From Synechococcus sp. UW140 (GTDB taxonomy: Bacteria; Cyanobacteriota; Cyanobacteriia; PCC-6307; Cyanobiaceae), in NCBI GenBank assembly GCA_943371515.1, contig CALRVC020000006.1, forward strand, positions 50,435 to 114,434: a stretch of DNA of 64,000 nucleotides, in the 5' to 3' direction. The notes beneath the pieces were generated by a model. It had not been told where the DNA came from, made no database searches, and was given only the letters and a program-made list of their open reading frames with translations. Position 1 is the stretch's first letter. Each line of letters starts with the position of its first letter. Position numbers and translations under genes: made by a program. Positions 1 to 64,000 of the stretch are shown here, piece by piece.

Positions 1-1
1 C

Positions 2-1015
2 CCATTGGCCGATGGGTTCGCGATCAGCGGCACCTCCTTCGCCCTTTTCCAGGGAATGTTCGCGATCATCACCCCTGCCCTGATTTCGGGTGCCGTGGTT
101 GAACGGATCAACTTCAAGGCCTGGTTCTGGTTCTGCCTGCTCTGGAGCCTCCTCATCTATTGCCCCATGGCCCATATGGTGTGGGGCGGCGGTTTTCTCG
201 GCAGCTTTGGAATTGGCGCGGTCGACTTTGCCGGCGGCACCGTGGTCCACATCGCCTCCGGTGTGGCGGCTCTGGTGTCGGCGGCCATCGTCGGGGCCCG
301 CACCGGCTACCCCGAAAGCGTACGTCCACCCCACAATGTGACCCACATCCTTCTGGGCGCGGGCCTGTTGTGGTTCGGCTGGTTCGGCTTCAACGGTGCC
401 AGCTACTTTGCCGCCAAGGGAGCCGGCTTCTCGTTCCTCACCACCACCACCAGTGCCTCCGCCGGCATGCTCACCTGGTGCCTGATCGAGTGGTTCAGGA
501 ATGGAAAACCCAGTGCCGTTGGCGCCGCCAGTGGTGCCGTGGCTGGTCTTGTGGGCATCACCCCTGCCGCCGGGTTTGTCTACATGCCGCAGTCGATCCT
601 GATCGGGGCGGTCACGTCCTCAGCCTGCTTCGTAGCGGTCCAGATCTCCGGCTTCGGAGGTTACGGCGGGACCAAAAAAACCATGCTGGATGAATCCCTC
701 GACGCCTTCTCCGTTCATGGCGTCGGCGGTACGGTCGGCGCCCTCCTCACCGGAATCCTGGCTGCCAAGGAACTTGTTCCTGCCGACTACTTTCCCGTTT
801 CGGCAGAGCTGCTGGCAACCGGTGGAAACTTCGCCCTGTTCGTAGCCCAGTTCAAGGCTGTCCTGATCACCTATGGTTTTGTGGGACTCGGTACAGTCAT
901 CATTCTGAAGGGCTTGGGCGCAATTATGCCCCTGCGTGTCACTCCTCAGGATGAAGAACGTGGACTCGACTACGTAGCCCATGGCGAAGATGCCTATGAA
1001 CCCATGACCTCCTGA
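2..1015 (+). CDS. amtB: Ammonium transporter (5' end outside window)
   Basis: FQGMFAIITPALISGA, DFAGGTVVH, LWFGWFGFN, GLVGITP and DAFSVHG motifs; twin His present. Confidence 0.96.
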   Translation, partial: PLADGFAISGTSFALFQGMFAIITPALISGAVVERINFKAWFWFCLLWSLLIYCPMAHMVWGGGFLGSFGIGAVDFAGGTVVHIASGVAALVSAAIVGARTGYPESVRPPHNVTHILLGAGLLWFGWFGFNGASYFAAKGAGFSFLTTTTSASAGMLTWCLIEWFRNGKPSAVGAASGAVAGLVGITPAAGFVYMPQSILIGAVTSSACFVAVQISGFGGYGGTKKTMLDESLDAFSVHGVGGTVGALLTGILAAKELVPADYFPVSAELLATGGNFALFVAQFKAVLITYGFVGLGTVIILKGLGAIMPLRVTPQDEERGLDYVAHGEDAYEPMTS

Positions 1016-1026
1016 GGCCCTCTCCA

Positions 1027-1365
1027 ATGCAGCAGATCACAGCAATCGTCCGTCCTTCCAAGGTGGACGCCGTCAAGGAAGCTCTTGTTGCTCTTGATGT
1101 GGTTGGCCTCACGCTCACCGAAGTGCGGGGCTTCGGCAGGCAGAAAGGCCAGGTGGAACGGTATCGCGGCAACGAGTTCAGGGTAGATTTCCTGCCCAAG
1201 GTGCGGCTCACCACCGTGGTTCCCGACGACAAGGTGGAGGCCGCCATCTCCGCCATCAGTGAGGCGGCCCACACCGGAGTGATCGGTGATGGCAAGATCT
1301 TCGTCACCCCGGTGAGCATCGTTGTGAGGATCCGCACCGGCGAACGCGGCGAAGCGGCTCTCTGA
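1027..1365 (+). CDS. glnK: P-II nitrogen regulatory protein (GlnK-like, amt-linked)
   Basis: EVRGFGRQKG, ERYRG and GDGKIFV..RIRTGE motifs; 112 aa; directly downstream of amt. Confidence 0.93.
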   Translation: MQQITAIVRPSKVDAVKEALVALDVVGLTLTEVRGFGRQKGQVERYRGNEFRVDFLPKVRLTTVVPDDKVEAAISAISEAAHTGVIGDGKIFVTPVSIVVRIRTGERGEAAL

Positions 1366-1370
1366 GCGAC

Positions 1371-1398
1371 AGCCCCCCACCGGCGCGGGGGCTTTTCC
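1371..1398 (+). terminator. Intrinsic terminator after amt-glnK
   Basis: AGCCCCC...GGGGGCT stem followed by TTTT. Confidence 0.7.
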
Positions 1399-1429
1399 AT
1401 AGAGTTGCTGCCAACCGAGGCCTGCTGCC

Positions 1430-2626
1430 ATGGACACCCGCGCCTTCAAACGCTCGCTGCACCACTCCGAGCGCTACAACCGCCGCGGTTTCGGTCTGGG
1501 TGAGCAGGTGGCCGTCAACCTCAAGCAGGCCTATCAGAGCGAGCTGATCGCCACGATCCGCGAGAACGGCTACGAGCTGCGCCATGGCCGGCTGACCGTG
1601 CGCCTGGCGGAGGCCTTCGGCTTCTGCTGGGGGGTGGAGCGCGCCGTGGCCATGGCCTATGAAACGCGCCGTCACTACCCGAGCGAGCGGATCTGGATCA
1701 CCAACGAAATCATCCACAATCCCTCGGTGAACGCGCATCTGCGCGACATGAACGTGTTGTTCATCCGCGTCGAGGAAGGGGTCAAGGACTTCTCAGAGGT
1801 GGGCATCGGTGATGTGGTGATCCTGCCGGCCTTCGGTGCCACCGTGCAGGAAATGCAGCTCCTGAACGAGCGCGGCTGTCACATTGTCGACACCACCTGC
1901 CCCTGGGTCTCCAAGGTGTGGAACACCGTGGAGAAGCACAAGAAGCACGCCTTCAGCTCGATCATCCACGGCAAGGTGAAGCACGAGGAAACACTCGCCA
2001 CCAGCTCCTTCGCCGGCACCTATCTGGTGGTGCTGGATCTGGCCGAGGCCCAGATGGTCTGCGATTACATCCTGGGCAAGGGAGACCGAGAGGCCTTCAT
2101 CACCCACTTCGCCAAGGCGTCCTCCCCGGGATTCGATCCCGACCTGGATCTGGTGCGCGTCGGTGTGGCCAATCAGACGACGATGCTCAAGAGTGAAACC
2201 GAGGAAATCGGGCGCATGTTCGAGCACACCATGCTGCAGCGCTACGGTCCGGCAGAACTCAACGACCACTTCCTGGCCTTCAACACCATCTGCGACGCCA
2301 CCCAGGAGCGGCAGGACGCCATGTTCTCCCTGGTGGATGAACCGCTCGATCTGATGGTCGTCATCGGCGGGTACAACTCCTCGAACACCACGCACCTTCA
2401 GGAGATCGCCATCAGCCGCGGCATCCGCTCCTTCCACATCGATACACCAGAGCGGATCGGGCCTGGCAACCGCATCGAGCACATGCCCCTTGGGGGCGAT
2501 CTGGAGGTGGTGACGCCCTTCCTGCCGGAGGGTCCCCTGCGCGTGGGGATCACCTCCGGCGCCTCGACTCCCGACCGGGTGGTGGAGGACGTGATCCGCC
2601 ACCTCATGGAGCTTTGCGGCAACTGA
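1430..2626 (+). CDS. ispH: 4-hydroxy-3-methylbut-2-enyl diphosphate reductase
   Basis: [37 protein letters not shown] and TSGASTP motifs. Confidence 0.97.
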
Positions 2627-2676
2627 GGGCGAATGCCGGTAGCGGCTGAGCGGAGCCCCTGCCAACCCTCAGCTAC

Positions 2677-3492
2677 ATGGCTGTCACAACCGCCCCGGCC
2701 GCCCATGCAAGCTGCAGTTACATTGATTCATCGTCTCCCGCCATCACGGGGTACTTGCTCGGGCATCGAGGAGATCGAACAATTTTGAGCACCGCCCTGT
2801 CCCGCGACGCCTCGACAACCGTGGCCTTTGCCCAGGATCCGGAGTCTGCCCACTGCCCTCCAGCCGAAGCCCTGCCCCTGCGCCATAGCGACGATCTTCG
2901 GGTTCGCCGGTACAGCAGCCGCTTCGCCGATGTCATGGAGATGCGGGCACCGTCCCACTCCGTGGCCACCTATCTCGACCACCACGATGGCTGGTTCCGG
3001 CGTTGCGCAGCTCCGATGACGGTGCAACCGCTCGGGCCCAATGGCTATGCCCTGACCCTGGGGCGCTTCGGCAATTTCGGCTTCGAGGTGGAACCCACCA
3101 TCGGCCTGGAGCTCCTGCCCCAGAGCGAAGGCATCTATCGCATCGTCACGGCGGCTTTGAGCGACCCCGACGCCAGCCTGCAGGAGATCTACGACGTCGA
3201 ATTCAACGCCGCCCTGCAACTGGAGCAGGGCTCAGAGGGCGAGCCTGATCCAGGGACAGAGGCCGGTGCCGGCATCCTCACCCAGGTGCGCTGGGAACTC
3301 GACCTGTGCGTGTGGATCCGGCTGCCAGCGGTGATCGGTCTGCTTCCCGACAAGCTGGTCCAATCCAGCGGCGATCACCTGCTGCGTCAGATCGTGCGTC
3401 AGATCTCGCGCAAGCTCACCTGGAAGGTCCAGGAAGACTTTCACGCCACCCACGAGCTGGCATGCCCGCCCCGACGCCGAGCTCCCTTCTGA
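2677..3492 (+). CDS. DUF1997 family protein (true start probably downstream)
   Basis: YLDHHDGWFRRCAAPM, LGRFGNFGFEVEP and LTWKVQEDFH, typical of cyanobacterial DUF1997. Confidence 0.75.
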   Translation: MAVTTAPAAHASCSYIDSSSPAITGYLLGHRGDRTILSTALSRDASTTVAFAQDPESAHCPPAEALPLRHSDDLRVRRYSSRFADVMEMRAPSHSVATYLDHHDGWFRRCAAPMTVQPLGPNGYALTLGRFGNFGFEVEPTIGLELLPQSEGIYRIVTAALSDPDASLQEIYDVEFNAALQLEQGSEGEPDPGTEAGAGILTQVRWELDLCVWIRLPAVIGLLPDKLVQSSGDHLLRQIVRQISRKLTWKVQEDFHATHELACPPRRRAPF

Positions 3493-3511
3493 CAACCTTC
3501 TGAGCAAGGCC

Positions 3512-3976
3512 TCAGCGCTCGGTCCAGATCTTGTTGACGATCTGCATACCAGTGACCGCCTGCCAGAGGAAGAGGGTCATCAGGGTCATGTTCAGGCCGA
3601 CGTGAGCCTTGCGGGCAATCAGATTGCCCTTGAGCATCAATGGGGAGAGGGAGGCCGCCACGGCGATCAGGCTGACCATGGCGATGCCCACCAGCAGGTG
3701 AGGACCCACGAACAGCTTGCCGTTGTTGATGTAGGTGACGGCCATGCCGCCGAAGCTGCCGAGCACCATCACCGCCAGCACGATCGAGCCGATCTGGAAG
3801 TGGCGCTGACCGAACTTGCCCTTGATCAGCTCCTTGCGTTGCTCCGCATCGGCGGTGCGGGTCTTCTTGGCCTTGATGCCCAGGATCAGGGCATAGCCGG
3901 AGAGGGCCAGCAACACCCACATCAGCAGCGGGTGCAAAAAATTCAGATTGAAAGCGAGAGCGTCAGGCATGGTCAC
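3512..3976 (-). CDS. DUF4079 family membrane protein
   Basis: HPLLMW, RHFQIGS, GPHLLVG and AHVGLN motifs; 4 hydrophobic segments. Confidence 0.8.
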   Translation of the reverse strand: MTMPDALAFNLNFLHPLLMWVLLALSGYALILGIKAKKTRTADAEQRKELIKGKFGQRHFQIGSIVLAVMVLGSFGGMAVTYINNGKLFVGPHLLVGIAMVSLIAVAASLSPLMLKGNLIARKAHVGLNMTLMTLFLWQAVTGMQIVNKIWTER

Positions 3977-4050
3977 GGGGTGAAGCCGTTGGCAGCGAAA
4001 CTACTGCTTCACATTCTCCCCGTGCCGTTCAGCACCCACGGCTGCCCCGT

Positions 4051-5604
4051 TCAGTGCAGAAAGTGCCGGCGGCCGGTGCAGATCATCGCCAGATCGAGCT
4101 GGTCACAAGCCTGGATCGACTCCCCGTCGCGCATGCTGCCGCCCGGCTGGATCAACGCGGTGATCCCGTGCTCCGCCGCCAGCCGCACGCTGTCAGCGAA
4201 GGGGAAGAAACCATCACTGGCGAGCACCGCCCCCTGGCTGGCCACTCCAGCCGACTCCAGGGCGAGCCGGGCGGAGCCGACCCGGTTCATCTGGCCGGCA
4301 CCGATCCCCAGGCTGACCCCGCCCCTGGCCACCACGATCGCGTTGGAGCGCACATGGCGCACCAGGCGCCAGGCGAAACGCAGGTCGTCGAGCTCGGCGG
4401 GGCTGGGCGGCCGCTGACTGACGACCTGCCAATCGACTTCGCTGACGGGCTGGTCATCGAGGTCCTGGGACAGGAGACCGCCGAGCACGGTGCGCAGCTG
4501 GCGCCGCGGCGCCAGAGCCACTGCCGCCGCGGGCAGCTCCAGCAGGCGCAGGTTGGCCTTGACCCCCAACCGCGCGAGGGCCTCCTCGCTGTAACCGGGC
4601 GCCACAACGCATTCCAGGAACAGGCTGGTGAGCTGCTCGGCACTGGCCCCATCGACCCCAGTGTTGAGGGCGACAATGCCTCCGAAGGCCGAGACCGAAT
4701 CCGCCTCCAAGGCCCGCTGCAGGGCCTCGGAGGCGCTTCTGCCCTCGGCCGCACCGCAGGGGTTGGTGTGTTTCACCACAACAGCCGCGGGCTTCACGTC
4801 GGTGCCGTAACCGAACTCCCTCACGGTGGCCAGGGCCGCATCGAGGTCGAGCAGGTTGTTGAAGCTGAGCTCCTTGCCCTGCAGCTGCCGGGCCCCGCCC
4901 CAGCCCGCCCCGGGCTCGCTGTACCAGCCGGCCTGCTGGTGGGGGTTCTCGCCGTAGCGCAGGGGCTGGCGCAAGGGCAACTCCAGCCGCAGAGGAAGCT
5001 CCTGCTCCACCGCCGCAGGCTCCAGCTTCTCCGCCAGCCAGCCGCTGATGGCACTGTCGTAACTGGCGGTGTGACGGAAGGCCTCCAGGGCGAGCTGGCG
5101 GCGCAGGGAGGCATCGACACGACCGTCGGCCAGGGCCGCGAGGAAGTCGCCGTACTGGCCGGGGTCAGTGAGCACCGCCACGTCAGCATGGTTCTTGGCG
5201 GCGGCACGCACCATGGCCGGGCCACCGATGTCGATTGTTTCCACAGCCGTCTCCCAGGAGACAGCTGGGTCGGCCACCGTTTCGCGGAAGGGATAGAGGT
5301 TCACCACCACCACATCGATTGGGGTGATCGCCTGGGACTCCAGATCAGCTCGGTGGGCTGGATCCTCCCGGCGGGCCAGGATGCCGCCGTGAATACGCGG
5401 ATGCAGGGTCTTGACCCGGCCGCCGAGAATTTCCGGTGATCCGGTGTGATCGGCCACCCGGGTCACCGGCAGGCCGGCGGCGGCCAGGATGGCCGCGGTG
5501 CCGCCGCTGGAGAGCAGGCTGTAGCCATGGCGGTGATGCAGGGCCGTGGCGAGTTCCACCAAGCCCTGCTTGTCCGACACACTCAGCAGCGCGGTGGGGG
5601 CCAT
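4051..5604 (-). CDS. purH: Bifunctional AICAR formyltransferase / IMP cyclohydrolase
   Basis: ALLSVSDK, GRVKTLHP, IDIGGP, LRYGENPHQ, KHTNPCG and ASDGFFPF motifs. Confidence 0.98.
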   Translation of the reverse strand: MAPTALLSVSDKQGLVELATALHHRHGYSLLSSGGTAAILAAAGLPVTRVADHTGSPEILGGRVKTLHPRIHGGILARREDPAHRADLESQAITPIDVVVVNLYPFRETVADPAVSWETAVETIDIGGPAMVRAAAKNHADVAVLTDPGQYGDFLAALADGRVDASLRRQLALEAFRHTASYDSAISGWLAEKLEPAAVEQELPLRLELPLRQPLRYGENPHQQAGWYSEPGAGWGGARQLQGKELSFNNLLDLDAALATVREFGYGTDVKPAAVVVKHTNPCGAAEGRSASEALQRALEADSVSAFGGIVALNTGVDGASAEQLTSLFLECVVAPGYSEEALARLGVKANLRLLELPAAAVALAPRRQLRTVLGGLLSQDLDDQPVSEVDWQVVSQRPPSPAELDDLRFAWRLVRHVRSNAIVVARGGVSLGIGAGQMNRVGSARLALESAGVASQGAVLASDGFFPFADSVRLAAEHGITALIQPGGSMRDGESIQACDQLDLAMICTGRRHFLH

Positions 5605-5741
5605 GGACGGTCGTGATGGCGTGCTGGCCACAACTTACGCAGCAGAAGCCCCCCCCAACAGCACCAACCGCGCAGCACCATGTCCCCAGCTCCGGCCCTG
5701 ACGCCGGCACCCCCACCCGAGCGCGCCAGGACCCCATTGCC

Positions 5742-6347
5742 ATGACGGACGACCTTCTGATCCGCGGACCCGCCGCCGCCGAGCAACGGCTGGTGCTGCT
5801 GCATGGCTGGGGCGCCGATGCCGACGACCTGCTGGATCTGGGTGAGGAACTCGCCAGCCGCGACACGGGGGTGATCAGCCTGCGCGCCCCCGAACCCCAC
5901 CCCTACGGAGTCGGGCGCCAGTGGTATGACCTGCAGCAGCCGGAGTGGCCAGGCCTGGCGGAGGCCCGGCTCCTGCTGCGCCAGCGGCTGGAGGCCCTGG
6001 CGGACAGCCTGCCCCTGGAGCAGACCATTGTTCTCGGCTTCTCCCAGGGGGCTGCCATGGCCCTGGATGTGGCCGGCGATCTGCCGGTGGCCGGGGTGAT
6101 CGGCTGCAGCGGCTATCCCCACCCCGGCTGGAGCCCGCAATCCCCCTTACCGCCGATCCTGCTCACCCACGGCCGAGAGGACCCGGTGGTGCCCTATGGC
6201 GCCAGCGAAGAGCTGCAGCGGCTCTGGCGGAGCGCCGGGGGGGAGAGTGAGTTACTGGGCTTCCCAGGGGGCCACAGCATTGACCCGGCCCTTTTCCCCG
6301 CTCTGCGCTCCTTCCTGCAGAGACACTGGCCGCAGCCATCCCCATAG
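5742..6347 (+). CDS. Phospholipase/carboxylesterase (alpha/beta hydrolase)
   Basis: LHGWGA, GFSQGAAM nucleophile elbow, HGREDPVV, GGH. Confidence 0.9.
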   Translation: MTDDLLIRGPAAAEQRLVLLHGWGADADDLLDLGEELASRDTGVISLRAPEPHPYGVGRQWYDLQQPEWPGLAEARLLLRQRLEALADSLPLEQTIVLGFSQGAAMALDVAGDLPVAGVIGCSGYPHPGWSPQSPLPPILLTHGREDPVVPYGASEELQRLWRSAGGESELLGFPGGHSIDPALFPALRSFLQRHWPQPSP

Positions 6348-6350
6348 ACA

Positions 6351-6382
6351 AACCCCTGTGGATCCATGGATCCACAGGGGTT
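6351..6382. repeat. Perfect 32-bp palindrome between convergent genes (probable bidirectional terminator)
   Basis: AACCCCTGTGGATCCATGGATCCACAGGGGTT equals its own reverse complement. Confidence 0.9.
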
Positions 6383-6410
6383 GATCGGGGCAGCGCCCCA
6401 GGGGCAGACT

Positions 6411-6782
6411 TCAGACGAAAGCGTATTCGTACTCTTCCATCTCTTCCCAGTCGTCGGAGCCGGTGGACTCAAGGCCGGCGAAGAGGTTGTCTTCACCGAC
6501 CTGATCGACGATCAGGCGCAGGGAGGGGAAGAGGAAGTGGTTCTCCTCGGCGTACTGGGCGCTGAACAGGCCCTTCTCACCCCAGAAGAAACGATCGGTG
6601 GTGTGCTCGTTGCGGCGGACGTTGAGCAGTGCGGGCGCTTCAAGGCCGGTTTCGGCGATGTAGCGGCGGGCTGCGGTGACCGGCTTGTGCTCTCCGGTCT
6701 CAAGGTTGTGGGTGGGCACGTGGGCGAGCACGCGCTGACCGGCGAGACGACGGCGACTGATCCGCTTGCGCTTCTTGGACAT
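6411..6782 (-). CDS. DUF3155 family protein
   Basis: MSKKRKRISRRRLAGQRVLAH, RRNEHTTDRFFWGEKGLFSAQYAEENHFLFPSL. Confidence 0.85.
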   Translation of the reverse strand: MSKKRKRISRRRLAGQRVLAHVPTHNLETGEHKPVTAARRYIAETGLEAPALLNVRRNEHTTDRFFWGEKGLFSAQYAEENHFLFPSLRLIVDQVGEDNLFAGLESTGSDDWEEMEEYEYAFV

Positions 6783-7094
6783 GAAACAACTCCCTAGGGG
6801 GAGATGGAGAGGGATGGAGAGGATGGGGCGGTCTCGCAGGACGAGACAAATCTGCTGAGCGCTCCCTGGGGAAGCGCAGGCACGTCCAGACATCTGGCTA
6901 CCGGGAGCGGAATTCCTGGGGCGGCTGCTGGCAGCTGCTCAGGGAATCGCCAGACAGGGAGCAACTCGGAGGCATCCCAGGGAATGCCTCCGAACAGCGG
7001 AGGGACGGGTCTCTCTCTGCTGTAGCCTCGTTTGCAGAAAAGTGCAACCGATGCGTTCGCCCCTGCACCTGGAGGTCCGCTCGCGGACCGCGAA

Positions 7095-7108
7095 GTAGTG
7101 GTCGATAC
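7095..7108. promoter_or_regulatory. Candidate NtcA binding site
   Basis: GTA-GTGGTCGA-TAC is an exact GTA-N8-TAC match in the divergent intergenic region. Confidence 0.5.
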
Positions 7109-7187
7109 GTAAATCTTAAGGCAAAATCCCAGATTTCAACCACGGTTCCCGGAACTTCTTTTTGCAGGCTTTCCCGGCCAGGCCACG

Positions 7188-8303
7188 ATGCAGGTGTCGC
7201 CGCATTTCCTGACCTTGCTGCGCTTGCAGCTCGAGCAGTTCTCCGACCGCAGCGACATCCGCTCTCTGGTGGTCTATCTGGCCATTCCCCGCGCTGACGG
7301 CAAGCCGGCCCTGATGCCGGCAGGCCACTGGCCTCCACAACGCATGGCCCTTCCCCCCGTCGAGGAAGACAAGACTCTGTTGCTGCCCAGTGAGCAGCGC
7401 CGCTGGCTGCCCCTGCGCCACCAGAGCACCCTGCTGGGCGCCCTGCGGGTGGAACTGGCTGGGAATGCCTGGCCAGCCAACCTCCATCCACGGCTGCAGG
7501 CGGCGGCCCAGGTCCTCACCGAGGCCTTGCTGCTGGATCTGGAGCACCAACGCCTGACCGAGCAGCTGGAGCGGCAGCAGCAGCAGTTGCGCCTGCTGGT
7601 GCACCAGATGCGCAACCCCCTGGCCGCCCTGCGCACCTTTGCCCAGCTGCTCAAACGACGCCTCGAGGGCGATCCCGAGAACCGCGCACTGGTGGAGAAC
7701 CTGCTGGTGGAAGGGCAGCAGCTTCACCGTTACATCGAAGCGATCGACGGGCTCACGGATCCAGCGGCGCTCCAGTCCGGCCCCCAGAGCTCAGGCCCCC
7801 TGCTGCTGCCGCCGTCCCTCCACACCGGCAACGCCGCACCCCTGCAGGAGCGAATCGAACCCCTGCTGCAGCGCGCAGCCGCCACAGCAACCCTGCAGGG
7901 GCGCCCCTGGCAGGGCCCCAGCTCGTTGCCGGACTGGCGCGGCGACAGCGCCGCCGTGGCCGAAATTCTGGCCAACCTGCTGGAGAACGCCTTCCGTTAC
8001 AGCCCCGAAGGCAGCAGCGTGGGACTGCACACCGCCATGGCGCCTGGCGGAAGCCCCAGGCTCACGGTCTGGGATGGCGGAAGGGCGATCTCACCGGACG
8101 AGCGGGAGGCGATCTTCGGACGGGGGATCCGGGGGGAGCGGGGCCAGGCCCTTCCTGGCACGGGACTGGGGCTGGCACTGGCCAGGGATCTGGCCCGCAG
8201 CCTGGGCGGTGAACTGAGTCTGCTCTGCCCCCCCAACCTCGCTGCCAGCGAGCTCCCCGAAGCCGGCAACGCCTTCCTGCTGGAGCTGCCGCCCAGCGCC
8301 TAG
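7188..8303 (+). CDS. Sensor histidine kinase, Hik2/CSK-like
   Basis: H box HQMRNPLAALRTF, N box NLLENAFRYS, WDGG, G box GTGLGLA; degenerate N-terminal GAF-like region. Confidence 0.85.
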   Translation: MQVSPHFLTLLRLQLEQFSDRSDIRSLVVYLAIPRADGKPALMPAGHWPPQRMALPPVEEDKTLLLPSEQRRWLPLRHQSTLLGALRVELAGNAWPANLHPRLQAAAQVLTEALLLDLEHQRLTEQLERQQQQLRLLVHQMRNPLAALRTFAQLLKRRLEGDPENRALVENLLVEGQQLHRYIEAIDGLTDPAALQSGPQSSGPLLLPPSLHTGNAAPLQERIEPLLQRAAATATLQGRPWQGPSSLPDWRGDSAAVAEILANLLENAFRYSPEGSSVGLHTAMAPGGSPRLTVWDGGRAISPDEREAIFGRGIRGERGQALPGTGLGLALARDLARSLGGELSLLCPPNLAASELPEAGNAFLLELPPSA

Positions 8304-9079
8304 CCCGCCCCAGCCACGAGGGCGGCCAGGGCCAGCAGCAGCAGGGTCAAGCTCTCCACCCATTCCACGCAGGCGCCATAGCTGTCACCGCTGTGGCCCC
8401 CCAGGCGGCGGCCCAGCCCCAGCGGCACCAGCCACACCGGCAGCAGGCCCAGCCAGCCCTGCCAGGGCCAACCCATCGACGCCGCCACCAGGGTGAGCGG
8501 CACCAGCAACACCAGCGCTGGTCTGAGCTCCCGGCCGAGGCCGAGCCAGTGCCGCTGATGAAACGCGGCCGTGCCGGCGGGCCGCAGGTATGGGAAGAGA
8601 TGCATGGCCAGCAACGGGGCGATGCGGCCCCACACCCCAGCCCAGACCAGGCCGAGAGCCACCAGGGGACCGAGGTTCAGCTCCGCCAGGGTGAGCAGCG
8701 CGGCCGCCCGCAGCAACAGCACCTGGACCAGGGCCAGCACCCCACTGGCCCCGACCCGGCTGTCGTCCATCGCCTCCAGGGCCCGCTCGCCGGCCGCCAG
8801 GCCATCGGCCGTGTCCATCACCCCATCGGCGTGGATGCCGCCCGTCAGCCAGAGGCCAAAGGCCAGGACCAGAGCGACGCGGGCCCCTCCCGGGAGCCAG
8901 GGTTCCGCCAGGCACCAGAGCAGGCCCTGCAGCAGGCCCTGCAGCAGGCCGATCCACGGGGCGAAGCGGGCAATCCGCTCAAAGCGGGGCTGCAGCCGTG
9001 GCCAGGCGGGCAGCACCGTATAGAAGATCCAGGCCCCGGCCAGATCGCGCAGCCAGGAAGGCGCCGCCAGGGGCCTCAT
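8300..9079 (-). CDS. cobS: Adenosylcobinamide-GDP ribazoletransferase
   Basis: TGGIHADGVMDTADG, MDDSRVGASG and GGHSGDSYGA motifs. Confidence 0.95.
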   Translation of the reverse strand: MRPLAAPSWLRDLAGAWIFYTVLPAWPRLQPRFERIARFAPWIGLLQGLLQGLLWCLAEPWLPGGARVALVLAFGLWLTGGIHADGVMDTADGLAAGERALEAMDDSRVGASGVLALVQVLLLRAAALLTLAELNLGPLVALGLVWAGVWGRIAPLLAMHLFPYLRPAGTAAFHQRHWLGLGRELRPALVLLVPLTLVAASMGWPWQGWLGLLPVWLVPLGLGRRLGGHSGDSYGACVEWVESLTLLLLALAALVAGAG

Positions 9080-9132
9080 CGCCCACTCCACGGCGAACGA
9101 ACTAAGTTCAACGCCGAACCGTTCCAGCCGCC

Positions 9133-10278
9133 GTGACCCGCTCCGCCGCAGCGGCCGACCCCTTCCGGTTCGAGATCACGGCCGAGTGCCCCTGGACCCA
9201 GGCCCGCTGCGGGGTCTTTCACACGCCCCATGGCCGGGTTGACACGCCCCGCTTCATGCCGGTGGGCACCCTGGGCACCGTGAAGGGGGTGACCCCGGCC
9301 CAGCTGGCGGCCACCGGCGCCCAGATGGTGCTCGCCAACACGTATCACCTGCACCTCCAGCCCGGTGAGGGGATCGTGGCCGAAGCCGGCGGGCTGCACC
9401 GCTTCATGGGCTGGGATGGGCCCCTGCTCACCGATTCTGGTGGATTCCAGGTGTTCAGCCTCGGCAAGATAAATCTGATAAGTGACGAGGGAGTGGTGTT
9501 CCGCTCGCCCCGAGACGGCTCCCGCATCAGCCTCACACCGGAGCGTTCGATGCAGATCCAGATGGCGCTCGGGGCCGATGTGGCCATGGCCTTCGATCAG
9601 TGTCCGCCCTATCCCGCCAGCGAAAACGACGTGGGCGAGGCCTGCCGCCGCACCCACGCCTGGCTGGAGCGTTGCATGGCCACCCATGACCGCAGCGACC
9701 AGGCGCTGTTCGGCATTGTTCAGGGGGGCACCTTCCCCCATCTGCGCGAGCAGGCGGCACGGACGGTGAGTGCCATGGACCTGCCCGGTATCGCCATCGG
9801 CGGCGTGAGCGTGGGGGAGCCGGTGGAGGCCATGCACCGGATCGTGCGCCAGGTCGCGCCGCTGCTGCCCAGGGATCGTCCCCGCTATCTGATGGGTGTG
9901 GGCAGCCTGCGGGAAATGGCGATCGCCGTGGCCCAGGGCATCGACCTGTTCGACTGCGTGCTGCCCACCCGCCTGGGCCGCCACGGCACCGCCCTGGTGG
10001 GGGGCGAACGCTGGAACCTGCGCAACGCCCGTTTCCGCCACGACCACACCCCGCTCGATTCCAGCTGCGCCTGCCCGGCCTGCACAGGTCACAGCCGGGC
10101 TTATCTGCATCACCTGTTCCGCAGCAGCGAACTGCTCGGCCGGATCCTGCTCAGCCTGCACAACCTCACCCAGCTGATTCGCTTCAGCACAGCCATGGCG
10201 ACGGCCATCCGCGAGGGCTGCTTTGCAGAGGATTTCACTCCCTGGGAGCCCGGCTCCGGGGCCGCTCACACGTGGTAG
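9133..10278 (+). CDS. tgt: tRNA-guanine transglycosylase
   Basis: [32 protein letters not shown]; CxCxxC Zn site. Confidence 0.98.
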
Positions 10279-10312
10279 CGTCCAGCCCATATCACGTTTT
10301 CGCCGTTCAGGG

Positions 10313-10465
10313 ATGGTCTTCTCCGCGCTGATTACCGCCACCACCCTGGCCGAACTTCCCGAGGCCTACCAGGCCTTCGGCCCACTGGTCGACATCCTGC
10401 CGATCATCCCCCTGTTCTTCCTGCTGCTGGCTTTCGTCTGGCAGGCCTCCGTCGGCTTCCGCTGA
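10313..10465 (+). CDS. psbK: Photosystem II protein K
   Basis: [36 protein letters not shown]. Confidence 0.98.
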
Positions 10466-10518
10466 GCCGTCGAGCCAGGCAGGCACACCAAACCAAACCA
10501 CAGCTCGCAGGCAGCGCC

Positions 10519-11250
10519 TCAGCCACCCCGCAGCACTGCCCAGGCAAAAGCTGGCAACGCCAGCATCCGTCGCCAACGGCTCGGCTCCTGGATCAGCCGG
10601 TACAACCATTCGATCTGCAGGGCTCCCATCCAGGCGGGGGCCCTTTTTTTGGTTCCGGCCCAGACATCGAAACTGCCGCCCACCCCCATCCATAGGCCGC
10701 CCTGACCCTGATGCAGCCGCTGGATCCAGGTTTCCTGGCGAGGGACCCCCAGCGCCACCAGCACCAGATCCGGCTGGCTGGCTTGCAACGTGGCTTCCAG
10801 CCCCGGCCAGGCCGCATCGGGTTGATAGCCGTGTACCGCCGCGACCAGATCGAGTTCCGGCAGTCGCCGCAGCAGGCGCTCTCGCAGGCGCTCCATCACC
10901 GTGGGCGATGCCCCCACCAGGGCCACCCGCCATCCCCGCTCGGCAGCCTCCACCAGCAGCCGATCAGCCAGCTCGATGCCCGGGCTGCGTCTCACCCGGT
11001 ACCCCTGCCGCCCCAGGGCCCAGACCACCCCCGCCCCATCGGGGATGACCAGCTCGGCGGCTCGAATCACATCCCCGAGGGCCGGATCCTCGAGCGCTGC
11101 CATCGTCATCTCGGCGTTGAGGGTGACGATCTGACCGCCGCCGCGGCCATGCAGCCCGAGCGCGGCATCCACCACATCTGCGCAGACATCGACCGGCAGT
11201 CCCAGCACCTTCGAGCGGAGGCCCCCGGGAACCTGAGTTTCCGTCACCAT
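10519..11250 (-). CDS. WecB/TagA/CpsF family glycosyltransferase
   Basis: IVTLNAE, PDGAGVVWA, VALGVPRQE, GVGGSFDV and EWLYRLIQEPSRWRR motifs. Confidence 0.93.
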   Translation of the reverse strand: MVTETQVPGGLRSKVLGLPVDVCADVVDAALGLHGRGGGQIVTLNAEMTMAALEDPALGDVIRAAELVIPDGAGVVWALGRQGYRVRRSPGIELADRLLVEAAERGWRVALVGASPTVMERLRERLLRRLPELDLVAAVHGYQPDAAWPGLEATLQASQPDLVLVALGVPRQETWIQRLHQGQGGLWMGVGGSFDVWAGTKKRAPAWMGALQIEWLYRLIQEPSRWRRMLALPAFAWAVLRGG

Positions 11251-11344
11251 CACGGCCAGGTCCCTTCGGACCACAGGGGAGAATCTAGGGAGAGTACCCA
11301 TCTGCAGGGCAGATCCCTCCATCAACCTCGCAACCAGGCCGACC

Positions 11345-14300
11345 ATGACGAGCGAGTGGACCCGCGATGGAGGCCTGGAGCCGCCCCTGCAGGAGCAGCT
11401 GGGCGCCCGACAACTCAGCGATGAGGACGCCCACGAGCTGCTTCGCCACCTCGACAGCCAGATCGAGCGGGTGGTGCTGGCCCGTCAGCATCCGATCAGC
11501 GGACTGCTGCCGGCGAGCACCGCCAACACCGTGCACGGCAACTACGGCGATGCCTGGTTGCGGGATTGCGTCTACTCCATTCAGTGCGTCTGGGGGCTGG
11601 CCCAGGCCCACCGCCGCCTGAATGGACCCTGCACCCGCAGCCATGAGCTGAACCAGCGGGTGCTGCAACTGATGCGCGGCCTGCTTACCGCCATGATGCG
11701 CCAGGCACCGAAGGTGGAGCGCTTCAAGCGCAGCCTTGACCGGCTCGACGCCATCCATGCCAAGTTCGACACCGGCACGGGCAACCCGGTGGTGCCCGAC
11801 GACGGCTGGGGGCATCTGCAGCTCGACGCCACGGCCCTCTATCTGCTGCAACTGGCCCAGCTGACCCGGGCCGGGCTGGTGGTGGTGCAGAGCAGCCATG
11901 AGCGGGATTTCCTGCAGAACCTGGTGTATTACGTGGCCCGGGCCTACCGGATCGCCGACTACGGCATCTGGGAGCGGGGCGACAAGGGCAACCACGGCGA
12001 ACCGGAGCGCAACGCCAGCTCGATCGGTCTGGTCAAGGCGGCCCTGGAGGCCCTGAAGGGCCTCGATCTCTACGGCCCTTATGGCGACGGCAGCTGCTGC
12101 CTGCACATCCCCCATCCGGCGATTGTGCGGCTGCGGCGGGCCCTGCAGGCCCTGCTGCCTCGGGAGTCGGCCAGCAAGGAAGTGGACAGCGCCTGCCTCT
12201 CCGTGATCGGCTACCCCGCCTGGGCGGTGGAGGACCCGGAGCTGGTGGAGCGCACGCGCAGCAAGATCCGCCGTGATCTCGGCGGCGCCTACGGCTACAA
12301 GCGTTTTCGCCGCGACGGCCACCAGACCCTGGTGGAGGACCACGAACGGCTCCACTACGAACCGGAGGAACTGGCCCAGTTCGAGGGCATCGAGTGCGAG
12401 TGGCCCCTGTTCTTCGCCTATGAGCTGGTCACGGCCTGCTGCGAGGAGCGCTGGAGCGAGGCCTGGCAGTGGCGGCGGCGCCTCGAGGCGGTGAGCGTGG
12501 AAGTCGATGGCGTGCCCGAACTGCCCGAGCTCTATCTGGTGCCGGCCGACGCGATTGAGGCGGAACGACTCCATCCCGGGACCCAGGAACGGATCGCCAA
12601 TGAGAACGTGCCTCTGCTCTGGACCCAGAGCCTCACCTGGCTGGGTGACCTGCTGCTCAACGGTCTGTTGAGTCCGGAGGACATCGATCCCAGCCGCCGA
12701 CGCCTGCCGGGCCCCCTCGGCGCTGAGCGGGTGCTGGTGGCCCTGGTGCCTGAGAATGACACCATTGCCGCGGCGCTCGAGCAGGCCGGCCTGCCGGTGA
12801 CCCAACCCCACGGTTCGGTGCGGGTGGCCAGCTCCAGGGAACTGGGCCGACGCATGGCCTCGGTGGGGGCGAACGCCAGGCTTGGCCTCAGTGGCTATCC
12901 GCCGGTACGAATGGAAACCATGGCGACGGCCCTGCTGTATCGCAGACCCGCTGGCAGTGGCCAGAACGGGAGCTGCGACGAGATGATGGCTTTCCTGCCC
13001 TCGGTGCTGGAGGAGGGCACCTTCTACCTGGCGGACGACCCGGAGCAGCTGGTGGACACCGTGACCAGTGAGCTTCGGCTGCTCCAGCGGCAGTGGCGCG
13101 GCGATGGCCTGCCCCTGCTGTTGATCCCCCTGGCGGCCAGCCCCTTTCAGCGGGATCCCGCCACCCTGATCCGCATGGGTGAAGCCCTGCGCAGCGGTCT
13201 GGTGGAAGGCGTACCGGTGCAGCTTGATCGTCTCGAAGGACTGATCGATCAGGTCTGCTGGGAGGAGCTGCCGCCATCCCAGGAGCAGCCCCTGGCGAGG
13301 CGCAGCCAGCCGGCCGCCCCAGTGCTGCGCCACAGCACCAGCCAGACGCCGCTCACGATCCAGCAGGAACAGGAACTGGAGGACATCGCCATCCCCGGAC
13401 TGGCGGATCTGCTCTGGCGCAGCACCTCTCTGCCCGAGCAGGCGGAAGTGCTGGAGCAACTGGTGCAGCGGCTGGGGCGGAGCGCGATCCTGCAGGGCCC
13501 ATCCAGCGCCGGACCGCTGAAGCTGCAGGCACTGGTGGAGGAGATCTACCGCCGGGGCCTGGCCGAGGGTGACTGGAACGTGGTGCGGCGCTGCGCCGGA
13601 CTGATGCAGCTGGTGCATCCACAGCTGGAGGATGCCCTCACCGACATCCTGGTGCGTCAGAAGCAGGTGGTGGTAGGCCGCAACTACACCCACGAGTCAC
13701 TGATCAGCCAACCCCAGGGCAGCGCCATGATCGGGGCCATGATCCGCCGCTTCAGCGGAGACGACGGCCGCGAGTGGATGCTGCAGCAGGAGCTGCTGCT
13801 GGCCCTCGACGGACTGGCCCGCTCGGAGCAGGCCCTGCTCAGCGGCAGCCTGACGATCCAGCTGGGGCAACTGCTGCTCCTGCTCACCAGCGAGCTGGCG
13901 GCCGAGTTGGATCTCACCGCCGACGACGCCTTCGAAGCACTCTGCGATTTGCCGCCCCACGCCATCCGGCGGCGCCTGCGCACGGTGCTGGCGGATGTGG
14001 ACCATGCCCGCGAGGCCCTGCGCCGCAAAGAGCAGCTCCACCTGAGCGGGCGGGTGCGCTGGGAAGTGCCCGATCCCCTCGACGACCTGCCCCTGGGCAG
14101 CGGCTGTGGCTGGATGCAGCACCGCCAGCGCCTGGGGGCCTTGCAGCGGGTCCCTCGCGACTTCTACGCCGGCATCTGGGATCTGCTCCACCATTGCCGT
14201 GGGCTGGTGATCGGCGACAAGCTGGAGCGGCGCAACCGCCTTGAGAGCGAGCCCCTGCTCTCGGAAAAGACCCCAGGTGAGCGCAACTTCGCGGCCCTGG

Positions 14301-14668
14301 TGGACCACCTGCTGAGCAAGATCGAAGCTCCTGAATACCGCCAGCTCTGCACCGAGACCCTGCTCTCGCTGGTGGTGTTCGTGGGCGCCAACCCCCAGGT
14401 GCGCTTCGACGACTACCTGGCCCTCGACGTGGTGATCGGCCACGCGGTGCGGGTGGGCTGGCAACAGACCCACCCGGAGCTGGGCGGAGAGGATTACGCC
14501 AAGCAGAAGTCAGCGGCCTGGGATCTCTTCTACACCTCCTCACCGGCCCGTTGCCGCCGCTGGCAGATCCTGGCCCTGCGCGACCTCACCGAAATCCAGA
14601 CTGGGGATGGGGATGGGGAGCCGGCCGCTCAGATGGGTGCGTCGAGGGCCATGCAGAGCGAGGGCTGA
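11345..14668 (+). CDS. Glycoside hydrolase family 15 / phosphorylase kinase regulatory subunit-like protein
   Basis: AWLRDCVY, WGHLQLDA, DYGIWERGDK, SSIGLVKAALEA, RFRRDG and ECEWPLF motifs; 1107 aa. Confidence 0.85.
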   Translation: MTSEWTRDGGLEPPLQEQLGARQLSDEDAHELLRHLDSQIERVVLARQHPISGLLPASTANTVHGNYGDAWLRDCVYSIQCVWGLAQAHRRLNGPCTRSHELNQRVLQLMRGLLTAMMRQAPKVERFKRSLDRLDAIHAKFDTGTGNPVVPDDGWGHLQLDATALYLLQLAQLTRAGLVVVQSSHERDFLQNLVYYVARAYRIADYGIWERGDKGNHGEPERNASSIGLVKAALEALKGLDLYGPYGDGSCCLHIPHPAIVRLRRALQALLPRESASKEVDSACLSVIGYPAWAVEDPELVERTRSKIRRDLGGAYGYKRFRRDGHQTLVEDHERLHYEPEELAQFEGIECEWPLFFAYELVTACCEERWSEAWQWRRRLEAVSVEVDGVPELPELYLVPADAIEAERLHPGTQERIANENVPLLWTQSLTWLGDLLLNGLLSPEDIDPSRRRLPGPLGAERVLVALVPENDTIAAALEQAGLPVTQPHGSVRVASSRELGRRMASVGANARLGLSGYPPVRMETMATALLYRRPAGSGQNGSCDEMMAFLPSVLEEGTFYLADDPEQLVDTVTSELRLLQRQWRGDGLPLLLIPLAASPFQRDPATLIRMGEALRSGLVEGVPVQLDRLEGLIDQVCWEELPPSQEQPLARRSQPAAPVLRHSTSQTPLTIQQEQELEDIAIPGLADLLWRSTSLPEQAEVLEQLVQRLGRSAILQGPSSAGPLKLQALVEEIYRRGLAEGDWNVVRRCAGLMQLVHPQLEDALTDILVRQKQVVVGRNYTHESLISQPQGSAMIGAMIRRFSGDDGREWMLQQELLLALDGLARSEQALLSGSLTIQLGQLLLLLTSELAAELDLTADDAFEALCDLPPHAIRRRLRTVLADVDHAREALRRKEQLHLSGRVRWEVPDPLDDLPLGSGCGWMQHRQRLGALQRVPRDFYAGIWDLLHHCRGLVIGDKLERRNRLESEPLLSEKTPGERNFAALVDHLLSKIEAPEYRQLCTETLLSLVVFVGANPQVRFDDYLALDVVIGHAVRVGWQQTHPELGGEDYAKQKSAAWDLFYTSSPARCRRWQILALRDLTEIQTGDGDGEPAAQMGASRAMQSEG

Positions 14669-15636
14669 TCCACTGCCAGCTCGATCAGGTTGGCCAGCAT
14701 CAGGGCCCTGGAGGCCTGCTGGCCATCGACAGCTGGCACCTCGCGGCCGCGCAGGCAGAGCAGGAAGTGTTCCAGCTCGGCATAGAGCGGCTCAATCGAG
14801 GTGGTGCTCACTTCCTCGATGAAGCCATCGTTGCGATAGAGCAATTCTCCGTGGTCAGCAGAGACCCACTCATGGGCGCGGCGGTGGATGTGCAGCCGGC
14901 GGTTGAGGAAATCGGTCTCCACCAGACTGGCGCGGCAATGGGCGCTGAGGCTGCGGATCTTGCGGTGGGCCATCTTGCTGGCCGTGAGGCTCGCCACCAC
15001 CCCATTGCTGAAACCGAGGGTGGCATTGACGTAATCGATCGGGCCGTCGGAACTGCGCCCGCCCGCCGCCGCCAGCCTCACCACCTGGGAGCCGGCGAGC
15101 TCAAGCACGAGGTCAATGTCGTGGATCATCAGATCGAGCACCACCGACACATCGTTGGCTCGATCGGCATGGGGGCTGTGACGGCGTGCCTCCAGCACCA
15201 CCACTTCCTCGTTCGCCACCACCTTGAGCAGTTCGCGAAAGGCGGGGTTGAAGCGCTCGATATGGCCCACCTGAAGCTGGCGCCCCGCCAGTTCCGCGGC
15301 CTGAATCAATTCGCTGGCCTCCTCCTGGCTGGCGGCGATCGGCTTCTCGATCAGAACATGCAGCCCGGCCTGGAGGCAGGCCATGCCAACCCGGTGGTGA
15401 AGCAGGGTGGGAACGGCAATGCAGACCGCCTCGACCTCGGGGAGCAGATCGTCGAAGTTCTCGAACCAACGGCAGCCGAACTGCTCAACAGCCAGCTGAC
15501 CGCGACGTTGATCGGGATCGGCCACCCCCACCAGCTCGGCGTCCCGCAGCAGGCTCAGGACTCTGGCGTGGTGCCATCCCATGTTGCCGATGCCGATGAC
15601 CCCCACCTTGACCGGGGTGATGGGATCGCTGCTCAT
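14629..15636 (-). CDS. Gfo/Idh/MocA family oxidoreductase
   Basis: GVIGIGNMG, VLIEKP, VGHIERFNP and DLMIHDID motifs. Confidence 0.92.
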   Translation of the reverse strand: MSSDPITPVKVGVIGIGNMGWHHARVLSLLRDAELVGVADPDQRRGQLAVEQFGCRWFENFDDLLPEVEAVCIAVPTLLHHRVGMACLQAGLHVLIEKPIAASQEEASELIQAAELAGRQLQVGHIERFNPAFRELLKVVANEEVVVLEARRHSPHADRANDVSVVLDLMIHDIDLVLELAGSQVVRLAAAGGRSSDGPIDYVNATLGFSNGVVASLTASKMAHRKIRSLSAHCRASLVETDFLNRRLHIHRRAHEWVSADHGELLYRNDGFIEEVSTTSIEPLYAELEHFLLCLRGREVPAVDGQQASRALMLANLIELAVDQPSLCMALDAPI

Positions 15637-15738
15637 CGCCGCACCAGCACACCCGCCAACGTGATCTCCAGCCGCTCCAGTGCAGGCATTATCAATGATC
15701 ATCCGCTCCGGCGGCTCCAGCGCTGGTGAGGAGTCGTC

Positions 15739-17001
15739 TCAGTCGGAGCCGCGACGGGTGATCTGAACCCGCTCGATGCGGGGGCCGTCCATGGCACTGA
15801 TCTCGAACTGGTGCCCCTTCCAGCGCAGGCTCTCGCCGGGGGCCGGGATGTGCTGCAGCCGCTCCAGCATGAAGCCCGCCAGAGTGTGATGGCCGTCGGC
15901 CTCCGGCAGGGAGAGGCTGAGCTGGCGGTTGAGCTCGAAGATCTCCAGATCGCCGGCCACCAGCCAGGTGTCGTCCTGCAGCCGCTGCAGGTTCTGGCGG
16001 ATCGTGATCAGATCGTCCTCATCGCCGACGATCTCGCTGGTGAGGTCGGCCACGGTGACCAGGCCCTCGGTGCCGCCATGTTCATCCACCACCACCAGCA
16101 GGGGCTGGCCGCTGCGGATCAGCGGCAGAAGCGCCGCCAGGGACACCGCTTCCTGCACCCGCGCCACCGGGGTGATGTAGGGAGCCAGGGGCGTGTCGCC
16201 CTGCAGAAGCCCCTGGGCAATCGGTTCGGCCAGGCGGCGCAGGTCCAGCACACCGCGCACGTCATCAAGCGACTGGCCGATGACGGGGAAACGCGCGTGG
16301 GCGGTGGCGTGCACCGCCTCCATCAGCTCGGCGAAGGTCACCTCCAGGGGCAGGGTGACCATGCCGGAACGGGGCACCATGACCTCACGCACCTGGGTGT
16401 CCCGCAGCGAGAACACCCCTTCGAGGATGCTGCGCTCATCCGGAAGCAGACCGGTGACGCTGTTGGATTCGATCAGGGTTTCCAGCTCGCCGGCGGAGAG
16501 GGCGGGCACCAGCTCATCCCAGTTGCGGGGCAGCCCCAGCAGGCGCAGCAGGCCATTGGCGAAACGCTCCACCAGGATCAGCAGAGGCCAGAGGGTGCGG
16601 ATCACCCACTCCAGCAAGGGTGCCAGCTGCAGTGCCGAGCTCTCCGGCCGGTGCATCACCCAGGCCTTGGGAGCCACGCCACCGATCACCGTGGCCAGCC
16701 CCACCAGGGCCAGAAACACCAGCACATCGACCCAGAGGCGCTCGGCCCCAGGATCGAGCCGCGCCGCCAGACCGCGGCCACCCCAGCCGAGGGCCACCAT
16801 GGCCAGGGCCGCCCCCAGCTGGGTGGCGACCAGCACCCGGCGTAGGCGCTGCTGCAACCGCTCCGCCGAGAGGGCGCCGCCGTGACCGTCGGCGGCGAGC
16901 ACCTTGACCCGGCTGGGCCGCAGGTGAATCAGGGCGAACTCGCTGGCAGCGAAGAAGGCCAGCAGCGCCAGCAGGGCCAGCAGCACAACGAGCAGGCGCA
17001 T
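15739..17001 (-). CDS. Hemolysin/CNNM (DUF21-CBS-CorC) family protein
   Basis: FFAASEFAL, VREVMVPR, VVDEHGGTEGLVT and GFMLERL motifs. Confidence 0.9.
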   Translation of the reverse strand: MRLLVVLLALLALLAFFAASEFALIHLRPSRVKVLAADGHGGALSAERLQQRLRRVLVATQLGAALAMVALGWGGRGLAARLDPGAERLWVDVLVFLALVGLATVIGGVAPKAWVMHRPESSALQLAPLLEWVIRTLWPLLILVERFANGLLRLLGLPRNWDELVPALSAGELETLIESNSVTGLLPDERSILEGVFSLRDTQVREVMVPRSGMVTLPLEVTFAELMEAVHATAHARFPVIGQSLDDVRGVLDLRRLAEPIAQGLLQGDTPLAPYITPVARVQEAVSLAALLPLIRSGQPLLVVVDEHGGTEGLVTVADLTSEIVGDEDDLITIRQNLQRLQDDTWLVAGDLEIFELNRQLSLSLPEADGHHTLAGFMLERLQHIPAPGESLRWKGHQFEISAMDGPRIERVQITRRGSD

Positions 17002-17030
17002 GGGAAGAAGAGCAGCGAGCGGGTAGGGGT

Positions 17031-18956
17031 TCACTCCACGGTGACGCTCTTGGCCAGATTGCGAGGCTGATCCACATCAAGGCCGCGGTGGGCGGCGATG
17101 TGATAGCTGAGCAACTGCATCGGAATCACCGTCAACAGGGGGCTGAGCAGCTCATCCACCTCAGGCACCGGTAACAGCACATCGAAGATCTCCGTGTCGG
17201 GGCCGCGTGGGGCCACGCCGATCAGCCGGGCGTCGCGCGCCTTCGCCTCCTGGGCGTTGGAGAGCACCTTGTCGAAAACAGTGCCGGGCACCGCGATCGA
17301 CACCACCGGCACCCGTGCGTCGAGCAGGGCGATGGGGCCGTGCTTCATCTCACCGGCCGGATAGCCCTCGGCATGGATGTAACTGATCTCCTTGAGCTTC
17401 AGGGCCCCTTCAAGGGCGATCGGGAAGTTGATGCCACGGCCCAGAAAGATCACATCCTGGGTGTCGGCGAACTGGTGGGCCAGCTCGGCGCAGAGCAGAT
17501 CCTGCTCCTCCAGCAGGGTCTGCAGCTGGGCGGGCAGAGCCCGCAGCCCGGCCACCAGCTCGAGCAACTGGGCCGGGGAGCGGCTGGAGCGGCGCTCGGC
17601 GAATGAGAGGGCGAGGCCGTAGAAGGCGAGCAGCTGACCGAGGAAGGTCTTGGTGGCAGCCACGCCCACCTCGATGCCGGCGCCGATGTCGAGCAGGTGG
17701 GGCACCAGCCGGCCCAGGGAGCTCTCCGGCCGATTGGTGATGCCCAGCAGCCTGGGAGCGAAAGCCGGATCAGCGATCAGCTCCCGGCGTTTCTGCTCCA
17801 TCTGCAGAGCCGCCAGGGTGTCGGCGGTCTCACCCGACTGGGTCACGCCGATGGTGAGGGTATGGGGGGCCAGCGGAGGAGGCGCGTAGCGGAATTCACT
17901 GGCGTAGTGCACCGCAGTGGGCAGTCCCGCGAGCTGCTCCAGCAGATAGGCCCCCACCTGGGCCGCATGGCGACTGGTGCCGCAGGCCAGGATCTGGATC
18001 CGCTCCACCCCGTCGAAGAGCTGATCCTGAAGCGGCAGGGCCACCAGCGACGGGGTGCCGGGCACTCCCGGCGACTCGGTGGGCAGATGGCGAGCCACCC
18101 AGAGCGCCGCCGTCTCGGGTTGCTCGTGGATCTCCTTATGCATGAAGTGGCGGAAACTGCGCTTGTCCGCCACGTGCTCGGTGCCCTGCAGCAGGCTGGG
18201 GGCGCGCTGCACCCGCTCGGCCGCCGGCCCATAGAGCTCGATGCCCAGCGGGGTGAGCAGGGCCGTTTCGCCGTCTTCGAGGGGGAGGATGGTGCGGGTG
18301 AAGCCCGCCAGGGCAGGAGTATCACTGGCGCAGAGGAATTCCCCCTCCCCCAGACCGATCACCAGCGGCGCCTGGCGGCGGGCCACCACCACCGCTCCGG
18401 GCGCATCGGCCCAGACCACCGCCAGGGCATAGGCCCCGTGCAGCTGGGGCAGCACCTGCTGCACCGCCTGGAGCAGCAGCTGGGGCGAAGGCTGGCTGCC
18501 CGAGCGCTGAAGCTCCCCGAGCTTCCGGGCCACCAGGTGAGGGATCACTTCGGTGTCGGTGTCGGAGCGGAAGTGAACTCCTTCCGCCTGCAGCGACTCC
18601 CTGAGGAGACGGTGGTTCTCGATGATGCCGTTCTGAACCACGGCAAGACTGCCGCTGCCATCCAGATGGGGGTGTGCGTTGCGCTCCTCCGGCTTGCCAT
18701 GGGTGGCCCAGCGGGTGTGGCCGATGCCGCAATGACCCAGGGCACCCTGGGCCTCATAGCGGCCCGTGAGGTTGACGAGCTTGCCCTCGGCCCGCAGCAG
18801 GGTGAGCCGCCCGGACGGGTGGCCGCTGCCGGGCTCCGGTGCCTGGACGGTGGCGATGCCAGCGGAGTCGTAGCCGCGGTATTCGAGCTGGCGCAGACCC
18901 TCCAGCAGCAGGGGAGCCGCCTCACGGGAGCCGATGACCGCAACGATGCCGCACAT
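17031..18956 (-). CDS. glmS: Glutamine-fructose-6-phosphate aminotransferase
   Basis: MCGIV, LEYRGYDSAG, GHTRWATHG, EGALKLKEISY and PRNLAKSVTVE motifs. Confidence 0.99.
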   Translation of the reverse strand: MCGIVAVIGSREAAPLLLEGLRQLEYRGYDSAGIATVQAPEPGSGHPSGRLTLLRAEGKLVNLTGRYEAQGALGHCGIGHTRWATHGKPEERNAHPHLDGSGSLAVVQNGIIENHRLLRESLQAEGVHFRSDTDTEVIPHLVARKLGELQRSGSQPSPQLLLQAVQQVLPQLHGAYALAVVWADAPGAVVVARRQAPLVIGLGEGEFLCASDTPALAGFTRTILPLEDGETALLTPLGIELYGPAAERVQRAPSLLQGTEHVADKRSFRHFMHKEIHEQPETAALWVARHLPTESPGVPGTPSLVALPLQDQLFDGVERIQILACGTSRHAAQVGAYLLEQLAGLPTAVHYASEFRYAPPPLAPHTLTIGVTQSGETADTLAALQMEQKRRELIADPAFAPRLLGITNRPESSLGRLVPHLLDIGAGIEVGVAATKTFLGQLLAFYGLALSFAERRSSRSPAQLLELVAGLRALPAQLQTLLEEQDLLCAELAHQFADTQDVIFLGRGINFPIALEGALKLKEISYIHAEGYPAGEMKHGPIALLDARVPVVSIAVPGTVFDKVLSNAQEAKARDARLIGVAPRGPDTEIFDVLLPVPEVDELLSPLLTVIPMQLLSYHIAAHRGLDVDQPRNLAKSVTVE

Positions 18957-19055
18957 GGCTGAGGGGCCGGACTTCGGCTGTTTCTAAAGGATCACCGCCC
19001 GCGCGCCTAGCCCGCCGGCGTTGCGGCGGAAGGAGTGAGCGACGCCGGCAGCCAT

Positions 19056-19079
19056 AAAAAAAGCCCGGGAAAGCCGGGC
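19056..19079 (-). terminator. Intrinsic terminator downstream of psaC
   Basis: On the minus strand: GCCCGG-CTTTC-CCGGGC then TTTTTTT. Confidence 0.8.
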
Positions 19080-19105
19080 GGACATGCTCAGAGCGGGTGC
19101 AGGCC

Positions 19106-19411
<306 letters not shown>

Positions 19412-19499
19412 TCAGTGGTCTCAGGCCGTCACCCTTTTTCATACGGACCAGGGAGCCGTTCAGGGCGACCCGTAGGATGCGGCCTCCCACACACCGGCC

Positions 19500-19742
19500 A
19501 TGTCACAGGAAGCGATCTTCGAGAAAGTCCGTTCGATCGTTGCCGAGCAGCTCAGCGTCGATGCCGCTGAAGTGAAGCCGGAGTCGAATTTCCAGAATGA
19601 TCTGGGCGCGGACTCGCTCGACACGGTGGAACTGGTCATGGCCCTGGAAGAGGCCTTCGACATCGAGATCCCTGACGAGTCGGCCGAAGGCATCACCACC
19701 GTTGGTGACGCCGTCAAGTACATCCTGGACAAGCAGGCCTGA
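19500..19742 (+). CDS. acpP: Acyl carrier protein
   Basis: [12 protein letters not shown] motif. Confidence 0.99.
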
Positions 19743-19750
19743 GGGTGTCG

Positions 19751-20998
19751 ATGGTGGAGGGTCTCCGCCGTGTCGTGGTCACGGGCCTCGGCGCGGTCAC
19801 ACCGATCGGCAACGACGTCTCCCAGTACTGGGACGGGTTGCGGCTCGGCTCTAACGGGGTGGCGCCGATCACTCTGTTTGATGCCTCACGGCATGCCTGC
19901 CGATTCGCGGCCGAGGTGAAGAACTTCGATCCCAGCGATGTGCTGGATCGCAAGGAGACCAAGCGCTGGGACCGTTTCTGTCAGTTCGGTGTCGTGGCCT
20001 CCAAGCAGGCGGTGGACCAGGCGCAACTCCTGATCGACGAGAGCACGCAGCACCGCATCGGTGTGGCGATCGGCTCCGGTGTGGGCGGGTTGCTGATGAT
20101 GGAAAGTCAGGCCCATGTGCTCGCCGACCGGGGACCGGACCGGGTCAGCCCGTTCTGCGTGCCGATGATGATTCCGAACATGGCGGCCGGGCTGACCGCC
20201 ATTGCGCTCGGAGCCAAGGGTCCCAGCAGTGCTGTATCCACGGCCTGCGCCGCTGGATCCAATGCCATCGGCGATGCCTTCCGCCTGATCCAGCTCGGCC
20301 TGGCCGACGCCATGGTGTGCGGCGGAGCTGAATCGGCGATCACTCCCCTGGGGGTGGCGGGCTTCGCCAGTGCCAAGGCCCTCTCCTTCCGCAACGACGA
20401 CCCCGCCACCGCCAGCCGCCCCTTCGACGCCGAACGCAACGGCTTCGTGATCGGTGAGGGCTCAGGAATCCTGGTGCTCGAAAGCCTGGAGAATGCCCGC
20501 GCCCGCGGGGTCGAGATCCTGGCCGAGGTGGTGGGCTACGGCATGACCTGTGACGCTCACCACATCACCTCCCCGACCCCGGGGGGCCTGGGTGGCGCCG
20601 AAGCGATGCGGCTGGCCATGGCCGACGCACGGCTGGAGCCCGAGCAGGTCGACTACGTCAATGCCCACGGCACCAGCACCCAGGCCAACGACAGCAACGA
20701 GACCGCGGCGATCAAGGCAGCTCTGGGCGAGCACGCCTACCGGATTCCCGTCAGTTCGACCAAGTCGATGACCGGTCACCTGCTCGGCGGCAGCGGAGGG
20801 ATCGAGGCCGTGGCCGCCGTCCTGGCGATAGGCCACAACCTCGTACCACCTACCATCAATTACCAAAATCCGGATCCGGCCTGTGATCTGGATGTCGTGC
20901 CCAATCAGGCGCGGGAACAGAAACTGAACGTCGTGCTCTCGAATTCGTTCGGGTTTGGCGGTCACAACGTCTGCCTCGCCTTCCGTCGGATGCGCTGA
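19751..20998 (+). CDS. fabF: 3-oxoacyl-ACP synthase II
   Basis: [31 protein letters not shown] and NSFGFGGHN motifs. Confidence 0.98.
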
Positions 20999-21062
20999 AG
21001 AGCTGGCACTGCCAGCTCTGGGCCGCCCGGAACGCCTCACTCCCCCCACTCCTTCCCCAACC

Positions 21063-23075
<2,013 letters not shown>

Positions 23076-23137
23076 GCAACTCACCCTCCACAAGCCAGGA
23101 TTCGGAGCCGAAGGGCACCCCGGAACGCCTGTCGATC

Positions 23138-24211
23138 GTGCTGCCGACCTACAACGAACGGCAGAACGTCGCCCGAATCCTGGAGGAACTGCTGCCACTG
23201 AAGCAACGCTTCGACCTCGAAGTTCTCTTCGTGGACGACGACTCGGCCGACGGCACGGCGGATCTGGTCAAGCAACTGGCCCATGGCCAGGCGGGTGTGC
23301 GCCTGATCCGCCGGGTGGGGCGCGCCGGCCTGGCCAGCGCCATCAAGGAAGGCATCCTCGATGCAACCGGCGATGTGATCGTGGTCATGGACTGCGACGG
23401 CCAGCACGAGCCGGCTGCGGTGGAAGCAGCTGTTGAGGCTCTCCTGAGCAGCGGCAGCGATCTGGTGGTGGGCAGCCGCTTCCACGCCGAGGCGGCCATT
23501 CATGGCCTGAGTGAGAAGCGCACCCGCAACTCCACCTGGGCCAACACCATTGCCCGCTTCAGCCTTCCGGGCTACCGCCGGCTCACGGATTACATGAGCG
23601 GCTTCTTTGCCCTGCGCCCCGAGGCCGCGCTGCGCTATGTGCGGCGGGTGGATGTGAATGGATTCAAGTTTCTCTACGAGCTGCTCTCAATCAGCCGCGG
23701 TTCGCTGCGGGTGAGTGAAATCCCCCTGCACTTCCAGGCCCGGGTGGCTGGTGATTCCAAGCTGGATCTGGCGATCGTCTGGGATCTGGGGGTGTCAATT
23801 CTGCACACCCTGCTGCTGCGCTCGATTCCCCGCCGAGCCATCAGCTTCGCCCTGGTGGGCCTGAGCGGAGTGGCGGTTCAGATGCTGGTGGTGCAGGCGC
23901 TGATGGGCGCCGCGGGGCTGGTCTTCAAGCAAGCACTGCCGATTGCGGTGGTGGTGGCTGCCAGCTCCAATTACCTGATCAACAACGCACTGACCTTCCG
24001 CTTCCAACGCCAACAGGGAACAGCGCTGCTGAAGGGCCTGCTCAAGTTCCTGCTGGTGGCCTCCCTGCCGGTGCTGGCCAATGTGGGCGTGGCCTCCACG
24101 TTTTACAACCTGGTGTCCCGCAACACCTTCTTGGCGCAACTGGCCGGCATTCTGGTGGTGTTCGTTTGGAACTACGCGGCGTCGTCCAGGCTTGTCTGGA
24201 ACACACCTTAG
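23138..24211 (+). CDS. Polyprenol-phosphate glycosyltransferase (GT2, DPM1/GtrB-like) fused to C-terminal GtrA domain; true start probably upstream
   Basis: LSIVLPTYNE, VDDDSADGT, MDCDGQH, DYMSGFF; C-terminal four-TM segment FALVGLSG...SSNYLINN..TF...WNY. Confidence 0.88.
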   Translation: MLPTYNERQNVARILEELLPLKQRFDLEVLFVDDDSADGTADLVKQLAHGQAGVRLIRRVGRAGLASAIKEGILDATGDVIVVMDCDGQHEPAAVEAAVEALLSSGSDLVVGSRFHAEAAIHGLSEKRTRNSTWANTIARFSLPGYRRLTDYMSGFFALRPEAALRYVRRVDVNGFKFLYELLSISRGSLRVSEIPLHFQARVAGDSKLDLAIVWDLGVSILHTLLLRSIPRRAISFALVGLSGVAVQMLVVQALMGAAGLVFKQALPIAVVVAASSNYLINNALTFRFQRQQGTALLKGLLKFLLVASLPVLANVGVASTFYNLVSRNTFLAQLAGILVVFVWNYAASSRLVWNTP

Positions 24212-25812
24212 GGGTCCTGAGTCCATGTGACAGGTCCATCTGGGCGATGATGCTGGAGAAGTACCACGACGCTTTTCCCAGAGAGAAAAACGGAAGTATC
24301 AGCCGGCCAAGGACTAACTTTCTCGGCTTGATTCAGAGCGACCTGCTTTTCCTTCTCGCTAGGCCTGCGGAGCAGATTCTCTCCGAGAAGAAAGTTGAGG
24401 ATCTCAATCTGGCGATAGCTGGCGAAGGCTTCGGTGGTGAGCATATGGGGGGCGTCCTTTACGGACGGCCAGCGCACGAAGTCCGCGATTCGGAAGGGAG
24501 GATAGCGACCGATGACCACAAGCGCTGTCCGCTCCTTAATAGGTGTGCCCAGCAAGGGCTCAACCCGCACCAGAACACGATTGATCATGTTGAGTTCATA
24601 GGTCGTCTTGAGCTGGGCGGCATTGGATTGCTGGGTGCCGAGCACCAGGAAGAACCAGAGCAGCAGCCAGGCCAGCGGCAGGGCCGCCCAGCGAAGCGAT
24701 CTTGGCTGCAGCGCAAGCCCCAGAAAGAAAAGGAGCGCGTAGCCGTGGGCCGCATAGAACCTGCCGCTGTCAGTGGGCGTGGCGCTGTTCACGATGTTGG
24801 CGGCGTTCACCGCCACCGGAACCAGAAGAACGGCGGCGAGCAGGGCCAGCCGAACCGATCGATCCAGGCCCGGCCAGGCCTGCAGAGCGAGCAAACCCAG
24901 GGCAACAAGGATCAGGGGAATCAGGCCGAGCACTCCCCGGGGCACACCCCCCACTCCCGAAGCCAGATAGTCAAAGAACGTCCGGTAGGACTCACCCACC
25001 TCCTCGATGGCCTGACCCGCGCCGTTGAGACGGGTACTGGGCCAGATCGGAGCTGTAATCACGACCTTCGAGCTGATCCAGAACAGCACGGCCGACAGCA
25101 ATAAAGGAGCCGGAGCGAGCAGTGCCTCACGCAGGACTGCCGGCGGTTCGGCGTCGGGAGCGGACCGACGCCGAACCGCATGAACCGTCAACACGAGAAT
25201 CAGATTGAACAGCAGGAAGACACTGACCGAGGCGATCTTCGGCGCATAGGTGGCCAGGGCCATGAAGTAGAACGTGGAGGTGCCCAGAATTCTCGTGGGG
25301 TCACGCCTGCTCAGCACCCACACCAACGAGCCCAGAATCACGAACGTATCGGCGATCACGAACGAGATGTGGTCAGCGGCAAACGAGTAATAGTCAAGAA
25401 AAGCGGGGTACAGGCAAAGAATTCCAGCCAGCAGGAAGACATGCATCTTTCTCTGCAGCCCCACCAACCGGGCAAAAAGAATGCCATTCAATGCCTGAAG
25501 AAGGGCCGCACCGATCATCTGCAGGGACTGGACTCCGCTGCCGCCCTGAGCCAGGATGATCAGGTCGGCCAGCCATCGGCCTTCGCCCGATGTCTTGAAG
25601 CTTGGATAGTCGTAGAGCCTGCTGTTGGGAAAGGTATGATCCGTCAGCGTCATCTCCGTGAAGAAGTAGCTGTAGGCCACGATCTGCAGCAGGAGCAGCG
25701 CTATGAAGACGAGGCGATACCGAGCGGCCCAGGCGATGAAGGTCCGAAGCAAGGCCCGCAGAGAGATCCTGCCATAGGAAAGTCCTGCGTTCCAGCTCTC
25801 CGTTGCGGACAT
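24208..25812 (-). CDS. GT-C membrane glycosyltransferase, GtrII/GtrC-like
   Basis: About 11 hydrophobic segments, early EGRW and LYP motifs, soluble C-terminal domain; adjacent to GtrB-GtrA fusion. Confidence 0.6.
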   Translation of the reverse strand: MSATESWNAGLSYGRISLRALLRTFIAWAARYRLVFIALLLLQIVAYSYFFTEMTLTDHTFPNSRLYDYPSFKTSGEGRWLADLIILAQGGSGVQSLQMIGAALLQALNGILFARLVGLQRKMHVFLLAGILCLYPAFLDYYSFAADHISFVIADTFVILGSLVWVLSRRDPTRILGTSTFYFMALATYAPKIASVSVFLLFNLILVLTVHAVRRRSAPDAEPPAVLREALLAPAPLLLSAVLFWISSKVVITAPIWPSTRLNGAGQAIEEVGESYRTFFDYLASGVGGVPRGVLGLIPLILVALGLLALQAWPGLDRSVRLALLAAVLLVPVAVNAANIVNSATPTDSGRFYAAHGYALLFFLGLALQPRSLRWAALPLAWLLLWFFLVLGTQQSNAAQLKTTYELNMINRVLVRVEPLLGTPIKERTALVVIGRYPPFRIADFVRWPSVKDAPHMLTTEAFASYRQIEILNFLLGENLLRRPSEKEKQVALNQAEKVSPWPADTSVFLSGKSVVVLLQHHRPDGPVTWTQDP

Positions 25813-26084
25813 ATCCCGCCAAGCGATGCGGAATGATTATGCCTCAGAGCTCCCCAGTGATCCCTACGGCCACCTCAGCAGCCTGGATGCCCACCGACCG
25901 CATCCACAGGCAGAAATTGCCCTCCCACCGGAATCAGCGGAAAACAATCGAAGCCACCCTTGTGCAGAGCTGCTGCATGGCGCGAGGTCCACAGTCCCCT
26001 CAGACAGGATCAGATGGCGTTCAGGGCAATTAGAGAAGAATCCCTGCGATACGCCTCGGTGCACGTGTGTAAAATGGTTCGCGA

Positions 26085-27776
26085 ATGCCGTGCCTGGCTC
26101 GATCAGCCATGCATGCCCCTAGTGGACCTATCCCGCCTGTGTCCATAAACGAAGGAAGAGCGAGCAGAACCCGGCCAGTCGGTCTGCTGGTCTGGTGCGC
26201 AGTCCTGGCCAGCAGTCTGTTCACCCTCTGGTTCTGGCTGAGTACGGCTTCACAACCTCTGGTCGATCAGCATGGCTTTCGGCAGACGCAGACCGCACTT
26301 TCGGCTTTTCATCTGTTCCAGAACGGGAACGGCCTCCTGAACTACGAGACCCCTGTCCTGGGGAAACCGTGGTCCATCCCCTTCGAGTTTCCCACCTTCC
26401 AGCTGGCAGCTTACTCGCTAAAGAGAATCTCAACCTTTGATCTTACCAGCGCGGGACGGCTGACCAGCATCGGCTTCGCCATGGGCTGCCTAGCCATCGG
26501 CATTGCCATTCTCAGACAGTTCTCGATATCGAAAGCTGGCATCATTGTCTTTACACTGCTTTATCTTTCTTCGCCGATTTACCTGTACTGGAGCAGAACT
26601 TTCATGATCGAAAGTACTGCCTTGCTGCTCAGCCTGGCAGCTCTCTACCTGTATTGGGCATCAAGGCGACTTGATGACAGGCACTGGGGGAAAATCCTTA
26701 CGGTCCTCACCTCTCTTCTGATTTGCCTGACGCTGGCGCTGCTGACCAAGGCCACCACCGCCTTGCCGGTGTTCCTGCTGATCCTGATCGACCAAACCTA
26801 TGCGATGGGGGCCGCCACCCTGCGCCGAACCCACAGCATCGACAGACGCAGAATCCTCGCCCGTGGCATCATAGTTCTCGCTATTCTCCTACTGTCGTTT
26901 CTTACCTTGAAGGGTTGGACTGCTCACGCCGACGCACTCAAGGAGCTCAATCCATTTGCACGATTCCTCACTTCCAAACAGCTTGCTAGATGGAACTTTG
27001 GTGATTTTCGTCAACGCCTCTCAGGCGATCTGTGGGTCGGCGCTGTGTGGCAAAGGATGCTGACTCCAAGTGGATCCATTCCAATTGCCATTATTTTGAT
27101 TCTCGGCACCATCAAGACTCGCCCAAATAGCCAGAGCCGCTATCTCATTCTCTGCTTTATGGGCTTGGCGCTGGTACCGCTGTTCATCTTCACCAATCTC
27201 CACATCATACATAACTACTATCAGTACGCCAATGAGATTTATCTACTTCTCGCAATCGCCGTCTCCATCGATGCTCTGACTAGCTCAGGACGCCGATCGT
27301 GGAATCTCCTTGCTGGCATCTGCCTGACTATCATTATCATCAGCTTCTATGGAAACTTCTTCCAATCTTACTATCGTGATGCTCAGATCACGGACAATGC
27401 AGAAAGCATGGCAGGCGCCTACACAAGAAGTATCACGGACCCAACGGAAGCCATCCTTGTGTTCGGCGACGATTGGAGTTCGGCCATGGCCTTCCATTCA
27501 CAACGCAGAGCGTTCACCTTCCGTCCGGCCCTTACGACCTCAGGCGACGGGATCAATCAGAATTATATTCTGGCCAACCCAGCTGATTTCATCGGTCCGC
27601 TCAGACTCGGAGCCATCGCAAGCAGGGGAGAAAAGATTCCTGCCGACAAAGTGTCCATAGCCTGCGGTCGAGCCACCAGTGGGGAACCCCATGTCGAGGG
27701 CGATTGGCTGATCTACTCCTGCCGATCCAGCGCAGCGCGTGTACAGCCTGATGCGTCATCAGATATCAGGTCTTGA
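26085..27776 (+). CDS. GT-C membrane glycosyltransferase, ArnT/PMT-like
   Basis: HGFRQTQT..., YETPVLGKPWSIPFEFP, YWSRTFMIES and HNYYQ motifs; multiple TM segments; visibly low GC. Confidence 0.72.
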   Translation: MPCLARSAMHAPSGPIPPVSINEGRASRTRPVGLLVWCAVLASSLFTLWFWLSTASQPLVDQHGFRQTQTALSAFHLFQNGNGLLNYETPVLGKPWSIPFEFPTFQLAAYSLKRISTFDLTSAGRLTSIGFAMGCLAIGIAILRQFSISKAGIIVFTLLYLSSPIYLYWSRTFMIESTALLLSLAALYLYWASRRLDDRHWGKILTVLTSLLICLTLALLTKATTALPVFLLILIDQTYAMGAATLRRTHSIDRRRILARGIIVLAILLLSFLTLKGWTAHADALKELNPFARFLTSKQLARWNFGDFRQRLSGDLWVGAVWQRMLTPSGSIPIAIILILGTIKTRPNSQSRYLILCFMGLALVPLFIFTNLHIIHNYYQYANEIYLLLAIAVSIDALTSSGRRSWNLLAGICLTIIIISFYGNFFQSYYRDAQITDNAESMAGAYTRSITDPTEAILVFGDDWSSAMAFHSQRRAFTFRPALTTSGDGINQNYILANPADFIGPLRLGAIASRGEKIPADKVSIACGRATSGEPHVEGDWLIYSCRSSAARVQPDASSDIRS

Positions 27777-27815
27777 GTCCTCAAGCCCCCTCCTGTCTCT
27801 CCCATCGCTGAGTCC

Positions 27816-28739
27816 TTGGCCTTTGTTCCTTCCCTGATCCGTTCTTGCCGACCCCGGCAATGGAGCAAGAACCTGCTGGTGTATGCCTCGGCCGTGTTCG
27901 CTTTCTCGCTGGCTCCGTCGGTCTGGTGGAATTCCAGCCTTGCCCTGATCTGCTTTTGCCTGATCTCCAGCAGCGTCTACCTGGTCAACGACATCATCGA
28001 CGTCGAGGCCGATCGCCGACACCCCAGAAAATGCCACCGGCCGATCGCCTCTGGAGCCGTTCCGATCCCGGCGGCCCTGACGGCCTCCGCCTTTCTGGCG
28101 TTGGCGAGCCTTTCCCTGGCAGCGACCCTGACGCCCAGTCTCGCCATGGTGGTTCTGGCCTACGCCCTGATCCAGCTCGCCTACTGCCTGGGGCTCAAAC
28201 GCCAGCCCCTGATCGACCTGTTCTGCATCGCCTCCGGCTTTTTGCTGCGGGCCGTCGCCGGGCTGGTGGCCACGGGGCTCGGCAGCTCCCCCTGGTTCCT
28301 GCTCTGCGTGGGCCTGCTCGCCCTCTTCCTGGCGGTGGAGAAACGCAAGGCCGAACTGCGGGTCTCCATGGATCGAGGGGTGATCACCCGGCAGGTGCTG
28401 GAGCGCTACTCGCTTCCCCTGCTCCAACGGCTGGAATCCTTGGTAGCGAGCAGCGCCTTCATGGCCTACAGCCTCTGGAGCGCAGGTCCCACGCTCCAGG
28501 GAGCTCCCACCAGCTGGATGCTGCTGACGGTTCCATTCGTGCTGGTGGGAATCTTTCGCTACCAGCTTCTCAGTGACCCCGAGGAGGCCGAACGACGGGC
28601 CAGTCGGCATCCCGACCAGAGCACAGAACGTCCGGAGGAGATCCTTCTGGGCGACCGCGGCATCCAGCTCACCCTGTTGGGCTGGATGACCACCGTGGTC
28701 ATGGTAGGGATGGGCCACAGAATGGCTTGGTTCCCATGA
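27816..28739 (+). CDS. Polyprenyl-phosphate phosphoribosyltransferase (UbiA family, DPPR synthase-like)
   Basis: RPRQWSKNL, YLVNDIIDVEADRRHPRK.HRPIASG, GFLLRAVAG, KRKAEL, GIFRY and PEEILLGD motifs. Confidence 0.88.
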   Translation: MAFVPSLIRSCRPRQWSKNLLVYASAVFAFSLAPSVWWNSSLALICFCLISSSVYLVNDIIDVEADRRHPRKCHRPIASGAVPIPAALTASAFLALASLSLAATLTPSLAMVVLAYALIQLAYCLGLKRQPLIDLFCIASGFLLRAVAGLVATGLGSSPWFLLCVGLLALFLAVEKRKAELRVSMDRGVITRQVLERYSLPLLQRLESLVASSAFMAYSLWSAGPTLQGAPTSWMLLTVPFVLVGIFRYQLLSDPEEAERRASRHPDQSTERPEEILLGDRGIQLTLLGWMTTVVMVGMGHRMAWFP

Positions 28740-29464
28740 TTCGCAGCGCCTTCGTGCTCGGCAGCACCAGTGCTGTCGCAGCGGCGCTCTGCAGGGCGCT
28801 GGCCAGGCAGGGCTGTCGCCGCTTCCACCTGGTCGCCCGCGACGCCCCCGCCAACGAACGGCTGGCCGCCGAACTGCGTGTGCGCCATGGGGCCGACGTC
28901 AGCCTGGAAACATGCGATCTTTTCGCCACAGCCTCCCTGGACAAGCCGCTGAGGCCCAGCATCGATCAGAGCTTCGATCTCTATCTCATCACTGCAGGCT
29001 CGCTCGGGGATGCCGAGGTGGCACGGTCTGATGCAGCTGAAGCGCTGGCGATCACAGCCGCCAACTACAGCGGGCTGCTTCCCTGGCTGACCGCCATCGT
29101 CACATCCGAACGGATCGCCAGGCCCGGCAGACTGTGGGTGTTCACTTCAGTGGCCGCCGACCGGGGCAGGCCCTCCAACTACCACTACGGCGCAGCGAAA
29201 GCGGCCCTCACCACCTACTGCGAAGGGCTGCTGCTGCGCTGTCAGGGCCAGCCGTTCTGCGTGCGCATTCTCAAGGCGGGTTTTATGGCCACACCGATGA
29301 CGCTCGGCAAGGCCCCACCCCTGCTCTGCGCCAGCCCCGAGTCTGTGGCCCTGGACCTGCTGCGACGGCCCGATCGCCGTGGCATCGAGTACATCCCCTG
29401 GTGGTGGGCACCGCTGATGTGGATGGTTCGCCTGCTGCCACGCCAGCTGGCCAGCAAGCTATGA
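28736..29464 (+). CDS. DprE2-like short-chain dehydrogenase/reductase
   Basis: LGSTSAVA, SVAADRGRPSNYHYGAAKA (YxxxK), KAGFMATPMT; between DPPR synthase and DprE1 homologues. Confidence 0.8.
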   Translation: MIRSAFVLGSTSAVAAALCRALARQGCRRFHLVARDAPANERLAAELRVRHGADVSLETCDLFATASLDKPLRPSIDQSFDLYLITAGSLGDAEVARSDAAEALAITAANYSGLLPWLTAIVTSERIARPGRLWVFTSVAADRGRPSNYHYGAAKAALTTYCEGLLLRCQGQPFCVRILKAGFMATPMTLGKAPPLLCASPESVALDLLRRPDRRGIEYIPWWWAPLMWMVRLLPRQLASKL

Positions 29465-30834
29465 CCCTCTCCTTTCCCTCGGAAACCCGCACCCTCACGG
29501 GCTGGGGCCGCACGATGCCCGTAAAGGCGACGGTCTGGAAACCAGCGTCGCTGGAGCAGTTGCAGCAGCTGGTGCACCAGGCCAGGCCGGGCAGCCTGAT
29601 TCCCCGCGGCCTCGGCCGGTCCTACGGGGATGCTGCCCAGTGCGCCGATGGGAATGTGATCGATCTGGGCGGATTCGATCGGATCGAACTCGATCCGATC
29701 CAAGGCACGGTCACGGCCGGAGCTGGTGTCAGCCTCGCCTCGGTGCTGCGGGTGATCGTTCCGGCCGGATTTTTCCTGCCCGTCACCCCCGGCACCCGCA
29801 ACGTGACGGTGGGCGGTGCCATCGCCGCCGACGTGCACGGCAAGAACCACCACGTCGAGGGCAGCTTCGCCAGCCACGTGCGCCACCTTCAGCTGGTCGA
29901 CGGCAACGGTGACCAGCACACTCTGCAGCCGGATGGCGAGGAGGAAGCCGCGGCCGCCTTCTGGGCCACCGCCGGCGGCATGGGTCTCACTGGCGTCATC
30001 ACCGAGGCCACCTTCTCTCTCCTGCCGATCCGCACGTCCCTGATCAGCGTCGATACCGACCGCCACAGCACGCTCGACTCCCTGATGGCGGCGATGGTGG
30101 AGGGGGACGCGCGCTACCGCTACAGCGTCGCCTGGGTGGACAGTCTCCACCCCCGGGGCCGGGGCGTGCTCACCCGCGGGGACCACAGCAGCCGTGAACA
30201 ATTGCAGGAGCTGGGCTCAGCTCAGACGGCGGAACCCCTGGCCTACGACCCCAGGGCGCTGGCTTCGGCCCCGGCCTTTCTGCCCGGGGGACTTCTGAAC
30301 ACCTGGACGGTACGGGCCTTCAACGAAACCTGGTTCCGCAAGGCCCCCGCGCATCGGATCGGCGAGCTTCAGGCCATCGGCCCCTTCTTCCATCCCCTCG
30401 ATGGTGTCGCCGACTGGAACCGCATCTATGGACCGGCCGGCTTCCTGCAGTACCAGTTCACCGTGCCGGACGAGGCTGCCGAGCTGGTGCCCCGCGCCCT
30501 GGAGGCCCTGCGCGGCATCGGCGCGCCCAGCTTCCTGACGGTGCTCAAACGTTTCGGGTCCGCCAATGCGGGACCCCTCTCATTCCCACAACCCGGGTGG
30601 ACCCTCGCCGCCGATGTGCCAGCGGCCGTGCCCGGACTGTTCGAGCTGCTCGATCGGCTCGACGAGCAGGTGGCGGCCAGCGGCGGACGTCTTTACCTGG
30701 CCAAGGATTCGCGCCAGTCCGCTGCCATCTTCCAGCGCAGCTATCCGCGACTCGATGACTGGCGGCGGCAGCGGAACCGACTCGATCCCCGCGCTGTCTT
30801 CAGCTCCGACCTGGCCCTGCGAGTCGGACTCTGA
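29461..30834 (+). CDS. DprE1-like FAD-dependent oxidase
   Basis: RGLGRSYGDAAQ, PVTPGTRNVTVGGAIAADVHGKNHH, WNRIYG..GFLQYQ, VLKRFG and GRLYLAKD motifs. Confidence 0.92.
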   Translation: MTLSFPSETRTLTGWGRTMPVKATVWKPASLEQLQQLVHQARPGSLIPRGLGRSYGDAAQCADGNVIDLGGFDRIELDPIQGTVTAGAGVSLASVLRVIVPAGFFLPVTPGTRNVTVGGAIAADVHGKNHHVEGSFASHVRHLQLVDGNGDQHTLQPDGEEEAAAAFWATAGGMGLTGVITEATFSLLPIRTSLISVDTDRHSTLDSLMAAMVEGDARYRYSVAWVDSLHPRGRGVLTRGDHSSREQLQELGSAQTAEPLAYDPRALASAPAFLPGGLLNTWTVRAFNETWFRKAPAHRIGELQAIGPFFHPLDGVADWNRIYGPAGFLQYQFTVPDEAAELVPRALEALRGIGAPSFLTVLKRFGSANAGPLSFPQPGWTLAADVPAAVPGLFELLDRLDEQVAASGGRLYLAKDSRQSAAIFQRSYPRLDDWRRQRNRLDPRAVFSSDLALRVGL

Positions 30835-31147
30835 TGCGCAGGGACAGCCGCACCGACTGTTCAGCCACCTCAATCACGTTCCGACACTTTCCTTTTGTCA
30901 TCGACGATCTCAATGCGGATGGTATTGTCTTCAGGAGCCACAGGGCGGCGCCAGAAGCGATGACCAGACTGCTCGTATTCCCGGTGATCAAGAATAGAAA
31001 TGAGCGGCTTGACATGACGAAGAGAAGAGCTGTTCGGCAGAACAAATCAATCCGCCACCAGCAACAGCTCTCGGCCGGGAGAGTCTCAGTGAACGCCGTC
31101 GATAGTCCCTTCAAGTTGATTCCCGACAGGATGGAGATGATCCGGCG

Positions 31148-32086
31148 ATGAGGGTGTTCCTCCCCGGTGGGGCCGGCCTGGTGGGCCTCAACCTGATCGC
31201 AGTGATTCAGCAACACCATCCCGACTGGCAGTTGCTCGTGGTGGACAAGAAGACCGAAGCGCTGGAAATCGGCAGGCGTCTGTTTCCCTCCGTCAGCTTC
31301 GTCGACGAGGATCTGACCCGCACGAGCGGACAGACCTGGCCGGCCCTGCTCAGCGGCTGTCACGCCTGCGTGATGCTTCAGGCCGAAATCGGCAACACCG
31401 ATCCCCAGGCCTTCGAGCGCAACAACATCACCAGCACCGAGGTGGTGCTGGCTGAATTGCGTCGACAGGGAATCCCCAGGCTCGTCCACGTGAGCAGCTC
31501 AGTGGTGAACTCCGTGGCCACCGACCTCTACACAAGCACTAAGCGCCGACAGGAGGAACTCGTCAGGCGTGCCTGGCCTGAGGCCGTCGTGCTGCGCCCC
31601 ACCCTGATGTTCGGATGGTTCGACCGCAAGCACCTCGGCTGGCTAGCACGCTTCATGCAACGCCTGCCGGTGTTCCCCATCCCCGGCTCAGGTCGGTTCA
31701 TCCGCCAGCCCCTCTATGTCGGCGACTTCTGCAGCATCATCGTGCGCTGCCTGGAGAGACCCTCCTTCAGCGGCACTTACGACATCACCGGCACAGAGCG
31801 GGTGACCTACATCAGCCTGATGCGTCAACTGCGCACTGCCGTGTCCGCGCGGCCATTGATCCTCCATCTGCCCATTCCCCTGTTCGGTTGGCTTCTGCAG
31901 CTCTGGGCCCTGATCAGTCGCCAGCCGGCCTTCACCCGGGATCAGCTTCAGGCACTCACAGCAGGTGATGAGTTTGAGGTGATCGACTGGCCGGGGATCT
32001 TCTCGGTTTCGCCCACGCCGCTGGCAGAGGCTCTGCGGATCGCCTATCGAGATCCCCGCTATTGCAACGTGGTGATCCCCTTCTGA
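31148..32086 (+). CDS. NAD-dependent epimerase/dehydratase family protein
   Basis: GGAGLVG Rossmann motif, HVSSS, YTSTK, LRPTLMFG. Confidence 0.85.
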   Translation: MRVFLPGGAGLVGLNLIAVIQQHHPDWQLLVVDKKTEALEIGRRLFPSVSFVDEDLTRTSGQTWPALLSGCHACVMLQAEIGNTDPQAFERNNITSTEVVLAELRRQGIPRLVHVSSSVVNSVATDLYTSTKRRQEELVRRAWPEAVVLRPTLMFGWFDRKHLGWLARFMQRLPVFPIPGSGRFIRQPLYVGDFCSIIVRCLERPSFSGTYDITGTERVTYISLMRQLRTAVSARPLILHLPIPLFGWLLQLWALISRQPAFTRDQLQALTAGDEFEVIDWPGIFSVSPTPLAEALRIAYRDPRYCNVVIPF

Positions 32087-33390
32087 TGAGCAGCACCTCC
32101 AGCATCGCTGTCATCGGCGGCGGCCCGATGGGTCTGGCCGTGGCCTACGAGCTCTGCCTCCAGGGCTTCCGGCCCGTGTTGCTCGAAGCCGACGACCGGC
32201 TCGGCGGCATGGCGGCCAGCTTCGATTTCGCCGGTGTTGAGCTGGAGCGTTATTACCACTTCCACTGCCTCAGTGACCGGGCCTTCTTCCAGCTGCTACA
32301 GGAACTGAACCTTCAGGATTCCCTGCGCTGGGAGCAGACCCGGATGGGATTCTTCCTCGATGGGCGTCTCTATCCGTGGGGTTCGGCCGGGGCCGTACTC
32401 GGTTTCAGGCGGTTGCCGCTTTCAACGCGCCTGCGCTATCTACTCCATGCTGCGCGTTGTCTCACGATCCGCGACTGGCGCCACCTCGATGGCCTGTCGG
32501 CGACGTCATGGCTGAAACGCTGGCTAGGCGAACAGGGATATCATGTGCTGTGGGGAAAACTCTTCGCCTACAAGTTCTATCACCACACTGATTCGCTCTC
32601 GGCCGCCTGGATCTGGAGCCGGATCCGCCGTGTCGGCCAGTCACGCCGGGGGCTGAAGGAAACCCTAGGCTATCTGGACGGTGGATCGAAGCGTTGGATC
32701 GAGGCCCTTGCCAACGAGATCCGCCGGCAGGGTGGCACGATCCGCCTCAACAACCCCGTGGGACAGCTGGGTGGCAGTGCTGAGGCTGGAGGCGTCGAGC
32801 TCTCCACACCAGCGGGAATGGAGCGCTTCGATGCTGTCATCTCCACGGTGCCGCTGCCACTGGTGGCTCCGATGCTCACGACCGGCGGCGTTGATGCGGC
32901 ACTGGTGCAGCCATTCGAAGCGCAACTCTCTGTGGCCTGCGCCTGCGTGGTGATCCAGACCAGACAGCCGATCACCCAGAATTTTTGGACCAACGTCAAT
33001 GACGAGCGATTCCGGATCCCCGGCATTATCGAAATGTCGAACCTGCAGCCGCTCCAACCCCACATCACCTACGTACCCTTCTATATGCCGGCCGACCATC
33101 CCGACTACGGCCGTCCGAACGAAGCCTTCATCAACGATTCGATCGCTTGCCTGAAGGCGATCAACCCGTCTCTCCAGGACGAGGACTTCCTGGCCTGCCA
33201 CTGCAGCCGTTATCGCCATGCCCAGCCGGTGTGCGGCGTTCACTTCCTGCGCACCCTGCCGCCGCTGCAGCCCCTGCCGAACCTCTGGATTGCCGACACC
33301 ACCGTGTACTACCCGGAGGACCGGGGCATCTCAGAGAGTGTTCAGTTCGGTCGAGAACTGGCGCGTAAGATCGCCGACAGCCTGAGATGA
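32086..33390 (+). CDS. FAD-dependent oxidoreductase (HemY/amine-oxidase fold)
   Basis: IGGGPMG, EADDRLGGMA, ERYYH, LGYLDGG, YYPEDRG. Confidence 0.85.
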   Translation: MSSTSSIAVIGGGPMGLAVAYELCLQGFRPVLLEADDRLGGMAASFDFAGVELERYYHFHCLSDRAFFQLLQELNLQDSLRWEQTRMGFFLDGRLYPWGSAGAVLGFRRLPLSTRLRYLLHAARCLTIRDWRHLDGLSATSWLKRWLGEQGYHVLWGKLFAYKFYHHTDSLSAAWIWSRIRRVGQSRRGLKETLGYLDGGSKRWIEALANEIRRQGGTIRLNNPVGQLGGSAEAGGVELSTPAGMERFDAVISTVPLPLVAPMLTTGGVDAALVQPFEAQLSVACACVVIQTRQPITQNFWTNVNDERFRIPGIIEMSNLQPLQPHITYVPFYMPADHPDYGRPNEAFINDSIACLKAINPSLQDEDFLACHCSRYRHAQPVCGVHFLRTLPPLQPLPNLWIADTTVYYPEDRGISESVQFGRELARKIADSLR

Positions 33391-33800
33391 CCGCCACCGG
33401 GAATCAACGTCGGCAATTCACGGCATTCGTACTCACCGGGGGACTGGCCGCCATGGTGAACGTGGTGAGCCGGGTCGGATTCTCCACAGTCGTGCACTTC
33501 GATCTGGCGGTTCTGCTCGCCTACGGATGCGGCATGCTCACGGCCTATCTCCTGGCTAGGAAGTTCGTGTTCATGAGCAGCCGCGTCAGCGTACGTCGAT
33601 CCTTCGCTGCCTTCTGCCTCGTGAATGCCTTCGCAGTGCTGCAGACCTGGGCGGTGAGCCTTGGGATGCGCAACTGGGTACTGCCGCTGCTCGGCATCGT
33701 GCTGTTCCGCGATCTGATCGCCCACACCATCGGCGTCGCCGTGCCGGTGGTCAGCAGCTATTTCGGGCACAAGCATATTTCCTTCCGTGATCACACCTGA
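33387..33800 (+). CDS. GtrA family polyprenyl-P-sugar translocase
   Basis: FVLTGGLAA..N, AY..AR.FVF, F..VN, SYFGHK..SF; 137 aa with 4 TM segments. Confidence 0.88.
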   Translation: MTATGNQRRQFTAFVLTGGLAAMVNVVSRVGFSTVVHFDLAVLLAYGCGMLTAYLLARKFVFMSSRVSVRRSFAAFCLVNAFAVLQTWAVSLGMRNWVLPLLGIVLFRDLIAHTIGVAVPVVSSYFGHKHISFRDHT

Positions 33801-35361
33801 CGACAAACTTCCGGTGGTGGCCGCCTTCGATTTTGACGGCACCCTCATCCGTGGCGACTGCCTGCTGATGCTGCACCGCCAGCTCAAGGGAGTCGGAGGC
33901 ATGGCGCTCGACTGGTTGCGCCTGATCAGGCCATTCCTCGCCTGGTCCAGGGGCCGTCTGAGCACAGCCGGCTTCAAGGAGCGCTATCTGTGCGTAGTGC
34001 TCCTGGACATGACACGGGAGACCCTCTCCATCGCGTTGAGCCATGCGCTGCCGGCCGTGGAGTGGCGCGCCCTGCGGCCTGGAGCCCTCGCCCGCCTGCG
34101 CTGGCATCAGACCCAGGGCCATCGTGTGGTGATCATCTCTGCTTCGCCCCGTCCCCTGATCGCTCCACTCGCTGATCGACTGGGGGTGGACCTGCTGGCC
34201 ACCGAGATCAGCGATCCTCTGGAGCATGGGCCGTCCACTCCCCTGCGGCTCACCTCGGCCAACTGCAAAGGAGCCGAGAAGGTCCAACGACTCAAGGACT
34301 GGCTTGATCTGCCCCTGGAGGAGATCAGCCTGTATGCCTACGGCGACAGCCGCGGGGACCGCCAGCTGTTGGAGGTGAGCACGGCGCCCCACTGGCGCAG
34401 CTTCGGCCCGGAACCGCGGCCCTACCCAGGCAGGAGGGCGACAGCGGGACCACCGGGTGGCTGGATCCCGCTGGCGGCGCTCATTCTGCTGAGCCTGGCC
34501 TTGTTCGGGCTGGCAGGCCTGAGCCCGGCGGAGCGACTCGGCCTCCAGGAGAGCCTGGGCCGTGTGCTGGCCTGGCTGCCGGCCATCTACGTGATCCTGG
34601 GATTGGCCTACTTGGGGCGTTACTGGCGCTGGCGACTGCTATTGAGCTCCGCCGACATCGGCCGCTGGAGCTGGCGCGATGCCGGAGCCTGGTTCGTGGG
34701 CTTCGCCCTCACCGCCACCCCCGGCAAACTCGGTGAGCTGAGCAGGGTGCAGCAGCTGCACCGGGAACTTGGCTATTCGCGCGCAGCGCTGGTGCATGTT
34801 TTCGTGGCGGAAAGGCTCTGCGATGGCGTGGCCGTGCTGCTGTGGCTGGCACTGCTGGCGCCCTCCGTCCTTCGGGCTGGCCTTGGGCGACTCCAACCGC
34901 CCGCGATCGGCCTGATGCTGCTGATGGGAGCCGCAGTCCTCGTTGCCATTGTCTGGATCTGGAGACGGTGGGGAGCGCCCTGGCGCCACCGTCTTCCCAG
35001 CGGTGCCCTGGGCAGGGCCTGCCTGCCTGCCAGCATCGTGAGTATGGGGATCTGGGCCTGTGAATCGCTGATTCTCTGGCTTCTGGTTCGGGTGGTCAGC
35101 CCCGCTCACCCGGTGCAGATCCAGGCGGCGATCAGCACTTACCTGCTTTCAGGATCACTCGGGATGCTCTCCACCCTCCCGGGCGGGGTGGGCGTCAACG
35201 AGGGAGCCACGATCGTGCTGCTGGCTCGCCTGGGTGTTCCAACCTCCGCAGGACTCGCCATCGCCATCCTGCGGCGCCTCTGCACGGTGTGGAGTGTGAC
35301 CGGACTGGCCGTGATGCTTGGCTGGTGGCGAGAGAGCCGAGAAGGCCTGAAACGGGCCTGA
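33787..35361 (+). CDS. HAD-IB phosphatase fused to lysylphosphatidylglycerol-synthase-TM (UPF0104 flippase-like) domain
   Basis: DFDGT, ISAS, NCKGAEK and YGDSRGD HAD motifs; C-terminal RYWRW, TPGKLGE, ERLCD and PGGVGVNEG motifs. Confidence 0.82.
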   Translation: MITPDDKLPVVAAFDFDGTLIRGDCLLMLHRQLKGVGGMALDWLRLIRPFLAWSRGRLSTAGFKERYLCVVLLDMTRETLSIALSHALPAVEWRALRPGALARLRWHQTQGHRVVIISASPRPLIAPLADRLGVDLLATEISDPLEHGPSTPLRLTSANCKGAEKVQRLKDWLDLPLEEISLYAYGDSRGDRQLLEVSTAPHWRSFGPEPRPYPGRRATAGPPGGWIPLAALILLSLALFGLAGLSPAERLGLQESLGRVLAWLPAIYVILGLAYLGRYWRWRLLLSSADIGRWSWRDAGAWFVGFALTATPGKLGELSRVQQLHRELGYSRAALVHVFVAERLCDGVAVLLWLALLAPSVLRAGLGRLQPPAIGLMLLMGAAVLVAIVWIWRRWGAPWRHRLPSGALGRACLPASIVSMGIWACESLILWLLVRVVSPAHPVQIQAAISTYLLSGSLGMLSTLPGGVGVNEGATIVLLARLGVPTSAGLAIAILRRLCTVWSVTGLAVMLGWWRESREGLKRA

Positions 35362-35440
35362 CAGAAATACTTTGGCCTCCAGAGCAGCAGCCTGCCACGC
35401 AGAAGCCAAGCCGCCAAGTCGTGGTGAAAAAGTCAGCGCG

Positions 35441-35542
35441 TCGGTGCCGCCGGAGCAATTGCTGCTGCAGCAACTCCACAACAATCTGCTGTTCCGTTAG
35501 TTTGTGGATCTGCACCCAGATGATCCGATCTGGCACCCGACC
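35441..35542 (+). pseudogene. IS5-family transposase fragment
   Basis: In-frame SVPPEQLLL-QQLHNNLLFR*FVDLHPDDPIWHPT resembles the IS5 segment PEQLL...EQL.YNLLFRWFVG..DD..W; TAG at 35498 replaces Trp. Confidence 0.75.
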
Positions 35543-35943
35543 AAGGATGGCCTACGGCCGGCCCCGGGTTCAGAAAACGAATCAGTACACACGTACGCCC
35601 TCGCGCCCGAAACACCTACGGCCAAGCCAGAGTACCCTTGCCACTCTGGTCATGAGGACATCGGGCCATGGCCGATGACATCTTTGGAGGCCTGACCCCG
35701 AAAGGAAACGTGGCCTGGGATTTGAATTGCGCTCAAAGATCCTGAGGCTGCTCCACCTCTTTATTGTGTTCTTTTTTTCCTGTCTTTGCAGGCTTGTCCG
35801 GCTCCATATCTCACCAGGGAAGGCCTGGACAATTACCGACGAAAGATGGAAGGATTGGCCAGTCACCGCATAGACGTGGCCATAGCCTCCGTAAGCCCTC
35901 CTCAGATGCCCGTTGCGGCGCGATGTGGCATCGGTTGTTTTTC

Positions 35944-36015
35944 ATGAGTCCCTACTGCCGTGAGCGGGGCTTGTCTCCCGAGCAGGTGGATCGCTGGCGA
36001 GCAGCGTCCCAGTAA
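35944..36015 (+). mobile_element. IS3-family OrfA fragment
   Basis: YCRERGLSPEQVDRWR resembles the YCRERGL.PEQ..RW helix of IS3 OrfA. Confidence 0.65.
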
Positions 36016-36212
36016 GTGCTTCTCGGGAGGCGAACCGTCAGATATCAGCTGTGGCCATGGGTGGGCCGGTCTGTGACCCTGTTTGGAGCACAACCACCAA
36101 ACCGAACACAGACCATGACCCTGTGCCCCGTGTCAATCAGGTTGAGGTCCGCGCCCTGAAATCAGGCTCCAGCTCAGCTCCCTTCCACGACTGGCATTCA
36201 GAGGCAGTCGGT

Positions 36213-37373
36213 TCAGCGGGTCGGGGTACCGACAACATCCGTGGCTTGTTGACGCAGGGAGCTCACCACGCCACTGCGCTTGAGTTCGCTGATCGCCAGA
36301 TCGATCCGTTGAGCAGTGGCCTCAGGCAACCCAGGGGCAAAGACAAACGCCTGGGATTCAGGCCGAATGCCCTGCAGGGCCAGGCTGGGCAGGAAGCCTT
36401 TCAACGGAGAATGGATCAAAAGATAGCTCAGCTGCAGGTTGTCGCCCAGCAACGCATCGATTCGCCTGGAGACCAGAAGATCGACCCCCGAACGAATGCT
36501 GGCAAGGGGCAGGATCGAGACCTTCGGGCCCATGGTGGCGGCGTTGAGTTCCTGCAGCAACGCTTCGCTCACAGTGCCGCTGCGCACTCCCACCCGCAGA
36601 CCGAGCAGATCTGACTCAGAACGGATCCCTCCGCTGGCCGTGCCCTGCACCTCCCGTGCCACATTCACGGTGAGATAGCCCACCAGCAGGGAGGCTGAGA
36701 CGATCCTCACCATGTAGGCCATCAACACGATGGCATTCCCCCTGGTGGTGGCCACGAGGGTGTTGCTGCCTGGCCCGGTCGCGAGCACCTGGAACACTTT
36801 GCTGAAGCTGCGAACGCGCCCTTGGCTGAGGGTCTGGGGCAGCTGGGGGTAGCGCTCCACGGTCCAGGTCAGCAGGGACAGAAGCGCGATCGCCAGCAGG
36901 TAGCCGCCCAGCAGCTGCAGCAGCGTGGGCGTCAGCAGCGCAGCCAGGAATGAGCGGCCTAAATCAAGTCGGCTCTGCACCACCATCACCGCGAGCCCAT
37001 CCTCCTGGAAGGGAAGACTGAAGCGGTAACGCTCCAGCCGATCAGGCGACACGTTGAGGCAGCCCACCGCCAGATCCAGCCTGCCGTCGCGGGTGCCCTC
37101 CAACATCTCCTGGACCGAGGGCATCTCCGAAACCACGTAAGGAAGACGCTCGCGCGTGGCAATCCGGTTCCATAGATCGATGGATAGCCCCCGCCAGGCA
37201 CCTGCGTCCCGGTAGCTGCACGGAGGCGCCCCATCCACCACTCCCACCCGCAACACTGGCGCCGACGTTCCGGCAGAAACCGGGAACCCCACTGCCAGTA
37301 GCAGGGCGTAGCCCGAGCCCACCAGCACACCTCTGATGCGGACGTCAATGCTGAAAGCTCTGCTTCGTGCCAT
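36213..37373 (-). CDS. GluR0-like ligand-gated channel / PBP type 2 protein with internal TM segments
   Basis: Signal peptide; S1 lobe (LRVGV..PP, GLSIDLW, DLAVG..VSPDR..FSLPF); two TM helices with a re-entrant segment; S2 lobe (DL.GLRVGV, DALLGD). Confidence 0.75.
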   Translation of the reverse strand: MARSRAFSIDVRIRGVLVGSGYALLLAVGFPVSAGTSAPVLRVGVVDGAPPCSYRDAGAWRGLSIDLWNRIATRERLPYVVSEMPSVQEMLEGTRDGRLDLAVGCLNVSPDRLERYRFSLPFQEDGLAVMVVQSRLDLGRSFLAALLTPTLLQLLGGYLLAIALLSLLTWTVERYPQLPQTLSQGRVRSFSKVFQVLATGPGSNTLVATTRGNAIVLMAYMVRIVSASLLVGYLTVNVAREVQGTASGGIRSESDLLGLRVGVRSGTVSEALLQELNAATMGPKVSILPLASIRSGVDLLVSRRIDALLGDNLQLSYLLIHSPLKGFLPSLALQGIRPESQAFVFAPGLPEATAQRIDLAISELKRSGVVSSLRQQATDVVGTPTR

Positions 37374-37888
37374 GGGGTCATTCTGGCGGGGCCTAAAGGA
37401 TCGTCCCGATCCCAATCAGGGAAAGCATGCCCTGCAAGAGAGGGACCTTGGAGCAAGCCGGCTCCCCTCATTAAAAGTTTTGCCGATCACTTCATGGCAC
37501 CATGAACAGTCTATCCCCCTGCTTGATCGAGTGTCGCTCTAAAAAGTAGAACAATAGTTCTCGACTCCAGAGTTTCGAAATAGCAGCTTTTCACGGCGCC
37601 CATTAGTCTCAGTGCAGAGCTCCCTTGGGCGACAGTCCCGGCATGCAAAGCACCGCCCAGTATCACCTGAGGGGATCGAGGCGATCGACCAGGTCGTGGT
37701 GATAGATCTGGTTCGGGCGGATCCCATGCAGGGAGATCACCCGCTCGGGTGTGGTCAGAAAATAGAGCGCACCGCCTGGGATCGCCGCTGTCAGGAAACT
37801 CTCGGCCATCTGGCCGCAGGTGTGATCGGGAGCCAGGCCCACCCAGGCGATCACCTGCTGGGCCGTAGGGACGCGCCGTGCGCCCAAA

Positions 37889-39449
<1,561 letters not shown>

Positions 39450-39485
39450 ACTGCATCAAACTAGCAAGGCTGGACCGAATGGGGT

Positions 39486-40121
39486 TCAGGCCTGAAGACC
39501 GTTCAGGGCTGCCGCCACCACCCGGTGGTCCGCGTCCTGCTGCAGGCCGCGGAGCAACTCGCGCGCAACCTCCACCGCCTGGCCGGGGGGCTGGCTGCTG
39601 GGAGCAACCTCACGCACCACCCGGCTGAGAATCTCCGCGCCCCCTACCCTGACGCTGCCGTCGGCAACAGCCACGGCCATACGCGCCAGCTCCAGCAACA
39701 CCTGGGGGTCGATCTGCGGTTGCTCCGCCAGGGCCGAGAGGATGCTGCAGCGCACCAACCACTGGTCGTCCCGTTGGAACGACTCCCGCAGCAAGGGCCA
39801 GGCCCGCTCCAACCCGTAATTGGCCAGGGCGTTGGCGGCTTCGGCCCGCACGTTGGCATCCTCGTCACCCTGGAGCGCCTCCACCAGGGCCGACCAGCCA
39901 GCTTCATTGCGCTTCACCCCCAGACCCGCGCAGCTGATGGAGCGCACGATGAAGGGCTCCTGCTCCAGACCCAGCAGCAACAGGGGAACGGCCTGTTCGG
40001 CCTCCAACTTGCGCAATCCCACCAGGGCCGGCAGAGCCTGAGCAGGGTCGTCCGAGACAATCGCCTGGCGAATCGCCTCAGGGTCAAAGTCGGCTGGTGA
40101 TGACGTTTCCGTGCCGTCCAT
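39486..40121 (-). CDS. HEAT/PBS-lyase-like repeat protein
   Basis: Repeated D..VR..AA.AL units (ANVRAEAANAL, WLVRCSILSAL, HRVVAAAL). Confidence 0.8.
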   Translation of the reverse strand: MDGTETSSPADFDPEAIRQAIVSDDPAQALPALVGLRKLEAEQAVPLLLLGLEQEPFIVRSISCAGLGVKRNEAGWSALVEALQGDEDANVRAEAANALANYGLERAWPLLRESFQRDDQWLVRCSILSALAEQPQIDPQVLLELARMAVAVADGSVRVGGAEILSRVVREVAPSSQPPGQAVEVARELLRGLQQDADHRVVAAALNGLQA

Positions 40122-40144
40122 GGGAGGTGGCTGGTGGAGGAGTT

Positions 40145-40411
40145 TCACCCTGCCACGTTGCTGCCCTGGCCATCACCAGACCCGCTCGCCGGTGGGGGAG
40201 CAGCCAGGCGCAGGGCCTCCAACAGAATCCGCCGCCTCTGGGCCCGGCGCAGGCCACTGCTCACCAGCAGGCCGGTGCCGATGACCAGGGCCGGCACCGC
40301 CTCAAGCCGCTGGGTGCCTCGGCGGGAGGCCATGCTCACCAGCGCCAGCAGAATCAGCAGAGGGGCCGAAAGGGCCAGCACCATCCTCAGGGCAGGACGG
40401 AAGCGGCTCAA
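40145..40411 (-). CDS. Small membrane protein (DUF3188-like)
   Basis: Two TM segments, LSAPLLILLAL...AVPALVIGTGL. Confidence 0.65.
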   Translation of the reverse strand: MSRFRPALRMVLALSAPLLILLALVSMASRRGTQRLEAVPALVIGTGLLVSSGLRRAQRRRILLEALRLAAPPPASGSGDGQGSNVAG

Positions 40412-41631
40412 GCCTGGCGCTCCATCCAGAGCAGCAGGCTGAGGGTGAGCACCTCGACCCCCACCGCCAAGGAGCCTTCATCGGGGTTGAAGCCGCCGTT
40501 GTGGAGAGCGGCACAACCATCGGCTCCAGCCACCCCCAGACGGAACATCGTTCCCGGCGCCACCGAGAGCAGTTGGGCGAAATCTTCCGCCCCCAGAGAC
40601 GGTTGATCCAGGCGCAGCACCTGCGGGCGGCCCAACAGGGCCTGGGCGGCCTCCTCGACCAGATCGGTGAGGGCGGGGTCGTTGTGCACCGGGGGCGAAA
40701 TGCAGCGGTAGCGCACCCGGGCCTCGCCGCCATACCCCCGGCAGATGGAGTGGACGGTGTCCTCGATCCAGCCCGGCAGCTCGGCATGCACGGTGGTGTC
40801 CAGACAGCGGACGGTGCCCAGCAGACGCACGTGGTCGGCGATCACGTTGAACGCCTTGCCCCCCTCGATCCGCCCGAAGCTCACCACCACCGGGTGCAGG
40901 GCATCGAGCCGACGGCTGATCGCCTCCTGCAGGCCGCTCACCACCCGGGCCGCGATCCAGATCGCATCGGTCGACTGGTGGGGCCGGGCCCCATGGCCCC
41001 CTTCCCCCAGCACCTCCACCTCAAGCTCACCCGCGGCGGCGGTGAGGCTGCCGCTGCGCACCCCGATCGTTCCCACCGTCAGGCTGGGGAACACATGCAG
41101 CCCGAACAGGGCCTGAACGCCCTCCATGGCGCCATCGGCCAGCATCCAGGCCGCCCCCTGAGCCGTTTCCTCCGCCGGTTGGAACAGCAGCCGCACCCGG
41201 GCGCTCAGCTGGCCGGCCAGAGGAGCGAGCAGTCGCGCCACACCGAGTCCCACGGCGGTATGGAGATCGTGCCCGCAGGCATGCATCAAACCCTGCTGGC
41301 TGGAGGCGAAAGCCAGGCCGGTGCGCTCCTCCACCGGCAAGGCATCCATGTCGACCCGCACGGCCAGCAGCGGAGCTCCCTCCGGCCCCAGCTCACCCAC
41401 CACACCGGTGCGGCCGACCCCTTCGCGCACCTGCCAACCGAGCAGGCGCAACTCACCGGCCACCAGGGCCGCCGTCTGGTGTTCGGCTCCGCTCAGCTCG
41501 GGGTGGGCATGGACATGGCGGCGCAGACCGATCAGCTCGGGCGTGGCCTGCTCCAGAGCCCTGGCCAGATCCAGCCGCCGCCACAGATCCGCCGCGGTGC
41601 CGCTGGAACGGGGTGGGGCGGCAGAACTCAT
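40408..41631 (-). CDS. M20 family amidohydrolase
   Basis: HAHPELSGAE, RVDMDALP, MHACGHD, FQPAEE and AEDF motifs. Confidence 0.93.
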   Translation of the reverse strand: MSSAAPPRSSGTAADLWRRLDLARALEQATPELIGLRRHVHAHPELSGAEHQTAALVAGELRLLGWQVREGVGRTGVVGELGPEGAPLLAVRVDMDALPVEERTGLAFASSQQGLMHACGHDLHTAVGLGVARLLAPLAGQLSARVRLLFQPAEETAQGAAWMLADGAMEGVQALFGLHVFPSLTVGTIGVRSGSLTAAAGELEVEVLGEGGHGARPHQSTDAIWIAARVVSGLQEAISRRLDALHPVVVSFGRIEGGKAFNVIADHVRLLGTVRCLDTTVHAELPGWIEDTVHSICRGYGGEARVRYRCISPPVHNDPALTDLVEEAAQALLGRPQVLRLDQPSLGAEDFAQLLSVAPGTMFRLGVAGADGCAALHNGGFNPDEGSLAVGVEVLTLSLLLWMERQA

Positions 41632-42479
41632 CGCTGGACCAACTGGAGAAAATCCTCAAGAGCCTGGACCGGCCCCGGGGGCCAGCGTCGGATCTCCAGC
41701 AACCATTCTGGCTGGCGGTAGCGGGGATCCAGACCCGAGGCTGCCGCCCAGTTGCTTTCCGCTTCGCCGGCGGCGCCCCGTTGCCAGAGCAGGGCCGTCA
41801 GGGCCGCCCGAGCGTCGGCGAAGAGGGGATAGCGGCGCACCAGCTTGCGCAGTTCCCGCTCGGCCTCGGCCGGCTCCCCCAGCTGGAAAGCAGCCAGGGC
41901 CGCACTGGAGCGGGCCATGGCAAAGCCCGGCCGGGCCGCCGCCGCCGCCTCGAAGCAGTCCCTGGCCTGATCCCAGTGACCAAGCGAACCTTCCACATTG
42001 CCGAGGTTGTAGAGGGCGGAAGCCTCCTCGGGATCCCGCTCCAGAATCCAGTGGTAATCGGCGGCGGCCAGGTCCCACTGGCCCAGGGCCTCTTCGGCGG
42101 TGCCGCGGTTGAGGTGGGGATCGGCGTTGACCGGATCAAGCGCCATCGCCTGCTCCTGGTCAGCGATCGCGGCCTCAGCCCGCCCCAGGGCGAGCTGCAC
42201 ATTGCCCCGGTTGCTCCAGGCGGCAGCATCGTTGGGAGCCTGCTCCAGCACCCGGTCCCAGAGGGGCAGGGCGTCACCGAAGCGGCCCTCGCGGCCAGCC
42301 GCGAGGGCCTGCTCGAACAACTGCTGCAGCGGCGCTGCTTTGGCGGGGCTGGCCCAGAGCGGTCGTGGGGCCGGCAGCAGCGCCAGAGCCACGGCAAGAC
42401 CGAGCGCCAGCAGGCCCCATCCCATGGCCCGCAAGCCAATCGCGCCGCACACCTGGAGCCCCTGGCGCCAGCCAGCCAT
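41628..42479 (-). CDS. Tetratricopeptide repeat protein
   Basis: Repeats AWSNRGN, PHLNRG, ALYNLGN; N-terminal signal-like segment. Confidence 0.88.
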   Translation of the reverse strand: MAGWRQGLQVCGAIGLRAMGWGLLALGLAVALALLPAPRPLWASPAKAAPLQQLFEQALAAGREGRFGDALPLWDRVLEQAPNDAAAWSNRGNVQLALGRAEAAIADQEQAMALDPVNADPHLNRGTAEEALGQWDLAAADYHWILERDPEEASALYNLGNVEGSLGHWDQARDCFEAAAAARPGFAMARSSAALAAFQLGEPAEAERELRKLVRRYPLFADARAALTALLWQRGAAGEAESNWAAASGLDPRYRQPEWLLEIRRWPPGPVQALEDFLQLVQR

Positions 42480-43558
42480 CAGGCGGCCTCAGGCCAGGCC
42501 AGATGACGCCGTGCCGCCTCGGTGGCCACCCGGCCCCTGGGGGTGCGTTGCAGGAATCCGAGCTGCAGCAGAAACGGCTCCACCACGGTTTCCAGGGTGA
42601 TCGGGTCTTCGCCGAGACCGGCGGCCAGGGTGTCGAGGCCCACGGGGCCGCCGCCGTAGCCACCGAGCAGCAACTCCAGCAGGCGGCGATCGCTGGCATC
42701 GAGGCCAAGGGCATCCACCCTGTGCAGGCTGAGGGCCTCGGCCACCAGCCCCGGGCCGATGCGCGCTTGCCCCTGAACGCTGGCCACATCCCGCACCCGC
42801 CGCAGCAGCCGGTTGGCGATGCGAGGCGTGCCGCGACAGCGGCGGGCCACCTCCACAGCCGCCTCCGCCTCCAGCACCAGACCGATCAACCCGGCGGCCC
42901 GCTCGACGATCGCCCGCAGGTCGTCGACGGTGTAAAACTCCAGCCGCTGGATCAGCCCGAAGCGATCGCGCAGGGGTGAGCTGAGGGCTCCGGCCCGCGT
43001 GGTGGCGCCCACCAGGGTGAAAGGGGCCAGCGGCACCGCCCGGGTGCGGGCCGTGGTGCCCTTGCCAACGGTGAGGTCGAGGCGGAAGTCCTCCATCGCC
43101 GGATAGAGAAGTTCCTCGGCCACGCGGTTGAGCCGGTGGATCTCATCGATGAACAGCAGCTCGTTCGGGCGCAGGTTCACCAGCAGACCGACGATGTCGC
43201 GCGGCCGCTCCAGGGCGGGGGCGCTGGTGATGCGGCAGCGCACGCCCAGTTCCTCCGCCAGCACCAGCGCCATGGTGGTCTTGCCGAGGCCGGGGGGGCC
43301 GTAGAGCAAAACATGGTCGAGGGCCTCCGCCCGCTGACGCGTGGCCTCCACGGCGATACCCAGCACCTGCTTGAGCTCGCTCTGGCCGATGTAATCACTG
43401 AGGCGCCGCGGCCGCAGGCCGTCCTCCCGGTTGGGTAGGGGGGCCTCCTCTTCAGCCTCGAGCGGATCGAGGCTGCGGCTTGCCGTCTGCTGGCGTGGAT
43501 CCAGCAGCCGCGGTGGCGGCTGGGCGCCGGATCCGGCTGCGGAGGAGACGATCGCCAT
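42479..43558 (-). CDS. ruvB: Holliday junction branch migration helicase RuvB
   Basis: [38 protein letters not shown] and RTPRGR motifs. Confidence 0.99.
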
Positions 43559-43617
43559 GGCCCTGAGAGTAGGCAGGCCAGGACGTGGATAGGGTCAGTT
43601 CAGCAGAGGGGAGGCCG

Positions 43618-44115
43618 ATGGCCAAAGGCGCGGGCAAGAAGGCGGCCAGGGCGGCACGGGATGCCGCCAACCGGCTGCTGGCCGACAACCGCTTCGCACG
43701 ACATCAATACGAGATCCTCGAAACCCTGGAAACGGGCATCGAGCTGGTGGGCACCGAGGTGAAGTCGATCCGGGCGGGCAAGGCCAACCTGCGCGACGGC
43801 TTCGGCCTGATCCGCAACGGTGAACTCCAGCTGCACAACGTGCACATCTCCCCCCACAGCCACGCGGGCGCTTACTTCAACCACGAGCCTCTGCGCACCC
43901 GCAAGCTGCTGGCCCACCGCAAGGAGATCGACAAGCTGCGGGTGGCCGTCGACCAGAAGGGCCTCACCCTGGTGCCGCTGAATCTGCACCTCAAGGGCTC
44001 CTGGATCAAACTCACCCTGGGGCTGGCCAAAGGCCGCAAGCTGCACGACAAGCGCCAGGATGAGCGGCGCAAGGACGCCGACCGGGAGGTGCGTTCGGCC
44101 CTGGCGCGGATCTGA
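43618..44115 (+). CDS. smpB: SsrA-binding protein
   Basis: [20 protein letters not shown] and KGRKLHDKR motifs. Confidence 0.98.
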
Positions 44116-44180
44116 CCCCCACCCCGATCCGCCCGGCTTGCACGCCATACAGTCGCTTCGCTCCATCGCCTGCAGCAGAT

Positions 44181-45179
44181 ATGTCGGCATTGACGCGCTG
44201 CCTGCAGGAAGAGGCCGCAGCCATCGCCGCAACGGCCGGCCGGCTGGACAGCCATCAGGTGGATGCGGCCCTGGTTCTGCTGGACCGCTGCGCCGACGAG
44301 CGCGCCAAGCTGGTGATCACCGGGGTGGGCAAGAGCGGCATCGTGGCGCGCAAGATCGCCGCCACCTTCTCCTCGATCGGGCTGATGGCCCTCTACCTCA
44401 ACCCCCTCGACGCCCTGCACGGGGATCTGGGAGTGGTGGCCCCCCAGGACGTGGTGTTGCTGCTCTCGAATAGCGGCGAGACCCAGGAACTGCTGGAGAT
44501 CCTGCCCCACCTGCGCCGCCGCGGCACCGGCCGCATCGCCCTGGTGGGCCGGGTGGCCTCGAGCCTGGCCCGGGGCTGCGAGGTGGTGCTCGATGGCTCC
44601 GTCGACCGGGAAGTGTGCCCCCTCAACCTGGCGCCCACGGCCAGCACCGCCGTGGCGATGGCGATCGGCGATGCCCTGGCGGCGGTGTGGATGGAGCGAC
44701 GCGGCATCTCACCAGCCGATTTCGCCCTCAACCATCCTGCCGGTGCCCTGGGCAAGCAACTCACCCTCACGGTGGGTGATCTGATGGTGCCGACCGCTCA
44801 GCTGCATCCCCTTGAGGAGGGCGCCAGCCTCAGCGACGTGATCGCCAGGCTCACCGGCGATGGGGTGGGGGCCTGCTGGGTCAGCCGTGCCGACAACGAC
44901 TCCCTGCTGGCTGGGCTGATCACCGATGGCGACCTGCGCCGGGCCCTGGAGCATCATGCTCCGGCCACGTGGGGGGAACTGCAGGCCACCGATCTGATGA
45001 CCGTCGACCCGATCACCGTGGGGGCGGATCTGCTGGCGGTGCAGGCGCTCGAGCGGATGGAGCACAATCGGCGCAAGCCGATCGGTGTGCTGCCTGTGCT
45101 GGCAGACGGGGGGCCGATGCTGGGGTTGCTGCGCCTGCACGATCTGGTACAGGCGGGCCTGGCGCCGGGAGCAGTCTGA
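44181..45179 (+). CDS. kdsD: Arabinose-5-phosphate isomerase (KpsF/GutQ; SIS + CBS)
   Basis: TGVGKSG, HGDLG, SNSGET, LAPTAST, HPAGALG and ITDGDLRR motifs. Confidence 0.95.
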   Translation: MSALTRCLQEEAAAIAATAGRLDSHQVDAALVLLDRCADERAKLVITGVGKSGIVARKIAATFSSIGLMALYLNPLDALHGDLGVVAPQDVVLLLSNSGETQELLEILPHLRRRGTGRIALVGRVASSLARGCEVVLDGSVDREVCPLNLAPTASTAVAMAIGDALAAVWMERRGISPADFALNHPAGALGKQLTLTVGDLMVPTAQLHPLEEGASLSDVIARLTGDGVGACWVSRADNDSLLAGLITDGDLRRALEHHAPATWGELQATDLMTVDPITVGADLLAVQALERMEHNRRKPIGVLPVLADGGPMLGLLRLHDLVQAGLAPGAV

Positions 45180-45183
45180 GCGC

Positions 45184-46026
45184 TCAGCCGTCTGCCGTCG
45201 CTGCGATCGCCCGGGCCTGCTCCAGCTGCTCGGCGGTGTCCACCGAGAGGAAATCACCGTCCACGGGGAACGTGCCCACCGGGATGCCGGCCTCGATCAG
45301 CCGCAGCTGCTCGAGCTTCTCGGTGTGCTCCAGGGGGGAGTGGGGCAGATGCGCCCAGCGGGCGAGCACGTCGGCCCGGTAGCCGTAGATGCCCACGTGC
45401 CCCCAGTAGGGAACGTGCCGGGACCAGTCAGCGGACTCGACGCCACGGACGTGCGGGATCGCCGAGCGGGAGAAGTAGAGGGCACGACCGTCCGCCGCCA
45501 GCAGCGTCTTGACCACATTCGGGTTGTGCACCTTCTCCGCACCCATGCGGTACACCGGGGTGAGCACGGCGGGGGCTGGCGTGGTGCTGGCGAAGACCTC
45601 GGCCATCGCATCGATCACCGCCGGATCAATGAAAGGTTGATCCCCCTGGACGTTGATGATCACCGTACGGGCAGGGTCAGGCGGGGCAGCGTCCGCCCCG
45701 GCGACTGCGGTCGCGGCCAGGGCCGTGAGCGCGTCCACCACCGAAGCGAGGCGGTCGCTGCCGGAGCTGCAGGAGGCCGCTGTCATCAGGACGGGGAAAC
45801 CCCAGCCCTCGGCCTCCTGCCGCAGCAGGTCGCTGTCGGTGCAGAGCACCACCGCTGCGGCCCGCCGGGACTGCCGGCAGCACTCCAGCACCCGCCGCAG
45901 CATCGGCTGCCCGCCGATTTCGGCCATCACCTTGTTCGGCAGCCGGGAAGACTCCAGCCGGGCGGGTACCGCCACCAGGTAGCGCCAGGGGGCCGCTGCC
46001 TCCTGCTGCAGGTCTGCCTCGTTCAC
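45184..46026 (-). CDS. kdsB: CMP-Kdo synthetase
   Basis: PARLESSRLPNK, SGSDR, NVQGDQP, ALYFSRSAIP, HVGIYGY, EKLEQLR and SVDT motifs; GTG start at 46026. Confidence 0.93.
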   Translation of the reverse strand: MNEADLQQEAAAPWRYLVAVPARLESSRLPNKVMAEIGGQPMLRRVLECCRQSRRAAAVVLCTDSDLLRQEAEGWGFPVLMTAASCSSGSDRLASVVDALTALAATAVAGADAAPPDPARTVIINVQGDQPFIDPAVIDAMAEVFASTTPAPAVLTPVYRMGAEKVHNPNVVKTLLAADGRALYFSRSAIPHVRGVESADWSRHVPYWGHVGIYGYRADVLARWAHLPHSPLEHTEKLEQLRLIEAGIPVGTFPVDGDFLSVDTAEQLEQARAIAATADG

Positions 46027-46054
46027 CGCAGGGCCCCGGTCGCTGCTGCGGAGC

Positions 46055-46564
46055 CTATCGCCAGGCCGCAGTGAGCTCCCTGGCTTGGCGCACCAGCTGC
46101 TCCACCTGCCGCTCTGGCGCCGCGGCCCGCTCACCCGCAGACACCGCCCGGTAAAGGTCCGCCACCCTCCAGGCCTCACTGCCAGGGTCGTCCCCGTGGC
46201 GGGGAATGAGATGAACATGCAGATGCCGGGCCCCTTCACCGAAGGCGATCGCATACACCCGCCCGCAGCCAGTGAGCTTTTGCACAAGGGAGCTGCAGCG
46301 CTGCAGCATCGGACCGAAGGCCACGGCCTCCTCCGGCAGGAAGTCGATCGGTCCACCGAGATGGCGACGGGCATCCAGCAGCAGCCAACCCGCCAGGGGT
46401 GCCGGCCGGGGGTGATGGCGCAGCAGCCAGAGGTCCTGGCGAAGGATTTCGTCACTGGCCACGGCCTCCCCATCGCCATGGAGGCGGCAGATGCCACAGA
46501 GGGCCTCGCCGCTTGGCTGACCGGGGCCATCCTGCGAAGCTGCGCTCAGCCGCGGGTCGCTCAT
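46055..46564 (-). CDS. HIT family hydrolase
   Basis: CGIC, then HLHVHLIPR histidine triad. Confidence 0.88.
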   Translation of the reverse strand: MSDPRLSAASQDGPGQPSGEALCGICRLHGDGEAVASDEILRQDLWLLRHHPRPAPLAGWLLLDARRHLGGPIDFLPEEAVAFGPMLQRCSSLVQKLTGCGRVYAIAFGEGARHLHVHLIPRHGDDPGSEAWRVADLYRAVSAGERAAAPERQVEQLVRQARELTAAWR

Positions 46565-46586
46565 CACTGCCGTTCCTCCCGGTTCC

Positions 46587-47528
46587 GTGCCCGTGGTGCT
46601 CAGCGTGGCGTACCACAGCCTCGACGCCCTGCAGCAGCTGGGGTGTGATCTGGCCCGCCAGAGCCTGCACCCGTTCTGCTGGTTGGTGGTGGACAACAGC
46701 CCGCAGTCGGCGCCGCTGCGGGCCAGCGACCTCATCGCCGGCGGCGTGCTGCAGCTGGAGCTGGTGGCGGGCCTTGAAGGGGATGGCTTCGGGGCAGGCT
46801 GCAACCGGGGCTTCGAGTACCTGGCCGGCCGGGGCTGGGAGGGCTGGATCTGGCTGCTCAATCCCGACACCGCCCTGCCAACCGGCCATGAACTGGAGCG
46901 GCTGAGCGAGGCCCTGGCGCAACTGCCGCCCCGGGCGCTGCTGGGCACCGCCGTGCGCGCCGGGAGCGGAGAGCTCGAGCCCAGCGGCGGCTGGATCGAT
47001 CCCGGCCTCGATTTCCGCCGGCGGCGGGTGGATGAGGCCAGCCTGGCCAATGCTTTCGCCACTGCTGTCGCCTCTGCCTCCGCCACTGCCATCCCTGGCG
47101 GCGCCGCGGTGCAGCTCGACTGGCTGAGCGGCTGCAGCCTGCTGATCCGGCCCAGCGCCCACCTCCCCCCGGCTCGCTTCGATCCCGCCTTCCCCCTTTA
47201 CTACGAAGACATGGACCTCTGCCTGCGGCTGGGGGCGGCGGGCGCCCCGGTGCTGTGGTGGCCGGCGCTGGCGGTGACCCACCAGCGGGGTGCGGGCAGC
47301 CACACACCCAGCGAGCGGCGTCAGCGACTCTCGACCCTGAGTTATCTGCGCTTCCTGCACCGCCACCGACCCGGCTGGGTGCTGGCCCTGCGCAACCTGA
47401 GGCTGCTGCTCATGACGCTGCTGCGGCTGCCGGGGCGGCCGAAACGCAGCTGGGCGACGCTGGTGGCGATGGCGGAGGCCATGGGTCCCTTCCCCACCGC
47501 TTCGCCGGCGGTTCCCCCAAGGCGATGA
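46587..47528 (+). CDS. GT2 glycosyltransferase (rhamnosyltransferase-like)
   Basis: VVDNS, GFGAGCNRG, LLNPDT, WLSGC and LYYEDMDLC motifs. Confidence 0.88.
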   Translation: MPVVLSVAYHSLDALQQLGCDLARQSLHPFCWLVVDNSPQSAPLRASDLIAGGVLQLELVAGLEGDGFGAGCNRGFEYLAGRGWEGWIWLLNPDTALPTGHELERLSEALAQLPPRALLGTAVRAGSGELEPSGGWIDPGLDFRRRRVDEASLANAFATAVASASATAIPGGAAVQLDWLSGCSLLIRPSAHLPPARFDPAFPLYYEDMDLCLRLGAAGAPVLWWPALAVTHQRGAGSHTPSERRQRLSTLSYLRFLHRHRPGWVLALRNLRLLLMTLLRLPGRPKRSWATLVAMAEAMGPFPTASPAVPPRR

Positions 47529-48601
47529 GTTCGGTGATGCCCCTGGCCCTCTTCAACGGCAGCTACCTCGGGCAGCGGCCAACAGGCATCGGCGTGGTGG
47601 CCCGGGAATTGGCGGCGGCCCTGGATCCGGCCCTGGTGCCGCTGCTGGATCCCTGCGGCGGCGATCGCCCCGGCAGCCTTGCCATCCCCGCCAACCTCTC
47701 GCCCGAGCACGGCCGCGCCGGCCACATGCGCCGCCTGCTCTGGACCCAGCGGGAGCTGCCGAAACTGCTGCGCCGCAGCGGGGCGCCGCTGCTGCTCTCG
47801 CCCCTTCCGGAAGCCCCCCTGGGACGGGGGGTGCGCTCAGTGGTGCTCGCCCACGACCTGCTGCCTCTCCGCTACCCGCAGCTCACCCCTCTGCTGGCGT
47901 ACCACCTGGCCTACGTGCCGCTGGTGCTGCACCGGGCCGTGCGCGTGCTCTGCAACTCCGAAGCCACGGCCAGGGAGGTGCACCAGCGCCTGGGAGTGCC
48001 CGCGAGGCGGTTGGTGCCGATCCGGCTGGGATTCAGCCCGGGGCTGCTGCGGCCCCTGGGGCTGGAGCGGCAACCGTTTTTCCTGGTGCTCGGCCGCCAC
48101 GACCCGCACAAGAATCTGGAGCGGGTCCTGCGGGCCTTCGCGGATCTGCGCGACCGCGACCACCGCCTGGCGCTGGTGGGCCCCCAGGATCCCCGTTACA
48201 CCCCCCGCCTGCGGCGTCTGGCCAGTGAGCTGGGCATCGCCGACCGCTGCGACTGGCGCGAGTGGGTGAGCGATCAGGAACGGCTGGACTTACTCAACCG
48301 CTGCCGTGGGCTGGTGATGGCCAGCCTCTGGGAAGGATTCGGGCTGCCGGCCCTGGAGGGGATGGCCTGCGGCGCCCCCGTGATCGCCGCCGAGGCCGGG
48401 GCCCTGCCGGAAGTGGTGGGAGAGGCGGCCCTGCGGGTGGATCCCCGCTCGGTGGCCGCCATCGGCTCGGCCATGGCGGCCCTGATCCAGCAACCGGGCC
48501 TCGCCGCTCAGCTGGGGGAGGCGGGCCTGCTCCAGGCCGCCCGCTTCCGCTGGGAGGACACCGGCCGAGCGGTGGAAGAACTGCTGCGGCAACTGGCCTG
48601 A
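47525..48601 (+). CDS. GT4 glycosyltransferase
   Basis: HDLLPL, CNSEAT, PHKNL, SLWEGFGLPALEGMACG. Confidence 0.93.
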   Translation: MSSVMPLALFNGSYLGQRPTGIGVVARELAAALDPALVPLLDPCGGDRPGSLAIPANLSPEHGRAGHMRRLLWTQRELPKLLRRSGAPLLLSPLPEAPLGRGVRSVVLAHDLLPLRYPQLTPLLAYHLAYVPLVLHRAVRVLCNSEATAREVHQRLGVPARRLVPIRLGFSPGLLRPLGLERQPFFLVLGRHDPHKNLERVLRAFADLRDRDHRLALVGPQDPRYTPRLRRLASELGIADRCDWREWVSDQERLDLLNRCRGLVMASLWEGFGLPALEGMACGAPVIAAEAGALPEVVGEAALRVDPRSVAAIGSAMAALIQQPGLAAQLGEAGLLQAARFRWEDTGRAVEELLRQLA

Positions 48602-48612
48602 GCCGAGCTTGG

Positions 48613-49485
48613 TCAGACCAGGCTCACCGCCGGATCCCGGCTGGCCAGGCGAGTCACCAAGGCACGCAGGTGGGAATCACTGCTGGCCGGCAGGGCCACC
48701 AGCAGGGGCGATCCAGCCGGACGCAGGGCCAGGGCCGCCAAAAGGGCCATGCTCTCCCCCACCACGATCAGGCCCGAAAACCGGGCGATGCGCTGCTCCA
48801 GCGCGATCAGGACTTCACTCCCCCCTTGGGATGCCTCACACGGCAACGGCCACGACCGTTTCGAGCGCACCGGATGAGGGACCAGCTGCCACGGCCGGGG
48901 TAGCTGGTCCACTGTCGCCATCAGCCGCTCCACCCCGGGGGAATCCACGATCAGGCTGCCCTGGTGTGCACCTGGTGGGGGGGCAACGGGCCCGGGCGCG
49001 GATTGATAAAGCGGCCCGAGCTCCAGCACGTGGAAGCGCTCGCACCAGGGGGCCCGACTCTCGCGCTGGTCGGAGAAAAGGGCGAGGGGCGTTCCCGGCG
49101 GGAAGCGCCCGGGGTCGAGGGCCCGGGGCTGGCCGCGGTACTGATCGAGGCCGTCATCGAGCAGAAGCAGGCGGGGGCAGCGACGTACCAGCCAGCGCAG
49201 GGCTCGGCCCGCTCCACGGAGGTGGGGCAGACGCACCTCACCGACGAGCCCGAGGGTGGTGAGCAGGGCCAGGACAGCCATCACCGTCGGCTGGATCGGC
49301 AGGCGCAGGGGCCAGAGCTGACGGTCTTCGCGCTCCAGGCACAGGCGGCTGCCTTCGAGCACCAGCACCTGCAGCATCGGCGTGGCCCAGTGCCACCGCG
49401 ACGGCGAATCCGGCGCCGCCCCCCTGCGCAGGCGCCGTGCCGCCTCAAGGTTGATCCCGTTGAAGACGAAGGTGAGGCGGATCAC
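48613..49485 (-). CDS. Hypothetical GT-B-like protein with DDG and HP motifs
   Basis: LLLDDGLDQY and LVPHPVR; open frame inside the glycan cluster. Confidence 0.5.
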   Translation of the reverse strand: MIRLTFVFNGINLEAARRLRRGAAPDSPSRWHWATPMLQVLVLEGSRLCLEREDRQLWPLRLPIQPTVMAVLALLTTLGLVGEVRLPHLRGAGRALRWLVRRCPRLLLLDDGLDQYRGQPRALDPGRFPPGTPLALFSDQRESRAPWCERFHVLELGPLYQSAPGPVAPPPGAHQGSLIVDSPGVERLMATVDQLPRPWQLVPHPVRSKRSWPLPCEASQGGSEVLIALEQRIARFSGLIVVGESMALLAALALRPAGSPLLVALPASSDSHLRALVTRLASRDPAVSLV

Positions 49486-49513
49486 AGGGGCGCTGGGGCG
49501 GGTGGGGCTGCGC

Positions 49514-50521
49514 TCACGACGGCCGTCCGGCCACCCGCTTCATCCCCTGCAGGCGGCCGCGGCCCAGGGACAGCAGCCAGACCGGCAGCTCCAGCAACCG
49601 CCGGCCCGTCTGCCAATGCAGTCGATGCCACCAGTGCACCGGCCAGACCCCGTGGCGATCGAGGGGCACCAGCTTGATCGGCAGCCGCTCCAGAAAGATC
49701 TCGGGGATGGCCAGGAAGCAGCCCCAGAACACCATGCGCCGGGCGTGATCAATTTCATCAGCAGTGTCCGCCGGGAGCTTCGGCAGGCTGCCGGGCTCCA
49801 GGCGCCAGAGGCCGGGCTGGATCTGCTGATAACGGGACCGGCGACTGGCGGTGCCCCAGGGGCAGTGGGCCGCCACCAGGCGGTTACCGAGGCGGGAGGC
49901 CCGCATCGTGGCCAGGCCAAGGCTGTGACGCAGGCTGCCGCGGCCATTCGCCCGCGGCTGGCCCATGCGCTCCTCGTTCGAATGGGTGATCACCCCGATC
50001 GCAGCGACTGGGATCTCCCCCAGGGACCAACCCTGCTGGAAGGCCAGCCGGGCGCGCAGGTCCTTGTCCTCGAAGCCCCAGCCCCGCATGCACTCGTTGA
50101 AGCCTCCCACCGCCTCGAAGCGCTCGCGGGTCATCAGGAACTGGCCGTAGCGGCCCTCGGTCCCGGTGCCCACCCAAAGGGATCCATCCACCAACAGAGC
50201 CTCCGGATCGAAGTCGGCCGTGGGCCAGCAGTCGGCGTCCATGCGGATCAGCCGATCGCCATGGGCCTGGGCGAGGGCGAAGTTGTAAGCGCGGGAGGGG
50301 TTCCAGCGGGTCTCCCCCTCGACGCGCAGCAGACGCAGGCGCGGATCGGGCGGCAGATCGGAGCGGCGCAGGGGCTCGTCACTGCTCCAGTCGACCACCA
50401 GGTGTTCCTGGTGATGGGGCCAGGCGGCTACCGCGGCGGCGGAGCGCAGCAGGTGCTCGCGCCGGTTCATGCAGACGGTGACCAAGCTGAGGGAAGGGAT
50501 CGCGCCCACGGGAGATGGCAC
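49514..50521 (-). CDS. GT2/GT7-like glycosyltransferase, paralogue B
   Basis: VTVCMNR, VVDWSS, RMDADCW and GGFNE..RGWGFEDKDL motifs. Confidence 0.85.
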   Translation of the reverse strand: MPSPVGAIPSLSLVTVCMNRREHLLRSAAAVAAWPHHQEHLVVDWSSDEPLRRSDLPPDPRLRLLRVEGETRWNPSRAYNFALAQAHGDRLIRMDADCWPTADFDPEALLVDGSLWVGTGTEGRYGQFLMTRERFEAVGGFNECMRGWGFEDKDLRARLAFQQGWSLGEIPVAAIGVITHSNEERMGQPRANGRGSLRHSLGLATMRASRLGNRLVAAHCPWGTASRRSRYQQIQPGLWRLEPGSLPKLPADTADEIDHARRMVFWGCFLAIPEIFLERLPIKLVPLDRHGVWPVHWWHRLHWQTGRRLLELPVWLLSLGRGRLQGMKRVAGRPS

Positions 50522-50541
50522 GCTCAATGTAAGAATGGGAC

Positions 50542-51573
50542 TCAGCGGCGTTCCCGGCGGCGGCGGGCCAGCTGCAAGGCCTCGCGCACCAGGGCCAGGG
50601 CGAGCACAGGCAGCTGCAGCAGCTGGCGGCCGCTGACCCAGTAGAGGCGATGCCACCAGCGCACCGGCCAGGGCCCGCCCCGCGCCGGGGGCAGCAGGGG
50701 GTAAGGCATCTGCTCGAGAAACACCTCCGGAATCGCCAGGAAGGTGCCCCAGAAGGTCATGCGCCGGGCGTGCTCCACTTCCTCCTGCAGCGCCGGCGAG
50801 GGCTGGGGAAGGCTGCCCGGCTCCAGCCGCCACACCCCCTGGGGCTGCTCCAGGTAGCGGGAAGCCCGAGAGCGCCGGCCCCAGGGCTGCTGGGCAGCCA
50901 GCAACCGGTTGGCCAGGCGGGAGGCCCGCATGGCGGCAAACCCCTGGGAGCGCCGCAGCCCGAAGGGGCCAGCGGCCGGAGCCTGCTCAGCCCGCTCCTC
51001 ATCGGAATGGGGGATCACCACCAACCATTCGGCAGGGATACGGGCCGGCTCCACACCGAGACGCTGCACCAGCCGCGCCGCCAGGTCCTTGTCGTCGAAG
51101 CCGTAGCCCACCAGCACTTCATTGTAGCCACCCACCTCCGCCAGCAGGGAGCGGTCCATCAGGAACTGGCCCTTGCGGCCCTCAGGCCCACTGCCGAGGG
51201 CACAGAGCATCGTCTGGTCGACGGCTCCCAGGACGGGGTCAGGGGCTTCGAGGGCCACCATCAACGCGGCGGCGACAGGATCGAATCGCTCGCTCGGCCA
51301 GCAATCCGCATCCAGCTTCAGCAACAGGGAACCGCGGGCACGGGCGATGGCGAAGTTGTAGGCGCGGCAGAGGTTCCAGCGGTCTTCCCCCTCCACCCGC
51401 AGCAGCCGCAGGCGGGGATCCGCGGGCAGGTCCTCGCGGCGCAGGGGCTCGGTGCTGCTCCAGTCCACGATCAGGTGTTCGTTGTGGTGGGGCCAGCGAC
51501 TGAGGGCGGCGGCGGAGCGCAGCAGGTGGGCGCGGCGGTTCATGCAGACCGTGACCACGCTCAGTTCCGGCAC
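50542..51573 (-). CDS. GT2/GT7-like glycosyltransferase, paralogue A
   Basis: VTVCMNR, IVDWSS, KLDADCW and GGYNE..VGYGFDDKDL motifs. Confidence 0.85.
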   Translation of the reverse strand: MPELSVVTVCMNRRAHLLRSAAALSRWPHHNEHLIVDWSSTEPLRREDLPADPRLRLLRVEGEDRWNLCRAYNFAIARARGSLLLKLDADCWPSERFDPVAAALMVALEAPDPVLGAVDQTMLCALGSGPEGRKGQFLMDRSLLAEVGGYNEVLVGYGFDDKDLAARLVQRLGVEPARIPAEWLVVIPHSDEERAEQAPAAGPFGLRRSQGFAAMRASRLANRLLAAQQPWGRRSRASRYLEQPQGVWRLEPGSLPQPSPALQEEVEHARRMTFWGTFLAIPEVFLEQMPYPLLPPARGGPWPVRWWHRLYWVSGRQLLQLPVLALALVREALQLARRRRERR

Positions 51574-51604
51574 CGTCGGCTCCGTCTCGCGCGCTGCCAA
51601 CAGG

Positions 51605-52375
51605 TCAGTCCCAGAGCCTGAGGGCGTCGTCGCGGGCGGAGAACCATTCCGCCGCCAGCGGGCCGCCCATGGTGCGCTGCTCCCGGAACCAGGGTCCCCC
51701 CAGGGTCCAGTGGAGCAGGGTTGGGCCTCCTTCGGCCACGGCTGCCGTCGGGGCGGCCTGCACATCCACCAGGTGGTTCCAGCGACCGTCGAGGGCACCG
51801 ATCTCATGGTCACCTGCCAGCCAGTGGAAGCGGTGCAGCTCCAGGCCGCTGGCGCTGTTGACGTAATCGGGGGTCAGGGCCTGGCAGCGGCCGCAGTTGA
51901 GCAGCATCAGGGAGCTCCAGTTCTTCTTCGGGTAGGCGCTCTGCACCTCGCCGAGGAATTTCACTGTTTCCGCAGGCACGTGCTCGTGCTGAACGCACAT
52001 CAGGGCATAGTCGTCGCTGCGCTCGGCCCAGAGCTCGGCGATATCACCGCGGCAGAGCATGTCGCAGTCCATGAAGACGGCCCAGCCCTGATAGCCCATC
52101 AGATGGGGCACCAGGAAGCGGGTGAAGGAGAAGGCCGTGCTCTGCTTCGGATCCTTCTCCCGGTGGTAGAGACCCTGCTGCTCCAGCTGGGGGGTCACCA
52201 GGGGTGTGATCGCCAGCGGTGCGCTGCTGTGCTGATAGAGGCTGTCGATCAGCACGGTGGTGGCGGCCCGCTCGCGCGGGTCGTAGCCAATGAAGATGGG
52301 GATCGGTGCCGGACCCCGCCGATCCGTTGCCGCGATCACGCTGGAATTGTCTGCGACAGGGGAGGGCTGTTCCAT
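51605..52375 (-). CDS. GT-A glycosyltransferase similar to plant CDI (GT8-like)
   Basis: IFIGYDPRE, STAFSFTRFLVP, FMDCDML, YPKKNWSS, LHRFHWL and HWTLGGPWF motifs. Confidence 0.82.
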   Translation of the reverse strand: MEQPSPVADNSSVIAATDRRGPAPIPIFIGYDPRERAATTVLIDSLYQHSSAPLAITPLVTPQLEQQGLYHREKDPKQSTAFSFTRFLVPHLMGYQGWAVFMDCDMLCRGDIAELWAERSDDYALMCVQHEHVPAETVKFLGEVQSAYPKKNWSSLMLLNCGRCQALTPDYVNSASGLELHRFHWLAGDHEIGALDGRWNHLVDVQAAPTAAVAEGGPTLLHWTLGGPWFREQRTMGGPLAAEWFSARDDALRLWD

Positions 52376-52479
52376 GGGGGCCAATCCTGCGGACATTGAT
52401 CAGGGGGTCAGAGTAAGAGCTGGACGTTGCTTGCCCGAGGCCGGCTCAGCCTCGTCTCGGCAGGGTCCTGACCGGAGGC

Positions 52480-54165
52480 TTAGCGCAGGTTTCCCTCTCG
52501 GCAGCGATTTCTGAAAGTGGCAAGCTTTCCAGCAACCACCTCACGCAAGTTGTCCGAGTTGGCATAGAGCAGGACGCAGGGTCCGGAACCGTCTTCCCGG
52601 CATCCCAGCCGACCCGATGGGGGCCCATAGGCGGCAAGAACGTCCTTGGCCTTGATGAGGCTTGGCTGTTCTTCATCGGCCCTCAGATACACGAAGCTGA
52701 AGGTCCCAAGCCGCTCACTGAGGGGTGCATCCAGAGGCTGAGCTGAGGCGGAAAGGAAGGCCTCCCGATTGTGCGCCCAGAGATCAGGCTCGCCATCGCT
52801 GTCGATGGGAAGCACCTCAACGCTGCCACGGGATACGGCCGTCAGATGGGCACCCCAGAAGTCGGACAAGCCTTTGTGATGTCCCAGGGAAGCCAACCGT
52901 TCCAGCATGACCACGTCGGCTGGGTCATACCGGCTCTGGAAGCGGGCGGCCAGAGGGGGTGACGCCACGCGCAAAAGGGCCCAGGCCATGGGCAGGGCAA
53001 GGAGAAGGGCCATGACGGCACCCAGGACTGACCTCCTCCTCGTCGTGGCCAGCGGGGAAGCCGGAGCGCCTGCGGCTGCGAAGACCAGCATCGCGATCAT
53101 GACAAGCAACAGCAGGGGCAGGGTGAGGAAATAGCGCGATGGAGTGTCGGGAAGGAACCAGCTGTAGGCATGGGGACTCAGGGCCGAAAGAGCCACGGCC
53201 AGGGCCACGGGCCCCAGGGATGTCGTGGCGCGAAACAGCAGGAGCAGACCCAAGGCTGTGGCCAGGAGAACAAGGGGCGAGTCCCGGTACTCCGCCAGCA
53301 GGTTGCTGTCAGGAAAGACGCCCAGGTTGAACTCGCATTGGAGATTGAAAGAGCGTGCGGCGATCACCCCAAGCAGGGCCGCCGCCAGCAGTGAAGCCAG
53401 CAAGGGGCCCATCTGGCCGCGCAGCCACCCCTGCACAGGGTCCGTGCGCCCGGCCTCCCGGCTCACCCCGGACGAGCTGAACAGGATCAGCACAAGCCCC
53501 ATCCCCACCGGAGCGACGGCCGTGAAGAGCAGCAGCACATTGGACAGGGTGCCGATGAAAGCCAGTGCCACAAGGGCGGCGGCAGCCAGGCGGGATCGCA
53601 GCGGCGACCGGCTCCTGACCATGAGGGCCATCAGGACCAGCAGCAGCAGCGTGTTGAACACGTTGCCGCCGTGGTGCACAGGTGTCTGCGTGAGCCCGAT
53701 GGCTTCTCGATAAAGCGGGCTGACCTGCACCAGGACGGAGGTTCCCAGCACTGTGACCATCCACGCCCACCAGCGGCTCAGAGGGGTTGTCAGAAAGATC
53801 AGCGCTCCCTGCAGAGCCAGCAGCAGGGACCCGATCAGGATGGAGTACCAGGCCAGAAGCAGCTCGATGGTTTCCGGGCCGTCCATCCATTGGAGCCCTA
53901 GCCCTGCCCGGAGGATCAGCAGATCCGGCAAGAAACTCGGGATCCTTGCCAGCCGAAGCTCCTGAAGGCTGTCCACCCGGCCATGGGTCAGCAGAAGCAA
54001 CTGGGCGATCGGTGCCGAGCTGTCCGTGTTGAGAACCACCTCGCCCTGATTCCAGGTTGCGAGGATGATCCCTCCCACCAACCAGGCCAGCAGGAACACC
54101 AGATCGGCGGCCGCCCGGGCTGCGATCACGGTGACATCGTCGCGGCTCAACGGCGTTCGCAGCAT
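52480..54165 (-). CDS. Multi-pass membrane protein, putative GT-C glycosyltransferase
   Basis: More than 10 TM segments, early NTDSS and SFLPDL motifs, soluble C-terminal domain with GLSDFW. Confidence 0.5.
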   Translation of the reverse strand: MLRTPLSRDDVTVIAARAAADLVFLLAWLVGGIILATWNQGEVVLNTDSSAPIAQLLLLTHGRVDSLQELRLARIPSFLPDLLILRAGLGLQWMDGPETIELLLAWYSILIGSLLLALQGALIFLTTPLSRWWAWMVTVLGTSVLVQVSPLYREAIGLTQTPVHHGGNVFNTLLLLVLMALMVRSRSPLRSRLAAAALVALAFIGTLSNVLLLFTAVAPVGMGLVLILFSSSGVSREAGRTDPVQGWLRGQMGPLLASLLAAALLGVIAARSFNLQCEFNLGVFPDSNLLAEYRDSPLVLLATALGLLLLFRATTSLGPVALAVALSALSPHAYSWFLPDTPSRYFLTLPLLLLVMIAMLVFAAAGAPASPLATTRRRSVLGAVMALLLALPMAWALLRVASPPLAARFQSRYDPADVVMLERLASLGHHKGLSDFWGAHLTAVSRGSVEVLPIDSDGEPDLWAHNREAFLSASAQPLDAPLSERLGTFSFVYLRADEEQPSLIKAKDVLAAYGPPSGRLGCREDGSGPCVLLYANSDNLREVVAGKLATFRNRCREGNLR

Positions 54166-54280
54166 GGACAGGAACGAGGCTTGGCTGTTCTCCCCCGAAC
54201 CAGCTGGGGCTCTGCTGAATAGCCCGGGAGTCGCCAGGGCAGGGCGTGAAACCCAGCCAGGCGTCGATACAGTAGGTGCA

Positions 54281-56674
54281 ATGAGCTTCCTCGCCGGCCT
54301 CAACGACGCGCAGCGCCGAGCGGTCGATCACCACAACGGCCCCCTGCTGGTGGTGGCCGGTGCCGGCAGCGGCAAGACCCGCGCCCTCACCCACCGGATC
54401 GCCCATCTGATCGGCCACCACGGCGTTGATCCCCACCAGCTGCTGGCCGTCACCTTCACCAACAAGGCGGCGCGGGAGATGAAGGAACGGCTGGAGCTGC
54501 TGCTGGCCCAGCGGCTGGCCGGCAGCCAGTTCGGCCAGCCCTTCAGCACCCTGCAGCCCCAACAGCAGCGGCAGCTACGCAACCGCATCTACCGGGAGGT
54601 CACCAAAGAGCTCTGGATCGGTACCTTCCACGCCCTGTTCGCGAGGCTGCTGCGCTTCGACATCGACAAGTACAAGGATCCCGAAGGCCTCACCTGGACC
54701 CGCCAGTTCTCGATCTACGACGAATCCGACGCCCAGACCCTGGTCAAGGAGATCGTCACCCAGGAGCTGGGTCTCGATCCCAAGCGCTTCGAGCCCAAGA
54801 AAGTGCGCTGGGCTATCAGCAATGCCAAGAATCAGGGCTGGCTGCCCGATGTGATGGAGGCGAAGGCCGAGGGGATGCGCGGCCGCAAGGAAGCCGAGGC
54901 CTACCGGCTCTACCGGCGTGCCCTCGCCGCCAACAACGCCCTCGACTTCGACGACCTGCTGTTGCTGCCCGTCCAACTGCTGCAGAGCAACGAGCAGGTG
55001 CGCCACTACTGGCACGGCCGCTTCCGCCATGTGCTGGTGGATGAATACCAGGACACCAACCGCACCCAGTACGACCTGATCAAGCTGTTGGTGACGGGCG
55101 GCCGCGATCCCGAGCACTTCGACGACTGGGGCCAGCGCTCGGTGTTCGTTGTGGGCGACGCCGACCAGAGCATCTACAGCTTCCGGGCGGCTGATTTCAC
55201 GATCCTGATGGGGTTCCAGGAGGACTTCGGCGACCGGGCTAGCGACGAGGCCACCCGCACGATGGTGAAGCTGGAGGAGAACTACCGCTCCACCGCCACG
55301 ATCCTGGAGGCGGCCAACGCCCTGATCGCCCACAACAGCGAACGCATCGACAAGGTGCTGCGCCCCACCCGCGGTGAAGGGGAACCGATCACCCTCACCC
55401 GCTGCGACGACGAGATCGCCGAGGCCGAGGCGGTGGTGCACCGCCTGCGCATGCTCGAGGCGGCCCACCCCGAGCTGAGCTGGGGCGACATGGCGATTCT
55501 CTATCGCACCAACGCCCAGAGCCGGGCGATGGAGGAATCGCTGGTGCGTTGGGGCATCCCCTACATCGTCGTGGGGGGTCTGCGCTTCTATGACCGGCGT
55601 GAGATCAAGGACGTGCTCGCGTACCTGCGCCTGCTGGTCAACCCGGCCGACAGCGTCAGCCTCCTGCGGGTGCTGAACGTGCCCCGGCGCGGCATCGGCA
55701 AGACCACTGTGCAGCGGCTCACCGATGCCGCCGCCCAGCTGGGGCTGCCGCTCTGGGAAGTGGTGAACGATGCGGAGGCGGTGCGCTCCCTGGCGGGTCG
55801 CTCCGCCAGGGGACTGCTGCAGTTCAGCGAACTGATCACGGATCTGAACCGCCGCATCCAGGACGCCCCCCCATCGGAACTGGTGCAGCGGGTGATGGAG
55901 CAGAGCGGCTACCTGGCCGAGCTGATCACCGAGGGCACCGATGAGGCCGAGGAACGCCGCCGCAACCTGCAGGAGCTGGTGAACGCCGCCCTGCAATACC
56001 AGGAGGAGAACGAGGAGGGCTCTTTGGAGGGTTTCTTGGCCTCCGCCGCCCTGGCCAGCGACGCCGACAGCAAGGACACCGAGCAGGACCGGGTCACCCT
56101 GATGACCCTGCACGCCAGCAAGGGCCTGGAGTTTCCCGTGGTGTGCCTGGTGGGACTGGAGCAGGGTCTCTTCCCCAGCTACCGCTCCCTGGAGGATCCC
56201 GCCGCCCTGGAGGAGGAGCGGCGCCTCTGCTACGTGGGCATCACCCGGGCCAAGGAGCGCCTGTTCCTCTCCCACGCCAGCGAGCGGCGCCTGTGGGGCG
56301 GCATGCGCGAGCCGGCGGTGCCGTCGGTGTTCCTCTCCGAGCTGCCGCCGGAGCTGGTGCAGGGAGACATCCCCCACAGCGGTGGCGCCGCCATTCGGCG
56401 GGAGCAGCGGCTGGATCGCCTCACCCGAATCGATCGAGAGGAGAGCCAGCGGGTGGCCGCCGGCGGCAGCGCCGCGGCCCCGACCAATGCCGTGCGCCGC
56501 CGGGCCCCAGCAAGGGCCTGGGCCATTGGCGATCAATTGCGCCACGCCAGCTTCGGCGACGGCACGATCACCCACCTGTTCGGCAGCGGCGAGAAGATCT
56601 CGATCGCGGTGAAGTTCGAGGGCATGGGCCCGAAGATCCTCGATCCGCGCCTGGCGCCGATCGAGCCCCTGTGA
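54281..56674 (+). CDS. pcrA: UvrD/PcrA DNA helicase
   Basis: AGAGSGKT, TFTNKAA, VDEYQDTN, VGDADQSIYSFR, LEENYRS, HASKGLEF and EERRLCYVGITRA motifs. Confidence 0.97.
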   Translation: MSFLAGLNDAQRRAVDHHNGPLLVVAGAGSGKTRALTHRIAHLIGHHGVDPHQLLAVTFTNKAAREMKERLELLLAQRLAGSQFGQPFSTLQPQQQRQLRNRIYREVTKELWIGTFHALFARLLRFDIDKYKDPEGLTWTRQFSIYDESDAQTLVKEIVTQELGLDPKRFEPKKVRWAISNAKNQGWLPDVMEAKAEGMRGRKEAEAYRLYRRALAANNALDFDDLLLLPVQLLQSNEQVRHYWHGRFRHVLVDEYQDTNRTQYDLIKLLVTGGRDPEHFDDWGQRSVFVVGDADQSIYSFRAADFTILMGFQEDFGDRASDEATRTMVKLEENYRSTATILEAANALIAHNSERIDKVLRPTRGEGEPITLTRCDDEIAEAEAVVHRLRMLEAAHPELSWGDMAILYRTNAQSRAMEESLVRWGIPYIVVGGLRFYDRREIKDVLAYLRLLVNPADSVSLLRVLNVPRRGIGKTTVQRLTDAAAQLGLPLWEVVNDAEAVRSLAGRSARGLLQFSELITDLNRRIQDAPPSELVQRVMEQSGYLAELITEGTDEAEERRRNLQELVNAALQYQEENEEGSLEGFLASAALASDADSKDTEQDRVTLMTLHASKGLEFPVVCLVGLEQGLFPSYRSLEDPAALEEERRLCYVGITRAKERLFLSHASERRLWGGMREPAVPSVFLSELPPELVQGDIPHSGGAAIRREQRLDRLTRIDREESQRVAAGGSAAAPTNAVRRRAPARAWAIGDQLRHASFGDGTITHLFGSGEKISIAVKFEGMGPKILDPRLAPIEPL

Positions 56675-57753
56675 GCACGGCTCCCAGGGTGCTGGTGCTC
56701 AGCGGAGGGCTGATCCATCTCGTCAACCAGCTGGCGGTGGTGCTGGAGCGGCCGGAGCTGCGTGGGGGTGCCACGGAGATCGCTCTGCTGCTCACCGGTG
56801 CCATCACCTGGGATCCCCTGCGACTGGCCGAGCAGCACGGGGCAATCGAGCGCTGGCTGGAGCGGCTGCGCCAGCTGGATCCTGAAGCCATGGCTCCGGT
56901 GCACCTCGTGCGGGAGCCGGAGGCCCTTGAGCCGGGCACCTACGACCTGGCCTGCCTCAACAACCAATGGCAGCAGGTGCAGCGGGACCCCTGCGAGCGG
57001 CTGGGGATCCCCACCTGGCTGATCTGCGGCGATGGCCTGGGCCTTTACTACCGCTGCGCCCGCGAGCTGAAGGCGATCCTGCCCAGCCTGCTCAACCGGC
57101 CGATCCCGGAGCCGGGCCGACGGGTGCACACTGTGCTAGAAGGCGCCCAACCGTGCTGGCATCGCCCCCACGGTCCGGTGGATCCTGTGCCGCTGGGCAC
57201 CCGCGTGCGACTGTTTGAAGCCCTGGTGGCCAGTTTCGATGCGGCCGGCCAGCCGTTCGTGGAGGCCTGTCTGACGGCCACCCTGCCAGACCGGCCCCTC
57301 TGGCTCTGCTCCCTCCCCAACCTGGCCCATCAGTTCCCAGGGGAGCGGCTGCCACCGGAGCTGCTCGGGGCCTGGATCGCCAAGCTGCCGGGCTTCGATC
57401 CGTCCCTGGATCGCCTGCTGCTGATCGAGCATCCGAAGGCACCGACCGCCGGCAGCTTCGGTCCCGAACCGCCCGCCGTGGTGGCCGCCGTGTTGCGCAG
57501 TGCGGTACCTGTGGAGGTGCTGGTGCGGACTCTGGAGCAGGCGGCACCCGGCCGGCGCCTGGTGGTGGCCGGCCTCACCTCGGCGCTCTATGGCGTGCGC
57601 AGCCTGAGCGGCGCCGAGGTGGTCTGGCTCAGCCTTCGGCCCCTGTGGACCCACAACCCCCGCTACCGGCGTCATCCCCTGGAATTCCTGCATCGTCTGG
57701 TGCGGATGCGGCGCATGGCCTGGCTGACCCGGCGGCTGGTGACCCCGTGCTGA
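56671..57753 (+). CDS. Hypothetical GT-B-like protein (polysialyltransferase-like motifs)
   Basis: N-terminal GLIHLVNQL, then ICGDGLGLYY and LIEHPK; GTGA overlap with the pcrA stop. Confidence 0.5.
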   Translation: MSTAPRVLVLSGGLIHLVNQLAVVLERPELRGGATEIALLLTGAITWDPLRLAEQHGAIERWLERLRQLDPEAMAPVHLVREPEALEPGTYDLACLNNQWQQVQRDPCERLGIPTWLICGDGLGLYYRCARELKAILPSLLNRPIPEPGRRVHTVLEGAQPCWHRPHGPVDPVPLGTRVRLFEALVASFDAAGQPFVEACLTATLPDRPLWLCSLPNLAHQFPGERLPPELLGAWIAKLPGFDPSLDRLLLIEHPKAPTAGSFGPEPPAVVAAVLRSAVPVEVLVRTLEQAAPGRRLVVAGLTSALYGVRSLSGAEVVWLSLRPLWTHNPRYRRHPLEFLHRLVRMRRMAWLTRRLVTPC

Positions 57754-59069
57754 TCCAGCTCGATCCCCCCCTGCGGCGGGCCCTGCAGCTGGTGCTGGAA
57801 GCCGCTGCCCCCCTGCCGGTGGCCCTGGTCGGCGGAGCCGTGCGGGATCTGCTGCTGCACCGGGTGCATCGAGATCCCTGGCTGGGCCTGCCCGATCTCG
57901 ATCTGGTGGTGGAGCAACAAGGGCCTGAAAACGGGCCGCCGGCCGCCCACCGCATCGCCCGCCAGCTGGCCGAGCGGCTGGGTTCCAGCCTGCGCCGCTG
58001 CCAGCTGCACGAGGAGTTCGGCACCGCCGAACTAGACATCGACGGGGTTCTGCTGGATCTGGCCACCGCCCGGCGTGAGTGGTACGAGGAACCTGGCGCC
58101 AATCCCAGCGTCTGCTATGGCTCCCTGGCGGATGACCTGGCGCGCCGCGATCTGAGCATCAACGCCATCGCCCTGCTGCTGGATGCCGAGCAGCTGGAGC
58201 GGGCCGAGGCAGCCCACGCCGATGCCCTCGAAAGCCAGCTGCTGGACCCCTTCGGCGGGCGGGAGGATCTGGCGGCCCGGCGCCTGCGTTTCCTGCACGG
58301 GCACAGCCTTCAGGACGATCCCACCCGGATCGTGCGGGCGGCCCGCTACAGCGCCCGGCTTGGCCTGGAGCTGGCCCCTGAGGCCCTGGCGCAGTGGCGC
58401 CGCACCCTCGCGGCCTGGCCCTGGCGCCGAGGTGAGGCAAAACCCAGTGCCAGCCCGGGGGTGCCCCCCTCCCTGGGCAGCCGCCTGCGCAAGGAGCTGG
58501 AGCTGCTGCTCGGACGCGAACCCTGGCCGCGGGCCCTGGAGCTGCTGCAGCGCTGGCAGGCCCTCGAGCTGCTGGATCCGGTCCTCCAGCACGACCGGAA
58601 CTGGCGACGACGGCTGCGCTGGGCCCAGCGGCTGCTGGCCCTGACGCAGTTACCCCCCTGGCCCCAGGAGCAGTGGTTGATGGTGGCTCTGCTGGCCCCC
58701 CTGGCGGATCCCCTGGCCCTGGCCGACCAGCTGCAGCTGCCTCACCGCAGTCAGCTGAGCCTGCGCGGGCTGGTGCGGCTGCGCCACTGGTTGGCGAGAC
58801 CCGACCTTGAGCCAGGCGTCAGCCCGGCTCAGCTGAGCCTGGCCCTGGAGCGGGGGGGGCTGACGCCGGAAGCGGTGATCCTCGCGCTGGTGAGCGGGCC
58901 GCCTGGTGTCTGGCGACGGGGACTGCTGCGCTGGTTGCTGCGCTGGCGCTGCCTGGCCTCCCCCACCAGCGCCCGGCAGCTGCTGGGAGCGGGGTATGCC
59001 GCAGGACCGGCCCTGGGGGAGAAGCTGCGCCAGTTGCGCGGTGAGCGCCTCGATCAGGAGCGCTGGTGA
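57747..59069 (+). CDS. Class II tRNA nucleotidyltransferase (probably A-adding type)
   Basis: VGGAVRD, DLDLVV, RRDLSINA, DPFGG..DL and DDPTRIVRAARY motifs. Confidence 0.9.
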   Translation: MLIQLDPPLRRALQLVLEAAAPLPVALVGGAVRDLLLHRVHRDPWLGLPDLDLVVEQQGPENGPPAAHRIARQLAERLGSSLRRCQLHEEFGTAELDIDGVLLDLATARREWYEEPGANPSVCYGSLADDLARRDLSINAIALLLDAEQLERAEAAHADALESQLLDPFGGREDLAARRLRFLHGHSLQDDPTRIVRAARYSARLGLELAPEALAQWRRTLAAWPWRRGEAKPSASPGVPPSLGSRLRKELELLLGREPWPRALELLQRWQALELLDPVLQHDRNWRRRLRWAQRLLALTQLPPWPQEQWLMVALLAPLADPLALADQLQLPHRSQLSLRGLVRLRHWLARPDLEPGVSPAQLSLALERGGLTPEAVILALVSGPPGVWRRGLLRWLLRWRCLASPTSARQLLGAGYAAGPALGEKLRQLRGERLDQERW

Positions 59070-59082
59070 GGCCTGGGCCGGA

Positions 59083-60309
59083 TCACCAGCGCACCTGCCA
59101 GGGCCAGCGATCAGGCACGCAGAGGAAGTCGTCGTTCTGGCCGCAATCCAGGCCGGCGGAAGGAAGGATGCGGCCCTCGAACCAATACTGGAACGTGACG
59201 TAGACCGCTGGGATCACACACCAGTGGGCCTCGTAGTGGTTGAGCCAGATCAGGAAGCTGATCAGCAGCAGGAAGGCGACGCTGTCGGCCAGGCGGCTGG
59301 TGACCTGGGGCAGCCACTGGTGGCTGACCGAGGCCTGTATCAGCAGGTAGGCCACCCCGAAGACCATCAGCAGCCGGGTCTGTTCACAGCGCAGCAACCG
59401 CAAGGGTGAGAGCCGCTTCTGGGCGCAGGCCAGCAGGACGCCCAGGGTCAGGGCGCGTTGCAGTCGGCCCACGATCCTGCGGATTGAATAATCACTGAAA
59501 TAGGCATCGAAGGAGTAGTCCTGCAGGCGCTGGAGGGCCGTGATCCCCACCAGGGTGATCAGGCCCCCACCAGCGAGCACCGACAGCAGAACCAGCCAGC
59601 GCCGCCAGCCGGCGAGCGACCAGACAGCTCGGCAGCGCCCGGCCGCCAGGGCCAGCGACTCCGGCAGGCGCATGGCCAGGGGGGTGAGGCTGATCAGCAG
59701 ATTCCAGACGATGGTGCTGTGGGTGAGTGCCGAGAGGATCACCCCCAGCCCCAGCCAGAGACGTTGGGGGCGAAACTGGCGGGCCGCCCAGAGCATCAGC
59801 GGCAGCAGCAGCAGCACCGCCAGGGCCTGACGGCTGTGGGCGTTCTGCATGAAACCCCGCAGCATCGGGCTGCAGCAGATCAGCAGACTCCACCAGCCGC
59901 CCCAGGCGGGCACACCCCAGGCCCGAGCCATCAGCAGCGGCGCTGCCGCATAACCAGCGGCCACCAGGCCATGCACGGCGGCCATGCGGTAGGGCAGCAG
60001 CAGCACCAGCGGCCGCAGCAGGCGCCAGAGGGGCTCCGGCGGTCCCCGCTCCGGATCTACAGCCATGTAATGGGAAAAGCGGGTGGTGTCGCTGTTGCCC
60101 CAGCTGGCCAGGGTGAAGAACACCAGCACCAGCAGCAGGAGCAGCACGGCGGCGCCCCACCAAAGGCGTGGCCTCCGGCAGGCCCCGGCCAGATGCATCA
60201 GCAGCGCCATCAGGACCTGGGCCAGGAACAGGGCAGCCATCAGACCCGGGGCCTGGGTGACCTGGTCGATCCGGAAGGGAGCCTCGAGCGGAAAGGCCGC
60301 AGACAGCAT
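59083..60309 (-). CDS. EpsG/Wzy-like polysaccharide polymerase, paralogue B
   Basis: About 10 TM segments; SRQALA, THST and TSRLAD motifs; paralogous to the upstream gene. Confidence 0.65.
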   Translation of the reverse strand: MLSAAFPLEAPFRIDQVTQAPGLMAALFLAQVLMALLMHLAGACRRPRLWWGAAVLLLLLVLVFFTLASWGNSDTTRFSHYMAVDPERGPPEPLWRLLRPLVLLLPYRMAAVHGLVAAGYAAAPLLMARAWGVPAWGGWWSLLICCSPMLRGFMQNAHSRQALAVLLLLPLMLWAARQFRPQRLWLGLGVILSALTHSTIVWNLLISLTPLAMRLPESLALAAGRCRAVWSLAGWRRWLVLLSVLAGGGLITLVGITALQRLQDYSFDAYFSDYSIRRIVGRLQRALTLGVLLACAQKRLSPLRLLRCEQTRLLMVFGVAYLLIQASVSHQWLPQVTSRLADSVAFLLLISFLIWLNHYEAHWCVIPAVYVTFQYWFEGRILPSAGLDCGQNDDFLCVPDRWPWQVRW

Positions 60310-61547
60310 CAGCGTGAGGGGAGATCCCAGTAGCGGATCTGCCAGGGCCAGCGATCGGGAATGCAGAGAAAGCTGTCGTCAAGGCCGCAGGGCAGCAGGC
60401 GCGAGGGCAGCAGGCGCTCCATCAACCAGTAATCAACCGTGACGAACAAAGCTGGCAGCACCGCCCAATGGCATTGGTAACGGTTCAACCAGGCCAGATA
60501 CACAACCAACAGAAACAAGCCCACCACATCGGCGAGGCGACTGGTGATCTGCGGAAACCATACGGCCTGCACCGACCATTGCATCAGGTGGTAGAGAAGG
60601 CCGAACAGGATCAGCTGACGGGTGACACCGCAGCTCAACAAGGTGCGCCAGCTCAGCCTCCGCCGCCAGCAGGCGAGCAGTACCCCCAGCAGCATCGCCT
60701 GCTGGAGCCTCCCCACCGCCGGATCCAGGGGGTACTTGTTGAAGTAGCTCTCCTGCTGGACGTAGGTCGCCAGTTTCTCCACCGCCGTTGGCAGGGCCAG
60801 AGCCACCAGCAGCGCCAGGCCGGCGACCAGTGCGGCGACGGCCACCAGGGCGATCGCACCAGCAGGCCGGCGCAGACGCCGACGCAGCAGGGCCAGAGTC
60901 GTGGTCCGCCCCGCCAGCAGCCCCGGCAGAAGTGCCAGCGTGAGGGAGCCGGCGAAGGCGGTGTGCATCGTGAGTGAGAGCAGGGCGAGCAGGCCGGCCC
61001 AGCGCCTCCGCACCTCGGCCAGCTGACCCGCCCAGAGCAGCAGAGGCACCAGCAGCAGCGTGGCCAGGGCCTGGCGGCTGACGCCGTTCTGGAGAAAGTT
61101 GCGCAGCAGCGGACTGCAGCAGATCAACAGGCTCCACCAGCCTGCCCAGGCAAGGGCCCGCCAGCGCCATGCCAACAACAGCGGCGCCAGGGCATAGCCG
61201 GCCACCACCAGCCCATGCACGGCCGACATGCGGTAGGGCAGCCGCACCACCCAGGGGGCCACCAGCAGCCAGAAGGCCTCCCCCTTGACGCGGGAGAGAT
61301 CGAAACTGAAGTAGTAGCTCAGCTTGGTGGTGTCACTGTTGCCCCAGCTGGCGAGAGTGAAGAACAGCCCCACCAGGGCCACCAGGGCCAGGGCCGCCAT
61401 CCACCAGAAGGCAGCCCGCTGGCGCACCCCCGCCCAGGCCATGGCGGCCGCCAGCACCAGCTGGGCGGCAAAGAGACCAGCCATCAGCAGCGGCGCCGCT
61501 GTGACCTGATCAAGGCGAAACGGCGCGACCGACGGGAAGGCCAGCAC
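60309..61547 (-). CDS. EpsG/Wzy-like polysaccharide polymerase, paralogue A
   Basis: About 10 TM segments; SRQALA, MHTA and TSRLAD motifs; TGATG overlap with paralogue B. Confidence 0.65.
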   Translation of the reverse strand: MLAFPSVAPFRLDQVTAAPLLMAGLFAAQLVLAAAMAWAGVRQRAAFWWMAALALVALVGLFFTLASWGNSDTTKLSYYFSFDLSRVKGEAFWLLVAPWVVRLPYRMSAVHGLVVAGYALAPLLLAWRWRALAWAGWWSLLICCSPLLRNFLQNGVSRQALATLLLVPLLLWAGQLAEVRRRWAGLLALLSLTMHTAFAGSLTLALLPGLLAGRTTTLALLRRRLRRPAGAIALVAVAALVAGLALLVALALPTAVEKLATYVQQESYFNKYPLDPAVGRLQQAMLLGVLLACWRRRLSWRTLLSCGVTRQLILFGLLYHLMQWSVQAVWFPQITSRLADVVGLFLLVVYLAWLNRYQCHWAVLPALFVTVDYWLMERLLPSRLLPCGLDDSFLCIPDRWPWQIRYWDLPSR

Positions 61548-61552
61548 GGCGC

Positions 61553-62677
61553 TCAGGAGGCGGGAGCGGACCGGCGCCGGTCCAGCAACAGATCACGCAG
61601 GGCCGGGACCGGCTGCAGCGCATCGAAGCCCCAGTAGGGATCGAGCAGGCGTCGCACGCTGTCCTGGTAACCAGGCTCCGCCGACCCCAGCACCTCCCGC
61701 AGGAGAGTGCTCAGGCGCTGCCGCTCGGTCCACTCAGCGGCCTCCTCCTCAGCCTTGGCGCCGGCCAGGGCCGAGAGGTCCTGCTCGGCTTCCGCCTCGA
61801 TCCAGTGCAGCCGTGCTCCCAGGGCCACCCCATAGCCGAGGTGGGTGCCGAAGGCATTACTGGCCAGACCATCACTGAGCTCCAACAGGGTGCGCATCGC
61901 GTCGAGGAACCAGGGGTTGGAGCGATGCCCATTGCAGGCCACGATCCATTCCGGCGGCAGCTGCAGGAGCTCGGGGTCCTTCCAGTGGCGCAGCCAGATC
62001 AGCGAGCGGTAACCGCCGGACTCCATCAGCCCGCGGACCTCCGCCACGCAGCGGTCCAGATCCATGCGCCGCTCCACCTGATCCCAGCTGTGGGCCAGCA
62101 CCACCAGCAGGGTGGGGCCGAGCTCGGCGCGCAACTGGCTGATCGCCTCGACCGTGAGCAGGGGGCGGGCATAGGCGATCCAGGGGCCGATGGCATGGGC
62201 TGGCAGCCCGAAACGCTCCCGCAGCCAGCGGGCCCGCAGGGGTCCCATGCAGAGGTAGCCGCGGGTCCAGGGGCGCGGACTCTCGAAGGTGGCCTCCCGG
62301 CTCACCTTGAGGCCGTGCTCCAGCAGGTGGGGGAGCGGCGCCCCGATCAACGGCAGGCCCGCATGGCGCTTGAGCTGGATGTCGTGGCCATAGTGGTGGG
62401 AGGAGTTCTCCAGCTCGCGCCGGGCCGGGCTGAAGAACGGCTTGGTGGAGACGGCGGAGCGGAAGGCATGACGATCCCAGAGGTCGGCACTCACCCGGGG
62501 GGAGAAAGGCCGCTGGCCGAAGGCCTGATGCACCAGTCCCCTGTAGGCGGCCAGGGCCTGCCACTCATCCCGGTCCAGCCGTTCCAGCCGGCCGATCGGA
62601 CCGAGCCGTCCGGCCCTGACAGCCTGGCGCAGCCCGGCGCGCAACCGCTCCCGCAGGCCTGTAAGGCGCTCAGCCAT
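61553..62677 (-). CDS. Hypothetical protein coupled to kdsC; putative glycosyltransferase
   Basis: Long ORF with YGH..LK.HAG, LEHG, IGPWIAYA, LAHS, RHWKD and SNAFGTHLGY segments; overlaps the kdsC stop. Confidence 0.55.
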   Translation of the reverse strand: MAERLTGLRERLRAGLRQAVRAGRLGPIGRLERLDRDEWQALAAYRGLVHQAFGQRPFSPRVSADLWDRHAFRSAVSTKPFFSPARRELENSSHHYGHDIQLKRHAGLPLIGAPLPHLLEHGLKVSREATFESPRPWTRGYLCMGPLRARWLRERFGLPAHAIGPWIAYARPLLTVEAISQLRAELGPTLLVVLAHSWDQVERRMDLDRCVAEVRGLMESGGYRSLIWLRHWKDPELLQLPPEWIVACNGHRSNPWFLDAMRTLLELSDGLASNAFGTHLGYGVALGARLHWIEAEAEQDLSALAGAKAEEEAAEWTERQRLSTLLREVLGSAEPGYQDSVRRLLDPYWGFDALQPVPALRDLLLDRRRSAPAS

Positions 62678-63251
62678 TGCGGTCACGCCAGCCGGCACGG
62701 CTCAGCACCCGCCACTCGTCCCGTGCCCTCAGGATCGCCTCGGCCAGGGAGCGCACGGCGCCTTGGCCGCCGCCGGCAGCGAGCACCGCATCGGCCTGAC
62801 GGCGCAGGGGCCTCACCGCATCAGCCGGACAGAGCAGCAGGCCAACCCCCGGCCGCACCGCCAGATCATTGAGGTCGTCACCCACAAAAGCGGTCTGGGA
62901 GATGGTCATGCCCAGGCTGCTCTGCAGCTGCGCCAAAGCCTCGGGCTTGTCCTTGACTCCGGTCAGGCACTGGCTGATGCCCAGATAGCGGGCCCGCTGC
63001 TCGGTGGCACCGCTCTTGCCGCCGCTGAGCAGCGCCACCTCGAGGCCCGCCTGCTGCAGCAGCCGGATCCCGAGACCATCGCGCACATCGAAGCGCTTGA
63101 TCACCTCCCCAGACTCCGTGGTCCAGAGACCCCCGTCGGTGAGCACCCCATCCACATCCAGCACCAGCAGCCGCAGGGCCCGCAGCCGCTGACGCCAGCG
63201 CCAGGCCAGCAGGGCCGGCTGGCGCCAGGGCAAGACCAGAGGCCCACTCAC
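62670..63251 (-). CDS. kdsC: Kdo-8-phosphate phosphatase
   Basis: [21 protein letters not shown] and FVGDDLNDL motifs. Confidence 0.95.
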
Positions 63252-64000
63252 AGCACCGTGACGGCCTCCCCCTGCTCCTGCAGGGGGGCGCGGATGGCCA
63301 GCAACTGCTCCAGCAGCGGCTCGACCCGATGCAACGGCACCATGTTCGGCCCATCGCTGAGGCCCCGGTCGGGATCGGGATGCACTTCCATGAACAGGCC
63401 ATCGATGCCGACCGCAGCTGCTGCCCGCGCCAGGGGTGCCACGAATTCACGCTGGCCACCGCTGCTGCTGCCGCGGCCTCCAGGCTGCTGCACCGAATGG
63501 GTGGCATCGAAAATCACCGGGCAACCCAGGGCGCGCAGCTGGGGCAGACTGCGGAAATCGACGACGAGGGTGTTGTACCCGAAGCTGGAGCCCCGCTCGG
63601 TGAGCCAGAGGTTCTCCACCCCGGCCTCCCGCAGCTTGGTCACCACCTGGGCCATATCCCAGGGGGCGAGGAACTGGCCCTTCTTGACGTTGATGATCTT
63701 GTCGGTGCCACGCACCGCCTCGGCAGCCGCCAGCAGCAGATCGGTCTGGCGGCAGAGGAAGGCAGGAATCTGCAGCACATCCACCACCTCAGCCACGGGG
63801 CCCGCCTGCTGGCTTTCGTGGATGTCGGTGAGCACCGGCAGGCCGAAGCGCTGCTTCACTTCCTTGAGCACCTGCAGTCCCCCGCTGACTCCAGGGCCGC
63901 GGAAGGAGCCCCCGGAGCTGCGGTTGGCCTTGTCGAAGCTGGCCTTGAAGATGTAGGTGATGCCCAGCCGCTCGGCGATCGCCTGCATCCGCTCAGCCAC
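63248..64000 (-). CDS. kdsA: Kdo-8-phosphate synthase (5' end outside window)
   Basis: [36 protein letters not shown] and [10 protein letters not shown] motifs. Confidence 0.98.

What the first reader, a model, noticed from the sequence alone, without database searches (positions are those of the whole stretch)
44181..64000. Complete Kdo activation pathway clustered with polymer genes but no waaA in the window
Seen: kdsD, kdsA, kdsC and kdsB all lie within about 20 kb, mixed with eight or more GT-like genes and two polymerases; no lipid A Kdo transferase appears in the window. Established: structural work on marine Synechococcus LPS reported no Kdo. Inference: Kdo here may go to a capsule, O-chain or other surface glycan rather than the lipid A core.
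Basis: partly seen in the sequence, partly recalled or inferred. Interest (0 to 1): 0.7.

Follow-up and report, generated by a model that had tools for sequence, protein, structure and literature searches.

The report
Kdo sugar genes without usual transferase
This freshwater/brackish picocyanobacterium carries all four genes for making the activated sugar CMP-Kdo but, like every cyanobacterium sampled, lacks the enzyme (WaaA) that normally attaches Kdo to lipid A, so an undescribed transferase must use it, and the neighbouring genes provide three concrete candidates.

Summary
kdsD, kdsB, kdsC and kdsA all score above curated NCBIfam cut-offs. They lie among six glycosyltransferases supported by Pfam or fold, plus two weaker candidates. 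WaaA is absent from the window, from this 99.97%-complete genome and from 151 sampled cyanobacterial genomes. KpsC/KpsS and LpxK are also absent; LpxC is present.

1. A GT8 hexosyltransferase travels with kdsB: 58 of 58 genomes with the orthologue have KdsB, and in 33 the two genes are adjacent.
2. orf381, translationally coupled to kdsA-kdsC in about 80 loci, has a GT-B-like fold and no family assignment. It belongs to about 1,000 uncharacterised clusters. In 5 of 6 informative contexts, distant members sit beside a cytidylyltransferase, four times together with NeuB, and some are fused to Wzy_C.
3. orf290 best matches the Neisseria GT52 sialyltransferase fold and keeps both sialyltransferase motifs.

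The genome has no NeuB and no second CTP_transf_3 enzyme, so CMP-Kdo is the only donor of that class available.

Best reading: Kdo enters an envelope glycan through a non-WaaA transferase, with orf381 the leading candidate. Whether that glycan is an O-chain or capsule-like polymer, or a non-canonical LPS core, remains unresolved. The "two polymerases" could not be verified. The organism is a WH 5701/Cyanobium-type strain, not the lineage whose LPS was analysed.

The parts
44181..45179 (+). kdsD/kpsF, arabinose-5-phosphate isomerase (SIS + CBS)
   Evidence: Pfam SIS + CBS; NCBIfam TIGR00393 248 bits, above the 203.7 cut-off
45184..45975 (-). kdsB, CMP-Kdo synthetase (start 45975 or 46026; the ORF stays open to 46530)
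   Evidence: PF02348; NF003952 293 bits above 193 and TIGR00466 170 above 155; the only strong CTP_transf_3-type ORF in the genome
46055..46462 (-). HIT-like small protein (HLHVHLIPRH motif), conserved together with kdsB and GT8
   Evidence: Sub-threshold HIT match, 12.8 bits, across the histidine triad; conserved next to kdsB/GT8 in Vulcanococcus-type and other loci
46587..47528 (+). Weak GT2-like glycosyltransferase (GT2a)
   Evidence: PF00535 23.3 bits, equal to the cut-off; conserved with GT4 in relatives
47525..48601 (+). GT4 (GT-B) glycosyltransferase; the ATG at 47525 overlaps the GT2a stop codon
   Evidence: Glycos_transf_1 99.6 bits; start-codon analysis
48613..49485 (-). orf290: orphan GT-B protein, sialyltransferase (GT52)-like; candidate CMP-Kdo transferase
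   Evidence: No Pfam, NCBIfam or PDB sequence hit. AF2 pLDDT 85.8. Top Foldseek PDB hits are Neisseria NST, 2yk7/2yk6/2yk5/2yk4, prob 1.00, E 4.5e-5. Invariant D110-D111-G112, H204-P205, K209-R210, E244-S245
49514..50527 (-). GT2 glycosyltransferase (GT2b)
   Evidence: PF00535 / Glyco_transf_7C
50542..51600 (-). GT2 glycosyltransferase (GT2c), paralogue of GT2b
   Evidence: PF00535 / Glyco_transf_7C
51605..52396 (-). GT8 retaining glycosyltransferase, the conserved partner of kdsB across cyanobacteria
   Evidence: PF01501 26.5 bits above 24.3. DxD motif (MDCDM) and H..GGPW motif. Nearest PDB entry is the WbbM GT8 domain, 6u4b, E 3.4e-5. 58/58 orthologue-bearing genomes are KdsB-positive; 33 are adjacent to kdsB
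52480..54165 (-). orf607: about 10-TM membrane protein with a soluble C-terminal domain, no family assignment
   Evidence: Hydropathy; no Pfam or NCBIfam hit; conserved in close relatives only
56671..57753 (+). orfX: conserved 360-aa orphan between pcrA and the CCA enzyme, with CGDGLG / HPKAP / GLTSAL motifs; a possible further GT
   Evidence: 51-94% identity in about 50 Cyanobium loci. No Pfam or NCBIfam hit. No detectable homology to orf290 or orf381 by hhalign
59083..60309 (-). orf408: polytopic membrane protein, paralogue of orf412 (putative polymerase/ligase, unverified)
   Evidence: 51% identical to orf412; TM segments; no Wzy signal
60309..61547 (-). orf412: polytopic membrane protein directly downstream of orf381
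61553..62677 (-). orf381: orphan GT-B-like protein, coupled to kdsC (8-bp overlap); leading candidate for a non-WaaA Kdo transferase
   Evidence: No Pfam, NCBIfam or PDB sequence hit. AF2 pLDDT 77, core 100-375 good. All top fold hits are GT-B enzymes. Follows kdsA(-kdsC) in about 80 loci. 20/20 genomes carrying it are KdsB-positive. Family of 998 clusters, with cytidylyltransferase/NeuB/Wzy contexts
62670..63251 (-). kdsC, Kdo-8-phosphate phosphatase
   Evidence: HAD; TIGR01670 144 bits above 107
63248..64000 (-). kdsA, Kdo-8-phosphate synthase (the 5' end runs about 63 bp past the window end). Upstream on the same strand, outside the window, lie an ABC exporter and a GT1-like gene
   Evidence: PF00793; NF003543 387 bits above 242; full ORF and upstream genes

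Best explanation
The region is a conserved envelope-glycan locus that makes its own CMP-Kdo (KdsD, then KdsA, KdsC and KdsB) and uses it through a transferase unrelated in sequence to WaaA.

Shown:
- The four pathway genes are intact and conserved.
- WaaA, KpsC/KpsS and LpxK are absent.
- CMP-Kdo is the only CMP-activated ulosonic acid the genome can visibly make.
- A GT8 gene co-occurs strictly with kdsB, and orf381 strictly with kdsA.

Inferred:
- orf381, a GT-B-like protein of an unclassified family, transfers Kdo from CMP-Kdo onto a lipid-linked or growing glycan on the cytoplasmic face.
- The GT8 enzyme adds a hexose or hexuronic acid next to, or onto, the Kdo.
- orf290, a GT52-sialyltransferase-like protein, is a second possible Kdo transferase, making a different linkage or a chain cap.
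- The ABC exporter upstream of kdsA moves the lipid-linked product across the inner membrane.
- The two polytopic proteins after orf381 polymerise or ligate it.

The end product is most likely a Kdo-containing O-chain or capsule-like surface glycan. A non-canonical LPS core is the main alternative. The confidence given is for the core claim (non-WaaA use of CMP-Kdo in an envelope glycan). For orf381 being the Kdo transferase I give about 0.4, and for a destination other than the lipid A-proximal core about 0.55.
For: - Pathway genes score above curated cut-offs.
- WaaA: 0 hits in the own genome and 0/151 cyanobacteria, while controls are positive. PF05159 is absent. LpxK is absent and LpxC present.
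- KdsB is in 26/151 genomes of the class and 78/151 of the family, so Kdo synthesis without WaaA is maintained widely.
- orf381 lies directly after kdsA(-kdsC) in about 80 loci down to 56% identity. 20/20 orf381-positive genomes are KdsB-positive. Its fold is GT-B.
- Distant family members sit beside CTP_transf_3 + NeuB in 4 of 6 informative contexts and beside a cytidylyltransferase in 5 of 6. Two are fused to Wzy_C.
- orf290: best PDB fold matches are the CMP-Neu5Ac-dependent NST, and its DDG and HP motifs are invariant.
- No NeuB and no second CTP_transf_3 enzyme in the genome.
- Precedent: the plant RG-II Kdo transferase RCKT1 is sialyltransferase-like (PMC12168206).
- The GT8 orthologue is in 58 genomes, all KdsB-positive, 33 adjacent to kdsB.
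Against: - No biochemical or compositional data exist for this organism.
- 58 KdsB-positive genomes in the family lack orf381, and compact kdsDACB + GT8 modules have no other GT beside them. orf381 therefore cannot be the general cyanobacterial Kdo transferase.
- The fold matches for orf381 are weak (E about 1e-3, TM about 0.3) and not specific to CMP-sugar enzymes. One distant context points to CDP-alcohol chemistry (L117, LicD + CTP_transf_like). One short context has a TagF-type gene alongside (L121). One cyanobacterial homologue sits among housekeeping genes.
- The sampled contexts are few and two are near-duplicates.
- The membrane proteins show no Wzy/WaaL similarity.
- The co-occurrence statistics are not corrected for phylogeny.
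Confidence: 0.8

Rival explanations
1. Kdo is attached directly to the unphosphorylated cyanobacterial lipid A, or its first core sugar, by a functional analogue of WaaA encoded in the locus. The locus would then be an LPS inner-core locus, and the ABC exporter next to kdsA would be the lipid A-core flippase.
For: - An ABC exporter with MsbA architecture lies immediately upstream of kdsA and is conserved there in about 55 loci and in another genus. Its best NCBIfam match is MsbA_lipidA.
- Kdo has been measured in LPS preparations of Anacystis nidulans and some other cyanobacteria (PMC4515613), and the S. elongatus control genome has KdsB but no WaaA.
- The literature treats kdsABCD as LPS-core genes.
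Against: - The MsbA score (261 bits) is far below the 602 cut-off and similar to the scores for HepA, PglK and glucan exporters.
- The only solved picocyanobacterial LPS structures have glucose, not Kdo, on lipid A.
- Relatives of orf381 occur in Wzx/Wzy-type repeat-unit loci, not core loci.
- The lpx genes are on another contig.
Confidence: 0.3
2. The GT8-like protein is itself the Kdo transferase, an unprecedented GT-A-fold, CMP-Kdo-dependent enzyme. orf381 and orf290 would then be lineage-specific extras using other donors.
For: - It is the only glycosyltransferase that tracks kdsB everywhere. 58/58 orthologue-bearing genomes are KdsB-positive, 33 within 100 bp of kdsB.
- The same holds in another cyanobacterial family (G012) and, more weakly, in S. 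elongatus-like genomes.
- Compact kdsD-A-C-B + GT8 modules have no other GT beside them.
Against: - It has canonical GT8 features: PF01501 above cut-off, a DxD motif, the H..G..PW motif, and WbbM GT8 galactosyltransferase as its nearest structure. These are typical of metal-dependent, retaining NDP-hexose transferases.
- To my knowledge no GT8 or DxD GT-A enzyme is known to use a CMP-ulosonic acid.
- The plant putative GT8 CDI uses GDP-L-galactose.
Confidence: 0.15
3. The Kdo transferase is encoded elsewhere in the genome, in a family not examined here. The orphan proteins in the locus would transfer ordinary sugars, and their linkage to the kds genes would reflect only shared membership of one surface-glycan island.
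For: KdsB-positive genomes without orf381, orf290 or orfX exist. The fold evidence for donor specificity is indirect.
Against: orf381 is translationally coupled to kdsC and nested strictly within KdsB-positive genomes. Distant family members recur beside cytidylyltransferase + NeuB modules. orf290 matches a CMP-sugar enzyme fold.
Confidence: 0.15

Closest known systems
WaaA/KdtA (CAZy GT30), the lipid A Kdo transferase
   Same: It would use the same donor, CMP-Kdo, supplied by the same KdsD/A/C/B pathway. It is also a GT-B-fold enzyme.
   Different: No PF04413 domain anywhere in this genome or in 151 cyanobacterial genomes. Its acceptor, lipid IVA, cannot be made because LpxK is absent. orf381 and orf290 share no detectable sequence similarity with it.
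Non-WaaA Kdo transferases of polysaccharide pathways: KpsC/KpsS (GT107) and WbbB N-terminal domain (GT99)
   Same: The concept is the same: dedicated kpsF/kpsU-like CMP-Kdo supply genes embedded in a surface-polysaccharide locus, with Kdo placed in a linker or chain terminus rather than on lipid A.
   Different: PF05159 is absent. No KpsMT or Wzm/Wzt-type two-component transporter was seen in the locus; there is instead a fused ABC exporter. Neither model retrieved WbbB or KpsC structures among its top 50 fold hits.
Bacterial sialyltransferases with D/E-D/E-G and HP motifs, especially Neisseria Lst/NST (GT52; PDB 2yk4-2yk7)
   Same: orf290: best fold matches (prob 1.00), a two-Rossmann GT-B architecture, and an invariant DDG in the N-domain with HP at the start of the C-domain.
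   Different: No sequence-level membership: no Pfam, NCBIfam or PDB profile hit. It is smaller (290 aa), TM-scores are only about 0.4, and the genome has no sialic-acid pathway, so the donor would be CMP-Kdo.
Plant RG-II enzymes: RCKT1/MGP2 (GT29, sialyltransferase-like Kdo transferase) and CDI (putative GT8, L-galactosyltransferase)
   Same: A Kdo-containing non-LPS glycan built by a sialyltransferase-like enzyme together with a GT8-type enzyme (PMC12168206). The window pairs the same two enzyme types with the kds genes.
Wzx/Wzy-dependent nonulosonic-acid (NeuB + CMP-synthetase) O-antigen and capsule loci
   Same: Distant members of the orf381 family sit in such loci next to CTP_transf_3, NeuB, Wzx and Wzy, sometimes fused to Wzy_C. 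The window shows the analogous order: supply genes, then orf381, then polytopic membrane proteins.
   Different: Here the ulosonic acid is the 8-carbon Kdo (KdsA rather than NeuB). No Wzx (Polysacc_synt) was found in the locus, and the membrane proteins are not recognisably Wzy.

Membership tests
CMP-Kdo biosynthesis pathway (KdsD, KdsA, KdsC, KdsB) | All four enzymes present and scoring above curated family cut-offs | tested here: met
   TIGR00393 248 above 203.7; NF003543 387 above 242; TIGR01670 144 above 107; NF003952 293 above 193
WaaA/KdtA (GT30) | Glycos_transf_N domain (PF04413) above the gathering score anywhere in the genome | tested here: not met
   the only hit is 17.3 bits, inside an ordinary GT4; 0/151 cyanobacteria; E. 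coli, Caulobacter and Bacteroides controls positive
WaaA/KdtA (GT30) | Availability of the lipid IVA acceptor (requires LpxK) | tested here: not met
   no LpxK above cut-off. LpxC present
KpsC/KpsS (GT107) capsule Kdo transferases | Capsule_synth domain (PF05159) | tested here: not met
   no match at E <= 1
GT52/GT38/GT80-type bacterial sialyltransferases (for orf290) | GT-B fold most similar to a solved sialyltransferase | tested here: met
   pLDDT 85.8; four of the top five hits are NST (2yk4-2yk7), prob 1.00, E 4.5e-5 to 3.6e-4; TM about 0.4
GT52/GT38/GT80-type bacterial sialyltransferases (for orf290) | Conserved D/E-D/E-G and HP motifs (motif definition recalled from the literature, not checked in a paper here) | tested here: met
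   D110-D111-G112 and H204-P205 are invariant in 21 sequences at 49-84% identity
GT52/GT38/GT80-type bacterial sialyltransferases (for orf290) | Sequence-profile membership (Pfam, NCBIfam or PDB profile hit) | tested here: not met
   no hit even at relaxed thresholds
GT52/GT38/GT80-type bacterial sialyltransferases (for orf290) | Use of a CMP-activated ulosonic acid donor | not testable with these tools
   Needs an enzyme assay. Indirectly, CMP-Kdo is the only such donor the genome encodes
GT8 retaining glycosyltransferases (for the 51605-52396 gene) | PF01501 above cut-off, DxD motif, C-terminal H..G..PW motif | tested here: met
   26.5 above 24.3; invariant D110/D112, near-invariant H229..G233-G234-P235-W236; WbbM GT8 domain, E 3.4e-5
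Wzy O-antigen polymerase / WaaL ligase (for orf412 and orf408) | Wzy_C, O-ag_pol_Wzy or EpsG profile match, or profile-profile similarity to a Wzy | tested here: not met
   none of 23 family members matches; hhalign probability below 1%. Only the multi-TM topology and the position after a GT are Wzy-like
MsbA lipid A flippase (for the ABC exporter upstream of kdsA) | TIGR02203 equivalog score above the 602 cut-off | tested here: not met
   260.8 bits; HepA, PglK, glucan and bacteriocin exporters score similarly
WbbB-type beta-Kdo transferase (GT99) | Fold or sequence similarity to the WbbB N-terminal domain | tested here: inconclusive
   No WbbB entry among the top 50 PDB fold hits for either model. 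No GT99 profile was available to search

The most novel reading that the evidence does not exclude
orf381 founds a large, unclassified glycosyltransferase family (about 1,000 clusters at 50% identity across bacteria). Its members would transfer CMP-activated ulosonic acids (Kdo here, nonulosonic acids elsewhere) into Wzy/Wzx-type surface glycans. In Cyanobium-type picocyanobacteria it would be the missing Kdo transferase of a phylum that lacks WaaA.
Probability: 0.35. Interest if true: 0.75.

Novelty: new variant of a known kind. Interest (0 to 1): 0.62.

Why it matters
Kdo is treated as the signature sugar of the lipid A inner core, and annotation pipelines and evolutionary papers read kdsABCD in picocyanobacteria as "LPS core" genes. 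Yet no cyanobacterium sampled has the enzyme that makes that core.

Identifying where the Kdo goes and which enzyme puts it there would do three things. It would correct the annotation of a widespread gene set in some of the most abundant phototrophs. It would define the chemistry of a surface glycan likely to matter for phage and grazer recognition; a cyanophage was recently reported to carry kdsA and kdsB. And it could add one or two new Kdo or ulosonic-acid transferase families to the four known (GT30, GT73, GT99, GT107), with about 1,000 uncharacterised relatives in other bacteria.

The candidates are specific enough for knockout and in-vitro tests.

Tried and rejected
- The one weak PF04413 hit in the genome (C4:17901-18053) is an ordinary GT4 (Glyco_trans_1_4 92 bits), not WaaA.
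- orf290 and orfX share a motif series, but hhalign gives probability below 1%. orf381 against orfX is likewise negative. No common origin is claimed.
- orf412/orf408 as Wzy polymerases: 23 family members scanned against Pfam, plus hhalign against a Wzy_C fusion and a Wzy. All negative.
- Profile searches of the orf381 and orf290 families against PDB sequences found nothing.
- The ABC exporter cannot be called MsbA.
The top 120 of more than 7,200 homologues are all picocyanobacterial, and no CDI sequence was on hand.
- Snyder et al. 2009 (PMC2725629) is not in the library. Its content is cited only through reviews, and I could not find out whether WH8102 and CC9311 carry kds genes.
- Seven of the twelve context look-ups for distant orf381 relatives returned contigs too short to be informative.
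- The distant cyanobacterial homologue in L105 lies among housekeeping genes. It is a counter-example and I kept it in the tally.
- No structure-prediction jobs remained for the GT8-like protein, orfX or orf412.

Full report
**1. What is in the sequence**

The window has 62-72% G+C, so raw ORF lists are full of overlapping frames. I fixed the gene map with Pfam and NCBIfam scans.

The four Kdo genes are real:
- kdsD/kpsF, 44181-45179 (+).
- kdsB, 45184-c.45975 (-).
- kdsC, 62670-63251 (-).
- kdsA, from 63248 to about 63 bp past the window end (-).

Each scores above the curated NCBIfam cut-off.

Between and around them lie:
- a sub-threshold HIT-like ORF (46055-46462);
- a weak GT2 (46587-47528) and a GT4 (47525-48601);
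- the orphan orf290 (48613-49485);
- two paralogous GT2 genes (49514-c.50527 and 50542-c.51600);
- a GT8 (51605-52396);
- a roughly 10-TM orphan (52480-c.54165);
- pcrA/uvrD, the conserved orphan orfX (56671-57753) and the CCA-adding enzyme;
- two paralogous polytopic membrane proteins (59083-60309 and 60309-61547);
- the soluble orphan orf381 (61553-62677).

Start-codon analysis shows 4-8 bp overlaps linking kdsA, kdsC and orf381.

The locus continues past the window. Upstream of kdsA on the same strand are a fused ABC exporter, a GT1-like gene and heme oxygenase.

**2. The organism**

The genome is 3.33 Mb, 65.5% G+C and 99.97% complete. At orf381 its nearest named relatives are Synechococcus sp. 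Cruz-7E5, 1G10 and J7-Johnson (95-96% identity) and WH 5701 (93%), followed by Cyanobium and Vulcanococcus.

It is therefore a WH 5701/Cyanobium-type (subcluster 5.2-like) picocyanobacterium. It does not belong to the oceanic lineage (WH8102, CC9311) whose LPS was shown to lack Kdo (PMC4515613).

**3. The missing transferase**

- PF04413, the WaaA N-domain, gives no hit above cut-off in this genome. The single weak hit is an ordinary GT4.
- In an even sample of 151 genomes from the same class (81 genera) there is no hit at all, while the E. coli, Caulobacter and Bacteroides controls are positive. This agrees with Opiyo et al. 2010, who found only lpxA, C, D and B in cyanobacteria (PMC3087551).
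- LpxK is absent here and LpxC is present, so WaaA's acceptor, lipid IVA, is not made either.
- KpsC/KpsS (PF05159) is absent.
- Yet KdsB occurs in 26 of 151 genomes of the class, including the S. elongatus control, and in 78 of 151 genomes (35 of 64 genera) of the family.

"Kdo synthesis without WaaA" is thus a conserved cyanobacterial condition, not a gap in one assembly.

**4. What travels with the kds genes**

*(a) The GT8 gene.* Orthologues (at least 340 bits) occur in 58 of the 151 family genomes. All 58 are KdsB-positive (Fisher p about 7.5e-25, uncorrected for phylogeny). The gene lies within 100 bp of kdsB in 33 genomes and within 15 kb in 18 more. The same adjacency occurs in another cyanobacterial family (G012). 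Weaker GT8-like genes flank the kds operon of S. elongatus-like genomes. Several genera carry a compact kdsD-kdsA-kdsC-kdsB-GT8 module with no other glycosyltransferase beside it. The protein has the DxD and H..GGPW motifs, and its nearest solved relative is the GT8 galactosyltransferase domain of WbbM. This argues for an NDP-hexose transferase acting next to Kdo, not a CMP-Kdo enzyme.

*(b) orf381.* In 80 loci from named genomes it follows kdsA, usually as kdsA-kdsC-orf381, down to 56% identity. This holds even in the rearranged Vulcanococcus-type loci. In the family sample it occurs in 20 genomes, all positive for both KdsB and GT8. In Cyanobium-type genomes the operon heme oxygenase, GT1-like, ABC exporter, kdsA, kdsC, orf381, orf412, orf408 is conserved in about 55 loci.

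*(c) orf290 and orfX.* Both are confined to the Cyanobium-type lineage.

**5. What the orphans are**

*orf290.* It has no sequence-family hit, but its model is confident (pLDDT 85.8, pTM 0.83). Four of its five best PDB matches are the Neisseria LOS sialyltransferase NST (GT52), including the CMP-3F-Neu5Ac complex (prob 1.00, E 4.5e-5 to 3.6e-4). TM-scores are about 0.4, as expected when the two domains of a GT-B enzyme are oriented differently. D110-D111-G112, H204-P205, K209-R210 and E244-S245 are invariant across the family. From memory, the first two are the D/E-D/E-G and HP motifs of bacterial sialyltransferases.

*orf381.* Its model is good over residues 100-375. All top fold hits are GT-B enzymes (UDP-GlcNAc 2-epimerase, UGTs, TagF), but weakly so. 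An exhaustive profile search shows it belongs to a large unannotated family: 998 representative clusters, 768 of them at E <= 1e-10.

Distant members have no Pfam domain, except that two carry an N-terminal Wzy_C domain fused to the orf381-like domain. Of the six distant members with informative context:
- four lie within a few kb of a CTP_transf_3 cytidylyltransferase plus NeuB, along with Wzx and Wzy genes (L106, L108, L112, L116);
- one lies beside a CTP_transf_like enzyme, LicD and Wzy_C (L117);
- one cyanobacterial homologue sits among housekeeping genes (L105).

The sample is small, and two contexts are near-duplicates. Still, the repeated association with cytidine-nucleotide sugar activation and Wzy-type machinery is what would be expected of a transferase for CMP-activated ulosonic acids.

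*orfX.* It is a real, conserved gene. I could not assign it a fold, and hhalign finds no relationship to orf290 or orf381.

*orf412 and orf408.* They show no similarity to Wzy or WaaL. "Polymerase" is a guess based on position only.

**6. An elimination argument**

Profile HMMs run over all ORFs of the genome find KdsB as the only strong CTP_transf_3-type enzyme. They find no NeuB-like synthase at all. If orf290 or orf381 uses a CMP-activated ulosonic acid, as fold and context suggest, that donor can only be CMP-Kdo.

A precedent exists. The plant RG-II Kdo transferase RCKT1 is a sialyltransferase-like protein, and RG-II synthesis also involves a putative GT8 (PMC12168206).

**7. Where the Kdo goes**

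This is not resolved.
- For a polymer or other surface glycan: the Wzy/Wzx associations of the orf381 family, the membrane proteins downstream of orf381, the many further GTs in the locus, and the Kdo-free lipid A-core of the only solved picocyanobacterial LPS.
- For a non-canonical LPS core: the ABC exporter next to kdsA, whose best (but far sub-threshold) match is MsbA, and the old reports of Kdo in Anacystis LPS.

I put about 0.55 on a destination other than the lipid A-proximal core.

**8. Verdict**

A non-WaaA route is close to certain, a KpsC/KpsS-type capsule is excluded, and the destination is open.
- The absence of WaaA from cyanobacteria and the presence of kds genes are both already in the literature. 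An earlier follow-up in this scan reached a similar reading for S. elongatus; that is not independent evidence.
- What is new here is the strict kdsB-GT8 coupling, quantified across 151 genomes, and two specific transferase candidates backed by fold and context. One of them belongs to a large unclassified family.

Noticed in passing
window 56671-57753 (+): orfX is a conserved 360-aa orphan wedged between pcrA and the CCA-adding enzyme (its start overlaps the pcrA stop codon). Invariant blocks are CGDGLGxYYR, HPKAP..GSFG and GLTSALYG. It is 51-94% identical in about 50 Cyanobium loci, has no family hit and shows no detectable homology to orf290.
   Followed up: partly
G000 contig C13:14605-15273 (outside the window): A second, 54-56% identical paralogue of the kdsB-linked GT8 gene. 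The same paralogue type occurs in many relatives, including two genomes with no KdsB hit (both incomplete: 85% and 80%), so it is not tied to Kdo.
   Followed up: partly
relatives G237, G259, G230: In three related genomes the orf381 homologue contains an in-frame TGA or is split in two. Two genomes of the same genus carry much more divergent alleles (about 380 against 670 bits). This suggests decay or diversifying selection at this surface-glycan gene, or sequencing errors.
   Followed up: no
C6:114514-117501, just beyond the window end (L118:514-3501): A fused ABC exporter (ABC_membrane + ABC_tran, 621 aa) and a GT1-like gene lie directly upstream of kdsA. Together with heme oxygenase they are conserved there in about 55 loci and in another genus (L100).
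   Followed up: partly
G000 contig C4:17457-18683 and C4:30046-30840: The GT4 that gave the only weak WaaA-N-like hit lies about 12 kb from lpxC. It could be a core glycosyltransferase acting on lipid A, but this was not examined.
   Followed up: no
window 46055-46462 (-): A small HIT-like ORF (histidine triad HLHVHLIPRH, sub-threshold Pfam match) is conserved with kdsB and the GT8 gene in several arrangements. Its role in a Kdo locus is unexplained.
   Followed up: partly
L103 (G132) and other small genomes: Several Prochlorococcus-sized genomes score 115-145 bits for KdsB, below the cut-off. They have no GT8 orthologue, and in L103 there is no kdsA/C/D nearby and identity is only 25%. These are probably a different cytidylyltransferase, so the KdsB count of 78/151 somewhat overstates Kdo capacity.
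   Followed up: partly
literature (PMC12801897): The cyanomyovirus S-SCSM2R, which infects both Prochlorococcus and Synechococcus, is reported to carry kdsA and kdsB. This suggests that Kdo-containing host surface glycans matter in phage-host interactions.
   Followed up: no
window 24000-28000 and 10519-11484: A dip in G+C to 0.55-0.60 at 24-28 kb lies in a region other first-stage notes describe as a glycosylation island. A WecG/TagA-family glycosyltransferase sits at 10519-11484 among housekeeping genes.
   Followed up: no
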